Positions 1 to 64,000 of a stretch of DNA of 64,000 nt are shown here, in pieces. The stretch is from Actinomycetota bacterium. GTDB lineage: Bacteria; Actinomycetota; UBA4738; CALAEC01. The notes under the pieces are model-generated. The model saw only the letters and a list, made by a program, of their open reading frames with translations, ran no database searches and was not told the origin of the DNA. Where the stretch lies: positions 1,640 through 65,639 of the forward strand of contig JBOGWB010000086.1 of the NCBI GenBank assembly GCA_050693035.1, in the 5' to 3' direction. Position 1 is the stretch's first letter. Every line of letters begins with the position of its first letter. Both the position numbers and the translations under genes were made by a program.

Positions 1-171
1 GATGCCGATCACCGGGAGTTGGTCCTCCGCCACTTGCTCGCGGTGACCGAGTACGGGGCGGCGCTCGTGATGGCGACGCACGATGAACAGGTGGCGGCGC
101 GGTGCGACCGGGTCCTGGAGCTGCGAGAAGGGGCCGTAGTCCACCATCTCGTCGTGGGAGACGCTCCGTGA
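1..171 (+). CDS. ABC transporter ATP-binding protein, C-terminal fragment (5' end outside window)
   Basis: Frame 1 is open from base 1 to TGA at 169-171. The translation ...GAALVMATHDEQVAARCDRVLELREG... matches the H-loop and C-terminus of MacB/LolD-type ABC ATPases. The stop overlaps the GTG of the next gene (GTGA). Confidence 0.7.
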   Translation, partial: DADHRELVLRHLLAVTEYGAALVMATHDEQVAARCDRVLELREGAVVHHLVVGDAP

Positions 172-3100
172 GCGTGTCGTCTTCTCGCGCAATCGGCGGC
201 GGACTAACCCTCCGGGGGCTATGGCACCGGCGATGGCTGTCGCTCGTGGTCCTGTGTGTCGCGGCGATCGCCGCGGCAGCGGCGGCCATGGGCCCGACCT
301 ACGCCGGTACCGCGCGCACAGCCATCCTCCGCGACGCATTCGCCGAGGCGCCACCGGGGGGTCGAGGAGTCATGGTGATCTACGAGCCTCGGCTTGAGCC
401 CCCCGAGGACCTCCCGGAGACACGGGAGGCCACGGGTATCCAGCACGCGTTCGGTTCTCCAATCATGAGCGCCGAGCTCGCCAGCCCGGTGCTGGGCGAA
501 CCCAACGCGGTCAAGCTGATCTGGCGAGACGGCGTCTGCCTGCGGCTGCAACTCCTGTCGGGCCGGTGCCCCTCGGGGCCTGGCGAGGTGGTGGCCAGCA
601 GGGCCACCAGCACGCGGTACGGGTGGACGGTCGGCGGCCGGGCTCTGCTGGAGGACCTTGTTCCACCTCGGCCACTCAGAGGCACGCCTGACGGCGACAC
701 CCCGGTAGAGCGAGGCCACCCTCTCCCGCTCACCGTCGTGGGAATCTATGAGCCGCGCGATCCCGGGGAGGCGTACTGGTTCGGTCTCCCGTACTTCCCC
801 GACTCCATGGGGCGCGCCGAGTACCTCCCCGAGGGACAGCGGCTCTTCGACCCCCTGTTCACCGACCAGGCCACCTTGGAGTGGGCCCGCCCGGCGGCGG
901 CGCCCTGGTCCTACAGCGTCACCCTCTTCGTCGACCCGCCGGGGCTGACTGGGGACGATGCCGAGGGGTTGCGCATGGCCCCGCAGCGGCTTCGGGACCG
1001 GGCCATTCGACAGGTCGGCCTGGCGCCAGCCACCGTGCTCAGCGCGATGGAAGCGACAGCGTCGAGAGCGATCCGGGATATGGGTGCCCTCGGGGTGCCG
1101 GTGGCTCTGGTGACTCTCGAGTTGGTCGCCCTGTGCTGGCTGGTGTTGTTCCTCGCGGTCGCAGACCTCGTGCAGGCCCGCCGCCTGGAGATAGGCCTTG
1201 CCCGGTTGCGAGGGCTGTCTCGCGGACAGGTGTGGCGGTTCGGCCTCGGGGAGCCGGTGGTTCTGCTCCTCGCGGCCCTCCCCGTCGGGTTGCTCGCGGC
1301 CCGGCCGATCGCGACATCCCTCTCCCGCGCGGTGCTGGCCCCTGACATTCGGGTGGAGATCGGTTGGATGGCCTGGGTCACCGCGACCGGCGCGATCGTG
1401 GGGGGCCTGCTCGCGGCGGGGCTGGCTGCCCGAGCCACGCTCACGACTCCCGTCACCGAGCAATGGCGTCGCTCCAGATCGCATCTGGGGCGGCGGAGCT
1501 GGGTGCCAGAGGCGATCGTGCTAGCCCTCGTAGCGGCGGGCTTGGTGGAGCTCACCTCGGGGGGGCTAGTGACCAACCCCTCGAGGCAGCACGCGACGGG
1601 ACTACTCGTCCCGGCGCTGTTAGGCGTGGGTGTCGCGCTGGTCGCGGCCCGCGCCCTCCCCTACGCGTGCAGAGCAGCCTTCGGCCTGACTCGCCGCCGC
1701 GGAGGGATCGGCGCCTTCTTGGCCCTCCGCCAGATCGCCCGCGCACCGGGTACTGCGAACGCGGTGATCGTCCTCGCCGTCTCCTTTGCCCTGGCCACCT
1801 TCGCCGTGTCCGTCTGGTCGATCACCTCCCAGAACCATGGAGAGGTCGCCCGGACCCACAACGGCGCCCCCACGGTGCTGGAGGTGGCGCCTCCGGAGGG
1901 ATCTTCGCTCCCGGAGCTGGTCGCTCGGGCCGACCCCGGGGGAAGGTCAGCGGCCGCGGTAGCCATCCACGACCGTGGGGCCGACCTGCTCGCGGTGGAT
2001 ACCGCGCGGGTGGCACACGTGGCTTACTGGCGATCAGACTTCGCCGCGGCGCCCCTGTCTGAGCTGCTCCGCCGGTTGCGCTCGGCCGTCGCCCCGCGTA
2101 TACCGCTGTCCGGGGAGCACATTCGAGTCACCGTCGACTCTCGCCGGGTGGCCGATCCCGCCTTCTCCCTCCTAGTTGACGTGGAGGTCCCCGACCGAAC
2201 GGGCCGCGTCACCCTTCCCCTGGGCAGGTCTGACTCGGAATCCGCCGTTCTAGCGGGCCGGCTGTCCCTTGCCTGTCGTCAGTCCTGCGAGCTTCGCGGC
2301 TTCACGGTGGACTCGAGCGATGAGGGGCCGGCAGGGGCGGCCCTCGCAGAACTGCTCATCCGCAAGGTCGAGGTTCGCTCGGGGGGACGGTGGCAAGCCC
2401 TCGACGCGGGCCTTACCGAGAGCTGGCGGTGGCGCGCGGAGAGTTCCTCCCCAGGCGTTCGCCCCGAGACTGCCGGCACGCCGGAGGGCCTCAAGCTGAC
2501 ATTCCTCACCGGTGCAGAGACGCGGGCCGTAGCCGCCATCCACCCCGCCACGCTTCCTGCGATCACCGTCGGCCGCATCGAGCCTGAGCCGCGGGGATCG
2601 ATGGTCTTCGGGCTCGACGGCTTGGGCCTGCAGGTCACTGCCATCGCCCGCGCCCGGGCGGCGCCCGGCGCCACCGGACCGACCGCCCTGGTCGATTACG
2701 AGCTGGCGGACCGTGCGGCCTTCGGGGTCTCGAACCAGGTGAGATACCAGGTTTGGGTGGCCCCCGGAGCGGCCGCCCGGATCACGCAGGCCCTGCAGGA
2801 ACAAGGGGTGGCAGTCACGGGCGAACGCGCGGTCGAGGATCTAGTGCGTCGATTCAACCGCCAGGGACCGGGCCTGGCCCTGGCGCTTCTCCTCGCCGCG
2901 GCAGCGGCGGCGGTGACGCTGGCGATGGCCAGGGCGGTGCTCGGACTGTGGGTTGCTGGGCGCCGGCGCACCTATGAGCTCGCCGCCCTTGCCGCCGTCG
3001 GGGTCTCGCCTGGAGCCCAGCGGCGCGCCCTCCTCATCGAACAGGCTCTCACCCTGGGCTTCGGCGCACTGGTTGGCGTGCTAGCAGGGGTAGCCGCAGC

Positions 3101-3296
3101 CGGCATCGCAACACCAACGGTCCCGCAGTTCACCATTCAACCGAGCACGCCACCGCTGACTTTGGTGCCAGACCCGCTCGTGCTCGGCGGCGCCCCCGCC
3201 GCAGCTGCTCTCGCCGTGGCGATCGCTGCCGTCCTAACTACCGAGGCGATCCGGAGGTCCGTGCGAGTCGAACAGCTGCGCGAAGCGCCGCCATAA
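168..3296 (+). CDS. Large FtsX/MacB-family ABC transporter permease (fused, two FtsX-type membrane blocks)
   Basis: Track ORF 102-3296. The likely start is GTG 168, coupled to the upstream ATPase stop. It has an N-terminal TM helix (WLSLVVLCVAAIAAAAAAMG), long extracytoplasmic segments and FtsX-like helices, e.g. the C-terminal LALALLLAAAAAAVTLAMARAV...GVSPGAQRRALLIEQALTLGFGALVGVLAG. It sits directly after an ABC ATPase. Confidence 0.8.
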   Translation: MSVSSSRAIGGGLTLRGLWHRRWLSLVVLCVAAIAAAAAAMGPTYAGTARTAILRDAFAEAPPGGRGVMVIYEPRLEPPEDLPETREATGIQHAFGSPIMSAELASPVLGEPNAVKLIWRDGVCLRLQLLSGRCPSGPGEVVASRATSTRYGWTVGGRALLEDLVPPRPLRGTPDGDTPVERGHPLPLTVVGIYEPRDPGEAYWFGLPYFPDSMGRAEYLPEGQRLFDPLFTDQATLEWARPAAAPWSYSVTLFVDPPGLTGDDAEGLRMAPQRLRDRAIRQVGLAPATVLSAMEATASRAIRDMGALGVPVALVTLELVALCWLVLFLAVADLVQARRLEIGLARLRGLSRGQVWRFGLGEPVVLLLAALPVGLLAARPIATSLSRAVLAPDIRVEIGWMAWVTATGAIVGGLLAAGLAARATLTTPVTEQWRRSRSHLGRRSWVPEAIVLALVAAGLVELTSGGLVTNPSRQHATGLLVPALLGVGVALVAARALPYACRAAFGLTRRRGGIGAFLALRQIARAPGTANAVIVLAVSFALATFAVSVWSITSQNHGEVARTHNGAPTVLEVAPPEGSSLPELVARADPGGRSAAAVAIHDRGADLLAVDTARVAHVAYWRSDFAAAPLSELLRRLRSAVAPRIPLSGEHIRVTVDSRRVADPAFSLLVDVEVPDRTGRVTLPLGRSDSESAVLAGRLSLACRQSCELRGFTVDSSDEGPAGAALAELLIRKVEVRSGGRWQALDAGLTESWRWRAESSSPGVRPETAGTPEGLKLTFLTGAETRAVAAIHPATLPAITVGRIEPEPRGSMVFGLDGLGLQVTAIARARAAPGATGPTALVDYELADRAAFGVSNQVRYQVWVAPGAAARITQALQEQGVAVTGERAVEDLVRRFNRQGPGLALALLLAAAAAAVTLAMARAVLGLWVAGRRRTYELAALAAVGVSPGAQRRALLIEQALTLGFGALVGVLAGVAAAGIATPTVPQFTIQPSTPPLTLVPDPLVLGGAPAAAALAVAIAAVLTTEAIRRSVRVEQLREAPP

Positions 3297-3498
3297 GCCC
3301 GTCACTCCTGCAGCCGTTAGGCCGCGCGAGAACGGGAGCCGGGGGGAGCAGCACGACTAGTTCGATTGACTGACCCGCCTCTCTTTGTCCAATCAATCGC
3401 CCTTCGCCCGAGGGCGACCGATCTTCTCGGTGTGAATGGACCGGGATGTTATGGTTTGGAGCCGGAGGTTCGACTTCGGTGGGAGGCCGGAGGAAGAC

Positions 3499-3801
3499 GT
3501 GGAGAATGGGGAAGTTCGCAATCTGCTGCGAGTGCTTGTACATCTGACGGCACGCGCCGCCTTGCCTGAGGAGTATGTGGTGTCGGTGGTGGGAGGAAAG
3601 GCCAGCAGCAAGAAGCACATTCGCGCTTACAACTTGTGCGATGGGACTCGTTCACAGGGAGAGATCGCAAGGCTCTTGAAGTTGGACCAGGGCAACTTTA
3701 GCCGGGCGGTTGCCCGATGGGCTAATGCGGGCGTGGTCTTCCGGATTGGATCCGGACGAGAGGCCAAACTGCTGCACGCATACCCGCTTTCAGAGAAGTG
3801 A
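3499..3801 (+). CDS. Small winged-HTH protein, first gene of the low-GC operon (mini-HTH paralogue A)
   Basis: Track ORF 3436-3801. I prefer GTG 3499, preceded by GGAGGA at 3490-3495. The N-terminal helix EVRNLLRVLVHL resembles the three downstream mini-HTH proteins. The C-terminus DGTRSQGEIARLLKLDQGNFSRAVARWANAGVVFRI looks like a MarR/ArsR-type wHTH. Confidence 0.55.
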   Translation: MENGEVRNLLRVLVHLTARAALPEEYVVSVVGGKASSKKHIRAYNLCDGTRSQGEIARLLKLDQGNFSRAVARWANAGVVFRIGSGREAKLLHAYPLSEK

Positions 3802-3808
3802 GGTAGAT

Positions 3809-4048
3809 GTGGAATCCGAACTTGAGTACGCCATCCTGGAAAGACTCGATCTCATCCTTAGGGTTCTGGCCATCCAGGTCGGCGCAGATCAGAGCCTCAC
3901 AGAACGCGTGCGCCTTCTTAAGGCTGCAGGGCTCGACAACAAGACCATTGCTCAGGTTCTAAACACATCCCCCGCAGCAGTGCGAGCCCTGCTGTCGAGC
4001 GCGCGGAGTCTGAAGCCGCAGACAGCGCGACGTCGAAAGAGAGGATGA
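3809..4048 (+). CDS. Mini-HTH protein (paralogue B), sigma70-region-4/LuxR-like HTH with basic tail
   Basis: In-frame GTG at 3809 with GAGG 5 nt upstream; the track ORF start at 3710 would overlap the previous gene by 92 nt. Sequence: VESELEYAILERLDLILRVLAIQVGADQSLTERVRLLKAAGLDNKTIAQVLNTSPAAVRALL...RRRKRG. It is clearly homologous to ORFs 4045-4272 and 4822-5043. Confidence 0.55.
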   Translation: MESELEYAILERLDLILRVLAIQVGADQSLTERVRLLKAAGLDNKTIAQVLNTSPAAVRALLSSARSLKPQTARRRKRG

Positions 4049-4272
4049 GCGTGGCAGATACGGAACGGATGGAGCGACTGCTAGCTCTAATTCTATTGAA
4101 TCAGATGAAAGGCGGATCACAACGCGACAAAGTCCTTGAGCTGAATCGTGCTGGTTTCTCGAATCTTGAGATTGCTGACCTCCTCCAGACGACGACAGCG
4201 GTGGTCTCTCAGCAGCTATACGCAGCTCGACGAACAGGGGGCAAGAAGCAGCGTAGCCCGAAGAGCGGTTGA
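4045..4272 (+). CDS. Mini-HTH protein (paralogue C)
   Basis: ATG 4045 overlaps the upstream stop (ATGA). Sequence: MSVADTERMERLLALILLNQMKGGSQRDKVLELNRAGFSNLEIADLLQTTTAVVSQQLYAARRTGGKKQR. It has the same helix+HTH+basic-tail layout as B and E, and lies in a region of roughly 43-50% GC. Confidence 0.6.
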   Translation: MSVADTERMERLLALILLNQMKGGSQRDKVLELNRAGFSNLEIADLLQTTTAVVSQQLYAARRTGGKKQRSPKSG

Positions 4273-4291
4273 TAGAGGTCCCAGGCGCGTC

Positions 4292-4822
4292 ATGGTAGTG
4301 GACTTTCGTTCGCGAGCCTTCTCTATTCCGAATGTGGAATCGTCGGGGAAGAACATTGGTCGAACCGTGTATTGGAAGCTGTGCGTGATCGAGAATCTTG
4401 CGCGTCTGATCGTCCACTCCGTCCTGGAAGCTCAGATCGGCCCGAACTGGTGGAGCATTGCTGTTGCACCCCGTATTCAGACGAAGGCGGAAGAGCGAGT
4501 GGCCACCTACGCACGCCGACCTTGGTACTCGTCTCCTGGCACTCATGACATCTATTTCACGTTTCTGAGTGAGTTGGTGGAGATCATGCGAGCTAACGCC
4601 AATCTCTTTGTGAAAGTAATCCCCGACATCGACCAGTGGATCGCGCGCCTCGAACTCGTTCGAGTTCCGCGGAACGTAGCTGGACACATGAACTGGGTCA
4701 GCAAGATAGACCGTAAGCGAGTCGACGTCACCTACTCAGACATGTGCGCCCTCGTGGGTCACCTTGCCGGCGCAGGAGTTGCCATTCTGATTCCGCAAGC
4801 TGCCGCTCGAAGGGAGGCTTGA
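4292..4822 (+). CDS. Swt1-like HEPN domain protein (putative RNase effector/toxin)
   Basis: ATG 4292; the track ORF start at 4148 lies inside the previous gene. Motifs: YWKLCVIENLARLIVHSVL (E34-x3-R38), GPNWW, and LVRVPRNVAGHMNW with R127-x4-H132, which is the HEPN Rx4-6H catalytic motif at nt 4670-4687. The overall pattern matches Swt1-type HEPN domains. Confidence 0.7.
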   Translation: MVVDFRSRAFSIPNVESSGKNIGRTVYWKLCVIENLARLIVHSVLEAQIGPNWWSIAVAPRIQTKAEERVATYARRPWYSSPGTHDIYFTFLSELVEIMRANANLFVKVIPDIDQWIARLELVRVPRNVAGHMNWVSKIDRKRVDVTYSDMCALVGHLAGAGVAILIPQAAARREA

Positions 4823-5043
4823 TGGGTGACATCCAGGAGGAATTACTCAGAGAGATCAGCCTCAAACTCGATCGCATCATTGCCATCCTTGCAGTTCGCG
4901 GCCAAGATCCTGAGCAGCAGATACGCACGCTCCGAGCCCTCAAGTTCGATTGGCAAACCATCGGCGCGGTCGTTGGTTTGTCCCCGGACGCCGCCAGAAT
5001 GCGGGGTAAGTCCAGAGCCGGCTCTGAGAAGAAAGGCAAATGA
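4822..5043 (+). CDS. Mini-HTH protein (paralogue E)
   Basis: ATG 4822 overlaps the HEPN gene stop (TGATG), with AGGGAGG at 4811-4817. Sequence: MGDIQEELLREISLKLDRIIAILAVRGQDPEQQIRTLRALKFDWQTIGAVVGLSPDAARMRGKSRAGSEKKGK. It aligns by eye with paralogue B. Confidence 0.6.
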   Translation: MGDIQEELLREISLKLDRIIAILAVRGQDPEQQIRTLRALKFDWQTIGAVVGLSPDAARMRGKSRAGSEKKGK

Positions 5044-5852
5044 TCAGTCTTCAGGAGCTCGTCGCGCGCGGCCGCTTCCTCTTCGCGAGTGCACCAGAGC
5101 GCCAGCGCGTCTTTGAGCTGGTTGATGGGAAGCGCAACGCTCGCGACATTGCGAAGAAGTCAAAGCGACACATCAACAACATTCGAAGGGACCTGAAGCA
5201 CCTCTCCGATGCAGGCCTGATTCAGGCGAAGCAGACCCGGGACGGGACGCCTCAATTGAAGGATCGACTTCCCGTGTTCGAGAAGGTGCCGCTGGCCCGA
5301 ACAATTCCCCCTCGGTACTTTCGAGGAGGGGTACTCAAAACCGCGACAAGCCAGGTCTCGTCCTCCGCTCGCAGACGTGCCGCGGCACGTTCGCCCATCC
5401 GGAAACCCAAACCCTTGGCCGTCCCCTCAGAAACGGGAGTGCTTGACATCTGCCGACATGGCGAGGACCAGCTCTACGAATTCAAGGGGGTCGGCACGAA
5501 GCCTGAGAAGATCGTCAAGGAGATTGCGGCAATGCTCCATGCCAGACAGGGTGGACTCATCCTGTACGGGGTTGATGACGACGGAACGATTCAGGGCACA
5601 GACCTGAGTCGCCAGAAGTTTGATCAGCCACTGCAGAATTGCCTGCGTGACAAGGTCGCTCCAGCAGCAACTGTAAGGCTAGCTGCCGTGAAGGCACTAG
5701 GCCAAGAGGTCCTTGTGATTCTGGTCCCGCCTTGGAATCGCAAAGACGTGTACCAATTCGAGGGTCGCGTCCTCCTCCGAAAGGGGACCAACGCTGTGTG
5801 GGCAAAGCCCGAAGAGGTGCGTCGGCTTCACAGGGGCGAGTACGTACTTTAG
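5040..5852 (+). CDS. wHTH + AlbA_2 (Schlafen-like) domain protein
   Basis: ATG 5040 overlaps the upstream stop (ATGA). The N-terminal wHTH is QRVFELVDGKRNARDIAKKSKRHINNIRRDLKHLSDAGLIQ, followed by a basic Ser/Arg linker. The C-terminal domain begins GEDQLYEFKG (E142-x4-E147-F-K) and continues GGLILYGVDDDGTIQG...VLVILVP...VYQFEGRVLLRKG, as in bacterial AlbA_2/Schlafen-type domains. Confidence 0.7.
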   Translation: MISLQELVARGRFLFASAPERQRVFELVDGKRNARDIAKKSKRHINNIRRDLKHLSDAGLIQAKQTRDGTPQLKDRLPVFEKVPLARTIPPRYFRGGVLKTATSQVSSSARRRAAARSPIRKPKPLAVPSETGVLDICRHGEDQLYEFKGVGTKPEKIVKEIAAMLHARQGGLILYGVDDDGTIQGTDLSRQKFDQPLQNCLRDKVAPAATVRLAAVKALGQEVLVILVPPWNRKDVYQFEGRVLLRKGTNAVWAKPEEVRRLHRGEYVL

Positions 5853-6346
5853 CCTCCCCACACGCCGAAATTTCACCACGCGAGGCCGTGCGATTTCTCA
5901 TCTCGCGGGAGTTCCGCGCGCTCTTAATCGACACACTGGCAGGGTGGCCGCGGATTAGGCGCTCAGGGAGCTTCCTACCCAAGGGGCCCCCCTCAGGCCG
6001 CCGGAGGAGACGCACGAAGAAGGCGGCGGCGAGAACAGCCTGAGAGCCTTCGGGATGGTCGCGTTTCGTCCAACTGCGGTTATGAGGTCACGGTCCACGT
6101 CGAGCCGATGAACGATGAGGAAGTCCGGCTCTTGGCCGAGACGCTTCTCGGATTGCTCTTGTCTCGCCACGGCTGGGCGTGATGCAGAGAGGCGCCAGCC
6201 CATAGGACAATCCCCTTCCCTCGGACATCGGCAACGTGATGGACCTGGAGACCGCCTGTCCAGATGGCCAAGGCGGTGGCAGGTCACGGCGGGGCCTTCT
6301 CTCCCACCCGGCATTGTTGCTCTACGATCGCTCCCGGAGGTGTCGT

Positions 6347-6931
6347 GTGGACGTGAAAGCACCCTTCGCTCGTTGCTGGGAGTGCCCCTTGGCGGATCAG
6401 TCGTTCGTTCCGGGGAATGGCCCCATCCAGACCGACCTCGTGGTCGTTGGGCAGGCTCCCGGGGATCAGGAAGTCGAGCGCGGCATGCCGTTCGTGGGAC
6501 CGGCAGGAAAAGCATTGCGGCGTGCACTCGCTTTGGTCGGGGTCGACGAGTCCAAGGTCTACTTCACGAACACCGTTCTTTGCCATCCTGGAAAGAATGA
6601 GAGGACAACCAGGGACAGGAGACCTCCGACGGCGGCAATTGTGGCGTGTCAGGAACGAATGAAACGCGAGATCGAGGGGACAGGGGCGAGATGGATCCTG
6701 GCGGTGGGTGCCGTCGCGGCGGCGGGTGTGACGGGCAAACGGGCACTGGTCTCAGAGTCGCGATGTTCTGTCCTGCGTCGCCCGCTCCGTTCCGACCACC
6801 TGAATGGTGATGCGTGTGTCGGGATCACACACCACCCGAGTGCGCCCTTACCTAGATCACTTCTCGTGGACGACATCCGCGCGCTGCTGAGCTTTCCATG
6901 CAACGGGCAGACGCCGGATGTGTATCTCTAG
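6347..6931 (+). CDS. Uracil-DNA glycosylase superfamily protein, family-4-like with variant motif A (GQAPG)
   Basis: Track ORF 6236-6931; the probable start is GTG 6347. It has the family-4 layout: CWEC (Cys-x2-Cys), then VVVGQAPGDQEVERGMPFVGPAGKAL (motif A, nt 6449-6463 for GQAPG), then YFTNTVLCHPG and ACQERM (further Cys), then motif B ITHHPSAPL. Confidence 0.75.
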   Translation: MDVKAPFARCWECPLADQSFVPGNGPIQTDLVVVGQAPGDQEVERGMPFVGPAGKALRRALALVGVDESKVYFTNTVLCHPGKNERTTRDRRPPTAAIVACQERMKREIEGTGARWILAVGAVAAAGVTGKRALVSESRCSVLRRPLRSDHLNGDACVGITHHPSAPLPRSLLVDDIRALLSFPCNGQTPDVYL

Positions 6932-7035
6932 GGTGAGGGGAACAGTGCTCACGAGGTTTGCCCCGCCTGGCGAGGCCGTGTGGGCGACGTAGTCCACGGC
7001 ACGCGAACCACCAGCTCAAGGGCTTGGATGGGGAG

Positions 7036-7067
7036 TGTGGATTCTGTGCGCGTCCGGCCCCGGGCAC
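7036..7067. repeat. 32-nt intergenic repeat, copy 1 (TGTGGATTCTGTGCGCGTCCGGCCCCGGGCAC)
   Basis: Direct reading shows 29/32 identity to 14254-14285. The core CCGGCCCCGGGCAC recurs at 8131-8144. This copy lies just 3' of the GerMN lipoprotein gene, in non-coding DNA. Confidence 0.6.
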
Positions 7068-7106
7068 ACAGTCCACACGCGCCCCCGGCGCCCCGAGTCT
7101 TCCCTC

Positions 7107-7958
7107 TTACGGAGTGAGGGTCACCGGGATGCGCACAACGTGGGTAGGGCGCCCGTCCTCCGCCGAGGACTCGAAGACTTCGATCACACCGGGCTGCTCT
7201 CGATCCACCTCGTAGGGGACGGACACGGAGTAGCTGCCGCGGCACCCTGTTCCGCATGTTGCCGTGGTGAACGTCCTGGCGATCTCCTTGCCACCAGCGT
7301 CCAGGATCCGGAGGCTGACGGTGGCCTCGAACACGTTGGCCGTCCCCGAGACTGACACCGGGTTGTCCACACGCTCGCCGATGGAAGGGCTCTCGACGAG
7401 GATCGGAGGAAGATAGTCACGGTAGTCGCGGCGAGCCCTGGGCCCGTCCAAGAGGATGCCGTGTCCGCCAAACATTTCGACCGGCTTCCCCTCGATCCGG
7501 AAATTCACTCCTTGAACTGTCTCGAACTGGGTGATGGTGTACACGACCTGGGCCAGACGGAGGAATTCGGCATGCGAGCCGCTGCCCTGCTCGTACTGAG
7601 AGCTGAGGTCGACGGTGGCGATTCCGTCGTCGATATCGAGTCCCAGGAGTTCGGTGCCGTCGGGAATGGCGGTTCCCACGCCCGCTTCGCGCTCCGCCTC
7701 CGAAGGGCCTGCGAGGAGGCTCTCCAGGGCGATCTTCCCGACACCGGGCTCGGGCCTCGCTGTGCGCTTCAAGACGAACAGCCACCCCTCGCTTCCGGCG
7801 AACCACACCTCGTATGTGAGCGTCTGCTGCTCGTCTGACTCGCTGGGGCTCGGACTCGTCTGTTCGTCGGAGCCTGGCCCGAATGATCCGACTCTCCGAT
7901 CGGCGCAGGCCGACAAGGCAAGCGCCAGTGCTGCTATGAGGAAAACGGTGCGCTTCAT
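7107..7958 (-). CDS. GerMN + Gmad2 (Ig-like) domain lipoprotein
   Basis: 283-aa ORF with a signal peptide and lipobox (MKRTVFLIAALALALSAC). GerMN-like segment: IALESLLAGPSEAEREAGVGTAIPDGTELLGLDIDDGIATVDLSSQY. C-terminal Gmad2-like segment: PPILVESPSIGERVDNPVSVSGTANVFEATVSLRILD. Confidence 0.8.
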   Translation of the reverse strand: MKRTVFLIAALALALSACADRRVGSFGPGSDEQTSPSPSESDEQQTLTYEVWFAGSEGWLFVLKRTARPEPGVGKIALESLLAGPSEAEREAGVGTAIPDGTELLGLDIDDGIATVDLSSQYEQGSGSHAEFLRLAQVVYTITQFETVQGVNFRIEGKPVEMFGGHGILLDGPRARRDYRDYLPPILVESPSIGERVDNPVSVSGTANVFEATVSLRILDAGGKEIARTFTTATCGTGCRGSYSVSVPYEVDREQPGVIEVFESSAEDGRPTHVVRIPVTLTP

Positions 7959-8397
7959 CCTTCACCTCCTGTGAGTTTCGCGTTCATGCTCCGTCAGGCA
8001 GGTAACTTGGCCGTCACGGAGCTGTAACCGTTGCGTCACAGCCCCGTACGAGTCCGTCATGGGCAAGGAGGCTGGGAGCGACGAAATCATCGGCGCGAGA
8101 GCCGCCAATCTATCTCCCCTTGGTTTCGGCCCGGCCCCGGGCACGCGGGGGAAATCGGAGGAATTCGGGAGGAACCTGGAACGCTCCTGTTCCCGCCACC
8201 GACTCCAGCGGGAACAGCGCCAGGGGTTCCCCGCGAGGCTGATCTGGCTGGGCCCGCGAAAGGCGCACCGGGCCTGGCCCGTGCTTCTGCCTGCCGGGCA
8301 GTGGCGGCGGCCGTCAGCCCGGGCGTGAAGCTCCAGTCGCCCGTGTTCACATCCGGCGTTCCTTCGGTCCCTTTACCTGAGGGAGCACAATGCACGC

Positions 8398-8901
8398 GTG
8401 AGCAAGCGAGCTCGAGTAGACGAGCGAGCGCAGGTCCACCGCCAGGAGGACGTCGACCTGGAGGCCGTCTACCGCGAGCACGGCGACCGGCTGTGGAGGG
8501 CTCTGATGGCATTCACCGGCGACCGGGGACTGGCGGACGAGACGGTGTCCGAAGCCTTCGCCCAAGCCCTAAGGCGAGGGGACCAGATCCGAGACCCGCT
8601 TCGGTGGGTGTGGCGGGCTGCCTTTCGTATCGCGGCTGGGGAGCTCCAGCGCAGTCGCGGTCTCCCTCTCGCTGCGTCTGCGGGCAGCTACGAAGATCCC
8701 GAGCCGCCGACCGACCTGCTTAGGGCCCTGGCGGCCCTATCACCCAAGCAGCGGAGTTCCGTGCTTCTGCATCACTACGCCGGCTACCCAGTCAACGACG
8801 TGGCGCGGATCATCGGGTCCACCTCCGCCGCTGTGCGGGTGCACCTCCTAAGGGGACGGCGAAAGCTGCGCGAGTTGTTGGAGGAGCAGGACGATGCGTG
8901 A
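8398..8901 (+). CDS. ECF-type RNA polymerase sigma factor (sigma-70 family)
   Basis: GTG start. Region 2-like: YREHGDRLWRALMAFTGDRGLADETVSEAFAQAL. Region 4 HTH: LSPKQRSSVLLHHYAGYPVNDVARIIGSTSAAVRVHLLRGRRKLRELL. It overlaps the downstream gene by 8 nt. Confidence 0.85.
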   Translation: MSKRARVDERAQVHRQEDVDLEAVYREHGDRLWRALMAFTGDRGLADETVSEAFAQALRRGDQIRDPLRWVWRAAFRIAAGELQRSRGLPLAASAGSYEDPEPPTDLLRALAALSPKQRSSVLLHHYAGYPVNDVARIIGSTSAAVRVHLLRGRRKLRELLEEQDDA

Positions 8902-10036
8902 TCTCGACGACAGACTGCGGGACCTGGACCGCCTGCCCGCCCCGGATCTATGGATGAACATCACGAGTCGGGAACCCGAGCGCATCCAGGAGGCACGTTT
9001 GTCGCGGCGGATCGGCGTTGCGGCTCTGGCGTTCGCGATCGCGGCGGCCGGGATTGCTCTCGCCTGGTGGGCTTTGCCGCTGAACTCCCGAACTCCGGGC
9101 GCCGTGAGGTCGGAAGGGTTCGTCATTATTCTTCCGGAGGAGTCAAGTGGGGTGGACGATCGCGGGTTGGCAATCCTCGATGCTGAGACCAACCTCCCGG
9201 ACGGGACCATCGTCGCCCTCTACTACTTTTCAGCCGATGTGGAGAGTCCCTCGCGCGCCACGGTTACCGATGGACGAATCGAGAGCCGTGTCGCCAACAA
9301 CCTCTGCCACGATACCGAGGTCGGTCTGATCGGCACGGCCGTGCGAGTTACGGTGACGGTTCGTCCCGAATACCGAAACCTTGGTTTCGGACGACGACCA
9401 GGGGCTAGCCCTCCCGTCCCTATCACTCAGCCTCCCAACGTGCAGAAGGTGCTGGGCGCACACTTCGAGCGACTGGTCGGAGAACAGGTCCAGGAGGTGG
9501 ACGGTCAGCGGTACCTCGAGGCCTCGCGGACGTACGAACTTCCCTCCGCTACCTGCGCATCGAAGCTCAAGTACACGGGAGACGGCAGCTTCCTGCAGGT
9601 TCCCGTAGGGGAGCAGGTGCCCGTTGACACAGGACCCTTCCCCCGGGCGCCGTTCGCGTGGTGCCCGGACGCCCGCGACGCTCTGCCGGTCGAGGCAGGG
9701 GAATGGTCGAAGGCCGGGAGGGTAGCGCACGACTTCGACCTCGCGCTCCAGGCTGGCGACGCCGCGACCCTATCAGAGTTGGCGGACCCATCCGTGCGCT
9801 CGCTCGATCAGGGTTGGAGGCCGACGGGCTCGCCGGATCCACAAGTGGCGACCAATGTACCTTCCGGTTTCTATCTCCCGGAGGTCACGAACGGTTGTGG
9901 ATCGCTCGTGGCTCTGCGGACTTGGGGAGTCGTGCTGTCATACTCGGGTCAGGAGGGGGCTGGCGGGACGACCTACCTTCTTGTGCTTCGGCCTGAGGGC
10001 TGGAAGGTGTGGGGTTCGCTTCCGGGACGACGTTAG
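8894..10036 (+). CDS. Sigma-associated single-pass membrane protein (putative anti-sigma factor, no zf-HC2 motif seen)
   Basis: ATG 8894 overlaps the end of the sigma gene. It has a short cytoplasmic N-terminus (MRDLDDRLRDLDRLPAPD), one TM helix (IGVAALAFAIAAAGIALAWWAL) and an extracytoplasmic domain of about 320 aa. The position and topology are typical of anti-sigma partners, but the function is not shown. Confidence 0.5.
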   Translation: MRDLDDRLRDLDRLPAPDLWMNITSREPERIQEARLSRRIGVAALAFAIAAAGIALAWWALPLNSRTPGAVRSEGFVIILPEESSGVDDRGLAILDAETNLPDGTIVALYYFSADVESPSRATVTDGRIESRVANNLCHDTEVGLIGTAVRVTVTVRPEYRNLGFGRRPGASPPVPITQPPNVQKVLGAHFERLVGEQVQEVDGQRYLEASRTYELPSATCASKLKYTGDGSFLQVPVGEQVPVDTGPFPRAPFAWCPDARDALPVEAGEWSKAGRVAHDFDLALQAGDAATLSELADPSVRSLDQGWRPTGSPDPQVATNVPSGFYLPEVTNGCGSLVALRTWGVVLSYSGQEGAGGTTYLLVLRPEGWKVWGSLPGRR

Positions 10037-10137
10037 TGATTCCGCCTCCCGTGTAACTGAAGCGCATCTAAGGCCTAGCTGTGAAGAGTGCCGTCGAGGC
10101 AAGTGACTCCGAGGCTCCAAGCGCTCTCTTCGCGTAG

Positions 10138-10278
10138 CCAGATCACGGCCATCCCCATGACTACGTGGGGGAGCGGGTGTCCTCCCGGTTCATCCGGTTC
10201 GTCTACAGCAGCGAGCCCATCGAGCGGCTGTCCCTGCTGGGCGAGCGACTCCGCAGGGCCGTGGGCCGGCTGTCCTGA
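10138..10278 (+). pseudogene. Possible remnant of the 3' end of an aminotransferase-like gene
   Basis: A 46-codon open frame between TAG 10135-10137 and TGA 10276-10278 reads ...HDYVGERVSSRFIRFVYSSEPIERLSLLGERLRRAVGRLS. This resembles class I/II aminotransferase C-termini (..vRlsfa.s.e.l.eal.RL). There is no upstream body or start codon. Confidence 0.25.
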
Positions 10279-10284
10279 GGCCGC

Positions 10285-11025
10285 TCAGGCTGCGACGATC
10301 TGGATCGTCCTGAAGTCGGAGCCGGGGAACACGTCTCCTCCCTCCGTGACCGAGGCGGAGGCCAGGGCCTCTGCGCTCCCGACCTGGAACAAGCCCTCGG
10401 ACGATGCCACCCGGACCGAGACGGTGTGGGGGAGCGTGTCGCAGGGCGTCGGCCCGAAGGTTCCGGTGCCCACGGTCCGGCCGTCGTAGATCTGGACGTA
10501 CCCGCCCCGTCCCACGGCGCTCATCGGGCACGTCACCGTGACGTCGATCCGCACCGCCCCGTCGCCCTCGAGCACCGCCTGATCGGCGAGGACCACGGAC
10601 ACGTTGGGCCGGGCCCGAAGGGTCGCCGAGTCCTGAGCCCGCTTCGTCGGGCCCTGCTGGACGACCAGAACCGCGGTGGCCTCGGTCGGCCCGGTCTGGA
10701 ACGTGCCGCTCGTGGCCGGCACCGTCACCTGGACGTTGTAGGGGATCCGGCCGCAGGCGGGAGTGAAAGAGCCCGTCCCGGAGGCCTGCGATTGGGTCAC
10801 GCTGACGCTGGCTTCGACGATGGTCCACCCGCGGTCGCACACGGTGGAGAGGTAGAACGTCATCGACCGGCCGTCGGGAGTCAGCGAGGCCTGCTCGGAG
10901 ACGATCTCGACCGAGAGCGCGGTCCGCTGCGCGGAGGCCACCTGGGCCCCACCCGCCACCAGGAGACCGACCACACCGGTGACCACGAGCCGACGTGCCA
11001 CGACACTGCTTCCCATCGCGACCAC
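10285..11025 (-). CDS. Secreted protein of unknown function (repeated beta-rich modules)
   Basis: 246-aa ORF with signal peptide ...RRLVVTGVVGLLVAGGAQVASAQ. Repeated segments have similar composition (VSVTQ...TGSFTPACG...VQVTVPATSGTFQTG and IDVTVTCP...TGTFGPTPCD...VSVRVASSEGLFQVG). I recognise no family. Confidence 0.6.
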   Translation of the reverse strand: MVAMGSSVVARRLVVTGVVGLLVAGGAQVASAQRTALSVEIVSEQASLTPDGRSMTFYLSTVCDRGWTIVEASVSVTQSQASGTGSFTPACGRIPYNVQVTVPATSGTFQTGPTEATAVLVVQQGPTKRAQDSATLRARPNVSVVLADQAVLEGDGAVRIDVTVTCPMSAVGRGGYVQIYDGRTVGTGTFGPTPCDTLPHTVSVRVASSEGLFQVGSAEALASASVTEGGDVFPGSDFRTIQIVAA

Positions 11026-11187
11026 CTCCGCGAGCCGGACCGCCTCTACTATCCATTCGACCAGCGACCGGCCTGGGTTCGGAGCCCGTGTCGGCGCGCC
11101 CGCAATCCTGAGCGGGATATCCCTAAGGGGGCAGAACCAATACCGGAGGCGTACCTGGGCGAGCGTAGAGTCAGAGGTGAGGGTGTC

Positions 11188-12051
11188 ATGGGCAACATGG
11201 CGGGGTCTCGCCGGGTGGTCGATCCTGTTGGTAAGGCCGGCTACGAGCTTGAGTTCGAGGACACCTTCGACGGCAACGCCCTGGACGAGGAACGCTGGCT
11301 GCCAAACTACCTGCCGCAGTGGAGCTCACGCGAGGCATCGGCTGCGAGATACGAGATCGGTGGTGGCTTCCTAGAGCTGGCCATCGAGGAGGACCAGCAG
11401 CCCTGGTGTCCTGAGTTCGACGGCGAGACTCGGGTTTCCTCGCTGCAGACCGGCGTGTTCGCCGGTCCGGTCGGCAGCCCGGAGGGGCAATCGCGCTTCA
11501 AACGTGGGCTCGTCGTCCGCCAGGCGCAGAACAACGCCAGGCTCTACACGCCGCAGTACGGGCTGTTCGAGCTCCGGGCTAAGGCCATCGACGATCCCCG
11601 TTGCATGGTGGCGCTGTGGATGATCGGCTACGAGGACGAGCCCGACAGGTCGGCAGAGATCTGCATCTGCGAGATCTTTGGGCGGAAAGTAACAGCCGGC
11701 AGTGTGGGCGTCGGCATGGGATTGCATCCTTTTGGGGATGCGACCATCCGCGATGAGTTCTCAGTGGAGGCCGTCGCCATCGACGCCCGAGGGTTCCACA
11801 TCTACGCGGCCGAATGGACGCCCGAGTACGTGGCATTCTTCGTCGACCACCAGCTGGTCAAGACGGTCGAGCAGTCCCCTGGCTATCCGATGCAGCTCAT
11901 GCTCGGTATCTACGAGTTCCCCGACGATGGGCGGTCAACCCAACCGCCGCAACCGTATCCAAAGCGGTTCATCGTCGACTATTTTCGCGGCTACCGGCCC
12001 GCCAAACCGCAACCGACCCCAGATCGTCCGGCCCCAGGTTCGGCCCCCTAG
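11188..12051 (+). CDS. Glycoside hydrolase family 16-like protein (variant catalytic motif E-I-C-I-C-E)
   Basis: ATG 11188 inside track ORF 10426-12051; the upstream part is antisense to the previous gene. GH16-like features: EFEDTFDGNALDEERW, GLFELRAKA, MVALWMIG, SAEICICEIFG (nt 11656-11673), FHIYAAEWTPEYVAFFVDHQLV. No signal peptide is seen. Confidence 0.7.
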   Translation: MGNMAGSRRVVDPVGKAGYELEFEDTFDGNALDEERWLPNYLPQWSSREASAARYEIGGGFLELAIEEDQQPWCPEFDGETRVSSLQTGVFAGPVGSPEGQSRFKRGLVVRQAQNNARLYTPQYGLFELRAKAIDDPRCMVALWMIGYEDEPDRSAEICICEIFGRKVTAGSVGVGMGLHPFGDATIRDEFSVEAVAIDARGFHIYAAEWTPEYVAFFVDHQLVKTVEQSPGYPMQLMLGIYEFPDDGRSTQPPQPYPKRFIVDYFRGYRPAKPQPTPDRPAPGSAP

Positions 12052-12126
12052 CGCGATGTCCATGGATCGCTCGGGATCATTCGTGCGTCTTATCTTCGTC
12101 GTCCCAGCCACGGAGGGGAGATAGCC

Positions 12127-12357
12127 ATGAAGCGCCGAGTCGCCCACCGCCTGGTGTCGCTTGATGCAGAGGAGGTTCCTCATCATCTCCTCCTTGACTA
12201 CCTGCGACTCCTGGGTCGCCGCGGCGGTCCTCCCCGGCCGGTAGAGCCCTCGACCCCCCAGGTCCGGACATGCTCATCCTGCGGGCGGCGGGCCACCGTC
12301 CATCTCGACCCGGAGGGAAACTGGGCCTGGTGCTCGATGTGCGGCCGGGCCCCGTGA
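12127..12357 (+). CDS. Small CxxC...CxxC zinc-ribbon protein (hypothetical)
   Basis: 76-aa ORF with GGAGGGGA upstream of the ATG. The C-terminus is CSSCGRRATVHLDPEGNWAWCSMCG (two CxxC pairs). I recognise no family. Confidence 0.35.
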   Translation: MKRRVAHRLVSLDAEEVPHHLLLDYLRLLGRRGGPPRPVEPSTPQVRTCSSCGRRATVHLDPEGNWAWCSMCGRAP

Positions 12358-12547
12358 CCCCAACGTTCTGTCCCGGGCCAGCGTCGAGCCCGGGGGATTC
12401 CTCACTTCAGGAGAACCGGGCGAAGGGTTCATCCCCCTGAACGGCGCCGGGCAATCCCAGCCGGCGGTCTCGATTTGACGGGAAGGGCTCTGGAGGACTA
12501 AGAGGGAAGGGTTCCTGTCTCCTCTCACCCTGCCTTGGAGGTGACCC

Positions 12548-14131
12548 ATGAGACAGCGTCTTCTCATCTCGGGACTGGTCCTTCTCCTGGTCGTGCCGGC
12601 GGGCACGTCCGCGGCCGGGAAGAGTAAGCGACCCAAGCCCTCCTGGCATCCTCCCCTCTCCAGCCTGGTGGTGGAGTCCATCGGTCCCACCCGGGCCGGC
12701 GGGACCCACGCTCCCGCGGCGAAGCCGGGCAGTTTCACCTCTGTGCCGCTGTCCGTCGGAACCAATCAGAACGTGATCGTGGGAGACGTGACCAACACGT
12801 TCGAGCATCCCAGCGGCCCGGCGTGTTTCGTCGGTGACCAGACTCCGCAGAACGAGACCACCGTCGCCATGGATCCCAGCAACTCCCTTAACCTCATCGG
12901 CGGGGCCAACGACTACCGGTACTTCGTGGAGTCCGAGCAGCGCTACGACGGGTCCGCGGCCGCGTACGTGTCGCACGACGGTGGCGAGAACTGGATCAAC
13001 ACGTTCCCTCTGGGGATCAGCGAGGAAGCCGGTGGGACCTACCAGGGCGTGGGCGACCCCGCCTTCGCCTGGGACCCCAGCGGTGATGTGGTGTACTACG
13101 CCAACATCGCGTTCAACCGGCAGGCGAACCCGGCCACCGGCCACTCTGCCTTCGCCAGCTCGATCGCGGTGAGCCGGTCGTTCGACAAGGGAAACACCTG
13201 GGATACGCACTTCGTGATCGAGGACGACGACGCCTCGATCTTCCACGACAAGGAGTGGATCGCCGTCGGTCCCGACGGCGCCGTCTACGTGACCTGGGCC
13301 CGGTTCCGCTTCGGGCAGGGCGGGCCGTTCGGGTACCTGGAGTCGCCCATCGTCATCAGCAAGTCCACCGACCAGGGAGAGACGTGGTCCGAGCCGAAGG
13401 TCATCAGCGCCGGCCCGTACACGCAGTTCTCCACGCCGGTGGTGGCCCCCGACGGCACGGTCTACGTGTCCTACGAGCTGTGGAACAGCCCCGCCGGCAT
13501 CGCCGGCGGCCGAGCCTTCGTGGCCAAGTCGGAGGATGGCGGGGACACGTGGACCAACCACTTCGTCGGGCTGGTGAACGACCTGCGCAGCCCCCTTCCG
13601 GGCAGCGCCTTCCGGGTGGCCAGCTACCCGGTGCTCGACGTGGGAGACGACGAGACCCTCCACATGGTGTGGTCGAACTGGCAAGGTGGGACGGGAGACA
13701 TCGTCTACACGCGGTCCGGGGACGGTGGGGAGACCTGGAGTCGCCCGGTCAAGATCAACCAGGAGTCCGTCAAGTCGGATCAGTTCTTCCAGTGGATCGA
13801 CGCCTCCGGGGACTTCCTCCACGTCGGGTTCGTCGACCGGCAGTACACGGGGAATACCCTCCTGGATCATTCCTACGTGGTTTCCACTGATGGAGGGGAC
13901 TCGTGGAGCCAGACCGAGCGAGTCTCTACCGAGTCGTCCCGGTCGGACGCCAGCCTCTTCGGAGCGAACTGCACCGGCGAGTTCATCGGGGACTACACGG
14001 GGATCGTGGCCGACGGCGAGACCGCGCACGTCCTGTGGATGGACGGTCGGCCCGGTGACACGCAGCCGACGTCGCCGTCGGGGGACGACGACGACCAGGA
14101 CGCCTTCTACGCCACGGTGTCGGTAGAGTAG
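12548..14131 (+). CDS. Secreted BNR/Asp-box repeat protein (sialidase-like beta-propeller)
   Basis: Signal peptide MRQRLLISGLVLLLVVPAGTSAAG. There are six S-x-D-x-G-x-x-W Asp-boxes (SHDGGENW, SFDKGNTW, STDQGETW, SEDGGDTW, SGDGGETW, STDGGDSW). GGAGG lies upstream of the ATG. Confidence 0.8.
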   Translation: MRQRLLISGLVLLLVVPAGTSAAGKSKRPKPSWHPPLSSLVVESIGPTRAGGTHAPAAKPGSFTSVPLSVGTNQNVIVGDVTNTFEHPSGPACFVGDQTPQNETTVAMDPSNSLNLIGGANDYRYFVESEQRYDGSAAAYVSHDGGENWINTFPLGISEEAGGTYQGVGDPAFAWDPSGDVVYYANIAFNRQANPATGHSAFASSIAVSRSFDKGNTWDTHFVIEDDDASIFHDKEWIAVGPDGAVYVTWARFRFGQGGPFGYLESPIVISKSTDQGETWSEPKVISAGPYTQFSTPVVAPDGTVYVSYELWNSPAGIAGGRAFVAKSEDGGDTWTNHFVGLVNDLRSPLPGSAFRVASYPVLDVGDDETLHMVWSNWQGGTGDIVYTRSGDGGETWSRPVKINQESVKSDQFFQWIDASGDFLHVGFVDRQYTGNTLLDHSYVVSTDGGDSWSQTERVSTESSRSDASLFGANCTGEFIGDYTGIVADGETAHVLWMDGRPGDTQPTSPSGDDDDQDAFYATVSVE

Positions 14132-14253
14132 TTCCGAAGGAACGGGCGATGGCGGGCCGGGAGATGCCCCGGGCCCGCCGCCCCTCACTTGGGCCTCGAA
14201 GCGTCCCGCCTCCACCGAGCTCGAATGAGCAGGTCAAATGGCATTGCAGCCCA

Positions 14254-14285
14254 TGTGGATTCTGTGGGTGTCTGGCCCCGGGCAC
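14254..14285. repeat. 32-nt intergenic repeat, copy 2 (TGTGGATTCTGTGGGTGTCTGGCCCCGGGCAC)
   Basis: 29/32 identical to 7036-7067. It lies between the BNR gene stop (14131) and the second ECF sigma gene (14429). Confidence 0.6.
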
Positions 14286-14428
14286 TTCTCTATCTAAGCG
14301 AGTCTCACAGCGTTCCTGGCCCACTCAGGACGCCCGGGGCTGCTCTCCGAGAGTGGCCGCTTGGAACTCCTCAGTAAGCGCCTTCGGCCTGCCCAGGCTA
14401 GATATTGGTAGGGAGAGTCGGAACCGAG

Positions 14429-14929
14429 ATGCCGGACGCCACCGGATTCGAGCAGTTCTACCGCGAGAACCTCGCCCGGATCGTTCGAGCGTGCGCCTTG
14501 GTGACCCTGGACCGGTCCGTGGCCGAGGAGGTGGCTGCCGAAGCCTTCGCTCGGACGTGGTCGAGGTGGGGGGTGATCCGGAGCGAGGATCACGCGGGCG
14601 GGTACGTCTTCAAAACCGCCATGCGCCTGTGCGCCCGAGAGGTACGGCGCCGGCGCCGGGTAGGAGTCATCCCCACCGCATTGGAGGACACGCCCGAACG
14701 GGCCTTGGACCGACACGACGTGCAGCAGGCCCTGAGCAGCCTGCCGCTCCGGCAGCGACAGGTGGTCGTGCTGAGGGACTGGGCCGGGTTCGAGACTGCC
14801 GAGGTAGGCCGGCTCCTGGGAATGCGGCCGAGCACGGTCCGGGTGCACCTGGCTCGGGCCCGGCAGCACCTCCGGCGGGTTCTGACCTTGGAGGAGGGAA
14901 AGCATGAGTACAGACCTGCGCGACCCTGA
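14429..14929 (+). CDS. ECF-type RNA polymerase sigma factor
   Basis: ATG 14429, with an alternative TTG at 14405. Region 2: FEQFYRENLARIVRACALVTLDRSVAEEVAAEAFARTW. Region 4: LSSLPLRQRQVVVLRDWAGFETAEVGRLLGMRPSTVRVHLARARQHLRRVL. Confidence 0.85.
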   Translation: MPDATGFEQFYRENLARIVRACALVTLDRSVAEEVAAEAFARTWSRWGVIRSEDHAGGYVFKTAMRLCAREVRRRRRVGVIPTALEDTPERALDRHDVQQALSSLPLRQRQVVVLRDWAGFETAEVGRLLGMRPSTVRVHLARARQHLRRVLTLEEGKHEYRPARP

Positions 14930-15959
14930 GCTACACGAAGCCCTCGACCGGGCAGTCCGACATCTCGATCCGGACTCCGAGGCCCGGCTAGAGACCGTGC
15001 TTCGTCGAGGGGGTCTGCTGAGGTCACTCCGCCTGGGTACCGTAGGGGTGATTGTTGCCCTGTTCGTGGCGGGCGGGGGCTGGGGAGCCATCGAGTTCCA
15101 GCGCCACTGGAGGGTGACGCCTGTGGACCCCGCGGCGTGGCGCACGTATCGAGATTCACAGCTCGAGTGGTCCATGGCCCACCCGTCCGGCTGGCACCTG
15201 CAGACCTTCCATGACGAGTTCCGTGGCGGCACGTTCCGGGGCGCCCTGGTCTCCAACGTCGACTTCGAGTTCCGCCATCCGGACCTTGGGGAGGGCGGGC
15301 ACACGTCGGCCTGGGACATGCGGGGGCTTCCACCCCACGCCGTGGTGGTGCAATTCCAGGCCCTGGCACGGTTCGGGCTCCCAACCGAGCCGCCCGATGC
15401 CAAGTTCCCACTCTCGCTCGATGACGCTCAGCGGGTCCGCGACCGGCCGCCCTACGGGGCCCCTCAGCCTCGGCTGTTCCTGCCCTTGGGCGAGACCGGC
15501 TACGCCGTGTTCGCCTGGTTCGGCCCGGACGCCTCTGAGGGAGACCGGGAGATCGCCCGCCAGATCGTGGCCTCCATCACTTTCGGTGTGGCCCCGACCC
15601 CCGGCGCACCCGTCGAGAGCCCCACTCCGGAGCCGGTCTTCTTTCCGACGTGGGATACCTCGAGCGGAGTGCCGGATGCTCTCCTCGAGGGCGCCACGAT
15701 GGTCAGCCACGACGGCTGTCAGTTCGCCCGAGGAGGGACCACGACGCGTGATGTTCTGCTCGTCTGGCCCGAAGGTTTTCGATTCGAGGAGGGCCGAGTA
15801 CTCGACGCCTCCGGCCGTGAGGTCGCCACGGTGGGCGGTCCCTTCCGCTCCGGCGGAGGCTTCACCCAGCCCGATCACGCGGAGACTCTCATTGGTGAAT
15901 CCATTCCTGCTGCGTGTCGGAGTCCCGGCGAGACAGTCTGGCTCGTCGGAGACATCTAA
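14904..15959 (+). CDS. Sigma-associated single-pass membrane protein (putative anti-sigma factor)
   Basis: ATG 14904 with GGAGGGA upstream, overlapping the sigma gene by 26 nt. The N-terminus MSTDLRDPELHEALDRAVRHLDPD resembles that of ORF 8894. It has a TM helix (LGTVGVIVALFVAGGGWGAI) and an extracytoplasmic domain of about 280 aa. Confidence 0.5.
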   Translation: MSTDLRDPELHEALDRAVRHLDPDSEARLETVLRRGGLLRSLRLGTVGVIVALFVAGGGWGAIEFQRHWRVTPVDPAAWRTYRDSQLEWSMAHPSGWHLQTFHDEFRGGTFRGALVSNVDFEFRHPDLGEGGHTSAWDMRGLPPHAVVVQFQALARFGLPTEPPDAKFPLSLDDAQRVRDRPPYGAPQPRLFLPLGETGYAVFAWFGPDASEGDREIARQIVASITFGVAPTPGAPVESPTPEPVFFPTWDTSSGVPDALLEGATMVSHDGCQFARGGTTTRDVLLVWPEGFRFEEGRVLDASGREVATVGGPFRSGGGFTQPDHAETLIGESIPAACRSPGETVWLVGDI

Positions 15960-16022
15960 GTGATCGGCGCCAACCTGCATCGGTAGAGCTTGATATCCGG
16001 GCCGTCATAAGATTCGGGGCGC

Positions 16023-16928
16023 ATGGATAGTCAACCGCCCGCTTCACCTCCGGGTCCCCCGCCACCTCCCGCGGGAGGCCTACCTCCTCCGCCTCCGCCC
16101 CCGCCGCCCCCGTCGGTGCCGCCGGGCGAGCGCCCACTCACGCTCCAGCCCATGGGGATCGGCGAGCTCCTGGACGCCGCCATCAAGCTCTACCGGTCCC
16201 AGTGGAAGAGCCTGATGGCCATCGTGGCCATCCTCCTCTTGCCCATCACGTTCCTTCAGGCGTTCTTCACGCGAAGCCTGGGAGGCCCCTTCGCCACCCA
16301 GCCACCTGCCGCCTCTCCTACCGGGTTCGAAGGCGTGTTCGTGGCCGCCGTCATCCTCGGCGTGATCCAGTTCCTGTTCGTGCAGCCCTTCCTCACCGCT
16401 GCCGTCGCTCGGGCGTCTACCGACGCCTATCTCGGCAATCGCGTCCTCGTCGGACCGACCTTCCGCTTCGCTCTGTCGCGCGTCCACTCGATCCTCTGGA
16501 TCTCATTGCTGACGTCCCTGGCCGCGGTGGTGGGGTTCATCCTCCTCGTCATCCCCGGGATCATCGTCCTCGTGCGGTTCGCCTTCGGCTCCACGATCCT
16601 CGTCGTGGAGCGGCGGAAGGGCACCAAGGCGCTCGGTCGGTCCTGGGGGCTGGCGAAGGGGCACTTCTGGAGGCTCCTGGGCGCATTCCTTCTGGCCTTC
16701 ATCATGGCCGGTGTGGTGGCTTCCATCCTGTCCATCCCCGGCAACTTGGCCTTCTCGGCGGTAGGCCCGAGCGGGTGGCCCCTCGCTGCCCTGGGGGACT
16801 CTCTGGCGGCCATCCTCACCACGCCGTTCACGACCCTGATCACGGTGCTGCTCTATTTCGACCTGCGCATCCGCAAGGAAGCCTTCGACCTCGACGTGAT
16901 GGCGCAAGAGATCGCCTCCACGCGGTGA
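16023..16928 (+). CDS. Polytopic membrane protein with proline-rich N-terminus (first gene of MoxR-associated cluster)
   Basis: 301-aa ORF. The N-terminus contains a run of 10 consecutive Pro codons (nt about 16083-16112). Multiple TM helices follow (e.g. LMAIVAILLLPITFLQAFF, LAAVVGFILLVIPGIIVLV). The stop overlaps the next start (GTGA). Confidence 0.7.
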   Translation: MDSQPPASPPGPPPPPAGGLPPPPPPPPPPSVPPGERPLTLQPMGIGELLDAAIKLYRSQWKSLMAIVAILLLPITFLQAFFTRSLGGPFATQPPAASPTGFEGVFVAAVILGVIQFLFVQPFLTAAVARASTDAYLGNRVLVGPTFRFALSRVHSILWISLLTSLAAVVGFILLVIPGIIVLVRFAFGSTILVVERRKGTKALGRSWGLAKGHFWRLLGAFLLAFIMAGVVASILSIPGNLAFSAVGPSGWPLAALGDSLAAILTTPFTTLITVLLYFDLRIRKEAFDLDVMAQEIASTR

Positions 16929-17839
16929 GGAAGGCGTCCGCGTTCTTCGTCGCTCTCTTCACGCTGGGGATCGCCGGACCGGCATCCGCGCAATCCACGA
17001 TCCCGGCAGACGTGCTTGTCGACCGGCTCCTTCGGGCGGAGAGCCTTGCGGAGGGGGGCTCGTCGGACCCGTCGGGAGATCAGATGCTACGGGTCCGCCG
17101 GGCTCTCGGACTCCCCGTCGTGGTCGAGCTCCAGGGATGGACCGTTTCGGTCGCCCCCGACCCTGTCCTGGAGCGACTCGAGGGGAACGCCGCCGGGGAC
17201 TTCCAGCAAGCGGTTGCCCGCCTCAGGGCCCTGCGGAGAGCGGTCGACGCTGCGCTCGCCGCCGACCCCGTCGACCCCGACCGGGTCGAGGTGGCGCTCG
17301 ATGCCGCGTACAGCAGCGCCATCCAGGTCCGCCCCGGCCTCGTCGAGCGGATCCGGCGAGCCATCTCGGAGCTCACCCAAGGGCTGGCCTTCCGCCTGCT
17401 CACCTTCGTCGGGACCAGCACCGTGCTCGCGTGGGCGGTCCTGATCGCGTTGGGTGTCGGCGCCTTCTGGCTCCTTCGACGGCTCAGGTTGGTGCCCGAG
17501 CGGCAGTTGCCCCGGACACATGTCTCCACCCCAGCGGAGCTCGTCGATTGGAGACGGCGAGCGGAGGAGGCGATCCGCGCGGGTGACTTGAACGAGGCCA
17601 TCCGCGCGTTGTACCGAAGCCTTCTGGCCACCCTGTCCCGGCGGGGTCTCCTCGTGGAGGCTCCGGGGCTCACCGCCGGTGAGTGTCGGGCGGCCGTGCG
17701 CGCGGCACGACCCGCGCTGTTCGCTGCGGTGTCGCGGGCCACCGACTCGTTCGAGCGGGTCGCGTATGGGGGGGTCACGCCCGGGCCCAACGACGTGGAG
17801 GTCCTCCAGGAGGCCGAGGCCCTGGCGAGAGCGGCATGA
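16925..17839 (+). CDS. DUF4129-like domain protein (secreted/membrane-anchored)
   Basis: GTG 16925 in the frame of track ORF 16202-17839. Signal-like N-terminus VRKASAFFVALFTLGIAGPASAQ and a TM helix VLAWAVLIALGVGAFWLL. The C-terminal part LTAGECRAAV...FERVAYGGVTP is typical of DUF4129. Confidence 0.65.
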   Translation: MRKASAFFVALFTLGIAGPASAQSTIPADVLVDRLLRAESLAEGGSSDPSGDQMLRVRRALGLPVVVELQGWTVSVAPDPVLERLEGNAAGDFQQAVARLRALRRAVDAALAADPVDPDRVEVALDAAYSSAIQVRPGLVERIRRAISELTQGLAFRLLTFVGTSTVLAWAVLIALGVGAFWLLRRLRLVPERQLPRTHVSTPAELVDWRRRAEEAIRAGDLNEAIRALYRSLLATLSRRGLLVEAPGLTAGECRAAVRAARPALFAAVSRATDSFERVAYGGVTPGPNDVEVLQEAEALARAA

Positions 17840-18892
17840 GCCGGCGGGTCGTGGCGCTGTGGCTGGCGGTCGTGGTCCTCATCGGCGTGCTTCTGGTGCT
17901 CGTGCCTCGCGGGGAGTCCGCAGATGCCACCCTCGCGCTGCGGAGGTTCCTCGCCCACGCCGGCGTGAGGATCTCGGAGGGAGAGGCCCCCCCGGCACCC
18001 GGGGGAACGTTCGTGCTGTTGAGGGATCTGCGCGACGACGAGGACGCCCGGGCGCTGTTGCGGTGGGCGGCTCGGGGCGGCCGGCTGGTCGTGGCCGATC
18101 CCTCCTCGCCATCGTTCGCTTGTCCCGGGTCCGGCCGGCGAACCCGGTCGCGCTGGTCGGCCACAAGACCCTTGAGCCGGCGTGCATCGCCGAGGAGGTC
18201 GTGGGCGTCGGCCGCATCGTCGCCAGGGCCTCCGACTGGATGCTCGCTCCGGCGGAGCCCTTCGTCTCGTGCTTCCCCGCCGGCGAGGGCGGGTTCGTGC
18301 TGGTCCGCCACTACGGCCAGGGGAAGCTAGTTCTCGTCGGAGGAATCAGTGCATTCACCAACGAGGTCCTGCGCTCTCCGGACAACGCCCTGCTTGCCCT
18401 GAGGCTGATTGGTTCCGGGCCGGAGGTGGTGTTCGGGCCGCCGGTGCCCCGCGCGGCGGGCGGGCCATCGGGGAGTCTGTGGGCCGTGATTCCGGCGAGG
18501 GCCAAGGTCGTGATCATCGGGGTGGGCCTCGCTGCGCTGGCCTTTGCGCTGGTGCGGGGGCGGAGGCTGGGACGACCGGTCCTCGAGGAGCCGCTCGCAC
18601 CGATCCCCGCCAGCGAGCTGGTGCGGGCGACCGCGCGACTCTACCGTCGCGGCAGGACCGCCGGGTACTCCGGCCGGCTGATGCGGGAGGCGACCCGTGC
18701 ACGCATCGCCCGGCGCCTCGGCGTGGGAACGAATCCCGAGGAGGTCCCCGCCATCCTCGCCAGGATCACCGGGATGTCGCCCGACCGCCTCGGGGAGGCT
18801 CTGTCGGGGCCCGAGCCTTCCTCCGACGAGGAGCTGATCCGTCTCGGAAACCTCCTGCAGGAGGTCGAGAGCCGGGCGGCGGGAAGCGCACG

Positions 18893-18896
<4 letters not shown>
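17836..18896 (+). CDS. DUF4350-like membrane protein, interrupted by an apparent -1 frameshift near 18110 (pseudogene or sequence error)
   Basis: The N-terminal part (ATG 17836, ATGA overlap) reads MSRRVVALWLAVVVLIGVLLVLV...GGRLVVADPSSP in one frame. The rest (IVRLSRVRPANPVALVG...GKLVLVGGISAFTNEVL...VIIGVGLAALAFALV...) continues in the frame of track ORF 17679-18896. The total length of 1061 nt is not a multiple of 3. Confidence 0.55.
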
Positions 18897-19843
<947 letters not shown>

Positions 19844-19845
19844 CG

Positions 19846-21150
19846 ATGCACATCCGCCCCCGGGTGATCGCCGCCCTCGTGCTCGCCGGCGGGATCGCAT
19901 CGGTGCTTCCGGGGAACCCTTGGGTCGTCTTGGTCGTCGCGGCCAGCCTGGTGGTGGTGCTGGTGGCCCTAGACTCGTTGCTGGCGCCGCTTCCCGCCGA
20001 CTTCCGTCCCTCCCGCCGAGTTCCGGAGGTCCTGCGACTGGACCGGCCCGCCGACGTGATGGTGAGACTTCACAACCCCACGGCCAGGCGGCTCTCGATC
20101 GGGATTCACGACGCGGCCTCACCTTCCATGAGACGGAGCCCGACCCGACACCACGTGACGATGGATCCCGGCCAGTGGGTCGAACTCGAAGCGCGCGTGC
20201 ACCCCTCCCGCCGCGGCCGTGCCACGTTCGGCCCGATAACGCTCCGGACGGCCGGACCGCTGGGGCTCGCCGGGCGCCAGACCACGCTCCAGCTCACCGA
20301 CGAAGTCAAGGTCTATCCGTCCCTGCACGGCCGAGCCGAGGTCGAGCTCCGGTTCCAGCGGGCCCGTCTTCTCCAGACCGGGCAGCGATCCTCCGCGTTC
20401 CGAGGCGGGGGCAGCCAGTTCGATTCTCTGCGGGAGTACCGGCCGGACGACGAGTTCCGTCGGATCAACTGGCGGGCCACGGCCCGATCTCCCCGGCCCG
20501 TGGCGAACGAGTACCGGGAGGAGCACAACCAGCAGGTCGTCCTGCTCCTCGACGCCAGCCGGGCGACGGCGGGACAGGTGAAGGGGGTCTCCCGGCTCGA
20601 GCATGCCCTCGACGCCGCCATCGCCGTCGGCGATCTGGCCGCCAGGATCGGCGACCACGTCGGCGCGCTGGCCTTCGGACGGGAGGTCATGGCGATGGCG
20701 GAACCGCGCGGTGGCCGGACCCAGCCGCGCCGGATCCTCGACCTCCTGTTCGATCTCGAACCCAGCCTGGACGCGGCCAACTACCCACAGGCGTTCGCGA
20801 CGCTTCTCCGCCGGCACCGCCGGCGCGCCTGGCTCGTGTTGTTCACCGATCTCTCGGAGGAGTCCGTCCTCGAGCCGCTCCTCGGGGCCATCCCCGTGCT
20901 CGTTGCGCGGCACTTGCTCGTGGTGGCTTCCGTCCGAGACCCGGACGTGGAGGCCCTGGCCCTCTCGGTCCCTTCGACGTCAGAGGAGGCTTACGACAAG
21001 GCGGCCGCGGCGGGGTTCCTCAGCTGGCGGGAGGCTGCGGCCGTCAGGATCCGACGCCTCGGGGCAGTCACCATCGACAGCCGGCCGGGAGCCCTGGCGG
21101 CGGCCGTGGCCGACGAGTACCTGCGGATCAAGGCCCTGGGGCGGCTCTAG
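19846..21150 (+). CDS. DUF58 domain protein (vWA-like partner of MoxR)
   Basis: ATG 19846. Two N-terminal TM helices are followed by the DUF58 hallmark GGSQFDSLREYRPDDEFRRINWRATAR and a vWA-like VVLLLDASR segment. It sits immediately after moxR. Confidence 0.85.
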   Translation: MHIRPRVIAALVLAGGIASVLPGNPWVVLVVAASLVVVLVALDSLLAPLPADFRPSRRVPEVLRLDRPADVMVRLHNPTARRLSIGIHDAASPSMRRSPTRHHVTMDPGQWVELEARVHPSRRGRATFGPITLRTAGPLGLAGRQTTLQLTDEVKVYPSLHGRAEVELRFQRARLLQTGQRSSAFRGGGSQFDSLREYRPDDEFRRINWRATARSPRPVANEYREEHNQQVVLLLDASRATAGQVKGVSRLEHALDAAIAVGDLAARIGDHVGALAFGREVMAMAEPRGGRTQPRRILDLLFDLEPSLDAANYPQAFATLLRRHRRRAWLVLFTDLSEESVLEPLLGAIPVLVARHLLVVASVRDPDVEALALSVPSTSEEAYDKAAAAGFLSWREAAAVRIRRLGAVTIDSRPGALAAAVADEYLRIKALGRL

Positions 21151-22111
21151 AACGTGGGCGATCGCGTGCCGGCCGGGTGGGGGAGAACAGCAACGCGAGA
21201 TACCCGAGGGCCACGACGGCCCCGATGAGCACCTCTAGGAGGGGGAGGCCGGTGCGGCCGGTGACGAACCCTTCGATCGTGGCGGCCACGACGAAGGCGG
21301 GGATCACCCCGACCACCACCAGCACGGCATCCCTGGCCTCCTCCCCGAGAGCCGCAACCCGCGGCCTGTCTCCCGGCTCCACCACGGCCCACCCCATCCG
21401 GAGCCCGGCTCCACCGGCGATGCAGATGGCGATGATCTCCAGGAAGCCGTGGGGGAGCACCAAGGACCAGAAGGTCCAGGCTCTCCCGGCGGCCTGGAAC
21501 CCACCGGCGAGCAGGCCGATGAAGGTGGCGTTCTGCACGACAACCAGGACGGTTCCGATCCCCAGGGTGATGCCCAGCGCGAACGCCAGGAAAGCCACCT
21601 GAACGTTGTTCTGAAGGATCAGCGTGGACAGGGCGGCGGGGTTGAAGTCGAAGGGGCTTGCTCCTCGGCCGGCCTGGCGGATGGCCTCTCTGGCGCCGGG
21701 GGGCAGCAACCCGGCCCGAGCCTCGGGGGAGGTGGCCACCCACAGGTCGGTGGCCAGAGCCACCAGCACGAGGAGTCCGGCCACGACGGCGATGTGGGGA
21801 CGCGTCCTCCGGATGGCGTCCCGATAGCGCTCCCCGAAGAGCCGGCCGAAGGATCGGGCCGACGCGGGCCGCGCGAAGTAGATGGCGGCATGGGCCCGGG
21901 CGACGAGCGCATTGAGATAGCCCTCCAGGGCGGGATCGTGGTACCGGGTTTGGACCTCCGCCAGGTGGGACGAGGCACGGAGATACAGTCGAATGATCTC
22001 GGCGATCTCCTCCCCAGGCCGGTTCGCCAGGTTTCGGCTGCCGCCCCCGGAAGCATCCTCCAGTCGCTTCCACTCGACCCGATGCGTTTGGATGTACGAA
22101 TCCAGGTCCAC
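21128..22111 (-). CDS. SpoIIM/DUF95-family integral membrane protein
   Basis: 327-aa ORF. Motifs ILQNNVQVAFLAFALGITLG and LPHGFLEIIAICIAGGAGLRMG are typical of the stage II sporulation protein M-like family. Its 3' end overlaps the convergent DUF58 gene by 23 nt. Confidence 0.75.
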   Translation of the reverse strand: MDLDSYIQTHRVEWKRLEDASGGGSRNLANRPGEEIAEIIRLYLRASSHLAEVQTRYHDPALEGYLNALVARAHAAIYFARPASARSFGRLFGERYRDAIRRTRPHIAVVAGLLVLVALATDLWVATSPEARAGLLPPGAREAIRQAGRGASPFDFNPAALSTLILQNNVQVAFLAFALGITLGIGTVLVVVQNATFIGLLAGGFQAAGRAWTFWSLVLPHGFLEIIAICIAGGAGLRMGWAVVEPGDRPRVAALGEEARDAVLVVVGVIPAFVVAATIEGFVTGRTGLPLLEVLIGAVVALGYLALLFSPTRPARDRPRSRAAPGP

Positions 22112-22141
22112 GGCTCGGCAGTCTAGGCGAGGAGGAGGGCG

Positions 22142-22885
22142 ATGAGCAGAGCGGACCGGGCGATCACTCCCGAGGCGGTGGTCGTCACCGTCGATGTCGC
22201 TGGCCTCGGTTCGCGGATGATCGCGTGGCTTCTCGACTCGCTCATCCAGGCGGCCATCGTGATTCCCGTGATTATCGGCTTCGCCTTAGCTGATCTCGCC
22301 GGGACGGTCGAAGTAGTGGTCCTGTCGCTTCTGCTTTTCTTCATCATCTGGGGTTACTACCCGCTGTTCGAGTGGCTGTGGCGCGGGCGCACCCCGGGCA
22401 AGCGCGTCCAAGGACTTCGGGTCGTCCGGACGGACGGGCAGCCCGCGGGAGGCGCGGCCATCCTGGTTCGGAACCTCATCCGTATCGTCGACGTGGTCGC
22501 CTTCCCGTTCCTGGCGGTGATCGCGATGCTCGTAACGCACCGCGCTCAGCGCTTGGGGGATCTCGCCGCAGGGACGATGGTGGTCCGGGAGCACCGCGGT
22601 CTCGCCCCCCAACCGGTAGAGCTGCCGGAGCGTGCGGACCTGCCACCGGTCGACTCGACCGGGCTGTCCGAGCGCGAATACGATCTCATCCGGTCCTTCC
22701 TCGCCCGGCGCCACTCCCTGGACCGGTCGGCCAGAGACGCGCTCGCCGCGCGCCTGGCCACTTCGGTCCGAGAGCGAGTCGGGGCGGTTCCGCCCAGCCT
22801 CGACGACGAGTCGCTGCTCGAGGCGGCCGCCCGCTCATACCGACAGCGGTTCGGCGGGGGAGCGCCCGAGCGGACTACTTCTTGA
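22142..22885 (+). CDS. RDD-family membrane protein
   Basis: 247-aa ORF. RDD-like features: GSRMIAWLLDSLIQAAIV, WRGRTPGKRVQGLRVVRTDG, and RLGDLAAGTMVV near the end of the domain. Confidence 0.75.
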   Translation: MSRADRAITPEAVVVTVDVAGLGSRMIAWLLDSLIQAAIVIPVIIGFALADLAGTVEVVVLSLLLFFIIWGYYPLFEWLWRGRTPGKRVQGLRVVRTDGQPAGGAAILVRNLIRIVDVVAFPFLAVIAMLVTHRAQRLGDLAAGTMVVREHRGLAPQPVELPERADLPPVDSTGLSEREYDLIRSFLARRHSLDRSARDALAARLATSVRERVGAVPPSLDDESLLEAAARSYRQRFGGGAPERTTS

Positions 22886-23300
22886 CGACGAGCGTTCCCA
22901 CGATGATGTCGTGGAGGCCCTGCTTCCGCTGGGTGAAGGCGGCCATGATGAAGCCGATCAGCAGGATCAGCGCCGACAGGATCTTGGCGAAATAGCGGCC
23001 CGTGGCCCGGCCGAAGCCGATGCGGTTCCCGTCCAGGTCGGTGACCACGATCCCCAGGGCCATCTTCCCGACGGTCGCCTGGCGCGCGGAGCTCTCCATC
23101 AGGGCGAAGTAGAGCCACGAGATGGCCGTCGTCAGCGGGGAGAGCGTGGTCTGCTGTTGTTCGCGGGGAAACACCAGAAAGAGAGGCGCGAAGACGGCGC
23201 TGAGGATGATGAGGTCGAGCAGGTAGGCCGCGAACCTCCGCCAGAATCCCGCGTAGGCTGTGGGTTGTACGGTTGTGTCGCCCATCGGTTCCGCCGCCAT
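22875..23300 (-). CDS. RDD-family membrane protein (short)
   Basis: 141-aa ORF. Features: FWRRFAAYLLDLIILSAV, ATVGKMALGIVVTDLDGN, GLHDIIVGTLVV. It is convergent with, and overlaps by 11 nt, the other RDD gene. Confidence 0.75.
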   Translation of the reverse strand: MAAEPMGDTTVQPTAYAGFWRRFAAYLLDLIILSAVFAPLFLVFPREQQQTTLSPLTTAISWLYFALMESSARQATVGKMALGIVVTDLDGNRIGFGRATGRYFAKILSALILLIGFIMAAFTQRKQGLHDIIVGTLVVKK

Positions 23301-23416
23301 GACTCCCCCTGGTCGCTGGACGCCGTCATTGTGTGTCCGGGGGGGTGGGATGAGTCAAGGAAGGCTTGGTCTCCTCATACGGGAACATCTCGGGGGTACG
23401 GCTCGTCGAAGAGCCG

Positions 23417-24307
23417 ATGAGATCGAGACCATTCGGCAGGTTGGGGTCGGTGCTCGCTCTCGTGGCCCTGGCGGCCGCAGCCTGCGCCAGGATCACGGGG
23501 GGCGGGGGCAGCGACAGCAGGATCGAGTACCCGCGGGGCTCGGAGGACCTCGTGCTGCAGGTCCATTCGGGTGGCGGGTTCGTGCCCGTACACTGGCACC
23601 TCCGGGAACATCCCCACTTCTCCCTTTACGGCGACGGGCGGGTGATCACCCAGGGCCCCCAGATCGCCATCTTCCCCCCTCCCGCCCTTCCAGCGCTGCT
23701 GGAGCGACGTGTCTCCGACGAGGGGATCCAGGCCATCCTGCGGGCCGCGCGTGAGGCCGGACTCCACGGACGGGACCGGCGGTTCGAGGTCTTCGAGGTG
23801 ACCGACCTCCCCACCACCACCTTCACTGTCGTGACCGATGGACAGGCCCATGAGACCGCGGTGTACGGTCTCGGCGAGGTCCCCGACGACTTGCCGGTCG
23901 CGGATCGGGAGGAGCGACGGACGCTCTTCGAGTTCCAGTCCAAGCTGCTGGACCTGGAGTCGTGGCTGCCGGAGGGATCGGTGAGCCTCGATCGCCCGTA
24001 CGAATACGACCGGCTGAGGGTGTTCGTCGTACCGGCCGGCGAGGGCGGCGGTGACTACGGAGGGGACGAGGAGCTGCAGCCCTCGAGGATGGACTGGCCC
24101 CTGCCGGAAGCCCTCTCGGCCTTCGGCGAGCCCATGCCGAACACGCCGGACATCCGGTGTGGTGCGGTGGAAGGTCCCGACCTGAACGAGGTCCTGACGG
24201 CCGCCGGGAAGGCCAACGTCGAGACTCTCTGGAGGAGTGGGGGGACCGTCCACCTGATCGCGTTCGTTCCCCTCCTCCCCGGAGAGCCTCCCTGCCCCGA
24301 GCAGTAG
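23417..24307 (+). CDS. Lipoprotein of unknown function
   Basis: ATG 23417 within track ORF 23366-24307. Signal peptide and lipobox: MRSRPFGRLGSVLALVALAAAAC. I recognise no family. Confidence 0.6.
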   Translation: MRSRPFGRLGSVLALVALAAAACARITGGGGSDSRIEYPRGSEDLVLQVHSGGGFVPVHWHLREHPHFSLYGDGRVITQGPQIAIFPPPALPALLERRVSDEGIQAILRAAREAGLHGRDRRFEVFEVTDLPTTTFTVVTDGQAHETAVYGLGEVPDDLPVADREERRTLFEFQSKLLDLESWLPEGSVSLDRPYEYDRLRVFVVPAGEGGGDYGGDEELQPSRMDWPLPEALSAFGEPMPNTPDIRCGAVEGPDLNEVLTAAGKANVETLWRSGGTVHLIAFVPLLPGEPPCPEQ

Positions 24308-24361
24308 CCCCGGAAGTCTCGGGCGACGAGGCGATCGCATCCCCCTGGTAGCCTCTCCGCC

Positions 24362-25615
24362 GTGCGCGGGCGCCCACCGAAGCGGACCGATCGACGCGGA
24401 GGCAACACCGGGCGTTACCGCTGGGTGGTTCTCGGCCTCGGCATCCTGGCCCAGGCCGCCTTCGCCGCGCTCGTGGCGGGGTTCCCGGCGCTGGGGCCCG
24501 CGCTGAGAGCCGAGTACAACCTGTCCCTCTCGGCGTTCGGCGCCGTCCTCGGCGCGGTCACCGCCGGCGCCACCTTCACCCTGGTGCCCTGGGGACTGCT
24601 CACCGACCGCATCGGTGAGCGGCGATCGTTGTCCATCGGCCTCGCTGGCGCGGGCCTGGCTCTCGGCGTCTCCGCGGCCGGCGGCTCGCTCTTCCTGGCG
24701 GGGATGCTCTTCCTGGCCGGAGTTCTGGGTGCGGTGACCAACGTGGCCAGCGGCCGCGTCGTGATGGGCTGGTTCGACTTCGCCGAGCGGGGAACGGCGT
24801 TCGGGCTGCGGCAGGCGGCCGTACCGCTGGGCGGGGCGATCGCGGCGTTCACGCTGCCGGCGCTCGCCGCCACGGCTGGAGCCCGCGCCGGACTGGTGGC
24901 TCTCGGCGCGGGCTGCCTCGCCGCGGCGATCGCCTGTGGGTCGTGGCTGCGAGACCCGCCTTCGTCGCCGGACGGCGGGGAGGTGCCACGGGCGCCGTTC
25001 CGGGACCGCCGCCTCTATCGCCTGGCCGCAGCGAGCGGCCTCCTCGTGGCGGCGCAGGCCGCGGTGATCGGCTTCGTTCCCCTCTTCCTCCACGAGGAGC
25101 GCGGACTCTCTGAGGTGGGTGCCGGCCTGGCCCTGGGCGGCATCCAGGTCGTGGGCATCGTTCTCCGAGTAGCCGCGGGACGGTGGTCGGACCGGCTCGG
25201 GCGTCGCCTGGAACCGCTTCGGCGTGCCGCGGCGGGGGTGGCCCTGGCCTGGATCGTGACGCCGCTCCTGTTCGGCGTCCCCCTCCTGGTCCTCGTTCCC
25301 GTCCTCGTCGTGGCGGGATCCCTGGCGTTCAGCTGGAACGGCCTGTCGTTCAACGCGGCAGCCGAGTACGGGGAACGGGGACGAGCGGGCACGGCGATCG
25401 CCCTCCAGCAGACCGCGCTGTTCGCATCGGCGGCGCTGGTGGCCCCGGCGTTCGGCTGGCTCGTCAGCGTGACGTCCTGGCGGGCCGCGTACCTCACGGT
25501 GGCCCTGGGTCCCGTCGCAGCGTGGTGGCTCCTGCGCCCGCTGGCCCGTTCCGAACGGCCGGGCGGGGGGCGGGGAGTGGGAAGCGTCCCGCCCGAGGCC
25601 CCGGTCGGTCTGTAG
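24362..25615 (+). CDS. MFS transporter
   Basis: 417-aa ORF (GTG start) with about 12 predicted hydrophobic helices. It has the MFS loop motif LTDRIGERRSL between TM2 and TM3 and a second-half equivalent, GRWSDRLGRR. Confidence 0.8.
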   Translation: MRGRPPKRTDRRGGNTGRYRWVVLGLGILAQAAFAALVAGFPALGPALRAEYNLSLSAFGAVLGAVTAGATFTLVPWGLLTDRIGERRSLSIGLAGAGLALGVSAAGGSLFLAGMLFLAGVLGAVTNVASGRVVMGWFDFAERGTAFGLRQAAVPLGGAIAAFTLPALAATAGARAGLVALGAGCLAAAIACGSWLRDPPSSPDGGEVPRAPFRDRRLYRLAAASGLLVAAQAAVIGFVPLFLHEERGLSEVGAGLALGGIQVVGIVLRVAAGRWSDRLGRRLEPLRRAAAGVALAWIVTPLLFGVPLLVLVPVLVVAGSLAFSWNGLSFNAAAEYGERGRAGTAIALQQTALFASAALVAPAFGWLVSVTSWRAAYLTVALGPVAAWWLLRPLARSERPGGGRGVGSVPPEAPVGL

Positions 25616-25617
25616 CC

Positions 25618-26340
25618 TCACCCCTCCGAGGCCTGTTCCACCAGCGCGTCGAACAGCCCCTGCTGGGCCGGGTCCTGCTCCGCGGTCCGCTCGGGGTGCC
25701 ATTCGACGCCGAGCGCCCAACCATGTTCGTGCTCGACGGCCTCGACGATGGCGTCCTCGGTCCACCCGACCGGCGCCAGGCCCGCTCCCAGCCGGGCCAG
25801 GGCCTGGTGGTGAGAAGAGGACGCCGCGACCTCGTCCGCCCCCATGGCCTTGGCCACACGGGAGCCCGGTACCAGTCGCACCGTGTGAATCCGGGGAGAC
25901 CGACCCGGGACGCCGTGCCCGGCGAGCCCTTCACGGCCCGTGATGTGCTGGTCGAGGCTCCCGCCCAGGGCCACGTTGAGGACCTGGATGCCCCGGCAGA
26001 TCCCCAGCAGCGGTTTTCCCAGCTCGACGGCGGCACGGGCCACGGCCATCTCGAAGGCGTCGGCGTCCGGATCGATGCCGTAACACTCTGGATGGGGGGC
26101 CTCTCCGTAATACGCCGGGTCGACGTCCCCGCCGCCGATGAGCAGCACTCCGTCGAACCGTGCCAGGCGGCGGCGAGCCTCGTCGAGGTCCACGCGCTCC
26201 GGGAAGAGGATGGCTTCCTGCCCCCCGGCGCCGTGGAGCGCCCGGATGTAGCTCGCAGGGACGCCCACGGAGTCCTGCCGCCAGGTCTTCACCTTCCCCG
26301 CAGGGAGGTGCTGCCCGGCAACCGCGATCAGCGCGCGCAT
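25618..26340 (-). CDS. Class I glutamine amidotransferase / gamma-glutamyl-GABA hydrolase-like (peptidase C26)
   Basis: 240-aa ORF. Motifs: LLIGGGDVDPAYYG, the nucleophile elbow PLLGICRGIQVLNVALGG, SHHQA, and VEWHPE. This is the PuuD/C26 pattern. Confidence 0.85.
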   Translation of the reverse strand: MRALIAVAGQHLPAGKVKTWRQDSVGVPASYIRALHGAGGQEAILFPERVDLDEARRRLARFDGVLLIGGGDVDPAYYGEAPHPECYGIDPDADAFEMAVARAAVELGKPLLGICRGIQVLNVALGGSLDQHITGREGLAGHGVPGRSPRIHTVRLVPGSRVAKAMGADEVAASSSHHQALARLGAGLAPVGWTEDAIVEAVEHEHGWALGVEWHPERTAEQDPAQQGLFDALVEQASEG

Positions 26341-26418
26341 GCGGCATCCAGTCTACGAGCGGGCTTCCAGCTCGATCCGCCAGGCCCGAGGGCAGCCGGA
26401 CATACAATCGCGTTGAAG

Positions 26419-28368
26419 ATGGACCTTGCCGACCCTTCAGCCGGCGTCGCTCCCGCCACGGCCGAGGCCGCGGAGGGGTATTCCCTCCAGCGCAGCCCGT
26501 TCCCGCCGATCGCAGGGTACGGGTTCCTCTCCGATCGAGAGGTGGGAGCCCTCGTCGCGCCGAACGGGAACGTCGAGTGGTTGTGCCTGCCGAGGCCGGA
26601 GGGTCCCAGCGTGTTCGGGGCCATCCTGGACCGATCGGCCGGAGGGTTCCGGTTGGGACCGTCGGACGTCACGGTGGCCGCGGGTCGCCGGTACCTCCCC
26701 GGGACCATGGTTCTCGAGACCACCTGGCAGACCGGGTCGGGCTGGCTGATCGTCAGGGACGCGCTCACCATCGGGCCCTGGTACAGCAAGGAGCGGCTCG
26801 AGCACTACAAGCGTCCGCCGGGCGACCACCAGGCCGAGCACTGCCTGCTCCGCACGGTCAAATGCGTGAACGGCCAGGTGGAACTGGCGCTCAACTGCGA
26901 GCCCGTCTTCGACTACGGGCGGGTCGAGGCCGAGTGGGACTACACCGATCTCGGGTACCGGCAGGCCATCGCCAGGGGCGGAGAGGGCGACCCGGTCCTC
27001 CGCCTCACCACCAGCCTTCGGCTGGCCTTCGAGGGACGCTCCGCCCATGCGTACAGCACCCTCACCGAAGGGGACTCGGCGTTCGCCGCCCTCACGTGGT
27101 CCGAGGAGCCCTCCCCGCCGCTCACGTTCGAGGAGGGCGCGGATCGGATGTGGCGTACCGGGAACTACTGGCGGGAGTGGCTGCACCACGGCGAGTTCCC
27201 CGACCATCCGTGGCGGATCTTCCTGCAACGGAGCGCGCTCACGCTCAAGGGCCTGACCTACGTGCCGACCGGCGCCCTGCTGGCAGCCGCAACCACCTCC
27301 TTGCCCGAGACACCTGGGGGTGAACGGAACTGGGACTACCGATACAGCTGGGTCCGGGACGCCACGTTCGGCCTGTGGGGCCTGTACACCCTGGGGTTCG
27401 ACTACGAGGCCAACAACTTCTTCTACTTCATCGCCGACGCCTGCGCCGAGGGCGACGATCTGCAGCCGATGTATGCGGTGGGCGGAGAGAAGGAGCTCGA
27501 AGAGCAGACGCTGGACCACCTTTCCGGTTACGAGTCCGCGCGTCCCGTCCGGATCGGGAACGCTGCCTACAAGCAGAAGCAGCACGACGTGTGGGGGTCC
27601 TTGCTGGACTCGGTGTACCTGCACACGAGATCCCGGGATCACCTCGAGGAACGGGTGTGGCCGCTCCTCAAGCGGGCCGTGGAGGACGCCGTCGCCAACT
27701 GGCGAGAGCCGGACCGAGGGATCTGGGAGGTGCGGGGCGAGCCGAAGCACTTCACGTCCTCCAAGATGATGTGCTGGGTGGCGTGCGACCGAGGGGCTCG
27801 TCTGGCCCGGCTGCACGGCGATTCCGACCTGGCCGAGCGGTGGCGCCAGACCGCTGAGGAGATCCACGCCGACATCTGCGAGCACGGCATCGACGACCGA
27901 GGGGTGTTCGTGCAGCACTACGACACCACGGCTCTCGACGCCTCCCTCCTGCTGATGCCGCTGGTGCGATTCCTTCCCCCGGACGACGCCCGGGTCCACG
28001 CCACCGTGCTGGCCATCGCCGACGAGCTCACGGTGGACGGGCTGGTGCTCCGGTACCGCGTCGACGAGACCGACGACGGGCTGACCGGCGAGGAGGGCAC
28101 CTTCGCGATCTGCTCCTTCTGGCTCGTCTCCGCGTTGGCCGAGATCGGGGAGGTCGTCCGGTCCCGCGTCCTGTGCGAAAGGTTGCTCTCCTACGCGAGC
28201 CCGTTGCTCCTGTACGCGGAGGAGATCGATCCCCGGAGCGGGCGGCACCTGGGCAACTTCCCCCAGGCGTTCACGCACCTGGCGCTGATCAACGCGGTGA
28301 TGCACGTGATCAGGGCGGAAGAGCAGGAATCCATGCGGTTCACCCCGGCCCATCCGACGCCGGTGTGA
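26419..28368 (+). CDS. Glycoside hydrolase family 15 (glucoamylase/trehalase-type)
   Basis: ATG 26419 inside track ORF 25183-28368. Features: IAGYGFLSDREVGALVAPNGNVEWLCLPR, SLPETPGGERNWDYRYSWVRDATF, WEVRGEPKHFTSSKMMCWVA, GNFPQAFTHLALINA. These are as in actinobacterial GH15 proteins. Confidence 0.85.
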   Translation: MDLADPSAGVAPATAEAAEGYSLQRSPFPPIAGYGFLSDREVGALVAPNGNVEWLCLPRPEGPSVFGAILDRSAGGFRLGPSDVTVAAGRRYLPGTMVLETTWQTGSGWLIVRDALTIGPWYSKERLEHYKRPPGDHQAEHCLLRTVKCVNGQVELALNCEPVFDYGRVEAEWDYTDLGYRQAIARGGEGDPVLRLTTSLRLAFEGRSAHAYSTLTEGDSAFAALTWSEEPSPPLTFEEGADRMWRTGNYWREWLHHGEFPDHPWRIFLQRSALTLKGLTYVPTGALLAAATTSLPETPGGERNWDYRYSWVRDATFGLWGLYTLGFDYEANNFFYFIADACAEGDDLQPMYAVGGEKELEEQTLDHLSGYESARPVRIGNAAYKQKQHDVWGSLLDSVYLHTRSRDHLEERVWPLLKRAVEDAVANWREPDRGIWEVRGEPKHFTSSKMMCWVACDRGARLARLHGDSDLAERWRQTAEEIHADICEHGIDDRGVFVQHYDTTALDASLLLMPLVRFLPPDDARVHATVLAIADELTVDGLVLRYRVDETDDGLTGEEGTFAICSFWLVSALAEIGEVVRSRVLCERLLSYASPLLLYAEEIDPRSGRHLGNFPQAFTHLALINAVMHVIRAEEQESMRFTPAHPTPV

Positions 28369-28369
28369 C

Positions 28370-29788
28370 TCAGAGATCGTTCTCCGCGTCCGGTCCCAGG
28401 CGGCTCAGCGCGTGGAGCTTGTTCTGGGCGTCGAGCGCCGCCACCTTGTACGCCTCGGCCAGCGTCGGGTAGTTGAAGACGGCGTTCAGCAGATAATCGA
28501 GCGTCCCCTGATTGCCCATCACGGCCTGGCCGATGTGGACAAGCTCGGTCGCTCCCGTTCCCAGCACGTGCACACCCAGCAGCCGCCGGTCGTCCGGGGA
28601 CACCAGGAGCTTCAACATCCCGTGGCTCTCCCCGAGGATGGCTCCCCGGGCGAGCTCCCGGTACCGCGAGATGCCCACTTCGTACGCCACCCCCGCCTCG
28701 GTCAGCTCTCCTTCGGTCTTCCCGACGAAGCTGATCTCGGGGATGGTGTAGATGCCGATCGGGAGGAGGCCCGGCGCCGACCGGACCGGCTGCCCGAAGG
28801 CGTCGAGCGCCGCGATACGGCCCTGCTCCATGGCCGTGGAAGCCAGGCTGGGAAAACCCACCACGTCGCCCACCGCGTAGATGTGTTCGACCGGAGTCCG
28901 GAAGTTCTCCCCGACCTCGATGCGCCCTCGCTCGTCGGCCTCCAGGCCGGCCTTGGCGAGATCCAGCTCGTCGGTGGCGCCATCCCGGCCCGCCGAGTAC
29001 AGGACGGCTTCGGCGGCGACGCGCTTACCGCTGGCCAGCTCGACGAGCGCGCCCTCCTCCAACGACTTCACCGCGGTCACCTCTTCTCCGAGGCGGAAGG
29101 TCAGCCCGAGATCGCGGAGGTCGTGCTGGAGACCCTCGATGATCTCGTCGTCGCAGAACTCGAGGATCCGTCGCCGCTTGTCCACCAGGGTGACCTTGCT
29201 CCCCAGAGCGGCGAAGATCGACGCGTACTCGATCCCGACCACCCCGCCGCCGACCACGACGAGGGAGCCGGGGATCCGTTCGACCTTGAACAGCCCGTCG
29301 GAGTCGAAGACGGCTCGGTCGTCGAAGGCCACCGCGGAGGGCCGGGCCGGGCGGGTGCCCGTACCGATCACGATGTACTCGCCGGACACCGTGCGCTCGG
29401 AGCCGTTGGTCCCGACCACCACCGTGTGGGGATCGACGAAGCGGGCCACTCCGTCCAGGATGGAAACATGGTTCCGGGTGAGCTGGTCCCGGATCACGTC
29501 GGTCTCACGCCGGATCACGTCCAGGTACCGTGAGCGGAGATCCTCCATCGTGATCTCTTCCTTGACGCGATAGCTCTGGCCGTACACCCCGCGCTGCGTG
29601 AACCCGGTGAGATGGAGAACGGCCTCGCGGAGGGTCTTGGAGGGGATGGTTCCGGTGATCACGCAGACGCCGCCCAGCTGCCTGCGCTCCACCACGGCGG
29701 CCCGCCGGCCCAGCTTCGCCGCCTGGATCGCCGCTTTCTGGCCCGCCGGCCCGCACCCGATGGCGAGCAGCTCGTAGTCGTGGGCCAT
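28370..29788 (-). CDS. sthA: Soluble pyridine nucleotide transhydrogenase (Si-specific)
   Basis: 472-aa ORF. FAD motif [19 protein letters not shown], the segment [19 protein letters not shown] lacking the redox disulfide pair spacing of LPD, NAD motif [16 protein letters not shown], and C-terminal [16 protein letters not shown]. Confidence 0.8.
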
Positions 29789-29792
29789 GTCG

Positions 29793-30881
29793 TCAGCCCT
29801 CCTCGGCGGGCCCCTCGTCCAAGGTCGCCACCGGCCTGGCAGGGTTCCACGGGACGCCCGGGAGGATCATGGCGCTGCTGGTGGCCATGGCCACGCGCTT
29901 CCCGTCGGCGTCCTCGACCTCGGCAGTGGTCACCGCGATGGTCCTGCCCCGGTGAACCACTCTGGCTTCCGCCACCAGGTCGCGGCCGTCCGCCGTCACG
30001 GGCCGGAGAAAGTTGATCTTCAGGTCGAGCGTCCCGAACGACGTGGCCGGGGGAAGGGTCGTGGTGACGGCGCTGTTGATCCCGCCGTCGATGAAGAGGG
30101 CGATGACCCCGCCGTAGAACGTTCCGAACCCCGTGCAGAACCACTCGCTCGCGGGCATCGACCACGTGGAGGATCCTTCGTCCGCCTCGAGGAGTCGCCA
30201 TCCGGACAATTGACACACGGGGGGAGTGGCCCGCTCTCCCTTCAACCACGATTGGACCAGCTCGAGTCCGGCGATCCGGTCCCACTCTTCCTGGGAGGGC
30301 ACCTCTCCCTCGACCGGCCGGAGGTACGGATCAGGTGTCGGGTATTCGATGCTCTGCGCCGGCGGAAGCGAGGCCGGCGGATCCGGCGGGTCGAACGGCA
30401 GCTTCCGCAGCACGCATCGGGAGGTGGCGTGGGCGAGGAGCCGTCCGCCGGCATCCTCGATGCGGCCCTCGGAGAGTCCCTGGCGCGAACCGGCATGGAT
30501 GAGGGTGGCCCGGCTCACCAAACTCCCACTGGCCGGCGTGGCCGGTCGGAGGAAGTTCATCGACAGCTCCGAAGTGGCGAGGACGGTTCCCTTCGGGAGG
30601 GTGTTGTAGATGGCTCCCCCGAGAGCAGCGTCCGCCACGACCGCCAGCGCGCCCCCCGGGAACACTCCGGCGGCGGACTGCCACCATGGACTGGCCGGGA
30701 CGGTCCACGTCGACGTCCCGTTCCGGGCATCGACCGGGGCCAGCCCGGTGAGGTGATGGATCGGCGGGAACGGCACCCTTCGCTCGACGAATGGAAGGAT
30801 CTGCTCCGCTGGCGGCAACGCGAAGAGCCACGGTTGCTCGAGATACGCGTACCTTCCGCGGACCGGCTCGTCGATGATCAC
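29793..30881 (-). CDS. Double hotdog-fold (PaaI-type) thioesterase
   Basis: 362-aa ORF with two repeats of the PaaI-like pattern (HGG-like [16 protein letters not shown]...[10 protein letters not shown] and [17 protein letters not shown]...[10 protein letters not shown]). It lies 4 nt upstream of sthA on the same strand. Confidence 0.7.
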
Positions 30882-31122
30882 GACGCGAGGATATCCCGGG
30901 AGGAGGGTCGAGCGGCAGGCTCCCTCAGACCGTGCGGCTTCCCCGGTTGCTCTGATCGGTCAGGCGGCGCAGGCCCATCTCACCGGCCGGTGGCGGAGAA
31001 GTGCTGATAGTCTTTCGAGGAGGCCCAAGTATCGACCGTCTCCGGTTCGCGCAAAACCCGGATTCCAGAAACCTTCCCGGAGAGCCGAAAACCGGAAATG
31101 AGGCCGTTTCCAAAGGCATCCG

Positions 31123-31350
31123 ATGATCTGTCCATGCTGCTACGACGCGCTCCGGGGTGAGAACGAGGTGCCCCGCCAGGTGGCCCGGGTCCGCCCGGGG
31201 GACCTCTACTGCGAACGCTGCCAGTGGCTCTTCGCCCGTGAACTGATCAAGGCGGAGGGTCCGGTGGCCCTTTCCGCCGTCTGGCACTGCCCGATCCACA
31301 AGACCCTGAATCCCCGTCGGGAGCTTCCCACCGCTCCCCCTCAGGGATAG
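31123..31350 (+). CDS. Small Cys-rich zinc-ribbon-like protein (hypothetical)
   Basis: 75-aa ORF, MICPCCYDAL...LYCERCQWLF...WHCPIH. No obvious Shine-Dalgarno sequence and no family recognised. Confidence 0.3.
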   Translation: MICPCCYDALRGENEVPRQVARVRPGDLYCERCQWLFARELIKAEGPVALSAVWHCPIHKTLNPRRELPTAPPQG

Positions 31351-31367
31351 CCGGCTCGCGGTCGAGC

Positions 31368-31835
31368 TCAGGCGTCCTTCTCGGCTCCGTCCACCAGACG
31401 CCGGCCGGCCAGTGGTTCGCTCAGATCCACCCGGACCGCCTTCAGAACGGCGAGCTCGATGCACACCTCCGCCGAGGGGACGCGGCCCGCGTAGACCGTG
31501 ATGACAACGGAGCGCCTCCGGTAGTCCACGTCCACTCGGGAGACGCCGTAGCATTGCTCGACCCCACCGTAGAACCGAACCTCCACGTTCCGGGGGTCCA
31601 GGACCCGTGCCTTGTCCCATGGCTGCGGCCGGACGTCCACAAGCCCCGGGCGTGGTTCGACGACCAGTGGGGTGGGCTTCCCGGGGGTGAGGTCGGGGTC
31701 AGGAGTCGAGGAGATCGGGGTATCGGAGCCGGGACCTGCCGTTCCACCTTCACCGAGGCCCGCGCACGCGGTGAGCAGGACCGTACCCGCCAGCAGAGCG
31801 GCGACGATGGGGACGGGGGCTTGGTTCGTTCTCAT
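31368..31835 (-). CDS. Lipoprotein of unknown function
   Basis: 155-aa ORF with signal peptide and lipobox (PIVAALLAGTVLLTAC). Confidence 0.6.
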   Translation of the reverse strand: MRTNQAPVPIVAALLAGTVLLTACAGLGEGGTAGPGSDTPISSTPDPDLTPGKPTPLVVEPRPGLVDVRPQPWDKARVLDPRNVEVRFYGGVEQCYGVSRVDVDYRRRSVVITVYAGRVPSAEVCIELAVLKAVRVDLSEPLAGRRLVDGAEKDA

Positions 31836-32153
31836 GGTCGTTAGACGGGGGAAGACGGAACAGGGTTCCGGGGCAGGAGCTCACGCTTCCCGCGTCGAAG
31901 GCTAACAGCGAGCGAGAGCATCTTGTCTGTCGCGAAGGCTTCCCTGCTCGCCGATCAGGAAATTCGTGCACGGATCGGCTCGCGGCGATGCCCGTGCGGA
32001 GGGGGCGCCTGGCCCGTCTGGCCTCGTCCTCTCCGTCGCCGCCGTCGGGGCGACGCCGGCGGCACCGGGGAGCCGGGCGCCCCGGAACGGAGTCACGTGG
32101 CCTCGCCCTGAGCAGGCCCTCGGTTCGCACTCCTCGTCACATAGGGTGACGCC

Positions 32154-33113
32154 ATGAGGCTCGCCCTCGCCGGGGATGCCATGCTGGGGCGCGGAGTGGC
32201 CGAGCGGTTGGGCGAGGTACCGCCGGAGTCGCTGTTCGCGCCGGAGGTCGTGGCGATCGCGGACGAAGCAGACCTGTTCGTCCTGAATCTCGAGTGTTGC
32301 ATCTCGGAGCGGGGAACCCCGTGGGCCGCTCCCGGCAAGCAGTTCTTCTTTCGGGCGCCCCCCGCGGCGGTGGAAGCCCTCCGCCATCTCGGGGTGGATT
32401 GCGTGACGCTGGCGAACAATCACGCGCTGGACTTCGGAGAGGAAGCCCTCCTCGACACACTGGAAAAGCTCGACACTGCCGGCATCGCCCACGTGGGGGC
32501 GGGGCCCACCCTCGCGGGTGCTCGATCACCCGTGCTGGTCGAAAGGGCCGGGCTCCGGCTGGCGATGCTGGGGGCGGCCGACCATCCCGCCGATTTCGCG
32601 GCCGGCGAAAGGGCGCCGGGGATCGCCTACGCCGATCTCTCGCGCGGCGTGCCGGACTGGCTGACCTGGGCGATCCGGGCGGCGCGCCGCGGAGCCGACG
32701 CCGTCCTGGTGACACCGCACTGGGGTCCGAACATGACCCCCGGTCCCGTGCCGCACGTCCGCGAAGCGGCGACGGCGTTGATCGGCGCGGGCGCCACCCT
32801 GGTGGCCGGGCATTCCGCCCACGTCTTTCAGGGCATCGACGACAGGACGCTGTTCGACCTCGGCGACTTCATCGACGACTACGCGGTGGACCCGATGCTC
32901 CGAAACGATCTCGGACTGCTGTTCCTCGTCGACCTGGATCGCGGTGGGCCCAGGCGGTTGGAGGCCGTTCCCCTGCATCTCGACTTCTGCTTCACCCGAC
33001 TGGCGGAAGGACCGGATCGAGCCTGGATCTCCCGGCGGTTCCAGGAGGCCTGCGCCGCCTTCGGGACAGAGGTCCACGAGGAGCGGGGCCGCCTGGTCGT
33101 CGAGTGGCGGTGA
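32154..33113 (+). CDS. CapA-family metallophosphoesterase-like protein (poly-gamma-glutamate synthesis protein family)
   Basis: 319-aa ORF. Features: LALAGDAMLGRGV, DLFVLNLECCISERG, VDCVTLANNHALDFGEEAL, VTPHWGPN, AGHSAHVFQG. This is the CapA/PGA_cap pattern. Confidence 0.8.
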   Translation: MRLALAGDAMLGRGVAERLGEVPPESLFAPEVVAIADEADLFVLNLECCISERGTPWAAPGKQFFFRAPPAAVEALRHLGVDCVTLANNHALDFGEEALLDTLEKLDTAGIAHVGAGPTLAGARSPVLVERAGLRLAMLGAADHPADFAAGERAPGIAYADLSRGVPDWLTWAIRAARRGADAVLVTPHWGPNMTPGPVPHVREAATALIGAGATLVAGHSAHVFQGIDDRTLFDLGDFIDDYAVDPMLRNDLGLLFLVDLDRGGPRRLEAVPLHLDFCFTRLAEGPDRAWISRRFQEACAAFGTEVHEERGRLVVEWR

Positions 33114-33147
33114 CCGCGACTCGGGGGGCCGGGTAGGCTGCCTGGCG

Positions 33148-34332
33148 ATGCCGGGCTTCGTCTCCCATCTCTCATGCCCGCGTTGCGGCGAGCGGCACGA
33201 CGCGGGAGTGCCCCACAACGTGTGTACCTGTGGATCCCCGCTCCTCGTCGAGTACGACCTCGAGCGGGTTGGCCGCGCAGTGCGCAAGGACCTGCTGGAG
33301 ATGCGCGAGCCGACCATGTGGCGGTACCGCGAGCTGTTGCCGGTCTCCGAGGAGGGCGACATCGTCAGCCTGGGGGAGGGGTACACGCCGATCTTCCGGG
33401 TGGCTCGGTTGGGGAACGCCGTTGGACTCCCGGACCTGTGGGTGAAGGACGACGGGTTCAACCCGACGGGGACGTTCAAGGCCCGCGGCGCGGCGTGCGG
33501 CATCTCGATGGCCCGGGCGCTGGGGACCCGGGAGGTGGCCCTGCCCACCGCCGGTAACGCGGGGGCGGCCTGGGCATGTTACGGGGCCGCCGCAGGGCTC
33601 GGTGTGCACGTCGCCATGCCCGCGGACGCGCCCCACGCAACCCAGGTGGAGAGCCGCCTGTACGGCGCCGAGGTGACCCTGGTCGACGGTTTGATCTCCG
33701 ATGCCGCCCGCATCGTGGAGACCGGTGCTCGCGACCACGGATGGTTCGACGTCTCGACGCTCCGGGAGCCCTACCGGATCGAGGGGAAGAAGACGCTCGG
33801 TCTGGAGATCGCCGAGCAGCTCCAGTGGGAACCACCCGACGCCATCATCTTCCCCACGGGTGGGGGAGTGGGGATCATCGGGATCTGGCGAGCCCTGAGG
33901 CAGCTCCGCGAGCTCGGGTGGATCGATCGGGTCAGTCGTCTCGTGGTCACGCAATCGGACGGATGCGCACCCATCGTGAAGGCATTCGACGAGGGAAAGG
34001 ACGCGTCGGACCTCTGGGAGCGAGCGGAGACCATCGCCGCCGGGCTCAGGGTGCCCAAGCCACTCGGCGACTTCCTCGTCCTCCGGGCGGTTCGGGAAAC
34101 CGGCGGCACCGCCGTTGCCGTGAACGACGAGGCGATCATCGAAGCGATGGCGCTCCTGGCGCGCGACGCGGGGATCCTCGCCGCCCCGGAGGGAGCGGCC
34201 ACCCTCGCTGCGGCGATCCGGTTGCGAGAGCGAGGGGATCTCGGGCCGGGCGACCGCGTGGTCCTGATCAACACGGGGACCGGCCTCCTCTATCCCGAGG
34301 CGATGGAGCGGGCGGCCGCCATCAGGCGCTGA
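33148..34332 (+). CDS. thrC: Threonine synthase
   Basis: ATG 33148 within track ORF 32944-34332. N-terminal zinc-ribbon-like CPRCGERH...CTCGSPL, the PLP-lysine motif FNPTGTFKARGA, then PTAGNAGAAWACYGA and EPYRIEGKKT. Confidence 0.85.
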   Translation: MPGFVSHLSCPRCGERHDAGVPHNVCTCGSPLLVEYDLERVGRAVRKDLLEMREPTMWRYRELLPVSEEGDIVSLGEGYTPIFRVARLGNAVGLPDLWVKDDGFNPTGTFKARGAACGISMARALGTREVALPTAGNAGAAWACYGAAAGLGVHVAMPADAPHATQVESRLYGAEVTLVDGLISDAARIVETGARDHGWFDVSTLREPYRIEGKKTLGLEIAEQLQWEPPDAIIFPTGGGVGIIGIWRALRQLRELGWIDRVSRLVVTQSDGCAPIVKAFDEGKDASDLWERAETIAAGLRVPKPLGDFLVLRAVRETGGTAVAVNDEAIIEAMALLARDAGILAAPEGAATLAAAIRLRERGDLGPGDRVVLINTGTGLLYPEAMERAAAIRR

Positions 34333-34678
34333 GAGGAACCGGCGGGGAAGGGGCCAGGGCATCCCGGATCGGCTCGAGCCGTTCGGGCCGGACGCGGTAG
34401 TAGACCCACCGACCGCGGCGCTCCCGGTCGAGGAGCCCGGCCTCGTGGAGGACTCTCAGGTGATGGCTGACCGTGGGCTGAGAGAGGCCCACCGGGTCCA
34501 CCAGGGTGCACACGCAGGCCTCGCCGCCGGGTCCCGCGGCGACCAGGCTGAGGAGGCGAAGGCGGGCCGGGTCGGCCAGCACCTTCATGGCCCCGGCCAG
34601 CCGTTCGGCCTCCTCCGCCCCCAGGGGCTCCCGGAGGACCGGGCAGCAGCCCTCGATCTCGGCGATCTTCCTTCTCAC
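34322..34678 (-). CDS. ArsR/SmtB-family metal-sensing transcriptional repressor
   Basis: 118-aa ORF (GTG start). Features: LADPARLRLLSLV, CVCTLVDPVGLSQPTVSHHLRVLHEAGLL (alpha3 Cys-x-Cys plus recognition helix), and an N-terminal Cys pair (EGCCPV). It overlaps the 3' end of thrC by 11 nt (convergent). Confidence 0.85.
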   Translation of the reverse strand: MRRKIAEIEGCCPVLREPLGAEEAERLAGAMKVLADPARLRLLSLVAAGPGGEACVCTLVDPVGLSQPTVSHHLRVLHEAGLLDRERRGRWVYYRVRPERLEPIRDALAPSPPVPLSA

Positions 34679-34689
34679 GTGCTTATATT

Positions 34690-34738
34690 GACAGTCATCG
34701 ATGTTTCATGCAAGCATGATATCGACGGTCATCGATGT
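34690..34738. promoter_or_regulatory. Putative ArsR operator: two direct 15-nt repeats, each containing the palindrome CATCGATG, flanking the inverted repeat TCATGCaaGCATGA
   Basis: GACAGTCATCGATGT (34690-34704) and GACGGTCATCGATGT (34724-34738) are 14/15 identical. TCATGC-AA-GCATGA lies at 34706-34719, and TTGACA at 34688-34693. The whole 74-nt arsR-to-micro-ORF intergenic region is AT-rich relative to the genome. Confidence 0.5.
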
Positions 34739-34752
34739 GAGGAGGTGAGCGG

Positions 34753-34827
34753 ATGATCGGTACCCTGAAGCTGGATTCGGGCGATCCTTGTTGCCCTCCC
34801 GACTGCTGCCCGCCGGGCTGCTGCTAG
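34753..34827 (+). CDS. 24-codon Cys-rich micro-ORF (MIGTLKLDSGDPCCPPDCCPPGCC), candidate mini-metallothionein-like peptide
   Basis: It is not in the ORF track because it is under 60 aa. ATG 34753 is preceded by GAGGAGG (34739-34745), and TAG is at 34825-34827. It has 6 Cys as three CC pairs and about 74% GC at third positions (17/23, hand count). It is divergent from the ArsR gene across the operator. Confidence 0.4.
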   Translation: MIGTLKLDSGDPCCPPDCCPPGCC

Positions 34828-34849
34828 TCCGGGCGGTCCTCGGGGTTCC

Positions 34850-35746
34850 CTAGTGGAGGACGAGGGCGCGTACGGCAGGGAGGCCGGACGCGGCCTGCCC
34901 CCACGTCCGGCCCTCGTCCTCCGACAGGAACACCTCGCCGGCCTCCGTGCCGAATGCCACCGAGGTCCCGGAAGCGGCCAGGCAGTGCGTGTCGATGTTC
35001 CCAGGGAACCACTCCGGGAGGCCGCCGGCGCACCGCTCGAACGGTCCGTCGCTCTGCAGTGGACGCCGATAGAGCGCCGCGCTGCCGCCGCGCGGGCCGG
35101 TCGAGGCGCTCACCAGAATCGTGTCTCCGGCGATCGCCACCGCTCGCGAGTACGAGGCGTGGAGGCCCTCGTCGTGGAACGACCAGGAGTCGCCGCCGTC
35201 GTCGCTGCGAGCCAGCCCCCAGGCCGTGGAGGCGAGCACGAGGCCGGGCAGATCAGGATGGGCCAGGACCTGGTGCACGTCGGCGTCGATGTCGATGGTC
35301 GGTTCCCAGGAATCGCCGCCATCCGGTGAGCGCACGATCCCACCGACGTGGACGTTCACGTAGATGGTCCCGTGGCTCGCGGACATCGACCGCGTGTCCG
35401 GCGGCCCACCCCATGGGGTGTACCACTTCTCCCGCCCCTCGACCTCGTCGAAGGAGGCGACCGGCCCGACGGTCCCGCCGCTCACCCGGAACAGGCGGGC
35501 TTCACCGGTCCCCACGTACGGGCCGTTTCCATGCGCGAGGAGGCACCTGGCGCGACTCGGGATCTCTGTCACGCCTTCCCAGGAGCCTCCCACCAACCCT
35601 CGAAACACGCTCGTCTCGTCGAGGATCGCCCACAGGTGGATGCCTTCGGCGGCAAGGGCGGTGCACGACTCACCCCTCAGGTGTCCGGTGCCGCCCTCCC
35701 CCACGACCTCAATCCCGGAGGCCGTGCCCGCCACGATGATGGCCAC
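34850..35746 (-). CDS. BNR/Asp-box-containing beta-propeller protein (Ycf48/sialidase-like fold)
   Basis: 298-aa ORF with Asp-box-like motifs SPDGGDSW, SDDGGDSW and SEDEGRTW, and repeated Gly/Ala-rich beta-strand segments. No signal peptide. Confidence 0.65.
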   Translation of the reverse strand: MAIIVAGTASGIEVVGEGGTGHLRGESCTALAAEGIHLWAILDETSVFRGLVGGSWEGVTEIPSRARCLLAHGNGPYVGTGEARLFRVSGGTVGPVASFDEVEGREKWYTPWGGPPDTRSMSASHGTIYVNVHVGGIVRSPDGGDSWEPTIDIDADVHQVLAHPDLPGLVLASTAWGLARSDDGGDSWSFHDEGLHASYSRAVAIAGDTILVSASTGPRGGSAALYRRPLQSDGPFERCAGGLPEWFPGNIDTHCLAASGTSVAFGTEAGEVFLSEDEGRTWGQAASGLPAVRALVLH

Positions 35747-35813
35747 GAGGCGCAGCCTACTGCGACCGGTGGGTTAGGGTGGCCCCGTGCTGGGGGAACA
35801 GGAGGCCGTGGTG

Positions 35814-35996
35814 ATGGAGGTCCGCCCCTTCGACCTCCACGGGGTGATCTACCACGACGTGACCCTGAAGTTCGTCGACGGTTCCGCCGAGGGGGCTCGC
35901 CTCGGCCCCGAGGCCGTACCGGCGGATCTCCGGGCCGGGGAACGGGTGCTCGCCACCCGGGTGGCGAACCTGGTCATCTCCCTGCGACGGCCCTAG
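35814..35996 (+). CDS. Small hypothetical protein
   Basis: ATG 35814 with AGGAGG 8 nt upstream (track ORF starts at 35787). It is 60 aa, MEVRPFDLHGVIYHDVTLKFVDGSAEG.... No family recognised. Confidence 0.35.
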   Translation: MEVRPFDLHGVIYHDVTLKFVDGSAEGARLGPEAVPADLRAGERVLATRVANLVISLRRP

Positions 35997-36577
35997 CCGG
36001 TCTCCTGCCAGGAGTAGCGCTCCTCACGCCAGGGATCGGCCCGGTTGTGGTAGCCGCGCTCCTCCCAGTACCCGCGGACGTCCCGTTCGAGGAACAGCAC
36101 GCGGTTCGCCCACTTGACGCTCTTCCACGCGTAGAGCGTGGGGACGACCAACCGGAGTGGACCACCGTGCTCCGGTAGGAGAGCTTCGCCGTCGTGTGCC
36201 CACGCGAAGAGACCGTCCTCGAGAAGTGTTTGGAGGGGAAGGTTCGCCGTGTAGCCGTACGGCGCGTGGATCAGTGCGTGAGTCACCTCGGGCCTCGGCA
36301 TGGCTCGGGCCGCCACTTCGCGGAAGAGCACCCCTTCCCACTCGTTGTCGAGACGGGACCATCCGGTCACGCAGTGCATATCGGCGACGACCTTGGCCGG
36401 AGGGAGGACACGGAACTGGTCCCACGTCCACTCCATCTCCTCGTCCACTGCACCGAAGCACCGGAACCGCCACCGATCCTCATCGAACGTCGGGATGGGG
36501 CTGGCATGGAGGATGGGCCACCCCTTGGTCAGGTGCTGGCCCGGCGGAACGCGTGCCGCGGGATCCGCGGCAGTCAC
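35993..36577 (-). CDS. Sulfite-oxidase-family molybdopterin-binding oxidoreductase (MsrP/YedY-like catalytic core)
   Basis: GTG at 36577 (minus strand) overlaps the stop of the upstream small gene (GTGA). Features: WRFRCFGAV...WTWDQF, VADMHCVTGWSRLDNEWEGV (Mo-ligand Cys context), GGPLRLVVPTLYAWKSVKW, and GYWEERGYH. Confidence 0.8.
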   Translation of the reverse strand: MTAADPAARVPPGQHLTKGWPILHASPIPTFDEDRWRFRCFGAVDEEMEWTWDQFRVLPPAKVVADMHCVTGWSRLDNEWEGVLFREVAARAMPRPEVTHALIHAPYGYTANLPLQTLLEDGLFAWAHDGEALLPEHGGPLRLVVPTLYAWKSVKWANRVLFLERDVRGYWEERGYHNRADPWREERYSWQETG

Positions 36578-36813
36578 CGGCCCGCCTCGAGGCGGTCGAG
36601 GTCCTCGAAGCGGCGGGTGATCTGGGCGGAGATCGACTCGGCCGCGCCCCGATCCTCCAGCCGGTCCGCCGCCTCCCTTGCGTTCCGCAGCGTCGCCCTG
36701 GCCTGCTCGTAGGCCTTCGCCGGGTCGCGGTTCTGCGCGTACTTCACGAACTCGTCGGCCCGCTCGACCATTCGCCACACGTCCTGCGGGCTGTTGTTCG
36801 TCCCCTCGTCCAT
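36574..36813 (-). CDS. Small all-helical protein, translationally coupled to the Mo oxidoreductase
   Basis: 79-aa frame from ATG 36813 to TGA 36574-36576, inside track ORF 36574-37230. Sequence: MDEGTNNSPQDVWRMVERADEFVKYAQNRDPAKAYEQARATLRNAREAADRLEDRGAAE.... No family recognised. Confidence 0.45.
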   Translation of the reverse strand: MDEGTNNSPQDVWRMVERADEFVKYAQNRDPAKAYEQARATLRNAREAADRLEDRGAAESISAQITRRFEDLDRLEAGR

Positions 36814-36867
36814 CCCGGCAAGGATACGCCGGGGTCGGTCGCGCCGCGCCGGGAGTACGCTCCCTTC

Positions 36868-37881
36868 ATGAAGCGGGCAGGACGGCGAACCAATCTCGCT
36901 CTGCTGGCCGTGGTGACGGTGGCGCTCCTGACGGGGTTCCTGGCGTACGGCGTCGGTACCGAGTGGGGGAGATGGGTCGTCGCCGCGCACGGCGTCACGG
37001 GGCTGGCCATCGTGGGCCTGGCTCCGTGGAAATCGGTGATCGTGCGGCGGGGCGTGGTCAGGCGCCGGCCCGGCTTCGCCGCGTCCATCGCCCTGACCGT
37101 GCTGGCCCTCCTGACGATCCTGACCGGGGTCCTGCACGCGACGGGACTCGGAGTCTCCCTCGGCCCGGTCACCTCCCTCCAGGTACACGTCGGTGCGGCG
37201 CTCGCGGTGATCCCCCTCGCCGTGTGGCATGTCCTGGCACGTCCGGTGCGCCCTCGGCGCACAGACATGACCAGGCGGAGCTTGCTCCGGGCGGGAACGC
37301 TTCTCGGCGGGGCCGCCCTCGGCTACGCCGCCGCCGAGGGTCTGGTCCGGGTGGCTTCGCTTCCGGGAGCGGATCGGCGGTTCACCGGGTCCTACGAGGC
37401 GGGCTCGCTGCGGCCGGAGGCCCTTCCCGTGACCCAGTGGCTCGACGACAGAGTCCAGGAGATCGCTCCGAGGAGCTGGCGACTGACCGTCGTCACCGCG
37501 GAGGCCGCCCGGGAAATTGCCTACGAGGAGCTGGTGGCCTTCGATGACCGGGTCCGCGCCGTGCTGGATTGCACCGGCGGGTGGTTCTCCGAGCAGGAGT
37601 GGGAAGGGGTGACCCTGGACCGGCTGATCCCCGATCCCGGGGAAGCGAGGAGCGTCGTGGTGCGCTCCGTCACAGGTTACTCGAGACGGTTGCCCGTCCG
37701 CGACCTGCCGAGCATGCTCCTGGCCCTACGGCTCGGCGGCGAGCCGCTTCCATCGGGACACGGGTTCCCGGCGAGGCTGGTCGCTCCGGGGCGCCGGGGG
37801 TTCTGGTGGGTGAAGTGGGTCTCGCGCATCGAGACCAGCCCGGCTCCGTGGTGGTGGCAGTCGCCCTTCCCGTTGACGTGA
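36868..37881 (+). CDS. Membrane-anchored sulfite-oxidase-family molybdopterin oxidoreductase (N-terminal multi-TM domain fused to Mo domain)
   Basis: ATG 36868 in track ORF 36157-37881. About 4 TM helices come first, then an internal Tat-signal-like stretch (TRRSLLRAGTLLGGAALGYAAA), then Mo-domain motifs LDCTGGWFSEQEWEGV, GHGFPARLVAPGRRGFWWVKWV. Confidence 0.8.
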   Translation: MKRAGRRTNLALLAVVTVALLTGFLAYGVGTEWGRWVVAAHGVTGLAIVGLAPWKSVIVRRGVVRRRPGFAASIALTVLALLTILTGVLHATGLGVSLGPVTSLQVHVGAALAVIPLAVWHVLARPVRPRRTDMTRRSLLRAGTLLGGAALGYAAAEGLVRVASLPGADRRFTGSYEAGSLRPEALPVTQWLDDRVQEIAPRSWRLTVVTAEAAREIAYEELVAFDDRVRAVLDCTGGWFSEQEWEGVTLDRLIPDPGEARSVVVRSVTGYSRRLPVRDLPSMLLALRLGGEPLPSGHGFPARLVAPGRRGFWWVKWVSRIETSPAPWWWQSPFPLT

Positions 37882-37902
37882 TCGTTGAGCAGGAGGTCGG
37901 GG

Positions 37903-39342
37903 ATGGATGAGAGCGCCGGAAGGGGCCCGCATCTGGGAGAGCTTCGGGAGGCGCTGAGCCTCGCCGCCGGTGAGGCCCTCCGTTTCCTCGAGACGCTGCC
38001 CGAGCAACCGGTCCGCCCGAAGGGCGCGGACGAGGCGGCGATGCGGTTCGGAGGGCCGCTTCCCGAGAAGGGAGACGGAGCGACGGCGGCCATCCGGACG
38101 CTGCTCGACGACGGCATGGACGCGGTGATCCGCTCGGCGGGGCCCCGCTTCTTCCATTTCGTGATCGGAGGTTCCACGCCCGCGGCCCTGGCGGCCGACT
38201 GGCTGGCTTCCGCCTTCGACCAGAACAACGGGGCCTGGCTGGCCACCCCCCTGGCCGCGCGGCTCGAGGCGGTGTCGCTCTCGTGGCTCAAGGAGCTGTT
38301 CAGGGTGCCGGCATCCTGGGGAGGAGTCCTCACGACCGGCGCGACCATGGCCAACTTCGTCGGCCTCGCCTGCGCCCGGCGGTGGTGGGCGGAGCGTCAC
38401 GGGGTCGACGTCGACGAGCAGGGATTGTCGGGGCTGCCGGAGGTGCCGGTGTTCTCCAGCGGCTACATCCACCCGAGCGCGACGAAGGCGCTGGCCATGC
38501 TGGGGTTGGGTCGCTCCCGCGTTCGGAGGTTCAGCGCGGACGACGGGGGCCGGCTCGATCTCGAGGCGCTCGAACGGGCGCTGCGTGACCTTCGAGGCGC
38601 TCCGGCGATCCTCGTGGCGAACGCGGGTGAGGTGAACGCGGGAGACTTCGACCCCATCGCAAGGGTGGCCGACCTGGCCGACCAGCACGGGGCGTGGTTG
38701 CACGTCGACGGAGCGTTCGGGCTGTTCGCAGCGGTGTCCCCGCGGACGAGTCACCTCGTGGAAGGGATCGAGCGGGCTCACTCGGTCATCGCAGACGGCC
38801 ACAAGTGGCTGAACGTTCCGTACGACTGTGGGTTCGCCTTCGTCCGCGACCCGGCGCTCTTGGCTCCGGTGTTCAGCTTCGCGGCCGCGTACCTTCCGAG
38901 GGTCGACGACCCCCGACCGAACTTCATGATCTTAGGGCCCGAGGCGTCTCGTCGCGCGCGGAGCCTGCCGGTGTGGGCCACCCTTCACGCGTACGGTCGG
39001 GCGGGGGTGCGTGAGATCGTCGAACGGCACCTCCTCCTGGCGCAACGCGTGGCGCGGCGGGTGGACGAAGCGGCCGACCTCGAACGGCTGGCGGAGGTCC
39101 CGTTGAACATCGTGTGCTTCCGGTACCGTCCGGAAGGCGTGCCGGCAGAACACCTGGACGACCTGAACCGGCGATTGGGAGAGGCGGTCCTGGCGGACGG
39201 CCGCGTCTACGTCGGGACGACGGTGTACCGCGGTCGGGTTGCGTTCCGGCCCGCGATCGTGAACTGGATGACGGGCGAGGGGGACGTCGACCTGCTCGTC
39301 GACGTGATCCGGGAGTTGGGGGCGCGGCTCCTCGAGGGCTAG
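37903..39342 (+). CDS. PLP-dependent group II decarboxylase
   Basis: ATG 37903 with AGGAGG 6 nt upstream. Features: GGVLTTGATMANFVGL, AWLHVDGAFG, and the PLP-lysine context SVIADGHKWLNVPYDCGFAF. Confidence 0.85.
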   Translation: MDESAGRGPHLGELREALSLAAGEALRFLETLPEQPVRPKGADEAAMRFGGPLPEKGDGATAAIRTLLDDGMDAVIRSAGPRFFHFVIGGSTPAALAADWLASAFDQNNGAWLATPLAARLEAVSLSWLKELFRVPASWGGVLTTGATMANFVGLACARRWWAERHGVDVDEQGLSGLPEVPVFSSGYIHPSATKALAMLGLGRSRVRRFSADDGGRLDLEALERALRDLRGAPAILVANAGEVNAGDFDPIARVADLADQHGAWLHVDGAFGLFAAVSPRTSHLVEGIERAHSVIADGHKWLNVPYDCGFAFVRDPALLAPVFSFAAAYLPRVDDPRPNFMILGPEASRRARSLPVWATLHAYGRAGVREIVERHLLLAQRVARRVDEAADLERLAEVPLNIVCFRYRPEGVPAEHLDDLNRRLGEAVLADGRVYVGTTVYRGRVAFRPAIVNWMTGEGDVDLLVDVIRELGARLLEG

Positions 39343-39929
39343 CGGGGAGGCCGGCCTCCGTCGTCCCCACCGATGCGGCGGTAGGCCTGCCAGGTGTCCA
39401 CGTCGTCGGGCGGGTCGCCGCCCACCTCGACAGCGGTCACGCGGTCGGGCGCTCGAGCCAGGATGTCGCGCGCTCCGACGTCCCCCTCCACCTGCTGGAT
39501 CTCCGCCCATATCTTCCGGTCGAGGAGGACCGGGTGACCCGGCCGGCCGCCGTAGGACGCTTGCACGACGGGACCACCCGCTTCCTCGAACACCGCGACC
39601 ACCGCTCGGATGGCGGTGGGCGAGACCAGAGGCTGGTCGCCGAGGAGGATGACGGCGGCGCCGGTTTCGGGGCCCAGAGCCCGCAGGCCGGCTGCGAGCG
39701 ACGTCGACTGTCCTTCGGCGTAGCGGGGATTCATCGTGGTCCGCGCTCCCTTCGGGAGGCGGAGCGCGGCCGCCACGTCGTCCGCCTCGTGTCCGAGGAC
39801 CACGATCACCTCGTCGAGGCCGGCTTCACTCGCCGCGTCGATCGCGTGCTGGAGGAGCGGTTTTCCGCCGAGGGGAAGGAGCTGCTTGGGGCGGCCGAGT
39901 CGTGACGAGGTCCCAGCGGCGAGAATCAC
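39339..39929 (-). CDS. mocA: Molybdenum cofactor cytidylyltransferase (MobA-like NTP transferase, MocA type)
   Basis: 196-aa ORF. Features: MILAAGTSSRLGRPKQLLPLGGKPLL, VILLGDQPLV, GHPVLL. It is 8 nt downstream of xdhC on the same strand. Confidence 0.8.
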   Translation of the reverse strand: MILAAGTSSRLGRPKQLLPLGGKPLLQHAIDAASEAGLDEVIVVLGHEADDVAAALRLPKGARTTMNPRYAEGQSTSLAAGLRALGPETGAAVILLGDQPLVSPTAIRAVVAVFEEAGGPVVQASYGGRPGHPVLLDRKIWAEIQQVEGDVGARDILARAPDRVTAVEVGGDPPDDVDTWQAYRRIGGDDGGRPPR

Positions 39930-39937
39930 CGCAGCGA

Positions 39938-41095
39938 TCAGGAGTCGTCCTCGCTCATCAGAGTCAGAGACGCCTGTCGCTGCTCGTGGATTGGGCCCTC
40001 TCGCTCCCGCAGGAAGCCGCCCTTCCGTTCTCTCCTTACCGCCATGATCTCCGCCACGATGGCCGCGGCGATCTCCTCTGGTCCCTCTGCTCCGACGTCG
40101 AGTCCGGCCGGCCCGTGCATCTTGGTCAGGTCCTGGTCCGTTGGCTGGATTCCCTCTCGGGCAAGGTTCTCGAGCAGCCGCTCCAGACGTGGCCGCGGGC
40201 CGAGCATCCCGATGTACGCGACGTCCGTCCCCAGGAGCGACCTGAGGTATCCGAGGTCCCGGAGGAAGTTGTGAGTCATCACCACCGCATGCGTGCGACG
40301 GTCGGCGCGGGCGGCTTCGGCGACCGAAGCGGGTTCCGTGAGAACGAAGTCACTCGCCTCCGGGAATCGCTCGGGTGTGAGGAACGCTTCGCGGTCGTCG
40401 GCCACGGTCACCCGCCAGCCGAGTGAAGCAGCATGGCGAACGAGCGGAATCGCGTCGTGCCCGGCACCGCACACCAGGACGCGGGGCGGAGGCTCGAGCA
40501 CCTCGACGAAGGCGCGGACGTCTCCCTCCTTGGATTCGATCACCACGATCTGGGAGAGCCCGTCTTGGATGGCGTGCTCCGCCTCGTGGGCGAAGGCCAG
40601 GTCGTCGGCGTCCGTTGAACCCAGCGTTCCGTCTCGGCCCCCGTCCGGGTGCACGATCATGTGATTGCCCGGCCGCACGGCATCGATGCCGGACTCGAGC
40701 ACCGTGACGTGCGCGATCGGCCGATCCTCTTCCAGAGCACGTCGTAGCGCCCGGGCCACATCCGCCGCCCGGTCGGCCGGCTCGACGAAAACGTCGATGA
40801 CGCCGTTGCAGCCGAGGCCCCACCCCCACACGGCCTCGTCGTCGGCCGTCAGGTCGAACGAGAGAAGGTGCGGCGTGCCGCTCTCCATCACCTCCCGCGC
40901 CGCCTCCTTCACCTCGCCCTCCAAGCAGCCTCCGGAGATGTTCCCCACCATCGAACCGGTCTCGGGGACGAGCAAGCGCGCGCCGGGGCGCCGGTACGTG
41001 GACCCCTTGACCGCGACGATGGTTGCCAGCGCCATGCGCTCGCCGCGGGTCGAGAGCGACTCGATGGCCCGAAGGACCTCGGCGAGCTCGCTCAC
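39938..41095 (-). CDS. xdhC: XdhC/CoxI-family molybdenum hydroxylase accessory (Moco insertion) protein
   Basis: GTG 41095 within track ORF 39938-41881. Features: MALATIVAVKGSTYRRPGARLLV...GNISGGCLE (XdhC_CoxI N-domain) and VLVCGAGHDAIPLVRHAASLGWRVTVADDR (Rossmann-like C-domain). Confidence 0.85.
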   Translation of the reverse strand: MSELAEVLRAIESLSTRGERMALATIVAVKGSTYRRPGARLLVPETGSMVGNISGGCLEGEVKEAAREVMESGTPHLLSFDLTADDEAVWGWGLGCNGVIDVFVEPADRAADVARALRRALEEDRPIAHVTVLESGIDAVRPGNHMIVHPDGGRDGTLGSTDADDLAFAHEAEHAIQDGLSQIVVIESKEGDVRAFVEVLEPPPRVLVCGAGHDAIPLVRHAASLGWRVTVADDREAFLTPERFPEASDFVLTEPASVAEAARADRRTHAVVMTHNFLRDLGYLRSLLGTDVAYIGMLGPRPRLERLLENLAREGIQPTDQDLTKMHGPAGLDVGAEGPEEIAAAIVAEIMAVRRERKGGFLREREGPIHEQRQASLTLMSEDDS

Positions 41096-41103
41096 GATCG
41101 TGG

Positions 41104-43080
41104 CTATTCTCCCTGGGCCGCCTCGGTTGCGGCGCGGTCCCGGATCTCGTCGACCACAGTGGGGTCGGCGAGCGTAGTCGTATCCCCGAGCGGACGGTTC
41201 TCCGCCACATCCCTCAGCAGCCGCCGCATGATCTTCCCCGACCGTGTCTTGGGGAGGTCGGGTGTGAAGACGATGTTGGCCGGCTTGGCGATGGGCCCGA
41301 TCTTGGCGGCCACGTGCTCCCGGAGTTCCTCCATCATTTTCACCGAGGTCTTCGCGCTCCCCTTGAGGGTGACGAAGGCCACGATGGCCTGTCCGGTCTG
41401 GGGATCGCTCCGTCCGCACACGGCGGCCTCGGCCACACTGGGGTGGTCCACCAGCGCGCTCTCGACCTCGATGGTGGAGATCCGGTGCGCCGACACGTTC
41501 ATGACGTCGTCCACCCGGCCGAGGAGCCAGAAGTAGCCGTCCCCTTCGATCCGGGCTCCGTCGCCGGTGAAGTACACCCCCGGGAAGCGGCTCCAGTACG
41601 TCTCGCGGTAGCGCTGGTCGTCCTTGTAGATCCCCCTGAGCATGGCCGGCCAGGGGCGACGCAGGACTAGGTACCCGCCGCCCCCGCCGGGCCCGATCTC
41701 CTCCCCCTGGTCGTTGAACACCGCCGCGTCGATGGTGGGGAACGGCCTCGTGGCGGAGCCTGGCTTCAGCGTCGTGATGCCGGGCAGCGGAGTGATGAGG
41801 ATCATCCCGGTCTCCGTCTGCCACCATGTATCGACCACCGGGATGCGCCCAGCGCCGATGTGCTCCCGGTACCACACCCATGCCTCTGGGTTGATCGGTT
41901 CTCCGACAGTGCCGAGGAGGCGGAGTGATGACAGGTCATGCTTCTGGGCGTACTCCTCTCCCCACTTCATGTGCGCCCGGATCGCCGTGGGCGCGGTGTA
42001 GAGGATGTTCACCTTGTACCGCTCCACGATGTCCCACCAGCGGTCCTTGTCGGGGTAGTCCGGGGTCCCCTCGTAGATGACCCCGGTGGTGGCGTTGCAG
42101 AGCGGCCCGTACACGATGTAGCTGTGCCCGGTGACCCACCCGATGTCGGCGGCGCACCAGTACACGTCATCGGGCTTCACGTCGAAGATGTAGTGGTGCG
42201 TCGCGGAGATGCCCACGAGGTAGCCCGCGGTGGTGTGGACGATCCCCTTCGGTTTGGCGGTGGTGCCGCTCGTGTACAGGAGATAGAGGAGATCTTCGGA
42301 GTCCATCTCCTCGCAGGGGCACGTGGCCGGATCGTCGCTCACGCCCTGGACCACCTCGTCCCACCAGACGTCGCGGCCCTCCTCCATCTGGATCTCGTTT
42401 CCCACCCGCCGCACCACCACGACCCGCTTCACCGAGGGCGACCGGGCAGCGGCTTCGTCGGAATTCCCCTTGAGCGGAACGACGCTTCCCCGTCGCCATC
42501 CGCCGTCCTGCGTGATGAGGAGCTCGCACTCCATGTCGTTCAGCCGCCCGGCGAGGGAATCCGCGCTGAACCCCCCGAACACCACCGTGTGGGGGGCGCC
42601 GATCCGGGTGCAGGCGAGCATGGCGATGGGCAGCTCGGGCACCATCCCCATGTAGATGCCGACCGGGGTGCCCCTCCCGACGCCGAGTTGCTTGAGGCCG
42701 TTGGCGAATCGCACCACCTCCCGCTGGAGCTCCGCGAACGTGAAGGCCCGGCGGTCGTCGGCGGGTTCGCCCTCCCAGTAGTAGGCGACCTTGTCGCCGA
42801 GACCGCTCTCCACGTGGCGGTCCAGGCAGTTGTAGGCGACGTTCAGCCGGCCGCCTCCGTACCACTTGGCGTAGGGCGCCTTCCACTCGAGCACCTTGTC
42901 GAAGGGCTTGAACCACGTGACGCGGCTCTGCCCTTCGGCCTGCCAGAACTCCTCGAAGTCACGCTCGTAGATGTCAGGCTGCGCATTCGCCTGCTCGGAG
43001 AACTCGGGCGCAGGCGGGTAGGTGCGCTGTTCGAGAAACAGCGTATCGATGGCCTGTTCGGAGGTCTCGCCGTTCCCCAT
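41104..43080 (-). CDS. acs: Acetyl-CoA synthetase (AMP-forming)
   Basis: ATG 43080 within track ORF 41104-43461, 658 aa. Features: WFKPFDKVLEW, LNVAYNCLDRH, YTSGTTAKPKG (AMP motif), WWQTETG, YFTGDGARIEGDGYFWLLGRVDDV, LPKTRSGKIMRR. Confidence 0.92.
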   Translation of the reverse strand: MGNGETSEQAIDTLFLEQRTYPPAPEFSEQANAQPDIYERDFEEFWQAEGQSRVTWFKPFDKVLEWKAPYAKWYGGGRLNVAYNCLDRHVESGLGDKVAYYWEGEPADDRRAFTFAELQREVVRFANGLKQLGVGRGTPVGIYMGMVPELPIAMLACTRIGAPHTVVFGGFSADSLAGRLNDMECELLITQDGGWRRGSVVPLKGNSDEAAARSPSVKRVVVVRRVGNEIQMEEGRDVWWDEVVQGVSDDPATCPCEEMDSEDLLYLLYTSGTTAKPKGIVHTTAGYLVGISATHHYIFDVKPDDVYWCAADIGWVTGHSYIVYGPLCNATTGVIYEGTPDYPDKDRWWDIVERYKVNILYTAPTAIRAHMKWGEEYAQKHDLSSLRLLGTVGEPINPEAWVWYREHIGAGRIPVVDTWWQTETGMILITPLPGITTLKPGSATRPFPTIDAAVFNDQGEEIGPGGGGGYLVLRRPWPAMLRGIYKDDQRYRETYWSRFPGVYFTGDGARIEGDGYFWLLGRVDDVMNVSAHRISTIEVESALVDHPSVAEAAVCGRSDPQTGQAIVAFVTLKGSAKTSVKMMEELREHVAAKIGPIAKPANIVFTPDLPKTRSGKIMRRLLRDVAENRPLGDTTTLADPTVVDEIRDRAATEAAQGE

Positions 43081-43179
43081 GCATGCCTCCTCCTCGCGCT
43101 TTCCCGACATTCTTCCATCGGGCCGCACCGCGGCGCGAGTGCCGGGCGCCGGGCCCTCAGGGCTATCATCCCTTGTGAC

Positions 43180-44475
43180 ATGGATGAGAGTGGCGGCAGG
43201 AGGATCCCGGCGGCGGTGGTGACGGTGAGCGATGGGGTCCGCGCCGGGACCCGGCGTGACGACTCGGGCGATGCCGTGGCGGGCCTGCTCGAGGCGGCCG
43301 GTTTCGACATCGTGCAGCGAGCCGTGGTCTCCGACGAGCGCGAGGAGATCGAGGAGACGCTTCGCGACCTCACGCGGATCGCCGATCTGGTCGTGACGAG
43401 TGGGGGAACGGGGTTCGGTCCCAGGGACGTCACTCCAGAAGCGACGCGCGCGGTGATCCACCGGGAGGCCCCCGGACTCGCCGAGCTGATGCGGACGGCC
43501 GGGACACAGAGCACTCCGATGGCGGCCTTGTCGAGAGGGGTCGCCGGCATCGTCGGGAGGTCACTCGTCGTCAACGTCCCCGGTTCCCTCCGCGGGGCCA
43601 CCGAAAGCCTGGAGGCCGTGCTTCCGGTCGTCTCGCACGCCCTGGACACGCTGGCGGGGAGGACGGAGCACGTGGGGGACCGGGCGCCGGAGCCCCAACG
43701 CTCGCCGGAACGGGCCGGTCACGCGCACGACCTCTCGGACGAGCTGGCCAGGCACCTCGGGCGGGGGGAGGAGGTCGTGGTGGCCACGGCGGTCCGGGTC
43801 CACGGCTCGCCGCCCTGCCTGCCGGGGCAGAAGATCCTCGTTGGAGGAGAGGGGCCGCTCGCCGGGACGCTGGGATGCGCCGAGTTCGATACCGGGGCCG
43901 TCGCGGACGCCCCCCGGGTGCTGGCCGAAGGGAAGCCGGCGATGCGCACGTATCAGCACGACCTCGGGTCCGTCGAGGTCTACCTGGAGCCTCATCGGCG
44001 GGCGCCGACGCTCGTCGTGCTCGGGGCAACCCCCGTGGCCGCCTGGCTCCTGCGGTGGGCGAACGATCTGGGCTACGGCACGGTATTGGTGGAGCCTCGA
44101 TCCGAACGGGTCACCGATGAGCACCGGGCGCTGGCCGGAGCGGTGGCGTCGTCCCCCGAGGAGGTGTCGCTCGAGGGCGACATCGGGGCGGTCCACACCG
44201 ACCATGACGCGCCGGCAGTGGCAGATCACATCGGCGTGCTCCTGAAGGCGGGGACGCGATTCGTCGGTGTGATGGGAAGCTCGCGGCATGCGGGTCCGCA
44301 CCTCGACGCGCTGAAGGCGATGGGCTTCTCCGACGAGGAGGTGGCGCGGGTGCGCACTCCGGTCGGGCTCGATGTAGGGGCCCGAACCCCGCAGGAGATC
44401 GCTCTGTCCATCCTCGCCGGACTCGTCGCCGCGAGGAACGAGCGGAACGGTGGCTGGCTCGACCGCCGTTCCTGA
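43180..44475 (+). CDS. Fusion protein: MogA/MoaB-type molybdopterin adenylyltransferase domain + XdhC-family domain
   Basis: ATG 43180 in track ORF 41938-44475; the upstream part is antisense to acs. The N-half has VVTSGGTGFGPRDVTPEAT...ALSRGVAGIVGRSLVVNVPGS (MoaB/Mog). The C-half has VVVATAVRVHGSPPCLPGQKILV...GTLGCAEFD and LVVLGATPVAAWLLRWANDLGY...VGVMGSSRH (XdhC N- and C-domains). Confidence 0.75.
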   Translation: MDESGGRRIPAAVVTVSDGVRAGTRRDDSGDAVAGLLEAAGFDIVQRAVVSDEREEIEETLRDLTRIADLVVTSGGTGFGPRDVTPEATRAVIHREAPGLAELMRTAGTQSTPMAALSRGVAGIVGRSLVVNVPGSLRGATESLEAVLPVVSHALDTLAGRTEHVGDRAPEPQRSPERAGHAHDLSDELARHLGRGEEVVVATAVRVHGSPPCLPGQKILVGGEGPLAGTLGCAEFDTGAVADAPRVLAEGKPAMRTYQHDLGSVEVYLEPHRRAPTLVVLGATPVAAWLLRWANDLGYGTVLVEPRSERVTDEHRALAGAVASSPEEVSLEGDIGAVHTDHDAPAVADHIGVLLKAGTRFVGVMGSSRHAGPHLDALKAMGFSDEEVARVRTPVGLDVGARTPQEIALSILAGLVAARNERNGGWLDRRS

Positions 44476-44492
44476 GGAGCCGTGATGGGGAT

Positions 44493-45185
44493 TTGAAGGT
44501 ACGGGTGAGGTTGTTCGGGGCGCTGGCCGAGCGCGCTGGGGCGGGGGAGACAGTGCTGGACCTCGGCGATGGCGCCACGGCCGGCCGTGTCGTGGAGGCG
44601 ATCGGGGACCGTCATCCGGAGACCGCCGGTCTTCTCGCCCAGGTCTCCCTGGCAGTGAACCTCGAAGTCGTTACGGCGAACGAGCCGCTTGCCGACAACG
44701 ACGAGGTGGCGCTGCTCCCCCCTGTCGCCGGCGGCGAGGCGCGCATCCACGTCGGGATCCGGGAGGGATCGCCGTCGGTCGATGAAGCGCTCAAGGCGGT
44801 GGCCGCGCCCGAGGCCGGCGGGACCGTGGTCTTCCTCGGCACCGTCCGCGACCACTCCGACGACATGGGTCGTGTGGAGCGACTCGAGTACTCCGCCTAC
44901 CGGGAGATGGCCGAGAAGATCCTGAGCGACGTGGCCGGGGAAGCCGCCGCGCGGTGGCCGCTCATCGGCGTCGCCGTCTTCCACGGGGTCGGCGACCTGT
45001 CGATCGGGGACCACACCGTGGTGGTCGCCTGTTCCGCCGAGCACCGAGGCGAGGCGTTCGAGGCGTGCCGGTTCGTCATCGACGAGGTCAAGGGGCGGGT
45101 TCCCATCTGGAAGAAGGAGGTCGGGCCCGGCGGCGAGCGGTGGGTGGGCCTCGAGGGCGAAGCCCCCGGCACCGAGGCTCGATGA
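44493..45185 (+). CDS. Fused molybdopterin synthase MoaD-MoaE (MoaX-like)
   Basis: TTG 44493 start (alternative GTG 44505). Residues 1-81 are MoaD-like and end LLPPVAGG (GG at nt 44730-44735). Residues 82-230 are MoaE-like (GTVVFLGTVRDHS...LEYSAYREMAEK...VFHGVGDLSIGDHTVVVACSAEHRGEAFEACRFVIDEVKGRVPIWKKE). Confidence 0.8.
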   Translation: MKVRVRLFGALAERAGAGETVLDLGDGATAGRVVEAIGDRHPETAGLLAQVSLAVNLEVVTANEPLADNDEVALLPPVAGGEARIHVGIREGSPSVDEALKAVAAPEAGGTVVFLGTVRDHSDDMGRVERLEYSAYREMAEKILSDVAGEAAARWPLIGVAVFHGVGDLSIGDHTVVVACSAEHRGEAFEACRFVIDEVKGRVPIWKKEVGPGGERWVGLEGEAPGTEAR

Positions 45186-46435
45186 CGGAGGGTCACGACC
45201 ACCACGGTCACGACGGGGGCGACCTCCTCCCGTGGGAGGAGTATCGGCGGCGCATCCTGTCCTCGATCGAGCCGCTGCCCCACGTCGATCTCCCGCTGCG
45301 CGAGGCCTTCGGCTGCGTTCTCGCGGAGGAGGTGCGGGCCACCCGTGACATCCCCTTCTTCGCCTCGTCGGCCATGGACGGATTCGCCGTTCGCGCGGAG
45401 GACATCTCGGGGGCGACCGAGCAGCGGCCCGTGGGGCTGGTCGTGACGGGCCAGGTCGAGATGGGCCGACCGCCCGACCTCGCGGTGGGTCCGGGAGGAG
45501 CCGTGGGGATACCGACCGGTGGCGCCCTTCCCGAGGGCGCCGACTGCGTCGTTCCCATCGAGGAGTGCCGCGTCGAGGACCGCCGTGTTCTGATCCTCCA
45601 CGCAAACCCATCCGGCAGGCACGTCCGTCCCGCGGGGCAGGACCTTCGCTCGGGCGATGTCCTCCTGGGCCCCGGCACCCGCCTCCTCGGACCACAGCTC
45701 GGTCTTCTGGCGACCGGGAGCCGTGCGACCGTTCGTGTGCATCCGCCGGCGCGCGTGGTCGTGGCCTCCACCGGGGACGAGCTCGTCGAGCCGGGCGAGC
45801 CCGCCGAGTTCGGGCAGGTCCACGACGCGAACGGGCTGACGCTGTTCGGCGCGGTGCGGGAGGCGGGAGCCGAGCCGGCCGTTGGCGGGATCGTGCGCGA
45901 CGACCCCGAGGCGCTGCGCAAGCTGGTGGAGACGACGGATGCCGACGCCTTCGTGAGCTCCGGGGGTGTGTCGGTTGGTGAGCGTGACCCGGTGAAGGCA
46001 GCCTTCCTCGAGGGCGGCGAAGTGGAGTTCTTCCGGCTCGCTATCCAGCCGGGGATGCCCCAGGCGTTCGGCCGCGTCGGCGGGCGGCCGTTCTTCGGGC
46101 TTCCCGGGAACCCCGTTTCGGTGTTCGTGTCATTCGAGCTGTTCGTGCGTCCGGCGATCCTCGCGCTCATGGGGCGCCGCGACCTGTTCCGTCCGGAGAT
46201 CCCGGCGTCGCTGGAAGCCGACATCGAGGGCCTTCCGCGGAAGACCCGCTTCGCTCGGGTGCGCGTGCGTCGGGCGGACGGCGGCTTCCTCGCCTCTCCC
46301 ATCGGCGGCCCGCAGTCGAACCTGCTCTCGACCGCGGCCCGGGCCAACGGCCTGGCCATCATTCCGGCGGGGACGAAGGTGATGCTCGCGGGCGCCGAGT
46401 GCGCGGTGATTCTCATCGGCGACGTGGAGGCATGA
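45182..46435 (+). CDS. moeA: Molybdopterin molybdenumtransferase
   Basis: ATG 45182 (ATGA overlap). Features: SAMDGFAV, IPTGGALPEGADCVVPIE, HVRPAGQD, STGDELV, SGGVSVGERD, AIQPGMPQAFG, GLPGNPVSVFVSFELFVRP. Confidence 0.88.
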   Translation: MTEGHDHHGHDGGDLLPWEEYRRRILSSIEPLPHVDLPLREAFGCVLAEEVRATRDIPFFASSAMDGFAVRAEDISGATEQRPVGLVVTGQVEMGRPPDLAVGPGGAVGIPTGGALPEGADCVVPIEECRVEDRRVLILHANPSGRHVRPAGQDLRSGDVLLGPGTRLLGPQLGLLATGSRATVRVHPPARVVVASTGDELVEPGEPAEFGQVHDANGLTLFGAVREAGAEPAVGGIVRDDPEALRKLVETTDADAFVSSGGVSVGERDPVKAAFLEGGEVEFFRLAIQPGMPQAFGRVGGRPFFGLPGNPVSVFVSFELFVRPAILALMGRRDLFRPEIPASLEADIEGLPRKTRFARVRVRRADGGFLASPIGGPQSNLLSTAARANGLAIIPAGTKVMLAGAECAVILIGDVEA

Positions 46436-46917
46436 CGGTGGGCGAAGGCGCGAACGAAGACCGTCCCGAGGACGCCGTCCGGATGGTCGAGGTCGGAGGA
46501 AAGGAGATGACGGAACGACGGGCTGTGGCGTCGTGCGTGGTGTCAATGACGCCCGACGCGTGTGCCCGCCTGATCGCGGGGACGCCCAAGGGCGATCCCC
46601 TGGAGGCGGCCCGCGTCGCGGGGCTGCTCGGGGCGAAGCGCACCCCCGAGCTCCTCCCGTTCTGCCATCCGGTTGCCATCACCGGAGCGGAGGTGGCCGT
46701 GGAGCCGGACCCGGCGGAGGGCCGGGTGACGATCCGGGCCACCGTGAGAGCGCGGGACCGCACCGGCGTTGAGATGGAGGCCCTGACCGCGTGCGCGCTC
46801 GCGGCGCTCTCCATCTACGACACGACGAAGGCGTACGATCGCGCCGCGGTCATCTCAGATCTCAAGCTCGTCGAGAAGGACGGAGGGAAGAGCGGGCAGT
46901 ACCGACGGGGTACGTGA
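46432..46917 (+). CDS. moaC: Cyclic pyranopterin monophosphate synthase accessory protein
   Basis: ATG 46432 (ATGA overlap). Features: MVEVGGKEMTERRAVA, KGDPLEAARVAGLLGAKRTPELLPFCHPV, TGVEMEALTACALAALSIYD. Confidence 0.88.
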   Translation: MTVGEGANEDRPEDAVRMVEVGGKEMTERRAVASCVVSMTPDACARLIAGTPKGDPLEAARVAGLLGAKRTPELLPFCHPVAITGAEVAVEPDPAEGRVTIRATVRARDRTGVEMEALTACALAALSIYDTTKAYDRAAVISDLKLVEKDGGKSGQYRRGT

Positions 46918-46978
46918 GGAAGCGCTGCCTGTCATTCTGTTGCGGGGCCACACCGGACTTGGTTGACTCGGAGGACGC

Positions 46979-48199
46979 ATGAAGCGGGACGAGCGATTCG
47001 CGGAAGAGGCGGGGCGCGACGCCGAGCGGATGACCGCGTTCCTCAGCGACCTCATCGCCAGGCCCAGCCTGTCGCGGCGCGAGGACGCCGTGGTCCAGCG
47101 GATCGCTTCCGAGATGACTGACCTTGGTTTCGACGAGGTCACGGTGGACGGATTCGGGAGCGTCATCGGCCGCATCGGTGACGGACCGGTCCACATCGTC
47201 TACGACTCCCACATCGACGTCGTGGACGTCGGCGACCCCGCAACCTGGAAGACGCGGCCGTTCGAGCCGGTGATCGAGGGGCGGACCCTCTACGGGCGAG
47301 GTGCGTCGGACAACAAGGCCGCCACCGCCTCGATGGTCTACGGCGCCGCGATGATCAAGCGGCTGGGGATCGACGCTTCCCGGTTCACGATCCACGTCAT
47401 CGGGACCGTGCAGGAGGAGGACTGCGACGGGCTCGCCCTCGAGCACATCCTCACGAAGGAGCTGCCCGACGTGAAGCTCGTGGTGCTTGGAGAGGCCACC
47501 AACCTCCAGGTCTATCGGGGGCATCGTGGGCGCGTGGAGTTTGCCGTCCACACGCGGGGCCGGGCGGCGCACGCCTCCGCCCCCGAGCGCGGCATCAACG
47601 CCATCTACAAGATGGCCCCGATCCTCCAGCAGATCGAGGAGCTCAACGATCGTCTGTCCGTGGACCCGTTCCTGGGCAAGGGCACGGTGGTGGTGTCGAG
47701 GGTCGAGGCCCAGACCCCCTCGATCAACGCGGTCCCCGACGGGTGCACGATCTACCTGGACCGCCGACTCACACTCGGAGAGTCGGTGGAGTCGGCGCGG
47801 AACGAGCTCGAGTCGCTGCCGGCGGTGCAGGACGGGGAGGCGACCATCGAGCTGCTGTCCTACGAGGGCAAGAGCTACACGGGCCTCACGCTGGTGACGG
47901 ACAAGTACTTCCCCACGTGGGTGATCCCGGAGAGCGATCCGGCGGTGGCGGCCGGCGTGGGGGCGGCCGAGCGGGCGCTTGGCCGGACCCCCGAGGTCGG
48001 CCGCTGGGTGTTCTCCACGAACGGTGTGGCCAGCGCCGGGAAGCTCGGGATCACCACGATCGGGTTCGGTCCGAGCAACGAGGTGTGGGCGCACAGCCCC
48101 GACGACCAGTGTCCCATCGACGACCTCCCACAGGCGGCGGCGTGGTACGCCGCGTTCCCGGAGGTCTACCTGTCGGCGTCGGGCGAGCGGGCGGGCTAG
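46979..48199 (+). CDS. ygeY: YgeY-family M20 metallopeptidase/deacylase
   Basis: 406-aa ORF. Features: YDSHIDVVDVGDPATW, LYGRGASDNKAA, TVQEEDCDG, VLGEATN...YRGHRGR, HASAPERGINAIYKM, GFGPSNEVWAHSPDD. Size and motifs match my recollection of E. coli YgeY (about 400 aa). Confidence 0.75.
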   Translation: MKRDERFAEEAGRDAERMTAFLSDLIARPSLSRREDAVVQRIASEMTDLGFDEVTVDGFGSVIGRIGDGPVHIVYDSHIDVVDVGDPATWKTRPFEPVIEGRTLYGRGASDNKAATASMVYGAAMIKRLGIDASRFTIHVIGTVQEEDCDGLALEHILTKELPDVKLVVLGEATNLQVYRGHRGRVEFAVHTRGRAAHASAPERGINAIYKMAPILQQIEELNDRLSVDPFLGKGTVVVSRVEAQTPSINAVPDGCTIYLDRRLTLGESVESARNELESLPAVQDGEATIELLSYEGKSYTGLTLVTDKYFPTWVIPESDPAVAAGVGAAERALGRTPEVGRWVFSTNGVASAGKLGITTIGFGPSNEVWAHSPDDQCPIDDLPQAAAWYAAFPEVYLSASGERAG

Positions 48200-48209
48200 G
48201 AGGCCGGAT

Positions 48210-50840
48210 ATGGCCACGCTGCGGTTCACGTTGAACGGGCATCCCGCGGAGGCAGAACCTCGCGAGGGAGCCAGCCTCCTCGACGTCCTCCGGGAAGACT
48301 GCGGACTCACCTCGATGAAGGACGGGTGCGCTCCCGAGGGCTCCTGCGGCGCGTGCACCGTGATCGTCGACGGCAAGGCCGTGGTGTCGTGCGCTCAGAG
48401 GGCCGCCCGAGCCGAGGGCAAGCACGTCACGACGCTCGAGGGTCTGCCCCAGGAGACGCGCGACCGGTGGGCCGACTCGTTCGTGGCTTCCGGCGCTTCC
48501 CAGTGCGGGTTCTGCTCGCCGGGGATCGTCATGAAGTCCGAGGCCATGCTGGAGAAGAATCCCCAACCCTCTCGGGAGGAGATCGCTCGGGGGCTGGCGG
48601 GGAACCTGTGCCGGTGCACGGGCTACGTGAAGATCGTGGACGCGGTGGACCTCGCCGCCCGGGCCCGCCGCGGTGAGCACGTCCCCGGTCCCGAAACGTC
48701 CGGCCGTGTGGGGGCCCGAACCGCCCGGTACGAGGGCCGGGACCTGGCCCTCGGCTCGAAGCCCTACGTCAACGACATGACGGCCGAAGGCCTGCTCCAC
48801 GGGGCGGTTCGCTTCTCCGACCACCCGCGGGCGAGGGTCCTCCGGATCGACACGACGAAGGCGGAGGCCCATCCCGAGGTCGTCGCCGTCGTGACGGCGA
48901 AGGACGTGCCGGGAGAGCGGCTCCAGGGACTCATCACCAGGGATTGGCGGCAGTTCGTGGCTGAAGGTGAGGTCACCAGCTGCGTCGGCGATGTCCTCGC
49001 CGCGGTGGCTGCGGAGACCCGGGCGGGGGCGCGCGAAGCGGCGGGGCTCGTCGAGGTGGACTACGAGGTGCTGGAGCCGGTGACGGATCCCCGCGACGCC
49101 CTGAAGCCCGACGCCCCCGAGCTCCAGGAGAACGGCAACGTGCTCTCCGTATCGAAGGTCAAGCAGGGAGACGTGGACGCCGCCTTGAAGGACGCCGCCC
49201 ATCGGGTCACCGAGCGGTTCGAGACCCAGTGGATCGAGCACGCGTTCCTCGAGCCGGAGTCCTCCCTGGCCGTGCCGTCGGAGGACGGCGGGCTGCACTT
49301 CTACTCCCAGGGACAGGGCGTCTGGGACGACCGCCGGCAGGTCGCATCGTTCCTCGGCCTGCCCGTGGAGAAGATCCGGGCCACGCAGGTATCGAACGGG
49401 GGGGCGTTCGGGGCGAAGGAGGACCTCAACGTCCAGTGCCACGCGTCCCTCCTGGCCCTCCGAACTGAGCGGCCGGTCAGGATCACGCTGTCGCGGGCGG
49501 AGAGCATCCGCTTCCACGCCAAGCGCCACCCGCTGTACATGGAGTACACGGCGGGATCCGATGCGGACGGCCACCTGGTGGCGGTGCGGGCGCGGATCAT
49601 CGGCGACACCGGCGCCTACGCCAGCGTGGGCGACAAGGTCCTGGAGCGCGCGGCGGGACATGCCTGCGGGCCGTACAAGGTTCCCAACGTCGACGTGGAG
49701 GCCCGCGCCGTCTACACGAACAACCCGCCGGCGGGAGCCATGCGGGGGTTCGGGGTGAACCAGGTGAACTTCGCCGTGGAGGGCATCCTCGACCTGCTCG
49801 CCGAGCAGGTGGGCATCGATCTTTGGGAGATCAGGTGGCGGAACGCCCTCGCCGAGGGCGACACGTTCGCCACCGGGCAGGTCCTTGGGCCCGGCGTCGG
49901 GCTGAAGAAGACCCTGGAAGCGGTGCGAGACGCGTTCCATTCGGCGAAGTACGCGGGCATCGCCTGTGGCCTCAAGAACAGCGGCGTCGGAAACGGCCTC
50001 ACCGAGTGGGGAAAGGCCATCCTGCGGGTCGAGGACGACGGCTCCGTCACGCTCTTCCATTCGTGGACGGAGATGGGCCAGGGCGTCCACACCGCGCTGC
50101 TCCAGATCGCCTGCGAGGAGCTGGGGCTCTCCCCGGAGAGGGTCCGGGTCGCGGTGGACACGATCCGAGACATCGACACCGGGCAGTGCACCGCGTCCCG
50201 ATCCACCGTGCTCGGTGGCAGGGCGGTGATCGAGGCCGCGCGCAAGCTCAACGCCCAGCTCGACGGGAAGAAGCTCGAGGAGCTCGCCGGCGAGGAGTTC
50301 TACGGCGAGTATAAGGTCGACTGGACCCATAAGCTCGGCACCGGACCCCCCGGGGGCGCCACCCACTACGCGTATGGATGGGCTACCCAGGTGTGCATCC
50401 TCGACGAGAATGGTCGCATCGAGCGGATCGTGGCCGCCCACGACGTGGGGAGGGTCATCAACCCCACGCTCCTGGAGGGTCAGATCGAAGGGGCAGTGCA
50501 CATGGGTCTGGGACATGCCCTATCCGAGGAGCTCGTCCTGGAGGGCGGAGTGCCCACGACCACCACGCTGAAGTCGCTCGGCATCATCCCTCCCATCGGG
50601 ATGCCAGAGGTCGAGTGCCTGTTCGTGGAGGAGCATCAGCCCGAGGGACCCTACGGAGCGAAGGGGGTAGGTGAGATCGGGCTGGTGCCGACGGCCTCGG
50701 CCGTGCGGACCGCGCTCTATCGCTACGACGGGGAGTTCCGCACCCGGCTGCCGATGGTCGACTCACCGGCGGCGCGGGCGGCGGTTCCGCGGTTGGCCGC
50801 GGCGGCCGCACGCCGGAGCGGAGAGGATCCTGCCACGTGA
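48210..50840 (+). CDS. xdhD: Fused [2Fe-2S] + molybdopterin-binding xanthine-dehydrogenase-family protein (XdhD-like)
   Basis: ATG 48210 with AGGAGG upstream, in track ORF 47979-50840, 876 aa. The N-terminus has CAPEGSCGACTV and QCGFCSPG...NLCRCTGY (two 2Fe-2S sites). Then Mo-domain motifs GGAFGAKED and GAMRGFGVNQ, and C-terminal YGAKGVGEIGLVP. Confidence 0.85.
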   Translation: MATLRFTLNGHPAEAEPREGASLLDVLREDCGLTSMKDGCAPEGSCGACTVIVDGKAVVSCAQRAARAEGKHVTTLEGLPQETRDRWADSFVASGASQCGFCSPGIVMKSEAMLEKNPQPSREEIARGLAGNLCRCTGYVKIVDAVDLAARARRGEHVPGPETSGRVGARTARYEGRDLALGSKPYVNDMTAEGLLHGAVRFSDHPRARVLRIDTTKAEAHPEVVAVVTAKDVPGERLQGLITRDWRQFVAEGEVTSCVGDVLAAVAAETRAGAREAAGLVEVDYEVLEPVTDPRDALKPDAPELQENGNVLSVSKVKQGDVDAALKDAAHRVTERFETQWIEHAFLEPESSLAVPSEDGGLHFYSQGQGVWDDRRQVASFLGLPVEKIRATQVSNGGAFGAKEDLNVQCHASLLALRTERPVRITLSRAESIRFHAKRHPLYMEYTAGSDADGHLVAVRARIIGDTGAYASVGDKVLERAAGHACGPYKVPNVDVEARAVYTNNPPAGAMRGFGVNQVNFAVEGILDLLAEQVGIDLWEIRWRNALAEGDTFATGQVLGPGVGLKKTLEAVRDAFHSAKYAGIACGLKNSGVGNGLTEWGKAILRVEDDGSVTLFHSWTEMGQGVHTALLQIACEELGLSPERVRVAVDTIRDIDTGQCTASRSTVLGGRAVIEAARKLNAQLDGKKLEELAGEEFYGEYKVDWTHKLGTGPPGGATHYAYGWATQVCILDENGRIERIVAAHDVGRVINPTLLEGQIEGAVHMGLGHALSEELVLEGGVPTTTTLKSLGIIPPIGMPEVECLFVEEHQPEGPYGAKGVGEIGLVPTASAVRTALYRYDGEFRTRLPMVDSPAARAAVPRLAAAAARRSGEDPAT

Positions 50841-52165
50841 CCCTGGCGCTCACCGGCGGCACCGTGGTGACCGGGCTGGACCGAACGGAGCTGACCGAGG
50901 CCGACGTCGTCCTCGACGGCCCCAGGATCGCGGCGGTGGGCGGCCGCCTTCCCGACGACTCGTCCGTGCGTGACTGCTCCGGATGCCTGGTGATCCCGGG
51001 GAACGTCTGCGCCCACCATCACCTCTACTCCTCCCTGGCGAGGGGAATGCCGTACCGGCTCGAGGCGCCCCGCAACTTCCTCCAGATCCTCCAGCGGGTG
51101 TGGTGGCGGCTGGACCGAGCCCTGGACGAGGACCTGGTCCGAGCGTCGGCTCTCGTCGGGGCGCTCGACGCCGTGCTCTCGGGCACCACGACCATCGTCG
51201 ACCATCACTCCTCACCGAACGCCGTCGACGGCTCGCTCGATCTGGTGGCCGACGCCCTCGAAGAGGTGGGGATCCGCTCGGTGCTGGCCTACGAGGTCAG
51301 CGACCGAGACGGTCGGGAGCGGGCTCAGGCGGGAATCGGGGAGAATGCACGGTTCATCGACCGCCGCCACCGGCTGTCCCGGGGGATGGTCGGCGCGCAC
51401 GCGTCCTTCACCCTTTCGGAAGAGACCCTGGTGGCGTGCGTCGAGCTGGCTCGTCGATCGCGGACCGGGATCCACGTCCACGTGGCCGAGGACGAGACGG
51501 ATCAGGCAGACGCGGAGGGGCGGTTCCGCCGCCGGGTGGTCCAGCGTCTTGCGGACTCGGGGGCGCTTTCGGAATCCGACCTCCTGGCCCACTGCGTGCA
51601 CCTGGAGCAGGCCGAGGCGGCCATCGTGCGCGAGGCCGGGGCCACCATCGCTCACAACCCTCGATCGAACATGAACAACGGCGTCGGCCGGGCTCGGGTG
51701 GCCCTGCTCGGGGAGCGGGTCGCCCTGGGGACCGACGGGATCGGCGGCGACATGATCACCGAGTCCCAGACTGCCTACTGGCGGGCCCGCGAAGACGATG
51801 TCCTGGTGACGCCGGCGTGGGCGCTCGGGCGCCTGTCGGAGGGGGCGCGGTTCGCCGGCCGCGCCTGGCGCGAGCCTCAGCTCGGCAGGATCGAGCCCGG
51901 GGCGCCGGCCGACGTCGTGGTGGTGGAGTACACCCCTCCCACGCCCCTCACCGTCGACGGCTTCCCGGGACATTGGATCTTCGGGATCTCCTCGCGCCAC
52001 GTCCGGGACGTGATCGTGGCCGGGGAGGTGGTAGTGGACCACCGCCGGCCGGTGCGCGTCGACCCGGAGGAGATCCTGTCGAACGCGTCCGGCGAGGCGG
52101 CCCGGTTGTGGGACCGGCTCACCGAGATCGAGCCGCACGAGTTCGAGCCCGCGGGCGCGCGATGA
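50837..52165 (+). CDS. ssnA: SsnA-like amidohydrolase (chlorohydrolase/aminohydrolase family)
   Basis: GTG 50837 (GTGA overlap), 442 aa. Features: [67 protein letters not shown]. It lies directly after the xdhD-like gene, as in E. coli. Confidence 0.75.
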
Positions 52166-53169
52166 CCACGTCGCCGCCTCGTGTGGCGCTCTACCTCCAG
52201 GACAAGCACCCCATCCGCGAGGGCATGAAGTTCGTCCGGTACGCCGAAGAGCGCGGCTTCGAGGCGGTGTGGCAGGCTGAGAGCCGACTGGTCCGGGAGG
52301 CCACCATCCCTCTGGCTGCATTCGCCGCCGTGACCGAGCGTCTCAAGCTCGGCTCGGGGGTGGTCAACATCTGGACCCGGAACGTGGCGCTTCTCGCCGC
52401 CACGTTCTCGACGCTCTGGGAGCTGGCCCCGCGCCGCGTCCTGCTCGGACTCGGCGCGTGGTGGGAGCCCCTGGCCACGAAGGTCGGCGTGAACCGACGG
52501 AGGTCGCTCCAGGCCATGCGGGAGGTCGTCGAGGTCACCCGGCGGTTGCTGAGTCTGGAACGGGTCACGTTCGACGGAGAGTTCGTGAAGGTGAATGACA
52601 TCGAGCTCGACATCGTCCACGGCGACCGCTCGCCGCGCGACGTCCCCATCTTCATCGGGGCCACCGGAATGAAGATGATGGAGCTCGCCGGGGAGATCGC
52701 CGACGGGGTGGTCCTCAACTACCTCGTGAGTCCTCGGTACAACGCCCGGGCGATGGAGGCGCTTGCGGCGGGAGCGGAGCGGGCCGGGAGGACCGTCGAG
52801 GACGTGGACCGCCCGCAGCTCGTGGTGTGCTCGCTCGACGAGGACCGGGACCGGGCGCTCGACCGCGCTAGGGAGCTGGTCACGCAGTACCTGGGGCAGC
52901 AACCGCACATCATGAAGGCCTCCGGCGTCGACCAGTCGCTCCTCGACGAGATCGGGAAGGTCATGACGTGGCCGGCGGGTCCAGAGGAGATCCGTCGGGC
53001 CATGGAGCTCGTCCCCGATGAGGTCGTGCACATGATCACGGCGTCGGGGACCCCGGAGGAATGCCGGGCCAAGGTCGGGGAGTACGTCGACTCGGGCTGC
53101 ACGTGCCCGATCCTCTACCCGCTCGGGGACGACGTGTACTCGATGATCGACGCGTTCGAGACGAACTGA
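52162..53169 (+). CDS. Luciferase-like monooxygenase (LLM) family oxidoreductase, possibly F420-dependent
   Basis: ATG 52162 (ATGA overlap), 335 aa. LLM pattern: [56 protein letters not shown]. The cofactor (F420 or FMN) cannot be decided by eye. Confidence 0.75.
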
Positions 53170-54053
53170 TGGACGTGCTCATCCCAAGAACCCTCGACGA
53201 GGCGCTGGAGATGAAGGCCGAGCGTCCCGAGGCCGTTCCCATCGCCGGCGGGACCGACCTCATGGTCGACCTGAACTTTGGGCGCCTCCGGCCCCCCGCA
53301 GTGATGGAGGTCTCGCGCCTACGCGAGCTCGCGGAGTTCCGAAGCGAGGACGGGTCCACGTTCCTCGGGGCGGGAGTGACCTACATGACGATCGAGCGCG
53401 AGCTCGGAGCGCTCGCCCCGCTGGTTCAGGCGTCCCGCACCGTCGGCTCCCCGCAGATCCGGAACCGCGCCACCGTCGGCGGAAACCTGGGTACGGCCTC
53501 GCCCGCCGGAGACGCTCTCCCCGTCCTGGCAGCGTACGACGCCGTGATCGTGATGGCCTCGGCGCGAGGAGGGACTCGCTCGCTTCCCTGGAACCGTTTC
53601 CTCACCGGTCCGAAGAAGAACGCCCTCCGGCCAGATGAGCTCATCCTCGGAGCGCGGTGGAAGGTCCCGAGGGGTCCGGGTTCGTTCTCCAAGATCGGGA
53701 CGAGGAACGCCATGGTCATCTCGGTGGCGGGGGTGTGCCTCCAGCTCGACGAGGACGATCGGAACGTGCGCGTCGCGCTCGGCTCGGTGGCTCCGACGAT
53801 CGTCCGAGCCCCCGATGCGGAGGAGTTCCTGGCGGGGGCCCTGGACGACGCCGGTGCGTGGGACGATCGTGGCGCGCCGGTTCCTCCTCCGGCCGTGGAG
53901 GAGTTCGGCGAGCGGGTTGCCGCTGCGGCCACTCCGATCGACGACGTGCGGGGAACCGCGGCATACCGTCGCCTTGGGGTGATGGTCCTGGCGCGACGAG
54001 CGCTCTCGTGGGCGCTGATGGAGCGAGCGGCGGGGGCGCTCGCGGAAGGCTGA
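53169..54053 (+). CDS. FAD-binding subunit of a molybdenum hydroxylase (CoxM/XdhB/YgfM-like)
   Basis: ATG 53169 (TGATG overlap). Features: IAGGTDLMVDLN, SPQIRNRATVGGNLGTASPAGD, PIDDVRGTAAYRR. Confidence 0.85.
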   Translation: MDVLIPRTLDEALEMKAERPEAVPIAGGTDLMVDLNFGRLRPPAVMEVSRLRELAEFRSEDGSTFLGAGVTYMTIERELGALAPLVQASRTVGSPQIRNRATVGGNLGTASPAGDALPVLAAYDAVIVMASARGGTRSLPWNRFLTGPKKNALRPDELILGARWKVPRGPGSFSKIGTRNAMVISVAGVCLQLDEDDRNVRVALGSVAPTIVRAPDAEEFLAGALDDAGAWDDRGAPVPPPAVEEFGERVAAAATPIDDVRGTAAYRRLGVMVLARRALSWALMERAAGALAEG

Positions 54054-54055
54054 GC

Positions 54056-54529
54056 GTGCTGGTCCGAGCGCTGGTCAACGGGGAGTGGCGGGAGGCCGAC
54101 GTCTGGCCCGGATCGAGCCTCCTGTACATGCTGCGCGAACACCTCGGCCTGCCCGGCTCGAAGAACGCGTGCGAGCAGGGTGAGTGCGGCTCGTGCTCCG
54201 TGTGGATGGAGGGAGAGCTGGTCTGCTCGTGCCTGGTCCTCGCGGCCCAGGCCGAGGGCAGGGATATCCGGACGGTGGAGTCCCTCTCCGACGGAGGAGA
54301 GCTCCACCCGGTGCAGGAGGCCTTCGTCGAAGCGGGCGCCGTGCAGTGCGGGTTCTGCACCCCGGGTCTGGTCGTGGCGGTGGTGGACCTCCTCGAGCGC
54401 GATCCCGACCCCAGCGAGGCCACGCTCCGGGAAGCCCTGTCGGGGAACCTGTGTCGATGCACGGGCTATCAGAAGATCATCGACGCCGTTCGGCTGGCAT
54501 CGGAGCGCATGAGAGGAGGCCTCGCCTGA
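54056..54529 (+). CDS. [2Fe-2S] small subunit of a molybdenum hydroxylase (CoxS-like)
   Basis: GTG 54056, 157 aa. Features: ACEQGECGSCSV, QCGFCTPG, NLCRCTGYQKI. Confidence 0.88.
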   Translation: MLVRALVNGEWREADVWPGSSLLYMLREHLGLPGSKNACEQGECGSCSVWMEGELVCSCLVLAAQAEGRDIRTVESLSDGGELHPVQEAFVEAGAVQCGFCTPGLVVAVVDLLERDPDPSEATLREALSGNLCRCTGYQKIIDAVRLASERMRGGLA

Positions 54530-55887
54530 CCCGGATCCTCATCGACTCGTGCGAGGTCGTCGTCACGATGGACGACGCCGGGACCGAGATCGCCGGAGGG
54601 TCCATCCTCGTGGAGGACGGAGCTATCGCCTGGGTGGGGGCGGGGGAACCGCCCGACGTGGAAGGAGCCGAGCGGATCAACGGCCGAGACACCGTGGCCG
54701 TTCCCGGCCTCGTGAACGCCCACCACCACCTGTACCAGACGCTGACCCGGGTGCGGGCCCAGCGCGAGGGCTTGTTCGGCTGGCTCACCGAGCTGTATCC
54801 GGTGTGGGCGGGAATCGACCAGGAATGGGAACGGGCCGCCGCGGGGGTGGCGCTCGCCGAGCTGGCCCTGTCCGGCTGCACGACGACCACCGACCACCAC
54901 TACGTGTTCCCCAGGGGCGCGGAGGGACTCCTCGAGGCCGAGATCGGGGTGGCCCGGGAGATCGGCCTTCGGTTCCACCCGTGTCGCGGCTCGATGGACC
55001 TGGGAGCGTCGGCCGGGGGCCTGCCTCCCGACGAGATCGTGGAGGACCCCGACGACGTGCTGGCTCGGACCGAGGAGGCCGTTTCGCGGTTCCACGACGG
55101 TGAGCCGGGCGGCATGGTCCGGGTCGCCGTGGGGCCGTGCTCGCCCTTCTCGGTCACCGAACGGCTCATGCGGGAGTCGGCCGCCCTGGCCCGCGGGCTG
55201 GGGGTCCGCCTCCACACGCACATCGCCGAGACGCTGGACGAGGACGCCTTCTGCCGGGAGAGGTTCGGCCGCAGCCCGCTGGAGCTCCTCGATGATCTGG
55301 GATTCCTGGGCGAGGACGTGTGGCTGGCGCACTGCGTCCACTTGGAGGACAAGGACGTGCGGAGGATCGCGGAGACCGGCACGGGAGTGGCGTGGTGCCC
55401 CACGTCGAACCTGCGCCTCGGGTCGGGGATCGCTCCCGCGCGGGCCCTCCTCGACGAGGGGGTCAGCGTGGGGCTCGGCGTTGACGGCTCCGCGTCGAAC
55501 GACGCCGGCGACATGATCGCGGAGGTCCGTCAGGCCATGCTGGTGGTTCGGGCGGACGGCGACCCCGGGGCCCTCTCCGCGCGAGACGCTCTCCGGGTGG
55601 CCACCCGAGGAAGCGCGGCGTGCCTCGGACGCGCCGACGTCGGTTCGCTCGAGCCGGGGAAGCGCGCCGACGTGGCCCTGTTCTCGCTCCAGGGCCTATC
55701 GTTCGCCGGCGCGGAGTCCGATCCGGTCGCGGCCGTCGTTCAGTGCGGGCCACAACGAGTCCGGCACCTCCTCGTTGAGGGAAGGCCGGTGGTCCGGGAC
55801 GGACGGCTCGTGAACGCCGACGAGGATGCCCTGGCGACCGAGGGCCGGCGGGTGGGCCGGCGCATCCTCGAGAAGGCCGGCCCATGA
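54526..55887 (+). CDS. Amidohydrolase, guanine/8-oxoguanine-deaminase-like (start codon ambiguous)
   Basis: Frame of track ORF 54184-55887. Features: VPGLVNAHHHLYQTL, CTTTTDHHY, RLHTHIAETLDE, LAHCVHL, WCPTSNLRLGSG, GVDGSASND. GAGAGGAGG at 54511-54519 points to initiation near CTG 54526. The other in-frame options are ATG 54457 (73-nt overlap with the previous gene) or ATG 54568 (truncating). Confidence 0.7.
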   Translation: MTRILIDSCEVVVTMDDAGTEIAGGSILVEDGAIAWVGAGEPPDVEGAERINGRDTVAVPGLVNAHHHLYQTLTRVRAQREGLFGWLTELYPVWAGIDQEWERAAAGVALAELALSGCTTTTDHHYVFPRGAEGLLEAEIGVAREIGLRFHPCRGSMDLGASAGGLPPDEIVEDPDDVLARTEEAVSRFHDGEPGGMVRVAVGPCSPFSVTERLMRESAALARGLGVRLHTHIAETLDEDAFCRERFGRSPLELLDDLGFLGEDVWLAHCVHLEDKDVRRIAETGTGVAWCPTSNLRLGSGIAPARALLDEGVSVGLGVDGSASNDAGDMIAEVRQAMLVVRADGDPGALSARDALRVATRGSAACLGRADVGSLEPGKRADVALFSLQGLSFAGAESDPVAAVVQCGPQRVRHLLVEGRPVVRDGRLVNADEDALATEGRRVGRRILEKAGP

Positions 55888-58316
55888 CGATCCGCACCGA
55901 CCGGCTGCTCAAACGCGGCGTGGGCGAGAGCGTCCAGCGCATCGACGGCGTTCCCAAGACCCAGGGGATGTTCCAGTACGGGAGCGACCTCTGGGCCGAG
56001 GGGATGCTGTGGGGCCACACCGTGCGGAGCCCCCATCCCCATGCCCGGATCAAGGACGTCGACGTCGGCGCCGCCCGGTCCTCCCCGGGGGTCCACGCGG
56101 TGCTGCTGGCGGCGGACGTGCCGGGGAAGAAGACGTACGGCCTCGAGTTCTCCGACCAGCCCGTGTTGGCATGGGACGTCGTGCGGTACGCGGGGGAGCC
56201 GGTGGCCGTGGTGGCCGCCGAACACCCGGAGCTGGCGCGACAGGCTGCGGCCAAGGTCCGGGTCGATTACGAGGCATTGAACCCGGTCACGGACATGGTC
56301 GACGCCCTCGGGCCCGGGGCGCCGCAGCTCCACGCGTGGGGGAACGTCCTCCGGCACGTGCGCATCGTCCACGGCGACCCCGATGCTCAGGCCGACGTGT
56401 GGGCCGAGGGCTACTACGAGACCGGGATGCAGGACCAGGCGCCGCTCGGTCCGGAGTCCGGCCTGGCGGTGCCCGGGGAAGACGGCGGCGTGGACCTGTA
56501 CGTCTCCACCCAGTGGCTGCACGTCGACCGCGAGCAGATCGCACCGTGCCTGGGGCTGCCCGAGGAGAAGGTTCGCCTGTACCTCGCCGGGGTCGGCGGG
56601 GCGTTCGGCGCCCGCGAGGACGTCCACATCCAGATCCATGCCTGCATGCTCGCTCTCGACACCGGAAAGCCGGTGAAGATGATGTATGGGCGCGAGGAGT
56701 CCTTCTTCGGCCACGTGCACCGCCACCCCTCCCGCATCTGGATGCGTCACGGAGCCACGCGCGACGGGAAGCTCGTGAACGTCCGGGTCCGGCTGCTGGT
56801 GGACGGGGGCGCCTACGCGTCGTCCTCAGCGGCGGTCATCGGCAACGCCTCCACGTTCGCCGCGGGCCCCTACGAGGTCGAAAACGCCCTCATCGAGGGA
56901 ACCGGTGTGTACACGAACAACCCGCCGTGCGGCGCCATGCGGGGGTTCGGAGCCGTCCAGGCGTGCTTCGCTTTCGAATCCCAGATGGACAAGCTGGCGA
57001 AGGAGCTCCGGCTCCACCCGCTGGAGATCCGGCGGAGGAACGCGCTCCGCAGCGGGTCCACCCTCCCCACGGGCCAGGTCATCCGGGGGACCGCCCCGGT
57101 CCGGGAGCTGCTGGATCGGCTCGAGGGCATCCCCCTCCCGACCGACGAGCTCGCCGAGACCCGCGACCCCATCACGTTCCCGGGCGGGGCGGGGAACGTC
57201 GGACATGGGGAGGGTCTCAAGCGAGGGATCGGCTACGCGGTGGGCTACAAGAACATCGCGTACAGCGAGGGGTTCGATGACTCCGCAGAGGCCAGGGTGA
57301 CGCTGTTCCGGGGGACATCCGGCCCGGTGGCCGAGGTGCACAGCGCCGCCGCGGAGGTCGGGCAGGGCGTGCACACGATCATGGCCCAGATCGCCCGCAC
57401 CGAGCTCGGCGTCGACGACGTGATGCTCCATCCGTCAGACACGAGCGTCGGTTCCGCCGGCTCCAGCTCTGCCTCGCGCCAAACCATGATGTCCGGCGGT
57501 GCCGTCGAGCTCGCCGCCACGGCGGTTCGCGACGACTTGCTCGAGCGGGTACGAGCCCGAGCGAAGTCCGCGAATTCCCCGCTGGGAGGGGAGCTGTCCC
57601 TGGCCGACGGCCGGATCCTGCTCGACGGCGTTCCGATCGGTGACATCGACGAATTCCTCGACGAGCCCATCACCGCGACCCGCGTCTACCACCACCGGCA
57701 GACCACTCCGATCGACGAGCGAGGGCAGGGGGAGCCTCACGTGTCGTTTGCATTCGCGGCCCAGCGAGCGGTGGTGGAGGTGGACGAGGACCTGGGCTTG
57801 GTGAGAGTGGTCGAGATAGCTTCGGTGCAGGACGTGGGGAAGGCCCTGAACCCCCAGAGCGTCCACGGACAGGTCGAGGGCGGGACCGCCCAGGGCCTGG
57901 GGCTGGCGCTCATGGAGGAGATCCAACTGACGGAGGGCGTCATCAAGAACGCGTCATTCACCGACTATCTGATCCCCACGATCCTCGACATGCCTCCGGT
58001 GGTCTCGGAGTTGCTCGAGGAGCCGGAGCCCGGCGTGCCGTACGGAGCGAAAGGGGTGGGCGAACCGTCCACCATCGTGTCCACGGCCGCCATCGCCGCG
58101 GCGCTTCGGGACGCCACGGGCCGGGAGCTGAACCGCGTCCCGGTTACCCCGGACGACCTTGTGGGGTTGAGGCCCCCTGCAGAAGCCGGCCCACCGCCGC
58201 CCGCTCCCGACGTCCCCTTCCCCGAGCCCGTGCCGAAGCACGCCGGGATCGCCGCCGGACAGACCGAGCTGGGCGGCCACGATGAAGCCGACGGGTATCA
58301 GGGAGGCAAGGGGTGA
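55884..58316 (+). CDS. Molybdopterin-binding large subunit of a xanthine-dehydrogenase/CO-dehydrogenase-family hydroxylase
   Basis: ATG 55884 (ATGA overlap), 810 aa. Features: GVPKTQGMFQYGSD, YAGEPVAVVAAE, GGAFGAREDV, GAMRGFGAVQ, YGAKGVGEPST. Confidence 0.88.
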   Translation: MTIRTDRLLKRGVGESVQRIDGVPKTQGMFQYGSDLWAEGMLWGHTVRSPHPHARIKDVDVGAARSSPGVHAVLLAADVPGKKTYGLEFSDQPVLAWDVVRYAGEPVAVVAAEHPELARQAAAKVRVDYEALNPVTDMVDALGPGAPQLHAWGNVLRHVRIVHGDPDAQADVWAEGYYETGMQDQAPLGPESGLAVPGEDGGVDLYVSTQWLHVDREQIAPCLGLPEEKVRLYLAGVGGAFGAREDVHIQIHACMLALDTGKPVKMMYGREESFFGHVHRHPSRIWMRHGATRDGKLVNVRVRLLVDGGAYASSSAAVIGNASTFAAGPYEVENALIEGTGVYTNNPPCGAMRGFGAVQACFAFESQMDKLAKELRLHPLEIRRRNALRSGSTLPTGQVIRGTAPVRELLDRLEGIPLPTDELAETRDPITFPGGAGNVGHGEGLKRGIGYAVGYKNIAYSEGFDDSAEARVTLFRGTSGPVAEVHSAAAEVGQGVHTIMAQIARTELGVDDVMLHPSDTSVGSAGSSSASRQTMMSGGAVELAATAVRDDLLERVRARAKSANSPLGGELSLADGRILLDGVPIGDIDEFLDEPITATRVYHHRQTTPIDERGQGEPHVSFAFAAQRAVVEVDEDLGLVRVVEIASVQDVGKALNPQSVHGQVEGGTAQGLGLALMEEIQLTEGVIKNASFTDYLIPTILDMPPVVSELLEEPEPGVPYGAKGVGEPSTIVSTAAIAAALRDATGRELNRVPVTPDDLVGLRPPAEAGPPPPAPDVPFPEPVPKHAGIAAGQTELGGHDEADGYQGGKG

Positions 58317-58326
58317 AGGCGGGAGG

Positions 58327-59322
58327 ATGAAGAGGAACACCCTCACGGGACGGGACTACATCGAGACGCTCGACTGGACCATCGAGGAGATCGAGGAGGC
58401 CATCTCGGTGGCCACGCAGCTCAAGGAGAAGTTCCGCCAGGGCGAGCCCCATCGTCTCCTGGCCGACCGCACGCTGTTCATGCTGTTCCTGGACAAGTCC
58501 ACGCGCACCCGCAACGCATTCGAGGCGGGGATGACCCAGCTCGGCGGGCACGCGCACTACCTGGACGCGGAGAAGACCCAGGTCGCCCACGGGGAGAGTC
58601 CCAAGGACATGGGCGTCATCCTGTCGCGGTACGGACACGGGATCGCCATCCGCCACGACCTCATCCCGTACGAGGGCAACGCGTACATGCGTGAGGTCGC
58701 CCGATGGGCGGACGCCCCGGTCATCAATCTCCAGTGCGACGTGGACCACCCGACCCAGACCCTGGCGGACCTGATGACCCTCCGCGAGAAGCGAGGGACC
58801 GACCTTCGAGGGATGCGGGTGGCCGTGTCGTGGGCGTACGCCCCGTCGTACGCGAAGCCCCTGTCCGTCCCTCAGGGCCTGTGCGCCCTCCTTCCCCGGT
58901 TCGGGATCGACGTCGTCCTCGCGTACCCCGAGGGATGGGACCTCATGCCCGCCCTCATGGAGCGGGCTCAGAAAGCGGCGACGGAGGGCGGAGGCTCGAT
59001 CACGATCGCCCACGACATGGAGGAGGCGTTCCGTGATGCCGACGCCGTGTACCCGAAGTCATGGGGGCGACTGGACCTGTTCACCGACGAGCGGGCCGCC
59101 CTGGAGGTCTCCGAGCCACATCGAGGATGGATCTGCGACGTGGAGCGGATGGGCCGGGCCAAGGAGGACGCTCTCTATCTCCACTGCTTGCCCGCCGACC
59201 GGGGGAGTGAGGTGACCGACGAGGTCATCGATGGCCCGCAGTCCGTCGTCTACGACGAAGCGGAGAATAGGCTGCACACGGGCAAGGCGCTCATGGCTCT
59301 GACGATGGGCGGCTTCGCCTGA
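58327..59322 (+). CDS. ygeW: YgeW-family (knotted) carbamoyltransferase
   Basis: ATG 58327 with GGGAGG upstream, 331 aa. Features: STRTRNAFE, GNAYMREV, NLQCDVDHPTQ, SWAYAPSYAKPLSVPQG, AYPEGWDL, EEAFRDADAVYPKSW, LYLHCLPAD. These match the segments I recall from E. coli YgeW, although this protein is shorter. Confidence 0.8.
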   Translation: MKRNTLTGRDYIETLDWTIEEIEEAISVATQLKEKFRQGEPHRLLADRTLFMLFLDKSTRTRNAFEAGMTQLGGHAHYLDAEKTQVAHGESPKDMGVILSRYGHGIAIRHDLIPYEGNAYMREVARWADAPVINLQCDVDHPTQTLADLMTLREKRGTDLRGMRVAVSWAYAPSYAKPLSVPQGLCALLPRFGIDVVLAYPEGWDLMPALMERAQKAATEGGGSITIAHDMEEAFRDADAVYPKSWGRLDLFTDERAALEVSEPHRGWICDVERMGRAKEDALYLHCLPADRGSEVTDEVIDGPQSVVYDEAENRLHTGKALMALTMGGFA

Positions 59323-59337
59323 CGGGGCCAGCGGGCT

Positions 59338-59574
59338 CTACCGCCGCCTCTTCTTCAGCCCGTCGGGGGCGATACTCGCCGCGATGTCGTACGCCTCCCC
59401 CAGACGGGACCTGTCGACGAATAATCTGGGACCCCACTCCATGAACAACGCGTAGGAAAGGGTCCCCGGGTTCTTGCACCACCACATGATCCCCGCCTCT
59501 TCCAGGGCCTCGGCGATGCGGTTGGCATGCTCCCACGTGAACTGGCCGAGATAGACGGTGGTGATCCCGCTCAT
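59338..59574 (-). CDS. Small hypothetical protein
   Basis: 78-aa ORF, 9 nt downstream of the GNAT gene on the same strand. Trp-rich (IMWWCKNPG, FMEWGP) with a basic tail (KKRRR). No family recognised. Confidence 0.45.
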   Translation of the reverse strand: MSGITTVYLGQFTWEHANRIAEALEEAGIMWWCKNPGTLSYALFMEWGPRLFVDRSRLGEAYDIAASIAPDGLKKRRR

Positions 59575-59583
59575 GGACCGATC

Positions 59584-60114
59584 TTAGCCCGGCGGCCGCC
59601 AACGTCCCGGTGTGATGGCGTACAGGACGAAGTCGGTGCCGGATTCCTTGAGCGATCGCTCTGAGACGAAGCCCAGCTTCTCGAGTACCCGTCGCATCGA
59701 CGAGTTGTCGGGCGGCGTGGCCGCCTGGAGCCGCGTCGCGCCGGCGTGATCGAAGAGCCAGTCGGCCAGCAGGACGAGGGCCTCCGTGCCGTGGCCCATC
59801 CCCCGTGAGGCCTCCTCGAACAGGCCGACGCCGATCTCGAACCAGCGCGGAGGGAGGGTCCGAGCCGGAGGGCGGTACGTGCCGATCTCTCCGACGAGGA
59901 GCCCGTCGGCCTCGATTGCCAGGTCGAGCCGCCCATTCTCGAGGTGGCCCGACCGCTCCACCCGGGTCCGGAGGGCGTCTCGGGTCGGCGGGCCGCCCGG
60001 CTGCTCGGCGTAAGCATTCAGGCGAGCGGCCCACCACGCGTCGAGCTCCCCTCGGCGGAAGGGGCGAAGGACGACCCGTTGTCCCTCGAGGCGCACGTGC
60101 CTTCCGGGTCCCAC
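59584..60114 (-). CDS. GNAT-family N-acetyltransferase (RimJ/RimL-like)
   Basis: C-terminal part of track ORF 59584-60273; the likely start is GTG at 60114 or 60096. Features: VVLRPFRRGELDAW, IGVGLFEEASRGMGHGTEALVLLADWLF (acetyl-CoA-binding region), SMRRVLEKLGF. Confidence 0.75.
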   Translation of the reverse strand: MGPGRHVRLEGQRVVLRPFRRGELDAWWAARLNAYAEQPGGPPTRDALRTRVERSGHLENGRLDLAIEADGLLVGEIGTYRPPARTLPPRWFEIGVGLFEEASRGMGHGTEALVLLADWLFDHAGATRLQAATPPDNSSMRRVLEKLGFVSERSLKESGTDFVLYAITPGRWRPPG

Positions 60115-60154
60115 GCCGCCCAGGATAGGTGGGACCCGAGTACACTTCCGCAAA

Positions 60155-61903
60155 ATGGCCCCCCGGGACGAGCCGCCCTTTCGCCAGAAGCTCCGCCGGC
60201 GCCTCGCCGTGTCGCGGGGGGACGAGCCGGCCGACCTGGTGATCCGAGGCGGACGGGTCCTCTCGGTGTTCACGGGCGAGCTGCTCGAGGCCGACGTCGC
60301 GGTGGCCGGAGAGCACGTGGCGGGCGTGGGCCGCTACGACGACGGCAGGCAGACCGTGGATGCCTCCGGCCTCGTTCTCCTTCCCGGTTTCATCGACGGG
60401 CACATGCACATCGAGTCCACGAAGCTCATGGTGGACGAGTTCGCGAGAGCCGCGCTGCCGTGGGGGACCACCACGGTCGTCCTCGACCCCCACGAGATCG
60501 CCAACGTGTTCGGTCTGGACGGAGTTCGGGCCATCCTGGCGTCGGCCGATGCGGTGCCCCTCGACTACTACGTGATGGTGTCCTCCTGCGTACCGGCGTC
60601 GGCATTCGAGTCGAGCGCCCACACCGTAACCGCCGAGGATATCGCCCGGTTCCTGGAAGAGGAGCCGCGGGCGCTCGGGGTCGCCGAGATGATGAACTTC
60701 CCTTCCGTGGTCCGGGGCGACGACGACGCGCTGTCCAAGCTCGAAGCGGCGCGGTTGGCGGGCGGTGGGCACGTCGATGGGCACGCACCGGGACTCTCCG
60801 GCCGCGACCTGAACGCCTATATCGCTGCCGGAGTACGAAGCGACCACGAGTGCACGACGTACCAGGAGGCGTTGGAGAAGCGTCGCCTGGGGATGTGGAT
60901 CATGATCCGAGAGGGGTCCGCGGCCCGGAACCTCGAAGCTCTCCTCCCTCTGGTGCTCGAGCTTGGTCCGGGGAACTCCATGCTCTGTACCGATGATCGG
61001 GAGCCCGACCAGTTGTTGCGCGAAGGCCACATCAACGACGTCATGCGCAGAGCGGTGGTGCTGGGGTGCCCTCCGGCCGAGGCGGTGGTGATGGGAACCC
61101 TCAACGCTGCTCGCTATCACCGTCTCCACGAGCATGGCGCCTTGGCTCCCGGCTACCTCGCCGACATCGTGACGGTGGAAGACCTGGAACGGTTTCGACC
61201 AGTCAAGGTCTGGAAGCGCGGCCGGTTGGTGGCGCAAGACGGTCGGGCCGCGGACATCCCCCGGGTGGCGGCTCCGGATTGGATGCGGGGCAGCGTGCGC
61301 GTGCCCGCCCTCACGGCCGGCGACTTCCGAATGGAGGCCGGAGGCCGGGTGCGAGTGATCGGAGTGGACGCGGGAGAGATCGTGACCCGGGCCCTGGTCC
61401 TCGAGCCCGCCAGGCGCGACGGCGAAGCCGTCGCCGATCCCGGACGAGACCTGGCCAAGGCGGCGGTCGTCGAGCGCCACAAGGGAACGGGGCGGATCGG
61501 TCTTGGCTTCGTGCAGGGGTTCGGCCTCAGGCGCGGAGCCCTGGCTTCCACGCACGCTCACGACGCTCACAACGTCGTGGTCGTCGGGGTCGACGATACG
61601 GACATGGCAGTGGCGGTGAACCGGCTCGCGGAGATCGGCGGTGGCCAGGTGGCGGTGGCCGGCGGGCACGTGTTGGGGGAGGTGCCCTGCCCCATCGGAG
61701 GGCTCATATCGGACCGGCCGGTGGAGGAGGTGGCGGCCGCCGTCGAGCACATGGAGAAGGCCGCCTCAGAGCTTGGAGTCATCATCCAGTCCCCGTTCAT
61801 GGCCATCTCGTTCCTGGCCCTCTCGGTGGTCCCCGAGCTCAAGCTGACCGACCTTGGCCTGGTCGATGCGGTGAAGTTCGAGCTCGTCCCGCTGGAGGCG
61901 TAG
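60155..61903 (+). CDS. ade: Adenine deaminase
   Basis: 582-aa ORF. Features: LLPGFIDGHMHIEST, GTTTVVLDPHEIANV, VAEMMNFPSV, VDGHAPGLSGRDLNAYIAAGVRSDHE, TDDREP, and the C-terminal HDAHNVVVVG module typical of Ade. Confidence 0.88.
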   Translation: MAPRDEPPFRQKLRRRLAVSRGDEPADLVIRGGRVLSVFTGELLEADVAVAGEHVAGVGRYDDGRQTVDASGLVLLPGFIDGHMHIESTKLMVDEFARAALPWGTTTVVLDPHEIANVFGLDGVRAILASADAVPLDYYVMVSSCVPASAFESSAHTVTAEDIARFLEEEPRALGVAEMMNFPSVVRGDDDALSKLEAARLAGGGHVDGHAPGLSGRDLNAYIAAGVRSDHECTTYQEALEKRRLGMWIMIREGSAARNLEALLPLVLELGPGNSMLCTDDREPDQLLREGHINDVMRRAVVLGCPPAEAVVMGTLNAARYHRLHEHGALAPGYLADIVTVEDLERFRPVKVWKRGRLVAQDGRAADIPRVAAPDWMRGSVRVPALTAGDFRMEAGGRVRVIGVDAGEIVTRALVLEPARRDGEAVADPGRDLAKAAVVERHKGTGRIGLGFVQGFGLRRGALASTHAHDAHNVVVVGVDDTDMAVAVNRLAEIGGGQVAVAGGHVLGEVPCPIGGLISDRPVEEVAAAVEHMEKAASELGVIIQSPFMAISFLALSVVPELKLTDLGLVDAVKFELVPLEA

Positions 61904-61928
61904 CGCCCCCGCTCCGCATAGGATTCTC

Positions 61929-63143
61929 GTGGCCATGCTCGGGCGCGTCGACGAACTGATCCGCCGGACCCCGGCCACCCGCGACCGGTACATGGACTTC
62001 CTCCGGGCCTTCAGCATCCTCGTCGTGGTCTTCGGCCACTGGCTGATCGGGATGATCTACTGGCGCGATGGCGTCATCGGGACCAGGAGCGCCATCGGCG
62101 TGACGAATTGGGCGTGGGCCCTCACCTGGCTGCTCCAGGTCATGCCGATCTTCTTCTTCGTCGGCGGATTCTCGAACTACGTGACGCTTCGGTCGGCCCG
62201 CCGCGAGGGCCTGTCCACGTGGAGCTGGACCCGAACCCGCCTGATGCGACTCTTCGCCCCCAGCCTGATCTTCATCGGTGTGTGGGTCGTGATCCAGGTC
62301 GTGCTGCACCTCGGCGACGTTGGCGCCCAGACCACACCCTTCCTCCGAGGGGTGCGTCCCCCTGGGGCGACCGTCCCCTTCGGGCCACTGTGGTTCCTCG
62401 GGTTGTACGCCGTTGTGCTTCTCGTCGCGCCGGTGATGATCCGTCTGCACGATCGGTTCGGCCTCGCCGTTCCGGCCGTGATGGTCCTTGGGACCGTGGC
62501 CATGGACGCGCTCGGCTTCGTGGCCGGCCTCAAGGGCTTCCGGTACCTCAACGTCGTGTTCGTCATGTTCCTGCCCCACCAGCTCGGGTTCTTCTACGCC
62601 GACGGTCGGCTCCGCGGGCTGCCTCGAAGGGCGCACGCGGCCATGGCTCTCTCCGGACTCGTCACCCTGCTCCTCCTGACGAACCCGATCTTCGGAGAGA
62701 TGGGCGACCGATGGTTCCCGGGCGTCGGGCACTACCCGAAGAGTCTTCTTGGGACCGACGTCGAGCCGATCAGCAACGCCTACCCCCCCACGATCTGCTT
62801 CATGGCAATGGTCTTCTGGTCGATCGGCGTGGTGATGCTCCTGCGGGAACGGGCGACGCGGTGGCTCCAGCGAGAGGGCCCGTGGAAGTTCACGATCGTC
62901 GTGAACAGCGTGATCATGACGCTGTTCCTGTGGCACATGACGGCGTACCTGATCGCCATCCTCCTGCTCTGGCCGCTGGGCCTTGGACAGACCGACGCCA
63001 CGGAGCTCCGCTGGTGGCTCGAACGGCCGATCTGGATCGCGGTGCCCGGGGCCATCCTCCTGGGGCTGATCGTGGTGCTCGGTCGCTTCGAACGCCCGGC
63101 TGCCTTACGGCGAAAGGCCCCCCTCCGAAGGGCCGGGGGCTGA
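61929..63143 (+). CDS. Acyltransferase family 3 integral membrane protein
   Basis: 404-aa ORF with 10 or more hydrophobic helices. The N-terminal motif RDRYMDFLRAFSILVVVFGHW and then MPIFFFVGGF are typical of acyltransferase_3 (OafA-like) proteins. Confidence 0.8.
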   Translation: MAMLGRVDELIRRTPATRDRYMDFLRAFSILVVVFGHWLIGMIYWRDGVIGTRSAIGVTNWAWALTWLLQVMPIFFFVGGFSNYVTLRSARREGLSTWSWTRTRLMRLFAPSLIFIGVWVVIQVVLHLGDVGAQTTPFLRGVRPPGATVPFGPLWFLGLYAVVLLVAPVMIRLHDRFGLAVPAVMVLGTVAMDALGFVAGLKGFRYLNVVFVMFLPHQLGFFYADGRLRGLPRRAHAAMALSGLVTLLLLTNPIFGEMGDRWFPGVGHYPKSLLGTDVEPISNAYPPTICFMAMVFWSIGVVMLLRERATRWLQREGPWKFTIVVNSVIMTLFLWHMTAYLIAILLLWPLGLGQTDATELRWWLERPIWIAVPGAILLGLIVVLGRFERPAALRRKAPLRRAGG

Positions 63144-63168
63144 CCGAGGACGAGCCCGGCTTCTGCGG

Positions 63169-64000
63169 CTACGTGAGGTGGGGAGGAGGCCGGTCCGGAT
63201 CGATGTCGTAGCGCTTGATCGCCTCCGCCACGGCCTCGGGCTTCGCGTCGCCCAGGTCCGCCAGGGCGGAGAGTGTTGCCACGACGACGTGCTCCGCGTC
63301 GATCTCGAAGAACCGGCGAAGCGCCTCTCGGGTATCCGATCGGCCGAACCCATCGGTCCCGAGGGGCAGGAACGGCTGATGGACCCAACGGGAGATGAGG
63401 TCAGGCACCGCCTTCATCAGGTCGCTCACCGCGATGATGGGGCCCTCCGCCCCTTCCAGCGTGTCTGTCACGAACGGGATCCGCTTGGCCTCCTCGGGGT
63501 GGAGGCGGTTCCACCGCTCGGTCTCCAGCCCATCCAGTCGCAACAGGGGGTAGGAGGTGGCGCTCCACACGTCGACGGCCACGTCGTGATGCTCGGAGAG
63601 GAGCTCCTGTGCCCTGAGCGCGTGCTGGATCATGGGTCCCGACGCCAGGATCTGGGCTCGGAGGGTCCGCTCCTCGGGGGCCGGTCGGAAGCGATAGAGC
63701 CCCTTGAGGATTCCTTCCTCGATACCCTCGGGCATGGCCTCCTGCGGGTACGGCTCGTTGTAGAGGGCGAGGTAGTACATGACGTCCTCGCTCTCCTCGT
63801 ACATCCGCCGGAGCCCGTCCCGGACGATCACGGCGACCTCGTACGCCCAGGCCGGGTCGTAGGTCCGTACGGCTGGATTCGTGATCGAGATCAGGACGGA
63901 GTGACCGTCCTGGTGCTGGAGGCCCTCGCCGAGCAGCGTGGTCCGGCCGTGGGTGGCGCCCATGAGGAACCCCCGGGTTCGCTGGTCCCCCGCGGACCAG
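63169..64000 (-). CDS. aceE: Pyruvate dehydrogenase E1 component (homodimeric type), C-terminal part; 5' end outside window
   Basis: The frame stays open beyond the track ORF start (63963) to the window edge: ...[34 protein letters not shown].... Then [23 protein letters not shown] and [22 protein letters not shown], as in AceE. Confidence 0.88.
   Translation of the reverse strand, partial: [276 protein letters not shown]

What the first reader, a model, noticed from the sequence alone, without database searches (positions are those of the whole stretch)
34322..34827. ArsR/SmtB repressor, structured operator and a 24-codon Cys-rich micro-ORF missing from the ORF track (candidate mini-metallothionein)
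Seen:
- The ArsR-family gene has CVC in alpha3 plus an N-terminal CC pair.
- The 74-nt intergenic region contains two 15-nt direct repeats (14/15 identical), each with the palindrome CATCGATG. They flank the inverted repeat TCATGC-AA-GCATGA.
- Next comes GAGGAGG, and 7 nt later an ATG opens MIGTLKLDSGDPCCPPDCCPPGCC-stop (34753-34827). That ORF has six Cys in three CC pairs and GC3 typical of the genome. It ends 22 nt before a convergent gene, so it is not a truncated larger ORF.

Established: SmtB/ArsR repressors commonly control divergent metal-detoxification genes, for example smtB and the metallothionein gene smtA. Small Cys-rich Cu/Cd-binding peptides are known in actinobacteria.

Inference: this is a thiophilic-metal-inducible micro-metallothionein or metallochaperone, far shorter than the described ones.
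Basis: partly seen in the sequence, partly recalled or inferred. Interest (0 to 1): 0.6.

Follow-up and report, generated by a model that had tools for sequence, protein, structure and literature searches.

The report
Arsenic-repressor-controlled six-cysteine micropeptide gene
A real but unannotated 24-codon gene for a peptide with three cysteine pairs sits back-to-back with an arsenic-type ArsR repressor gene, is conserved in about 50 uncultured Actinomycetota genomes, and most likely makes a tiny arsenite- or soft-metal-binding peptide that I found described in no paper.

Summary
These are arsR (34322-34678, minus strand), a 74-nt intergenic region with two near-identical 20-nt sites, a GAGGAGGTG ribosome-binding site, and the ORF MIGTLKLDSGDPCCPPDCCPPGCC (34753-34827).

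The motif (D/E)PCCPxxxCPxxCC-stop recurs in 42 species-level genomes worldwide, all Actinomycetota MAGs, and in 49 of 294 genomes of the window's own order. It almost always has a GGAGGT ribosome-binding site and a divergent arsR with the same operator layout.

Two syntenic orthologues show only in-frame indels. In the core, one of them shows 6 synonymous and 0 non-synonymous changes.

The repressor is closest to the As(III)-sensing CgArsR (PDB 6J0E) and keeps its N-terminal Cys pair plus CVC. In related ArsR loci the divergent slot holds arsI/cadI, arsM, arsD or arsC. Micro-ORF loci often carry arsC or arsM.

Best reading: an ArsR-derepressed, monocistronic micropeptide that binds As(III) or another thiophilic ion through vicinal cysteines. 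It works like an SmtB-SmtA module or a free-standing ArsD cysteine motif. Binding and induction are untested.

I found no published description. Earlier notes of this scan report sister cases.

The parts
34322..34678 (-). arsR: ArsR/SmtB-family repressor, 118 aa, GTG start, probably leaderless. Candidate sensor cysteines are C11, C12 (N-terminal arm) and C55, C57 (CVC in helix 3).
   Evidence: Pfam HTH_5 scores 56.3 bits against a cut-off of 22. NCBIfam NF033788 scores 97.3 against 55. The Rv2640c-family model scores 85.6, below its cut-off of 155. The best solved relative is 6J0E, the As(III)-responsive CgArsR (E 1.6e-25), and the two CC pairs align. Among partner ArsRs, C11/C12 are kept in 35/37 and C55/C57 in 37/37.
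34685..34704 (.). Operator site 1, ATATTGAC-AGTC-ATCGATGT, an imperfect 8-4-8 palindrome. It overlaps the TTGACA -35 box of the micro-ORF promoter and the CAATAT -10-like box of the arsR promoter.
   Evidence: Direct-repeat family D1. The same site occupies the same position in about 40 family loci. The motif is unique to this locus in the genome.
34688..34693 (+). TTGACA, the inferred -35 box of the micro-ORF promoter.
   Evidence: A perfect hexamer, conserved as ATATTGAC(A/G) in nearly all family loci. The simple consensus scan called no complete sigma-70 promoter here, so the promoter is inferred.
34685..34690 (-). CAATAT on the minus strand, the inferred -10 box of arsR. It lies 6 nt before the GTG start, which implies a leaderless arsR mRNA.
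   Evidence: The arrangement 'CAATAT, then 6-7 nt, then the start codon MK(L)IQ..CC' recurs in many family loci. This is an inference; no transcription start data exist.
34706..34719 (.). Inverted repeat TCATGC-AA-GCATGA between the two operator sites. It is specific to this window. Relatives have TGTCAAC(G/A)T here, which is the reverse complement of a TTGACA -35 box for arsR.
34719..34738 (.). Operator site 2, ATATCGAC-GGTC-ATCGATGT, an 8-4-8 palindrome. It covers the inferred -10/start region of the micro-ORF transcript.
34739..34747 (+). Shine-Dalgarno sequence GAGGAGGTG, 5 nt before the ATG.
   Evidence: GGAGGT or a near variant precedes the start codon in all 43 family members that have a start.
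34753..34827 (+). Micro-ORF of 24 codons plus a TAG stop, encoding MIGTLKLDSGDPCCPPDCCPPGCC. The N-terminal 10 residues are variable. The conserved core is DPCC-PPD-CC-PPG-CC at the very C-terminus.
34835..34867 (+). GC-rich stem-loop (GGTCCTCG...CGAGGGC) after the stop codon. It is a possible terminator shared with the convergent gene. It is weak in this window.
   Evidence: It folds at -41.5 kcal/mol, but the z-score is only -0.33. In the family, 32 of 42 loci have a significant hairpin just after the stop (median z -4.0).

Best explanation
This is a two-gene, self-contained arsenic or soft-metal(loid) response module.

Regulation:
- An ArsR dimer binds two 20-bp 8-4-8 palindromes (34685-34704 and 34719-34738).
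- These sites cover two overlapping, back-to-back promoters. One drives a leaderless arsR. The other drives a short mRNA that carries a strong ribosome-binding site and the 24-codon ORF.
- As(III), or a similar thiophilic species, binds the repressor's N-terminal Cys11/Cys12 and Cys55/Cys57. The repressor then leaves the DNA and both genes are transcribed.

Product:
- The product is a 24-residue peptide. Its conserved C-terminal core, DPCC-x3-(C)C-x3-CC, offers five or six thiolates in vicinal pairs.
- This is the ligand type, and in part the same CC-x4-C spacing, that ArsD, CgArsR and ArsI use for trivalent arsenicals.
- The peptide most likely sequesters or buffers As(III), with up to two S3 sites per peptide. 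It may also pass As(III) on to other proteins. It works like a miniature, inducible metallothionein or a free-standing ArsD cysteine motif.

Shown here: the sequence features, the conservation, the coding-type selection, the operator conservation, and the arsenic gene context of the clade.
Inferred: repression by ArsR, the inducer, translation, and binding.
For: Real gene:
- The motif recurs with a stop directly after CC, a GGAGGT ribosome-binding site and a divergent arsR in 42 species-level genomes. A global pattern scan gave 82 hits, and every hit without arsR was an obvious false positive.
- It is found in 49 of 294 genomes of the order.
- Positions left free by the search pattern are still constrained. 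D/E precedes PCC in 41/42, encoded by GAT 18, GAC 16 and GAG 7. All 14 third-codon positions vary, against 5 and 6 of the first and second positions.
- There is evidence free of pattern bias. The same-genus genome G002 and a Logan contig (L207) carry the module at the same syntenic site. Their N-termini differ through in-frame indels, and both have a 15-nt in-frame insert. In the DPCCPPDCCPP core, own against G002 shows 6 synonymous and 0 non-synonymous changes, and the L207 core peptide is identical.
- ArsR-anchored metagenome loci L124 and L145 carry variants that the pattern could not have found.

Regulation:
- Two palindromic sites plus ATATTGACA-N15-TGTCAAC(A/G)T are conserved across about 40 loci.
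- The motif is unique in the genome.
- ArsRs linked to a micro-ORF cluster together on the tree, with 3 label changes against 26.9 for shuffled labels.

Arsenic link:
- The best solved homologue is As(III)-responsive CgArsR, and the CC pairs align. ArsR site types are taken from PMC11868830.
- Sister ArsRs with the same operator are divergent from ArsI/CadI (187 bits against a cut-off of 116), ArsD (129 against 90), ArsM-like, ArsC-like and MIP genes.
- Micro-ORF loci carry LMWP ArsC-like genes in about half of 43 loci (a 23-member cluster) and ArsM in 7.
- Many of the cargo proteins end in CC tails.
- The essential As(III) site of ArsD is Cys12-Cys13-Cys18, and ArsD also has C-terminal vicinal pairs (PMC4562236).

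Monocistronic unit:
- Downstream genes differ between loci and are often convergent.
- A hairpin after the stop is significant in 32 of 42 loci.
Against: - There are no expression, translation or binding data of any kind.
- In this window no ars gene is adjacent.
- The 89%-complete assembly shows no Acr3 pump. Its only ArsC-like gene sits in a pst-pho operon.
- The regulator is also kin to the Rv2640c/CadI family, which is named for cadmium induction. A site built from an N-terminal Cys pair plus CVC could equally bind Cd/Pb, as in CadC.
- Only 3-4 of about 68 close ArsR relatives from metagenomes have a micro-ORF.
- The hairpin in this window is no better than shuffled sequence.
- No full sigma-70 consensus promoter was called.
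- GC3 of the ORF is 0.75, lower than most neighbours.
- Most family members were found with a pattern that fixes the Cys and Pro codons. Their invariance in that set is therefore partly by construction.
Confidence: 0.6

Rival explanations
1. The architecture is the same, but the ligand is a soft metal cation (Cd(II), Pb(II), Zn(II) or Cu(I)). This would be a true mini-metallothionein under a CadC/CmtR-like sensor.
For: Four sensor cysteines (an N-terminal pair plus CVC) could form an S4 Cd/Pb site, as in CadC. CadC, SmtB and NmtR are also among the solved homologues. The nearest NCBIfam equivalog is the Rv2640c family, the partner of cadI. The own genome has no nearby ars genes and no Acr3.
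Against: The closest solved relative by far is the As(III) sensor CgArsR (92.8 bits against 51.9 or less for the others). The clade's cargo genes are arsenic genes: ArsI with its ECCY pair, ArsM, ArsD and ArsC. Micro-ORF loci hold arsC or arsM, and no metal-efflux ATPase or CDF family appeared among the neighbour clusters I annotated.
Confidence: 0.15
2. The peptide is mainly a regulatory or hand-off partner rather than a sink. It could compete with ArsR for As(III) and so set the induction threshold and reset repression. Alternatively it could deliver As(III) to ArsM, ArsC or an exporter, as ArsD does for ArsA.
For: The CC-x4-C spacing of the invariant cysteines (C13, C14, C19) matches the ArsD chaperone site Cys12-Cys13-Cys18 (PMC4562236; the ArsD homologue L115). 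The peptide shares the 'CCP' motif with the ArsR sensor arm. The peptide and ArsR are inherited together.
Against: No constant partner gene is present across loci. In this genome the module stands alone.
Confidence: 0.1
3. The ORF is a cis-acting leader. Ribosome stalling at Cys codons would report cysteine or Cys-tRNA supply and control a downstream gene, like the mycobacterial polycysteine leaderless sORF attenuators.
For: It has consecutive Cys codons. A stem-loop follows the ORF in most loci. Such attenuators are established in mycobacteria (10.1101/834739).
Against: Those sORFs are leaderless and lie upstream of cysteine-metabolism operons. This ORF has a strong ribosome-binding site. In this window it is followed 22 nt later by a convergent gene. 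Downstream genes differ between loci (glmM, arsC, or convergent genes). Pro, Asp and Gly positions and the exact C-terminal stop are conserved, not only the Cys codons.
Confidence: 0.04
4. The ORF encodes a redox-active or modified peptide, such as a vicinal-disulfide thiol buffer or a RiPP-like precursor, that is unrelated to metal(loid) binding.
For: Vicinal Cys pairs can form strained disulfides. The peptide is as small as known RiPP cores.
Against: No modifying enzyme, protease or exporter is conserved next to it. There is no leader-core organisation, because the N-terminal part is only 2-10 variable residues. Control by an ArsR of the arsenic clade argues for a metalloid link.
Confidence: 0.05
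5. The ORF is not translated, and the conservation reflects DNA or RNA constraints such as a terminator or operator extension.
For: The ORF is very short. GC-rich genomes produce many spurious frames. There is no expression evidence.
Against: The substitution pattern is that of a coding sequence: third positions vary, own against G002 shows 6 synonymous and 0 non-synonymous changes, and all indels are in frame. The start codon, ribosome-binding-site spacing and stop are conserved in 43 loci. No Rfam family matches. The ORF region itself shows no fold better than shuffles.
Confidence: 0.03

Closest known systems
SmtB-SmtA (and BxmR-BmtA) divergons of cyanobacteria
   Same: An ArsR/SmtB-family repressor gene lies divergent from a small Cys-rich sequestering-peptide gene, with the operator-promoter between them. 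SmtB is among the solved homologues of this repressor.
   Different: SmtA is about 56 aa with a defined Zn4Cys9His2 fold (own knowledge). This peptide is 15-24 (up to 30) aa, has no Pfam or NCBIfam match, has no His, and sits in an arsenic-type clade.
ArsD arsenic metallochaperone (R773 type): Cys12-Cys13-Cys18 site and C-terminal vicinal pairs Cys112/113 and Cys119/120
   Same: Both use vicinal cysteine pairs as As(III) ligands. The invariant cysteines of the micropeptide have the same CC-x4-C spacing. An ArsD homologue that ends ...GCCEPSSGPPGAKAKTSCC is the divergent cargo of a sister ArsR (PMC4562236).
   Different: ArsD is a 120-aa thioredoxin-fold protein that docks on ArsA. The micropeptide has no such domain, and no arsA is nearby.
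CgArsR of Corynebacterium glutamicum (PDB 6J0E), type 3 As(III) site Cys15-Cys16-Cys55'
   Same: It is the best solved homologue of the repressor (E 1.6e-25). The N-terminal CC pair aligns (PMC11868830).
   Different: The third ligand position differs. This protein has CVC (C55, C57), as in the R773 ArsR, CadC and SmtB helix 3, four residues after the column of CgArsR Cys55.
Rv2640c-cadI and other ArsR-arsI/cadI divergons
   Same: They share the ArsR clade, the operator style (ATCGA..TGTCAATAT) and the leaderless arsR, with the cargo gene in the same divergent slot.
   Different: The cargo there is a 130-170 aa VOC-family enzyme. Here it is a 24-aa peptide. The repressor scores below the Rv2640c equivalog cut-off (85.6 against 155).
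Smallest known gene-encoded metallothioneins (Neurospora/Agaricus Cu-MT of about 25 aa; mycobacterial MymT of 53 aa)
   Same: They are Cys-rich, lack aromatic residues, are inducible and act as cytosolic sequestering peptides (MymT is mentioned in PMC11672702; the sizes are own knowledge).
   Different: There is no sequence relationship. The motif is CC pairs flanked by Pro rather than CxC/CxxC. The modal length of 16 aa is shorter than any of these.
Polycysteine leaderless sORF attenuators of mycobacteria (10.1101/834739)
   Same: Both are unannotated actinobacterial micro-ORFs with consecutive Cys codons.
   Different: Those are leaderless, precede cysteine-metabolism operons and act in cis. 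This one has a ribosome-binding site, its own operator and a hairpin, and has no constant downstream gene.

Membership tests
ArsR/SmtB metalloregulators (the repressor) | Winged-helix HTH_5 domain scoring above the curated thresholds | tested here: met
   PF01022 scores 56.3 bits against 22. NF033788 scores 97.3 against 55.
Rv2640c-family ArsR (NF041413 equivalog) | Score above the equivalog cut-off of 155 bits | tested here: not met
   85.6 bits. It is related, but I do not file it as a member.
As(III)-responsive ArsR, type 3 (CgArsR-like) | N-terminal vicinal Cys pair aligned with Cys15-Cys16 | tested here: met
   The HMMER alignment to 6J0E puts query 'gCCpvl' on 'eCCtla'. The pair is conserved in 35/37 partner ArsRs.
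As(III)-responsive ArsR, type 3 (CgArsR-like) | Third ligand at the Cys55 position, and an As(III) response | tested here: inconclusive
   The CgArsR Cys55 column holds Gly here. Cys55 and Cys57 (CVC) lie 4 and 6 residues later. The response to As(III) cannot be tested with these tools.
Prokaryotic metallothioneins (SmtA/BmtA, MymT) | Sequence membership (a Pfam or NCBIfam model hit) | tested here: not met
   The peptide matches no family in Pfam or NCBIfam. The only relative among 1.84 billion representative proteins is another 30-aa micro-ORF product.
Metallothionein-like peptides (functional class) | High Cys content, no aromatic residues, small size | tested here: met
   6 Cys in 24 aa (25%), or 6 in 16 (38%) in the modal form, with no aromatic residues.
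Metallothionein-like peptides (functional class) | Metal(loid)-thiolate binding and inducibility by the ligand | not testable with these tools
   This needs peptide titration and reporter assays.
SmtB-SmtA-type divergon (architecture) | Repressor gene divergent from the Cys-rich peptide gene, with operator sites over the shared promoter region | tested here: met
   Binding itself is inferred.
ArsD metallochaperones | ArsD thioredoxin-like domain (NF033727) | tested here: not met
   The peptide gives no hit. Only the CC-x4-C spacing and the CC tails resemble ArsD.
Polycysteine leader-peptide attenuators | Leaderless start and a co-transcribed downstream operon | tested here: not met
   A ribosome-binding site lies 5 nt before the ATG, and a convergent gene lies 22 nt after the stop. 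Downstream genes are not conserved.

The most novel reading that the evidence does not exclude
ArsR-controlled, free-standing vicinal-cysteine micropeptides of 15-30 aa are a distinct and so far unnamed arsenic-resistance determinant. They would be the smallest gene-encoded metal(loid)-binding peptides known. They are invisible to gene callers, are inherited together with their own repressor as a portable two-gene module, and occupy the slot that relatives fill with arsI, arsM or arsD.
Probability: 0.5. Interest if true: 0.75.

Novelty: new variant of a known kind. Interest (0 to 1): 0.62.

Why it matters
If the peptide binds As(III), it adds a new and very simple component to the arsenic-resistance gene repertoire. 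It would be an inducible 'arsenic sponge' or mini-chaperone of 16-24 residues.

It would explain why some ArsR genes appear to regulate nothing. In this genome the only target of this ArsR apart from itself is the micro-ORF.

It also shows a systematic blind spot of annotation. Neither the 24-aa peptide of this window nor a 20-aa relative was found in a collection of 15 billion proteins. Only one 30-aa relative was ever called as a gene.

The peptide is short enough to synthesise, so its metal(loid) chemistry can be tested directly. It could also serve as a minimal tag for arsenic biosensing or bioremediation.

Tried and rejected
Tools that could not be used on the peptide:
- The exact 24-aa and 20-aa peptides are not in the collection.
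- Structure prediction needs at least 30 aa, so I did not attempt it for the 24-mer.

Searches that found nothing useful:
- tblastn of the peptide against plasmids gave no match.
- Rfam with permissive thresholds gave only chance-level miRNA-like hairpin hits.
- The simple promoter/terminator scan called nothing. The promoters are therefore inferred from family conservation only.
- Folding the downstream region of this window gave no better stability than shuffles.
- Seven literature searches found no description of such a micro-ORF.

Ideas considered and rejected:
- The inverted repeats between arsR codons 11-13 and the micro-ORF looked like a possible antisense pairing. Both mRNAs in fact carry the same CUGCUGCCCG sense sequence (the CCP codons), so they are not complementary.
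- Leader-peptide attenuation, a RiPP precursor and a non-coding element are treated under the rival explanations.
Full report
**Observation.** The region reads exactly as described.
- arsR lies at 34322-34678 on the minus strand (118 aa, GTG start).
- A 74-nt intergenic region follows. It holds two 20-nt direct repeats, ATATTGACAGTCATCGATGT (34685-34704) and ATATCGACGGTCATCGATGT (34719-34738). They match at 18/20, and each contains CATCGATG.
- The repeats flank TCATGC-AA-GCATGA (34706-34719).
- GAGGAGGTG (34739-34747) is followed by the ATG at 34753, which opens MIGTLKLDSGDPCCPPDCCPPGCC-TAG (ends at 34827).
- A convergent gene ends at 34850.
- The operator motif occurs nowhere else in the 2.15-Mb assembly.
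- Only 4 of 42,646 stop-to-stop frames in the genome end with 5 or more Cys in their last 14 residues.
- GC3 of the ORF is 0.75, somewhat below most neighbours.

**Conservation.**
- A six-frame search of 61 related genomes found short frames ending in the same motif in nine same-order genomes. Each had a GGAGGT ribosome-binding site and a divergent arsR.
- A global pattern scan of 185,579 species genomes (P-C-C-P-x3-C-P-x2-C-C followed by TRR) returned 82 loci.
- 42 of these are family members. All are Actinomycetota MAGs with ORFs of 15-24 codons. The modal form is MNDPCCPPDCCPPGCC.
- In all 42 a true stop follows CC directly. An arsR homologue of 56-75% identity lies 90-230 bp away on the other strand in about 37.
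- The remaining hits end in TGG or contain in-frame stops, and they lack arsR.
- A profile search of the window's order found the gene in 49 of 294 genomes (23 of 109 high-quality genomes, 14 of 78 genera). Most are in one family (f5). In the window's own family only its genus has it.

**Coding evidence.**
- In the pattern-derived set the fixed Cys and Pro positions are invariant partly by construction.
- The free positions are also constrained. D/E precedes PCC in 41/42, with GAT, GAC and GAG all in use. Position 7 is D/E/G and position 12 is G/D. All 14 third-codon positions vary, against 5 and 6 of the first and second positions.
- Synteny gives evidence free of that bias. The same-genus genome G002 has a colinear 5.8-kb region at 78% nucleotide identity. 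It includes arsR (88% aa), both operator sites and the micro-ORF MLRANPGLAAGDPCCPPDCCPPDAVPPGCC.
- The single relative among 1.84 billion representative proteins, MVKPSRALAASDPCCPPDCCPPDAVPPGCC, lies on a Logan contig with the same PALP-arsR-microORF-BNR gene order.
- Across the three orthologues the N-terminal ten residues drift through in-frame indels. A 15-nt insert is also in frame.
- In the DPCCPPDCCPP core, own against G002 shows 6 synonymous and no non-synonymous changes, and the L207 core peptide is identical.
- Two ArsR-anchored metagenome loci carry variants that the pattern could not have found: MRNLDPCCPSDCCPEGPCC and MSDGCCPEDCCPAGCC.
- I therefore regard the ORF as a translated gene under purifying selection on its C-terminal core.

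**Regulatory anatomy.**
- The family consensus is: arsR start (reverse strand), 6-7 nt, ATATTGAC(A/G)-N4-(G)TCGATA-N5-TGTCAAC(G/A)TATCGAC-N4-ATCGATAC, a variable stretch, GGAGGTG, 5-9 nt, start codon.
- I read this as two 8-4-8 palindromic ArsR sites plus two overlapping divergent promoters.
- TTGACA within site 1 would be the -35 box of the micro-ORF promoter. Its reverse-complement twin, TGTCAA, would be the -35 box of the arsR promoter.
- CAATAT lies 6-7 nt before the arsR start, which implies a leaderless arsR mRNA.
- These promoter assignments are inferences. The simple consensus scan called none.
- The central TCATGC-AA-GCATGA repeat of this window is not conserved in the family.
- A stable hairpin follows the stop codon in 32 of 42 loci (median z -4.0).
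- Downstream genes differ between loci (glmM-glmS, arsC, or convergent genes). The unit therefore looks monocistronic.
- In this window the stem-loop at 34835-34867 is no better than shuffled sequence.

**The repressor.**
- It is a bona fide ArsR/SmtB protein.
- It scores below the Rv2640c-family cut-off.
- It is far closer to the As(III)-responsive CgArsR (6J0E; 92.8 bits) than to SmtB, NmtR or CadC.
- Its Cys11-Cys12 align with CgArsR Cys15-Cys16, two of the three As(III) ligands of the type 3 site (PMC11868830).
- It also carries CVC at positions 55-57.
- All four cysteines are conserved in the partner ArsRs.

**Context.**
- In micro-ORF loci, LMWP ArsC-like genes occur in about half of 43 loci (a 23-member cluster), in several arrangements. 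ArsM, above its NCBIfam cut-off, follows arsR in 7 loci.
- An ArsR-anchored scan of metagenome contigs returned 80 close relatives. They have the same operator style and a leaderless arsR.
- Only 3-4 of about 68 usable loci have a Cys micro-ORF.
- In the rest the divergent slot holds ArsI/CadI (187 bits against 116), ArsM-like methyltransferases, a 438-aa flavoprotein, ArsC fusions, ArsD (129 against 90) or a MIP channel.
- On an ArsR tree, 37 of 38 micro-ORF-linked repressors fall in one group, with 3 label changes against 26.9 for shuffled labels. Peptide and repressor are therefore inherited together.
- Many of the cargo proteins end in Cys-pair tails, such as ...CNCC...GGSCCS and ...GCCEPSSGPPGAKAKTSCC.
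- The invariant cysteines of the peptide (C13, C14, C19, C23, C24) reproduce the CC-x4-C spacing of the ArsD chaperone site Cys12-Cys13-Cys18 (PMC4562236).

**Own genome.**
- The assembly is 89% complete.
- No Acr3 was found and no clear ArsM (one weak 30%-identity methyltransferase match only).
- There is one ArsC-like gene, at the end of a pst-phoU operon.
- The operator occurs only at this locus. The micro-ORF is therefore the only identifiable cargo of this ArsR.
- Other genera of the family have the orthologue of the convergent gene but no module beside it. This fits acquisition of the two-gene module by the genus, although loss elsewhere is not excluded.

**Mechanism and rivals.**
- Most likely (0.6): ArsR represses both promoters. 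As(III) or a similar thiophilic species releases it. The peptide is then made and binds the toxicant through vicinal thiolates, acting as a sink or buffer and possibly as a donor to other proteins.
- Rivals are a soft-metal metallothionein (0.15), a regulatory or chaperone role (0.1), a redox or modified peptide (0.05), a Cys-sensing leader like the mycobacterial polycysteine sORFs (0.04; 10.1101/834739) and a non-coding element (0.03).
- The leader model fails on three points: the ribosome-binding site, the convergent neighbour, and the lack of a constant downstream gene.

**Comparison and novelty.**
- The architecture is that of SmtB-SmtA.
- The chemistry resembles the ArsD, CgArsR and ArsI vicinal-Cys sites.
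- The peptide belongs to no described family.
- Seven full-text searches found no description.
- Earlier AI notes of this scan report similar ArsR-linked CC micro-ORFs in other genomes. I read them only after forming my own view. They agree with it but are not independent evidence.
- I class this as a new variant of a known kind: an ArsR/SmtB-controlled sequestering peptide. This member stands out for its 10-residue N-terminal extension and for standing alone, with no other ars gene in its ArsR's regulon.

Noticed in passing
L159, L142, L115, L173, L180 and other loci: Arsenic proteins controlled by sister ArsRs often end in Cys-pair tails directly before the stop, for example ...CNCC...GGSCCS and ...QCCGGTGQPGEPAVSHSAQCC. 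These proteins are ArsI/CadI, a 438-aa flavoprotein, ArsD and ArsM. 26 of 47 have 2 or more Cys in their last 25 residues.
   Followed up: partly
L097 and L107 (downstream of their micro-ORFs): A fused ArsR-HTH plus LMWP ArsC-like protein (235-242 aa) lies 96-176 nt downstream of the micro-ORF on the same strand.
   Followed up: partly
L189 and L151 (metagenome loci): Other Cys-pair micro-ORFs lie divergent from related ArsRs but have different sequences: MNECCDPLLCDPTVPGACEPGCC (23 aa) and MLGDSPTFYGEDDNPACCGSGEQAAGAPPAAASPCC (36 aa). This hints at several independent peptide types.
   Followed up: no
G000 contig C31, 14703-17347: The only ArsC-like LMWP gene of the assembly sits at the end of a pstB-phoU-response-regulator operon. 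This links arsenate reduction to the phosphate-uptake regulon rather than to ArsR.
   Followed up: partly
G044, G240, G261 (same order): These genomes carry two copies of the micro-ORF motif on different contigs.
   Followed up: no
window 34640-34652 and 34803-34824: 10-nt inverted repeats link the arsR N-terminal codons and the micro-ORF. Both encode Cys-Cys-Pro with the same codons on opposite strands, so the two mRNAs share the sequence and are not complementary.
   Followed up: yes
window 33157-34332 (+): The PALP-family (threonine-synthase-like) enzyme convergent with arsR begins with a four-Cys zinc-ribbon-like motif, CPRCGERHDAGVPHNVCTCGSP.
   Followed up: no
window 34853-34924: A long GC-rich hairpin lies inside the 3' end of the convergent BNR/F510_1955-like gene. 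It gives only chance-level miRNA-type Rfam hits.
   Followed up: partly

Follow-up and report, generated by a model that had tools for sequence, protein, structure and literature searches.

A probable purine-degrading operon of an uncultured soil actinobacterium with an F420-type enzyme as candidate replacement for the usual ring reductase

The reductive uric-acid pathway of gut bacteria was solved in 2025 (Li et al. 2025, Life Metab, PMC12507026; Liu et al. 2025, bioRxiv 10.1101/2025.04.24.650524), and experiments in E. coli, C. difficile and C. sporogenes have confirmed both the route and the roles of its enzymes. The E. coli genes form the cluster ygeW-ygeX-ygeY-hyuA-yqeA ... ygfK-ssnA-ygfM-xdhD (PMC12507026; 10.1101/2025.04.24.650524). 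This cluster is adjoined by xdhABC, and C. sporogenes likewise has a xanthine dehydrogenase (XDH) as well as a 2,8-dioxopurine dehydrogenase (DOPDH). A "putative F420-dependent yanthine reductase" has been predicted in the SsnA neighbourhoods of Chloroflexota (Li et al. 2025, Fig. 3c and Discussion; PMC12507026). Because that study already predicted an F420-dependent reductase in such clusters, the locus described here is, as read from its sequence, a predicted variant of a known pathway with a previously predicted F420 swap. An actinobacterial variant of the ygeW-xdhD type of purine/urate pathway, as proposed in the initial annotation, is supported, while its view that the chemistry of the middle steps is undescribed is superseded.

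The window, i.e., the whole stretch of DNA analysed, comprises 64,000 nucleotides. Its host is an uncultured soil actinobacterium, and the operon most likely degrades purines via the reductive uric-acid route, with an F420 enzyme replacing the usual ring reductase. Nine genes and an adenine deaminase gene (Ade) lie on the plus strand at 46979–61903, in the order of the last ten lines below, and their domains and families (Pfam and NCBIfam profiles) match those first annotated. The molybdenum cofactor (Moco) genes reported upstream were confirmed as MocA-like, two XdhC, MoaD-MoaE, MoeA and MoaC.

39339..39929, minus strand: MocA/MobA-like nucleotidyltransferase, probable Moco cytidylyltransferase (PF12804, 140 bits; E. 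coli MocA tblastn match, 25% identity)
39938..41080 (start approximate), minus strand: XdhC/CoxI-type Moco insertion chaperone, copy 1 (PF02625 + PF13478)
43561..44475 (start uncertain), plus strand: XdhC/CoxI-type chaperone, copy 2 (PF02625 + PF13478)
44493..45185, plus strand: MoaD-MoaE fusion, molybdopterin synthase (PF02597 + PF02391)
44954..46435 (open frame; true start probably near 45190), plus strand: MoeA molybdopterin molybdenumtransferase (PF03453, PF00994, PF03454)
46399..46917, plus strand: MoaC (NF006870, 174 bits; cut-off 162)
46979..48199, plus strand: M20 hydrolase of the YgeY family, putatively releasing 2,3-diaminopropionate from albizziin by cleavage of its 3-ureido group (NF009555, 478 bits; cut-off 321)
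48210..50840, plus strand: 2Fe-2S/Mo-cofactor fusion hydroxylase lacking a FAD domain, a putative 2,8-dioxopurine dehydrogenase converting urate to 2,8-dioxopurine (TIGR03311, 1019 bits; cut-off 830)
50837..52165, plus strand: SsnA-like amidohydrolase, putative ring-opening enzyme for reduced 2,8-dioxopurine (NF005540, 423.5 bits; cut-off 444)
52162..53169, plus strand: Mer-like LLM oxidoreductase, predicted F420H2-dependent 2,8-dioxopurine reductase in place of YgfK/UacX (PF00296, 228 bits)
53169..54053, plus strand: XdhB-type FAD subunit of xanthine dehydrogenase (PF00941 + PF03450)
54056..54529, plus strand: XdhC/PucE-type 2Fe-2S subunit (PF01799 + PF00111)
54526..55887, plus strand: 8-oxoguanine deaminase family amidohydrolase, predicted to feed urate (NF006055, 636 bits; cut-off 532)
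55884..58316, plus strand: PucD-type Mo subunit of a xanthine dehydrogenase predicted to oxidise hypoxanthine via xanthine to urate (TIGR03196, 839 bits; cut-off 784)
58327..59322, plus strand: compact YgeW-like carbamoyltransferase of 331 aa, predicted 2-ureido phosphorolysis to carbamoyl phosphate (YgeW model, 252 bits; cut-off 453)
60155..61903, plus strand: adenine deaminase (TIGR01178, 589 bits; cut-off 472.5)

The tight junctions of the array were borne out, five of them being start/stop overlaps: GTGA between the fusion and SsnA-like genes, ATGA between the SsnA-like and LLM genes, TGATG between the LLM and FAD-subunit genes, CTGA between the 2Fe-2S and deaminase genes, and ATGA between the deaminase and pucD genes. 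The CTG is a probable start codon overlapping the upstream stop, as suggested by its ribosome-binding site and by the GTGA or ATGA found at this junction in orthologues. Gaps of 10 nt, with GGAGG inside, 2 nt and 10 nt separate YgeY from the fusion, the FAD from the 2Fe-2S subunit, and PucD from the carbamoyltransferase, respectively. The fusion, SsnA, LLM, FAD, Fe-S, PucD and carbamoyltransferase genes occur all together in 14 of 80 loci from other species, and the entire gene order, including YgeY and Ade, is repeated in two of these (L023 and L027). The arrangement is therefore not due to chance.

The fusion hydroxylase was initially called xdhD-like, a label that does not stand: the protein belongs to TIGR03311 and scores 233 bits against the E. 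coli XdhD family TIGR03313 (cut-off 1102), with 27% identity to E. coli XdhD. Its best match among the queries, at 40–43% identity, is the fusion that adjoins ssnA-ygfK in two canonical clusters from this phylum, and the protein, whose gene is linked to ssnA, is predicted to be a hydroxylase of the DOPDH type (XdhD or XdhAC). Equivalents of E802, R880 and E1261, the catalytic Glu/Arg/Glu of classical XDH, are retained; the E606 insertion of E. coli XdhD is absent, and Arg is present where XdhD has Gln. The same Glu/Arg/Glu are also kept by fusions adjoining bona fide ssnA-ygfK clusters, and these residues are therefore no argument against DOPDH function. As for markers of Se-dependent molybdenum hydroxylases, a profile search of the genome (assembly 89% complete) gave a 21-bit partial match to the YqeC model, and the YqeB-specific part is missing from both XdhC-family genes; copy 1 is a plain XdhC, with which E. 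coli YqeB aligns over the XdhC part only (27% identity). SelD is encoded in the genome (377 bits, with an in-frame TGA).

The three-subunit hydroxylase, first regarded as an addition that might replace the hydantoinase step, is by its profile matches an ordinary PucCDE-type xanthine dehydrogenase and no substitute for a hydantoinase; a standard XDH is likewise found next to the E. coli cluster and in C. sporogenes. Its FAD subunit scores 47 bits against the YgfM model (cut-off 241). The SsnA-like protein reaches 404 bits against TIGR03314 (cut-off 455.5; next-best family 169), shares 35% identity with E. coli SsnA, and has the synteny seen in canonical clusters. The YgeY-family hydrolase is 46% identical to E. 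coli YgeY. The carbamoyltransferase scores 238 bits against a second YgeW model (cut-off 500) and 250 bits against the ornithine-type (OTC) model (cut-off 306), and its scores against YgeW and OTC structures in the PDB are equal. It carries the YgeW motifs WAYxPSYxKPLSVPQG and YPKSW instead of the OTC motif DVWASMG, and is without three YgeW insertions, the C-terminal tail and the OTC SMG loop. The initial label "ygeW-like" needs qualifying in that the protein, of 331 aa, falls short of the YgeW cut-offs.

Homologues of ygeX, hyuA, yqeA, ygfK and yqeC are indeed unseen in the window itself, but the impression that several canonical members are missing is mostly a window artefact, as a search of the whole genome recovered three of them, with YgfK and YqeB/YqeC undetected. 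One lies just outside: a diaminopropionate ammonia-lyase of the YgeX family is encoded on the same strand (C86:67559-68731), 1.9 kb past the window end and 4 kb downstream of Ade, and scores 318 bits against NF006058 (cut-off 276) and 249 bits, below the cut-off of 532, against TIGR03528. These finds partly bear out a case that the initial annotation itself named as refuting, namely that the missing genes lie just outside the window and give a canonical cluster. The other two are on other contigs: a HyuA-like hydantoinase on C91 (TIGR02033, 599 bits; cut-off 393; 43% identical to E. coli HyuA) and a YqeA-like carbamate kinase on C90 (TIGR00746, 390 bits; cut-off 358; 42% identical to YqeA). 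Both are unlinked here, and their orthologues are cluster-linked in 14/80 and 17/80 related loci, respectively. The neighbours of the C91 hydantoinase, a beta-ureidopropionase-like gene and MMSDH, look like a pyrimidine-type cluster. The role of this hydantoinase in the purine pathway is assumed, since it is encoded in that apparent pyrimidine-type cluster on another contig. A transthyretin-type HIU hydrolase, which is a marker of the oxidative urate route, was not found in the genome search.

The LLM protein matches 17 NCBIfam models at E ≤ 1e-10, all of them F420 families and none of FMN type. All scores are below the curated cut-offs, so cofactor and substrate are what we infer. The best curated model is Mer, whose cut-off of 276 bits is above the 175 bits scored here; the protein is therefore not a Mer equivalog. 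All nine PDB matches are F420 enzymes, the nearest being Mer, FGD1 and hydroxymycolate dehydrogenase. With FbiC (520 bits; cut-off 374), Fno (220 bits; cut-off 150) and a CofD split across the ends of contigs C63 and C92 (234 + 40 bits) all encoded in its genome, the host is predicted to make and reduce F420. In three Chloroflexota loci the LLM orthologue lies directly after cofD-cofC (L056) or cofC (L063 and L052). The cofactor is probably F420, because family and structure matches are to F420 enzymes only, FbiC, CofD and Fno are encoded, and orthologues adjoin cofC/cofD.

In 47 of the 80 other-species loci, SsnA is encoded immediately upstream of the LLM orthologue; it lies within 10 kb in 57, and the fusion enzyme is found within 10 kb in 44. 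In a set of 401 genomes from the phylum, 30 encode the LLM orthologue and 40 encode SsnA, the latter being present in 24/30 LLM-positive and 16/371 LLM-negative genomes (odds ratio 89, Fisher p = 1e-22); SsnA is lacking from six of the 30 LLM-positive genomes at E ≤ 1e-70. Full-length YgfK is encoded in 12 of the 401 genomes, none of them LLM-positive, and in nine of the 16 with SsnA and no LLM. YgfK adjoins SsnA in the two genomes compared with SsnA coordinates (G041 and G167). Among genomes with SsnA and no LLM, G128 has a partial YgfK match beside SsnA, and three have a protein resembling the YgfK N-terminal domain only, beside SsnA in two (G105 and G146). In the window's own genome, the best match to YgfK (TIGR03315) in a whole-genome search of the 89% complete assembly scored 31 bits. 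As the initial annotation had suggested, the LLM is the best candidate for a replacement of YgfK and most likely serves as such, given its overlap with ssnA, the recurrent fusion–SsnA–LLM trio, this phyletic pattern, and the presence of FbiC, CofD and Fno.

We consider it probable that the locus is a purine-catabolism operon for the reductive urate (2,8-dioxopurine, "yanthine") pathway in an F420-using version. Adenine deaminase would yield hypoxanthine, which the PucCDE-type xanthine dehydrogenase (FAD, 2Fe-2S and PucD) would oxidise via xanthine to urate, with the 8-oxoguanine-deaminase-family enzyme as an additional urate supply. The FAD-less fusion would take the 6-oxo group off urate, giving 2,8-dioxopurine. 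To this the Mer-like LLM would transfer a hydride from F420H2, taking the part that YgfK plays in E. coli and UacX in C. difficile, and Fno would regenerate F420H2 from NADPH. The translationally coupled SsnA homologue would convert the reduced ring to ureidomethyl-hydantoin, and the C91 hydantoinase would convert this to 2,3-diureidopropionate. One ureido group would be phosphorolysed by the YgeW-like carbamoyltransferase, its carbamoyl phosphate yielding ATP via the C90 carbamate kinase, and the other hydrolysed by YgeY; the downstream diaminopropionate ammonia-lyase would then release pyruvate and ammonia. These catalytic assignments rest on sequence, gene context and phyletic pattern. They are favoured by scores above curated cut-offs for YgeY, TIGR03311, PucD, the 8-oxoguanine deaminase and Ade, with SsnA just below, by the lyase, hydantoinase and carbamate kinase encoded in the genome, by a fusion of the type found beside ssnA-ygfK, and by the failure to find HIU hydrolase; SsnA and the carbamoyltransferase, being under their equivalog cut-offs, count against them.

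It is also possible, if unlikely, that the pathway is reductive with an enzyme other than the LLM as its 2,8-dioxopurine reductase, encoded elsewhere or in an assembly gap. The LLM might then recharge F420, reduce another intermediate or heterocycle such as uracil, or catalyse a pterin- or folate-type reaction like Mer, to which its best models and structures belong. SsnA is absent within 10 kb of the LLM orthologue in about 14/80 loci, where the LLM is still 69–76% identical, and the far higher conservation of the LLM (67–91% identity) than of SsnA (42–65%) among relatives would fit a general role. Two of the genomes with a cofC/cofD-linked LLM, both Anaerolineae, have no SsnA orthologue anywhere; therefore, a wider or different F420-linked role of the family is possible. 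Genome-wide, no UacX-type (PF01180) match scored above 19 bits; since even pyrD is missing from the 89% complete assembly, its gaps could conceal a UacX/PydA-type reductase or YqeC. Against this, where the LLM is not linked to SsnA, the latter is still encoded elsewhere in 12 of 14 genomes, co-occurrence with SsnA is strong at genome level, full-length YgfK is encoded in no LLM-positive genome, and the translational coupling of the LLM to ssnA parallels the adjacent ygfK and ssnA, whose products must act together in vitro.

We give little credence to conventional oxidative purine salvage and deamination, in which two XDH-type hydroxylases would work in the oxidative direction, the SsnA-like and 8-oxoguanine deaminase-like proteins would both deaminate purines or pterins, and no reductive ring cleavage would take place, YgeY, the carbamoyltransferase and the LLM being unrelated neighbours. 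The classical residues of the fusion, which has neither XdhD change, would suit this, as would the sub-threshold SsnA and carbamoyltransferase scores and the kinship of SsnA to chlorohydrolase and deaminase families; however, fusions of bona fide ssnA-ygfK clusters have identical residues, the carbamoyltransferase motifs are YgeW-specific, an HIU hydrolase for oxidative urate disposal was not found, and the co-directional, overlapping set recurs across many species with carbamoyltransferase, carbamate kinase, hydantoinase and diaminopropionate lyase. Similarly little credence is given to a trio of fusion, SsnA and LLM that degrades another N-heterocycle (a pterin, an isoguanine or 8-oxopurine derivative, or a plant or soil heterocycle) by analogous hydroxylation or dehydroxylation, hydride reduction and ring hydrolysis, with the purine genes merely as neighbours. 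Sequence does not reveal substrate specificity, the identities of the SsnA-like protein to E. coli SsnA and of the fusion to E. coli XdhD are low, and in relatives the downstream genes are swapped for two carbamoyltransferases and two PLP enzymes, with no YgeY. Yet the trio is consistently accompanied by XDH, adenine deaminase, 8-oxoguanine deaminase and purine permeases, and the downstream enzymes all suit a C3 product carrying two ureido groups, as would arise from urate.

On the F420-using reading of the reductive urate pathway, the genome shares with the E. coli cluster YgeY, a probable SsnA, a putative YgeW-type carbamoyltransferase, diaminopropionate lyase, hydantoinase and carbamate kinase, an Fe-S/Mo hydroxylase beside ssnA, a separate adjacent three-subunit XDH (xdhABC in E. 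coli), and nearby Moco maturation genes (mocA and xdhC-type). It differs in that an F420-type LLM overlaps ssnA instead of YgfK, the Mo enzyme, which lacks a YgfM-type partner, is of TIGR03311 rather than TIGR03313, the carbamoyltransferase is compact, and the hydantoinase and carbamate kinase are unlinked, with the lyase at a distance and no YqeB or YqeC detected. With C. sporogenes and C. difficile, in which XdhAC is the DOPDH, it shares a FAD-less Fe-S/Mo fusion as DOPDH candidate, a second, true XDH, and a variable reductase step, for which YgfK/UacX is a precedent of non-homologous replacement. Unlike there, the predicted reductase is an LLM TIM barrel, of a third family unrelated to the other two, with neither Fe-S cluster nor flavin domain. 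YqeB and YqeC, which mark the Se cofactor and occur in every gut strain that has the pathway, were not detected in this genome; SelD is present. Mer (PDB 8QQ8, 1Z69 and 1F07), the closest solved structure and best curated model, has the same LLM TIM barrel, and its hydride transfer from F420H2 to a carbon adjoining ring nitrogens resembles the predicted reaction, but the present LLM falls below the Mer cut-off and lies within a purine operon with no methanopterin context. The Chloroflexota variant also has a PF00296 LLM beside SsnA replacing YgfK/UacX, with the same prediction; it was noted in Chloroflexota only, with no analysis in that paper (Li et al. 2025), whereas the genome described here is of Actinomycetota. 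Beyond that study, orthologues from several phyla are reported here, with at least 595 species-representative genomes encoding one, and their phyletic complementarity to YgfK is quantified.

The plus-strand co-directional array proposed in the initial annotation, running from a ygeY-like gene to an adenine deaminase gene at 46979–61903, was picked out by codon-position G+C, and its gene content was borne out by Pfam and NCBIfam:

46979–48199 (+), YgeY (NF009555, 478 bits; cut-off 321)
48210–50840 (+), fusion of 2Fe-2S and Mo-cofactor hydroxylase domains, with no FAD domain (TIGR03311, 1019 bits; cut-off 830)
50837–52165 (+), SsnA-like protein (NF005540, 423.5 bits against a cut-off of 444; next family 169)
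52162–53169 (+), Mer-like luciferase-like oxidoreductase, LLM (PF00296, 228 bits)
53169–54053 (+), XdhB-type FAD subunit (PF00941 and PF03450)
54056–54529 (+), 2Fe-2S subunit (PF01799 and PF00111)
~54526–55887 (+), 8-oxoguanine deaminase family (NF006055, 636 bits; cut-off 532)
55884–58316 (+), PucD (TIGR03196, 839 bits; cut-off 784)
58327–59322 (+), carbamoyltransferase of 331 aa (YgeW 252 bits against a cut-off of 453; OTC 250 against 306)
60155–61903 (+), adenine deaminase (TIGR01178, 589 bits; cut-off 472.5)

The junctions within the array are GTGA, ATGA, TGATG, CTGA and ATGA overlaps, together with three gaps of 2–10 nt. The CTGA overlap joins the stop codon of the 2Fe-2S subunit gene to an apparent CTG start of the 8-oxoguanine deaminase gene at 54526, 6 nt 3′ of a GGAGG motif (window 54520–54532). 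In seven orthologous loci, the same position reads GTGA or ATGA. Here the CTG either serves as a rare type of start or marks a start codon that has become weakened. Genes for a MocA-like transferase, two plain XdhC chaperones, MoaD-MoaE, MoeA and MoaC lie upstream of the array; this molybdenum cofactor group is split by an acetyl-CoA synthetase gene (window 41104–43461, minus strand). On the other side, aceE, encoding pyruvate dehydrogenase E1 (C86:64808–67480, minus strand, on the contig that carries the window), lies between the operon and a diaminopropionate ammonia-lyase gene. Both of these enzymes act on predicted end products of the pathway. An Rfam scan of the window returned no riboswitch and no other RNA family. 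A stretch of lower G+C content (58% versus ~69%) occupies window positions 4001–6000.

The window corresponds to C86:1640–65639. The assembly comprises 2.15 Mb in 104 contigs with a G+C content of 68.8%, and has an estimated completeness of 89% and contamination of 1.3%. The host is an uncultured actinobacterium, since the named sequences closest to its RpoB (85–92% identity) all belong to MAGs labelled “Actinomycetota bacterium”. A search of the whole 89%-complete assembly with PF01180, the dihydroorotate dehydrogenase family, gave no match, pyrD included, while the gene was present in 14/14 control genomes. The assembly thus has real gaps, and absence calls made in it carry limited weight.

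Two studies in 2025 solved the reductive urate pathway (Li et al., 2025, PMC12507026; Liu et al., 2025, bioRxiv 10.1101/2025.04.24.650524). Dehydroxylation of urate to 2,8-dioxopurine falls to XdhD-YgfM in E. coli and to XdhAC, an FAD-less Fe-S/Mo fusion (2,8-dioxopurine dehydrogenase, DOPDH), in C. sporogenes. The ring is then reduced by YgfK, or by UacX in C. difficile, a step that works only when coupled to SsnA, after which HyuA, YgeW with YqeA, YgeY and YgeX lead to pyruvate, ammonia and ATP. The suggestion that the chemistry of the middle steps was undescribed is therefore superseded: it was described in 2025, and a replacement by an F420-dependent enzyme has already been predicted in print. 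The broader proposal of an actinobacterial variant of purine/urate degradation stands, as a predicted variant of this known pathway.

Several canonical members had been listed as missing from the cluster. E. coli K-12 cluster proteins were searched against the assembly by tblastn and the matches were confirmed with NCBIfam, which located most of these members shortly beyond the window end or on other contigs. Diaminopropionate ammonia-lyase (C86:67559–68731; NF006058, 318 bits, cut-off 276) is encoded 1.9 kb past the end of the window and ~4 kb 3′ of the stop codon of the adenine deaminase gene, separated from it by an acyltransferase gene and aceE and followed by a xanthine/uracil-family permease. 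A D-hydantoinase 43% identical to HyuA (TIGR02033, 599 bits) is found on contig C91, and a carbamate kinase 42% identical to YqeA (TIGR00746, 390 bits) on contig C90. This sole hydantoinase is flanked by a nitrilase-superfamily carbamoylase/beta-ureidopropionase-like gene and a CoA-acylating (methyl)malonate-semialdehyde dehydrogenase gene (C91:243–3952). The three form a pyrimidine-type trio, despite which no PydA-like reductase was found in the 89%-complete assembly. The same assembly, at this level of completeness, yielded no YgfK (best match 31 bits), no YqeB-type chaperone and only a 21-bit fragment of YqeC.

The second, three-subunit hydroxylase had been regarded as an addition that might replace the hydantoinase step. 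A separate true xanthine dehydrogenase is shared by E. coli (xdhABC), C. sporogenes and the window, so this enzyme is canonical rather than added. Its role as a hydantoinase substitute was rejected, as its large subunit is a PucD equivalog (TIGR03196) and the genome encodes a hydantoinase. No transthyretin-type HIU hydrolase was found, which, as far as an 89%-complete assembly can show, fits the reductive route as the outlet for urate.

The fusion enzyme was considered as an orthologue of E. coli XdhD and rejected, its TIGR03313 score (233 bits) being far under the cut-off of 1102; it resembles XdhD (27% identity) no more closely than it does XdhA (29%). Unlike XdhD, it lacks the E606-bearing insertion and keeps an Arg where XdhD has Gln. 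The fusions that adjoin SsnA-YgfK in two canonical clusters of the same phylum are 40–43% identical to it, with the window fusion the closest among the queries, and they keep the same Glu/Arg/Glu residues. These classical residues are consequently no argument against a DOPDH function, since fusions beside genuine ssnA-ygfK retain them. By its architecture and its cluster relatives, the window fusion is a putative member of the XdhAC/DOPDH type. In every gut strain studied, the pathway comes together with the YqeB/YqeC markers. Selenium dependence, suggested by the family name “Se_dep_XDH”, was not supported, as YqeB/YqeC were not found in the assembly, though SelD is present. The selD gene (C66:7674–8597, outside the window) has one in-frame TGA and probably encodes a selenocysteine-containing SelD; the organism therefore uses selenium, although YqeB/YqeC were not found.

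The initial annotation also proposed that LLM may replace YgfK. Synteny, phyletic pattern and F420-dependent relatives indicate that it probably does so, as part of a predicted variant of the known pathway. LLM homologues with 79–91% identity occur in many metagenomes, and at least 595 species-representative genomes encode relatives. The best 80 of these are 67–84% identical and come from Actinomycetota, Chloroflexota, Acidobacteriota, Armatimonadota and other phyla. SsnA is encoded directly upstream of LLM on the same strand in 47/80 of these loci and within 10 kb in 57/80, while the fusion enzyme lies within 10 kb in 44/80. Fusion, SsnA, LLM, FAD subunit, Fe-S subunit, PucD and carbamoyltransferase occur all together in 14/80, and the full gene order, including YgeY and Ade, is repeated in two loci (L023 and L027). 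LLM stands alone in about 14 of the 80. SsnA orthologues were found elsewhere in 12 of the 14 genomes with unlinked LLM, and none was found in the other two, both Anaerolineae. Across phyla, LLM is far better conserved than any other gene of the cluster (L011–L090 versus window 50837–53169), with identities of 71% for LLM versus 44% for SsnA in locus L070, and 79% versus 61% in L027. For a catabolic enzyme, this reflects either unusually slow divergence or recent spread.

The phyletic pattern was assessed in one sample of 401 genomes of the phylum, searched three times, for LLM, SsnA and YgfK. LLM orthologues were present in 30 genomes and SsnA in 40; SsnA occurred in 24/30 LLM-positive versus 16/371 LLM-negative genomes (odds ratio 89, Fisher p = 1e-22). 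Full-length YgfK was found in 12/401 genomes, none of which was LLM-positive, and in 9 of the 16 genomes that have SsnA without LLM. As LLM-positive genomes are without full-length YgfK and SsnA-only genomes often have it, the two behave as alternatives among SsnA-positive genomes (p = 9e-6). YgfK adjoins SsnA in both genomes checked against SsnA coordinates (G041 and G167), and a partial YgfK match lies beside SsnA in G128, which has no LLM. Another three of the 16 encode a ~400-aa protein resembling the YgfK N-terminal domain. In two of them, G105 (L102:7870–10127) and G146 (L103:8505–10732), it adjoins SsnA, a shorter SsnA (~350 aa) being followed by the ~400-aa N-terminal-domain-only match, which may represent a third reductase format in the phylum. 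The last three of the 16 are small genomes outside these groups.

Against NCBIfam, LLM matched F420-type families only, the best being Mer (175 bits; cut-off 276), and among solved structures it is closest to the F420-dependent enzymes Mer, FGD1 and hydroxymycolate dehydrogenase. Genes for FbiC, CofD and the NADPH:F420 oxidoreductase Fno are all present in the genome. Its cofD is split over two contig ends (C63 16696–17301 and C92 14058–14267), which makes these contigs neighbours in the real chromosome, and a fused FbiC gene (850 aa) lies just upstream of cofD on C63. Three Chloroflexota MAGs carry LLM orthologues (69–73% identical) directly 3′ of cofD-cofC (L056:8126–11002) or of cofC (L063:9327–10993; L052:9174–11005), with no purine genes within 10 kb. 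This adjacency supports F420 use. It could also suggest that LLM is a general F420 housekeeping enzyme, a less likely explanation, against which the co-occurrence statistics of LLM and SsnA speak. In a purine-reducing role, electrons would pass from NADPH via Fno to F420H2 and on to LLM, which would deliver a hydride to the C6 side of 2,8-dioxopurine, with SsnA then hydrolysing the ring.

An ordinary OTC was rejected as the identity of the carbamoyltransferase, which has no SMG loop and carries YgeW motifs, and a separate ArgF-like gene is present on contig C1. Its alignment contains the YgeW-specific WAYxPSYxKPLSVPQG and YPKSW, the latter replacing the OTC motif DVWASMG, while three YgeW insertions and the C-terminal tail are absent. 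It shares 40% identity with YgeW and 35% with the ArgF-like protein encoded in the same genome, and scores OTC and YgeW structures in the PDB equally. Other relatives have a second carbamoyltransferase in place of YgeY, plus two PLP enzymes. A sister cluster type (L007–L010; e.g., L009:1086–11014) has two PLP (PALP) enzymes and carbamoyltransferases of 317 and 325 aa upstream of fusion-SsnA-LLM, with neither YgeY nor hydantoinase, and both ureido groups may be removed phosphorolytically there. In two Acidobacteriota MAGs (L020:7797–9464 and L032:8168–9787), the gene for the LLM orthologue forms a divergent pair with that for a 540–555-aa protein of Amidohydro_3, the Pfam family to which UacY of C. 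difficile belongs.

We consider the chances evenly balanced that the Mer-like LLM acts, without Fe-S clusters, as the F420H2:2,8-dioxopurine reductase of a reductive urate pathway run by broad environmental phyla. Discussion of the pathway, worked out only in 2025, has presented it as characteristic of gut anaerobes. If the proposal is true, this “anaerobic” route runs in soil, freshwater and groundwater members of the Actinomycetota, Chloroflexota, Acidobacteriota and Armatimonadota, an LLM-bearing set that counts at least 595 species representatives and takes in ~7% of the Actinomycetota genomes sampled. It may then operate without the YqeB/YqeC selenium cofactor system, in oxygen-respiring organisms, and the reductive route, not the uricase route alone, would be a major fate of soil purine nitrogen. 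Confirmation would extend known F420 chemistry to purine ring reduction, change the view of soil purine nitrogen recycling, and provide a small reductase without Fe-S clusters that would lend itself better to enzyme cascades or to the engineering of urate-lowering strains.

The locus represents a known kind of system, and a one-sentence prediction in the literature already contains its central idea. A Chloroflexota SsnA neighbourhood without YgfK/UacX has been described (Li et al., 2025, PMC12507026), and our literature search found no paper reporting an experimental test of the F420-reductase prediction for such neighbourhoods. Compared with YgfK and UacX, the locus and its relatives point to a third, non-homologous solution for the dearomatising step, a putative F420-dependent LLM.
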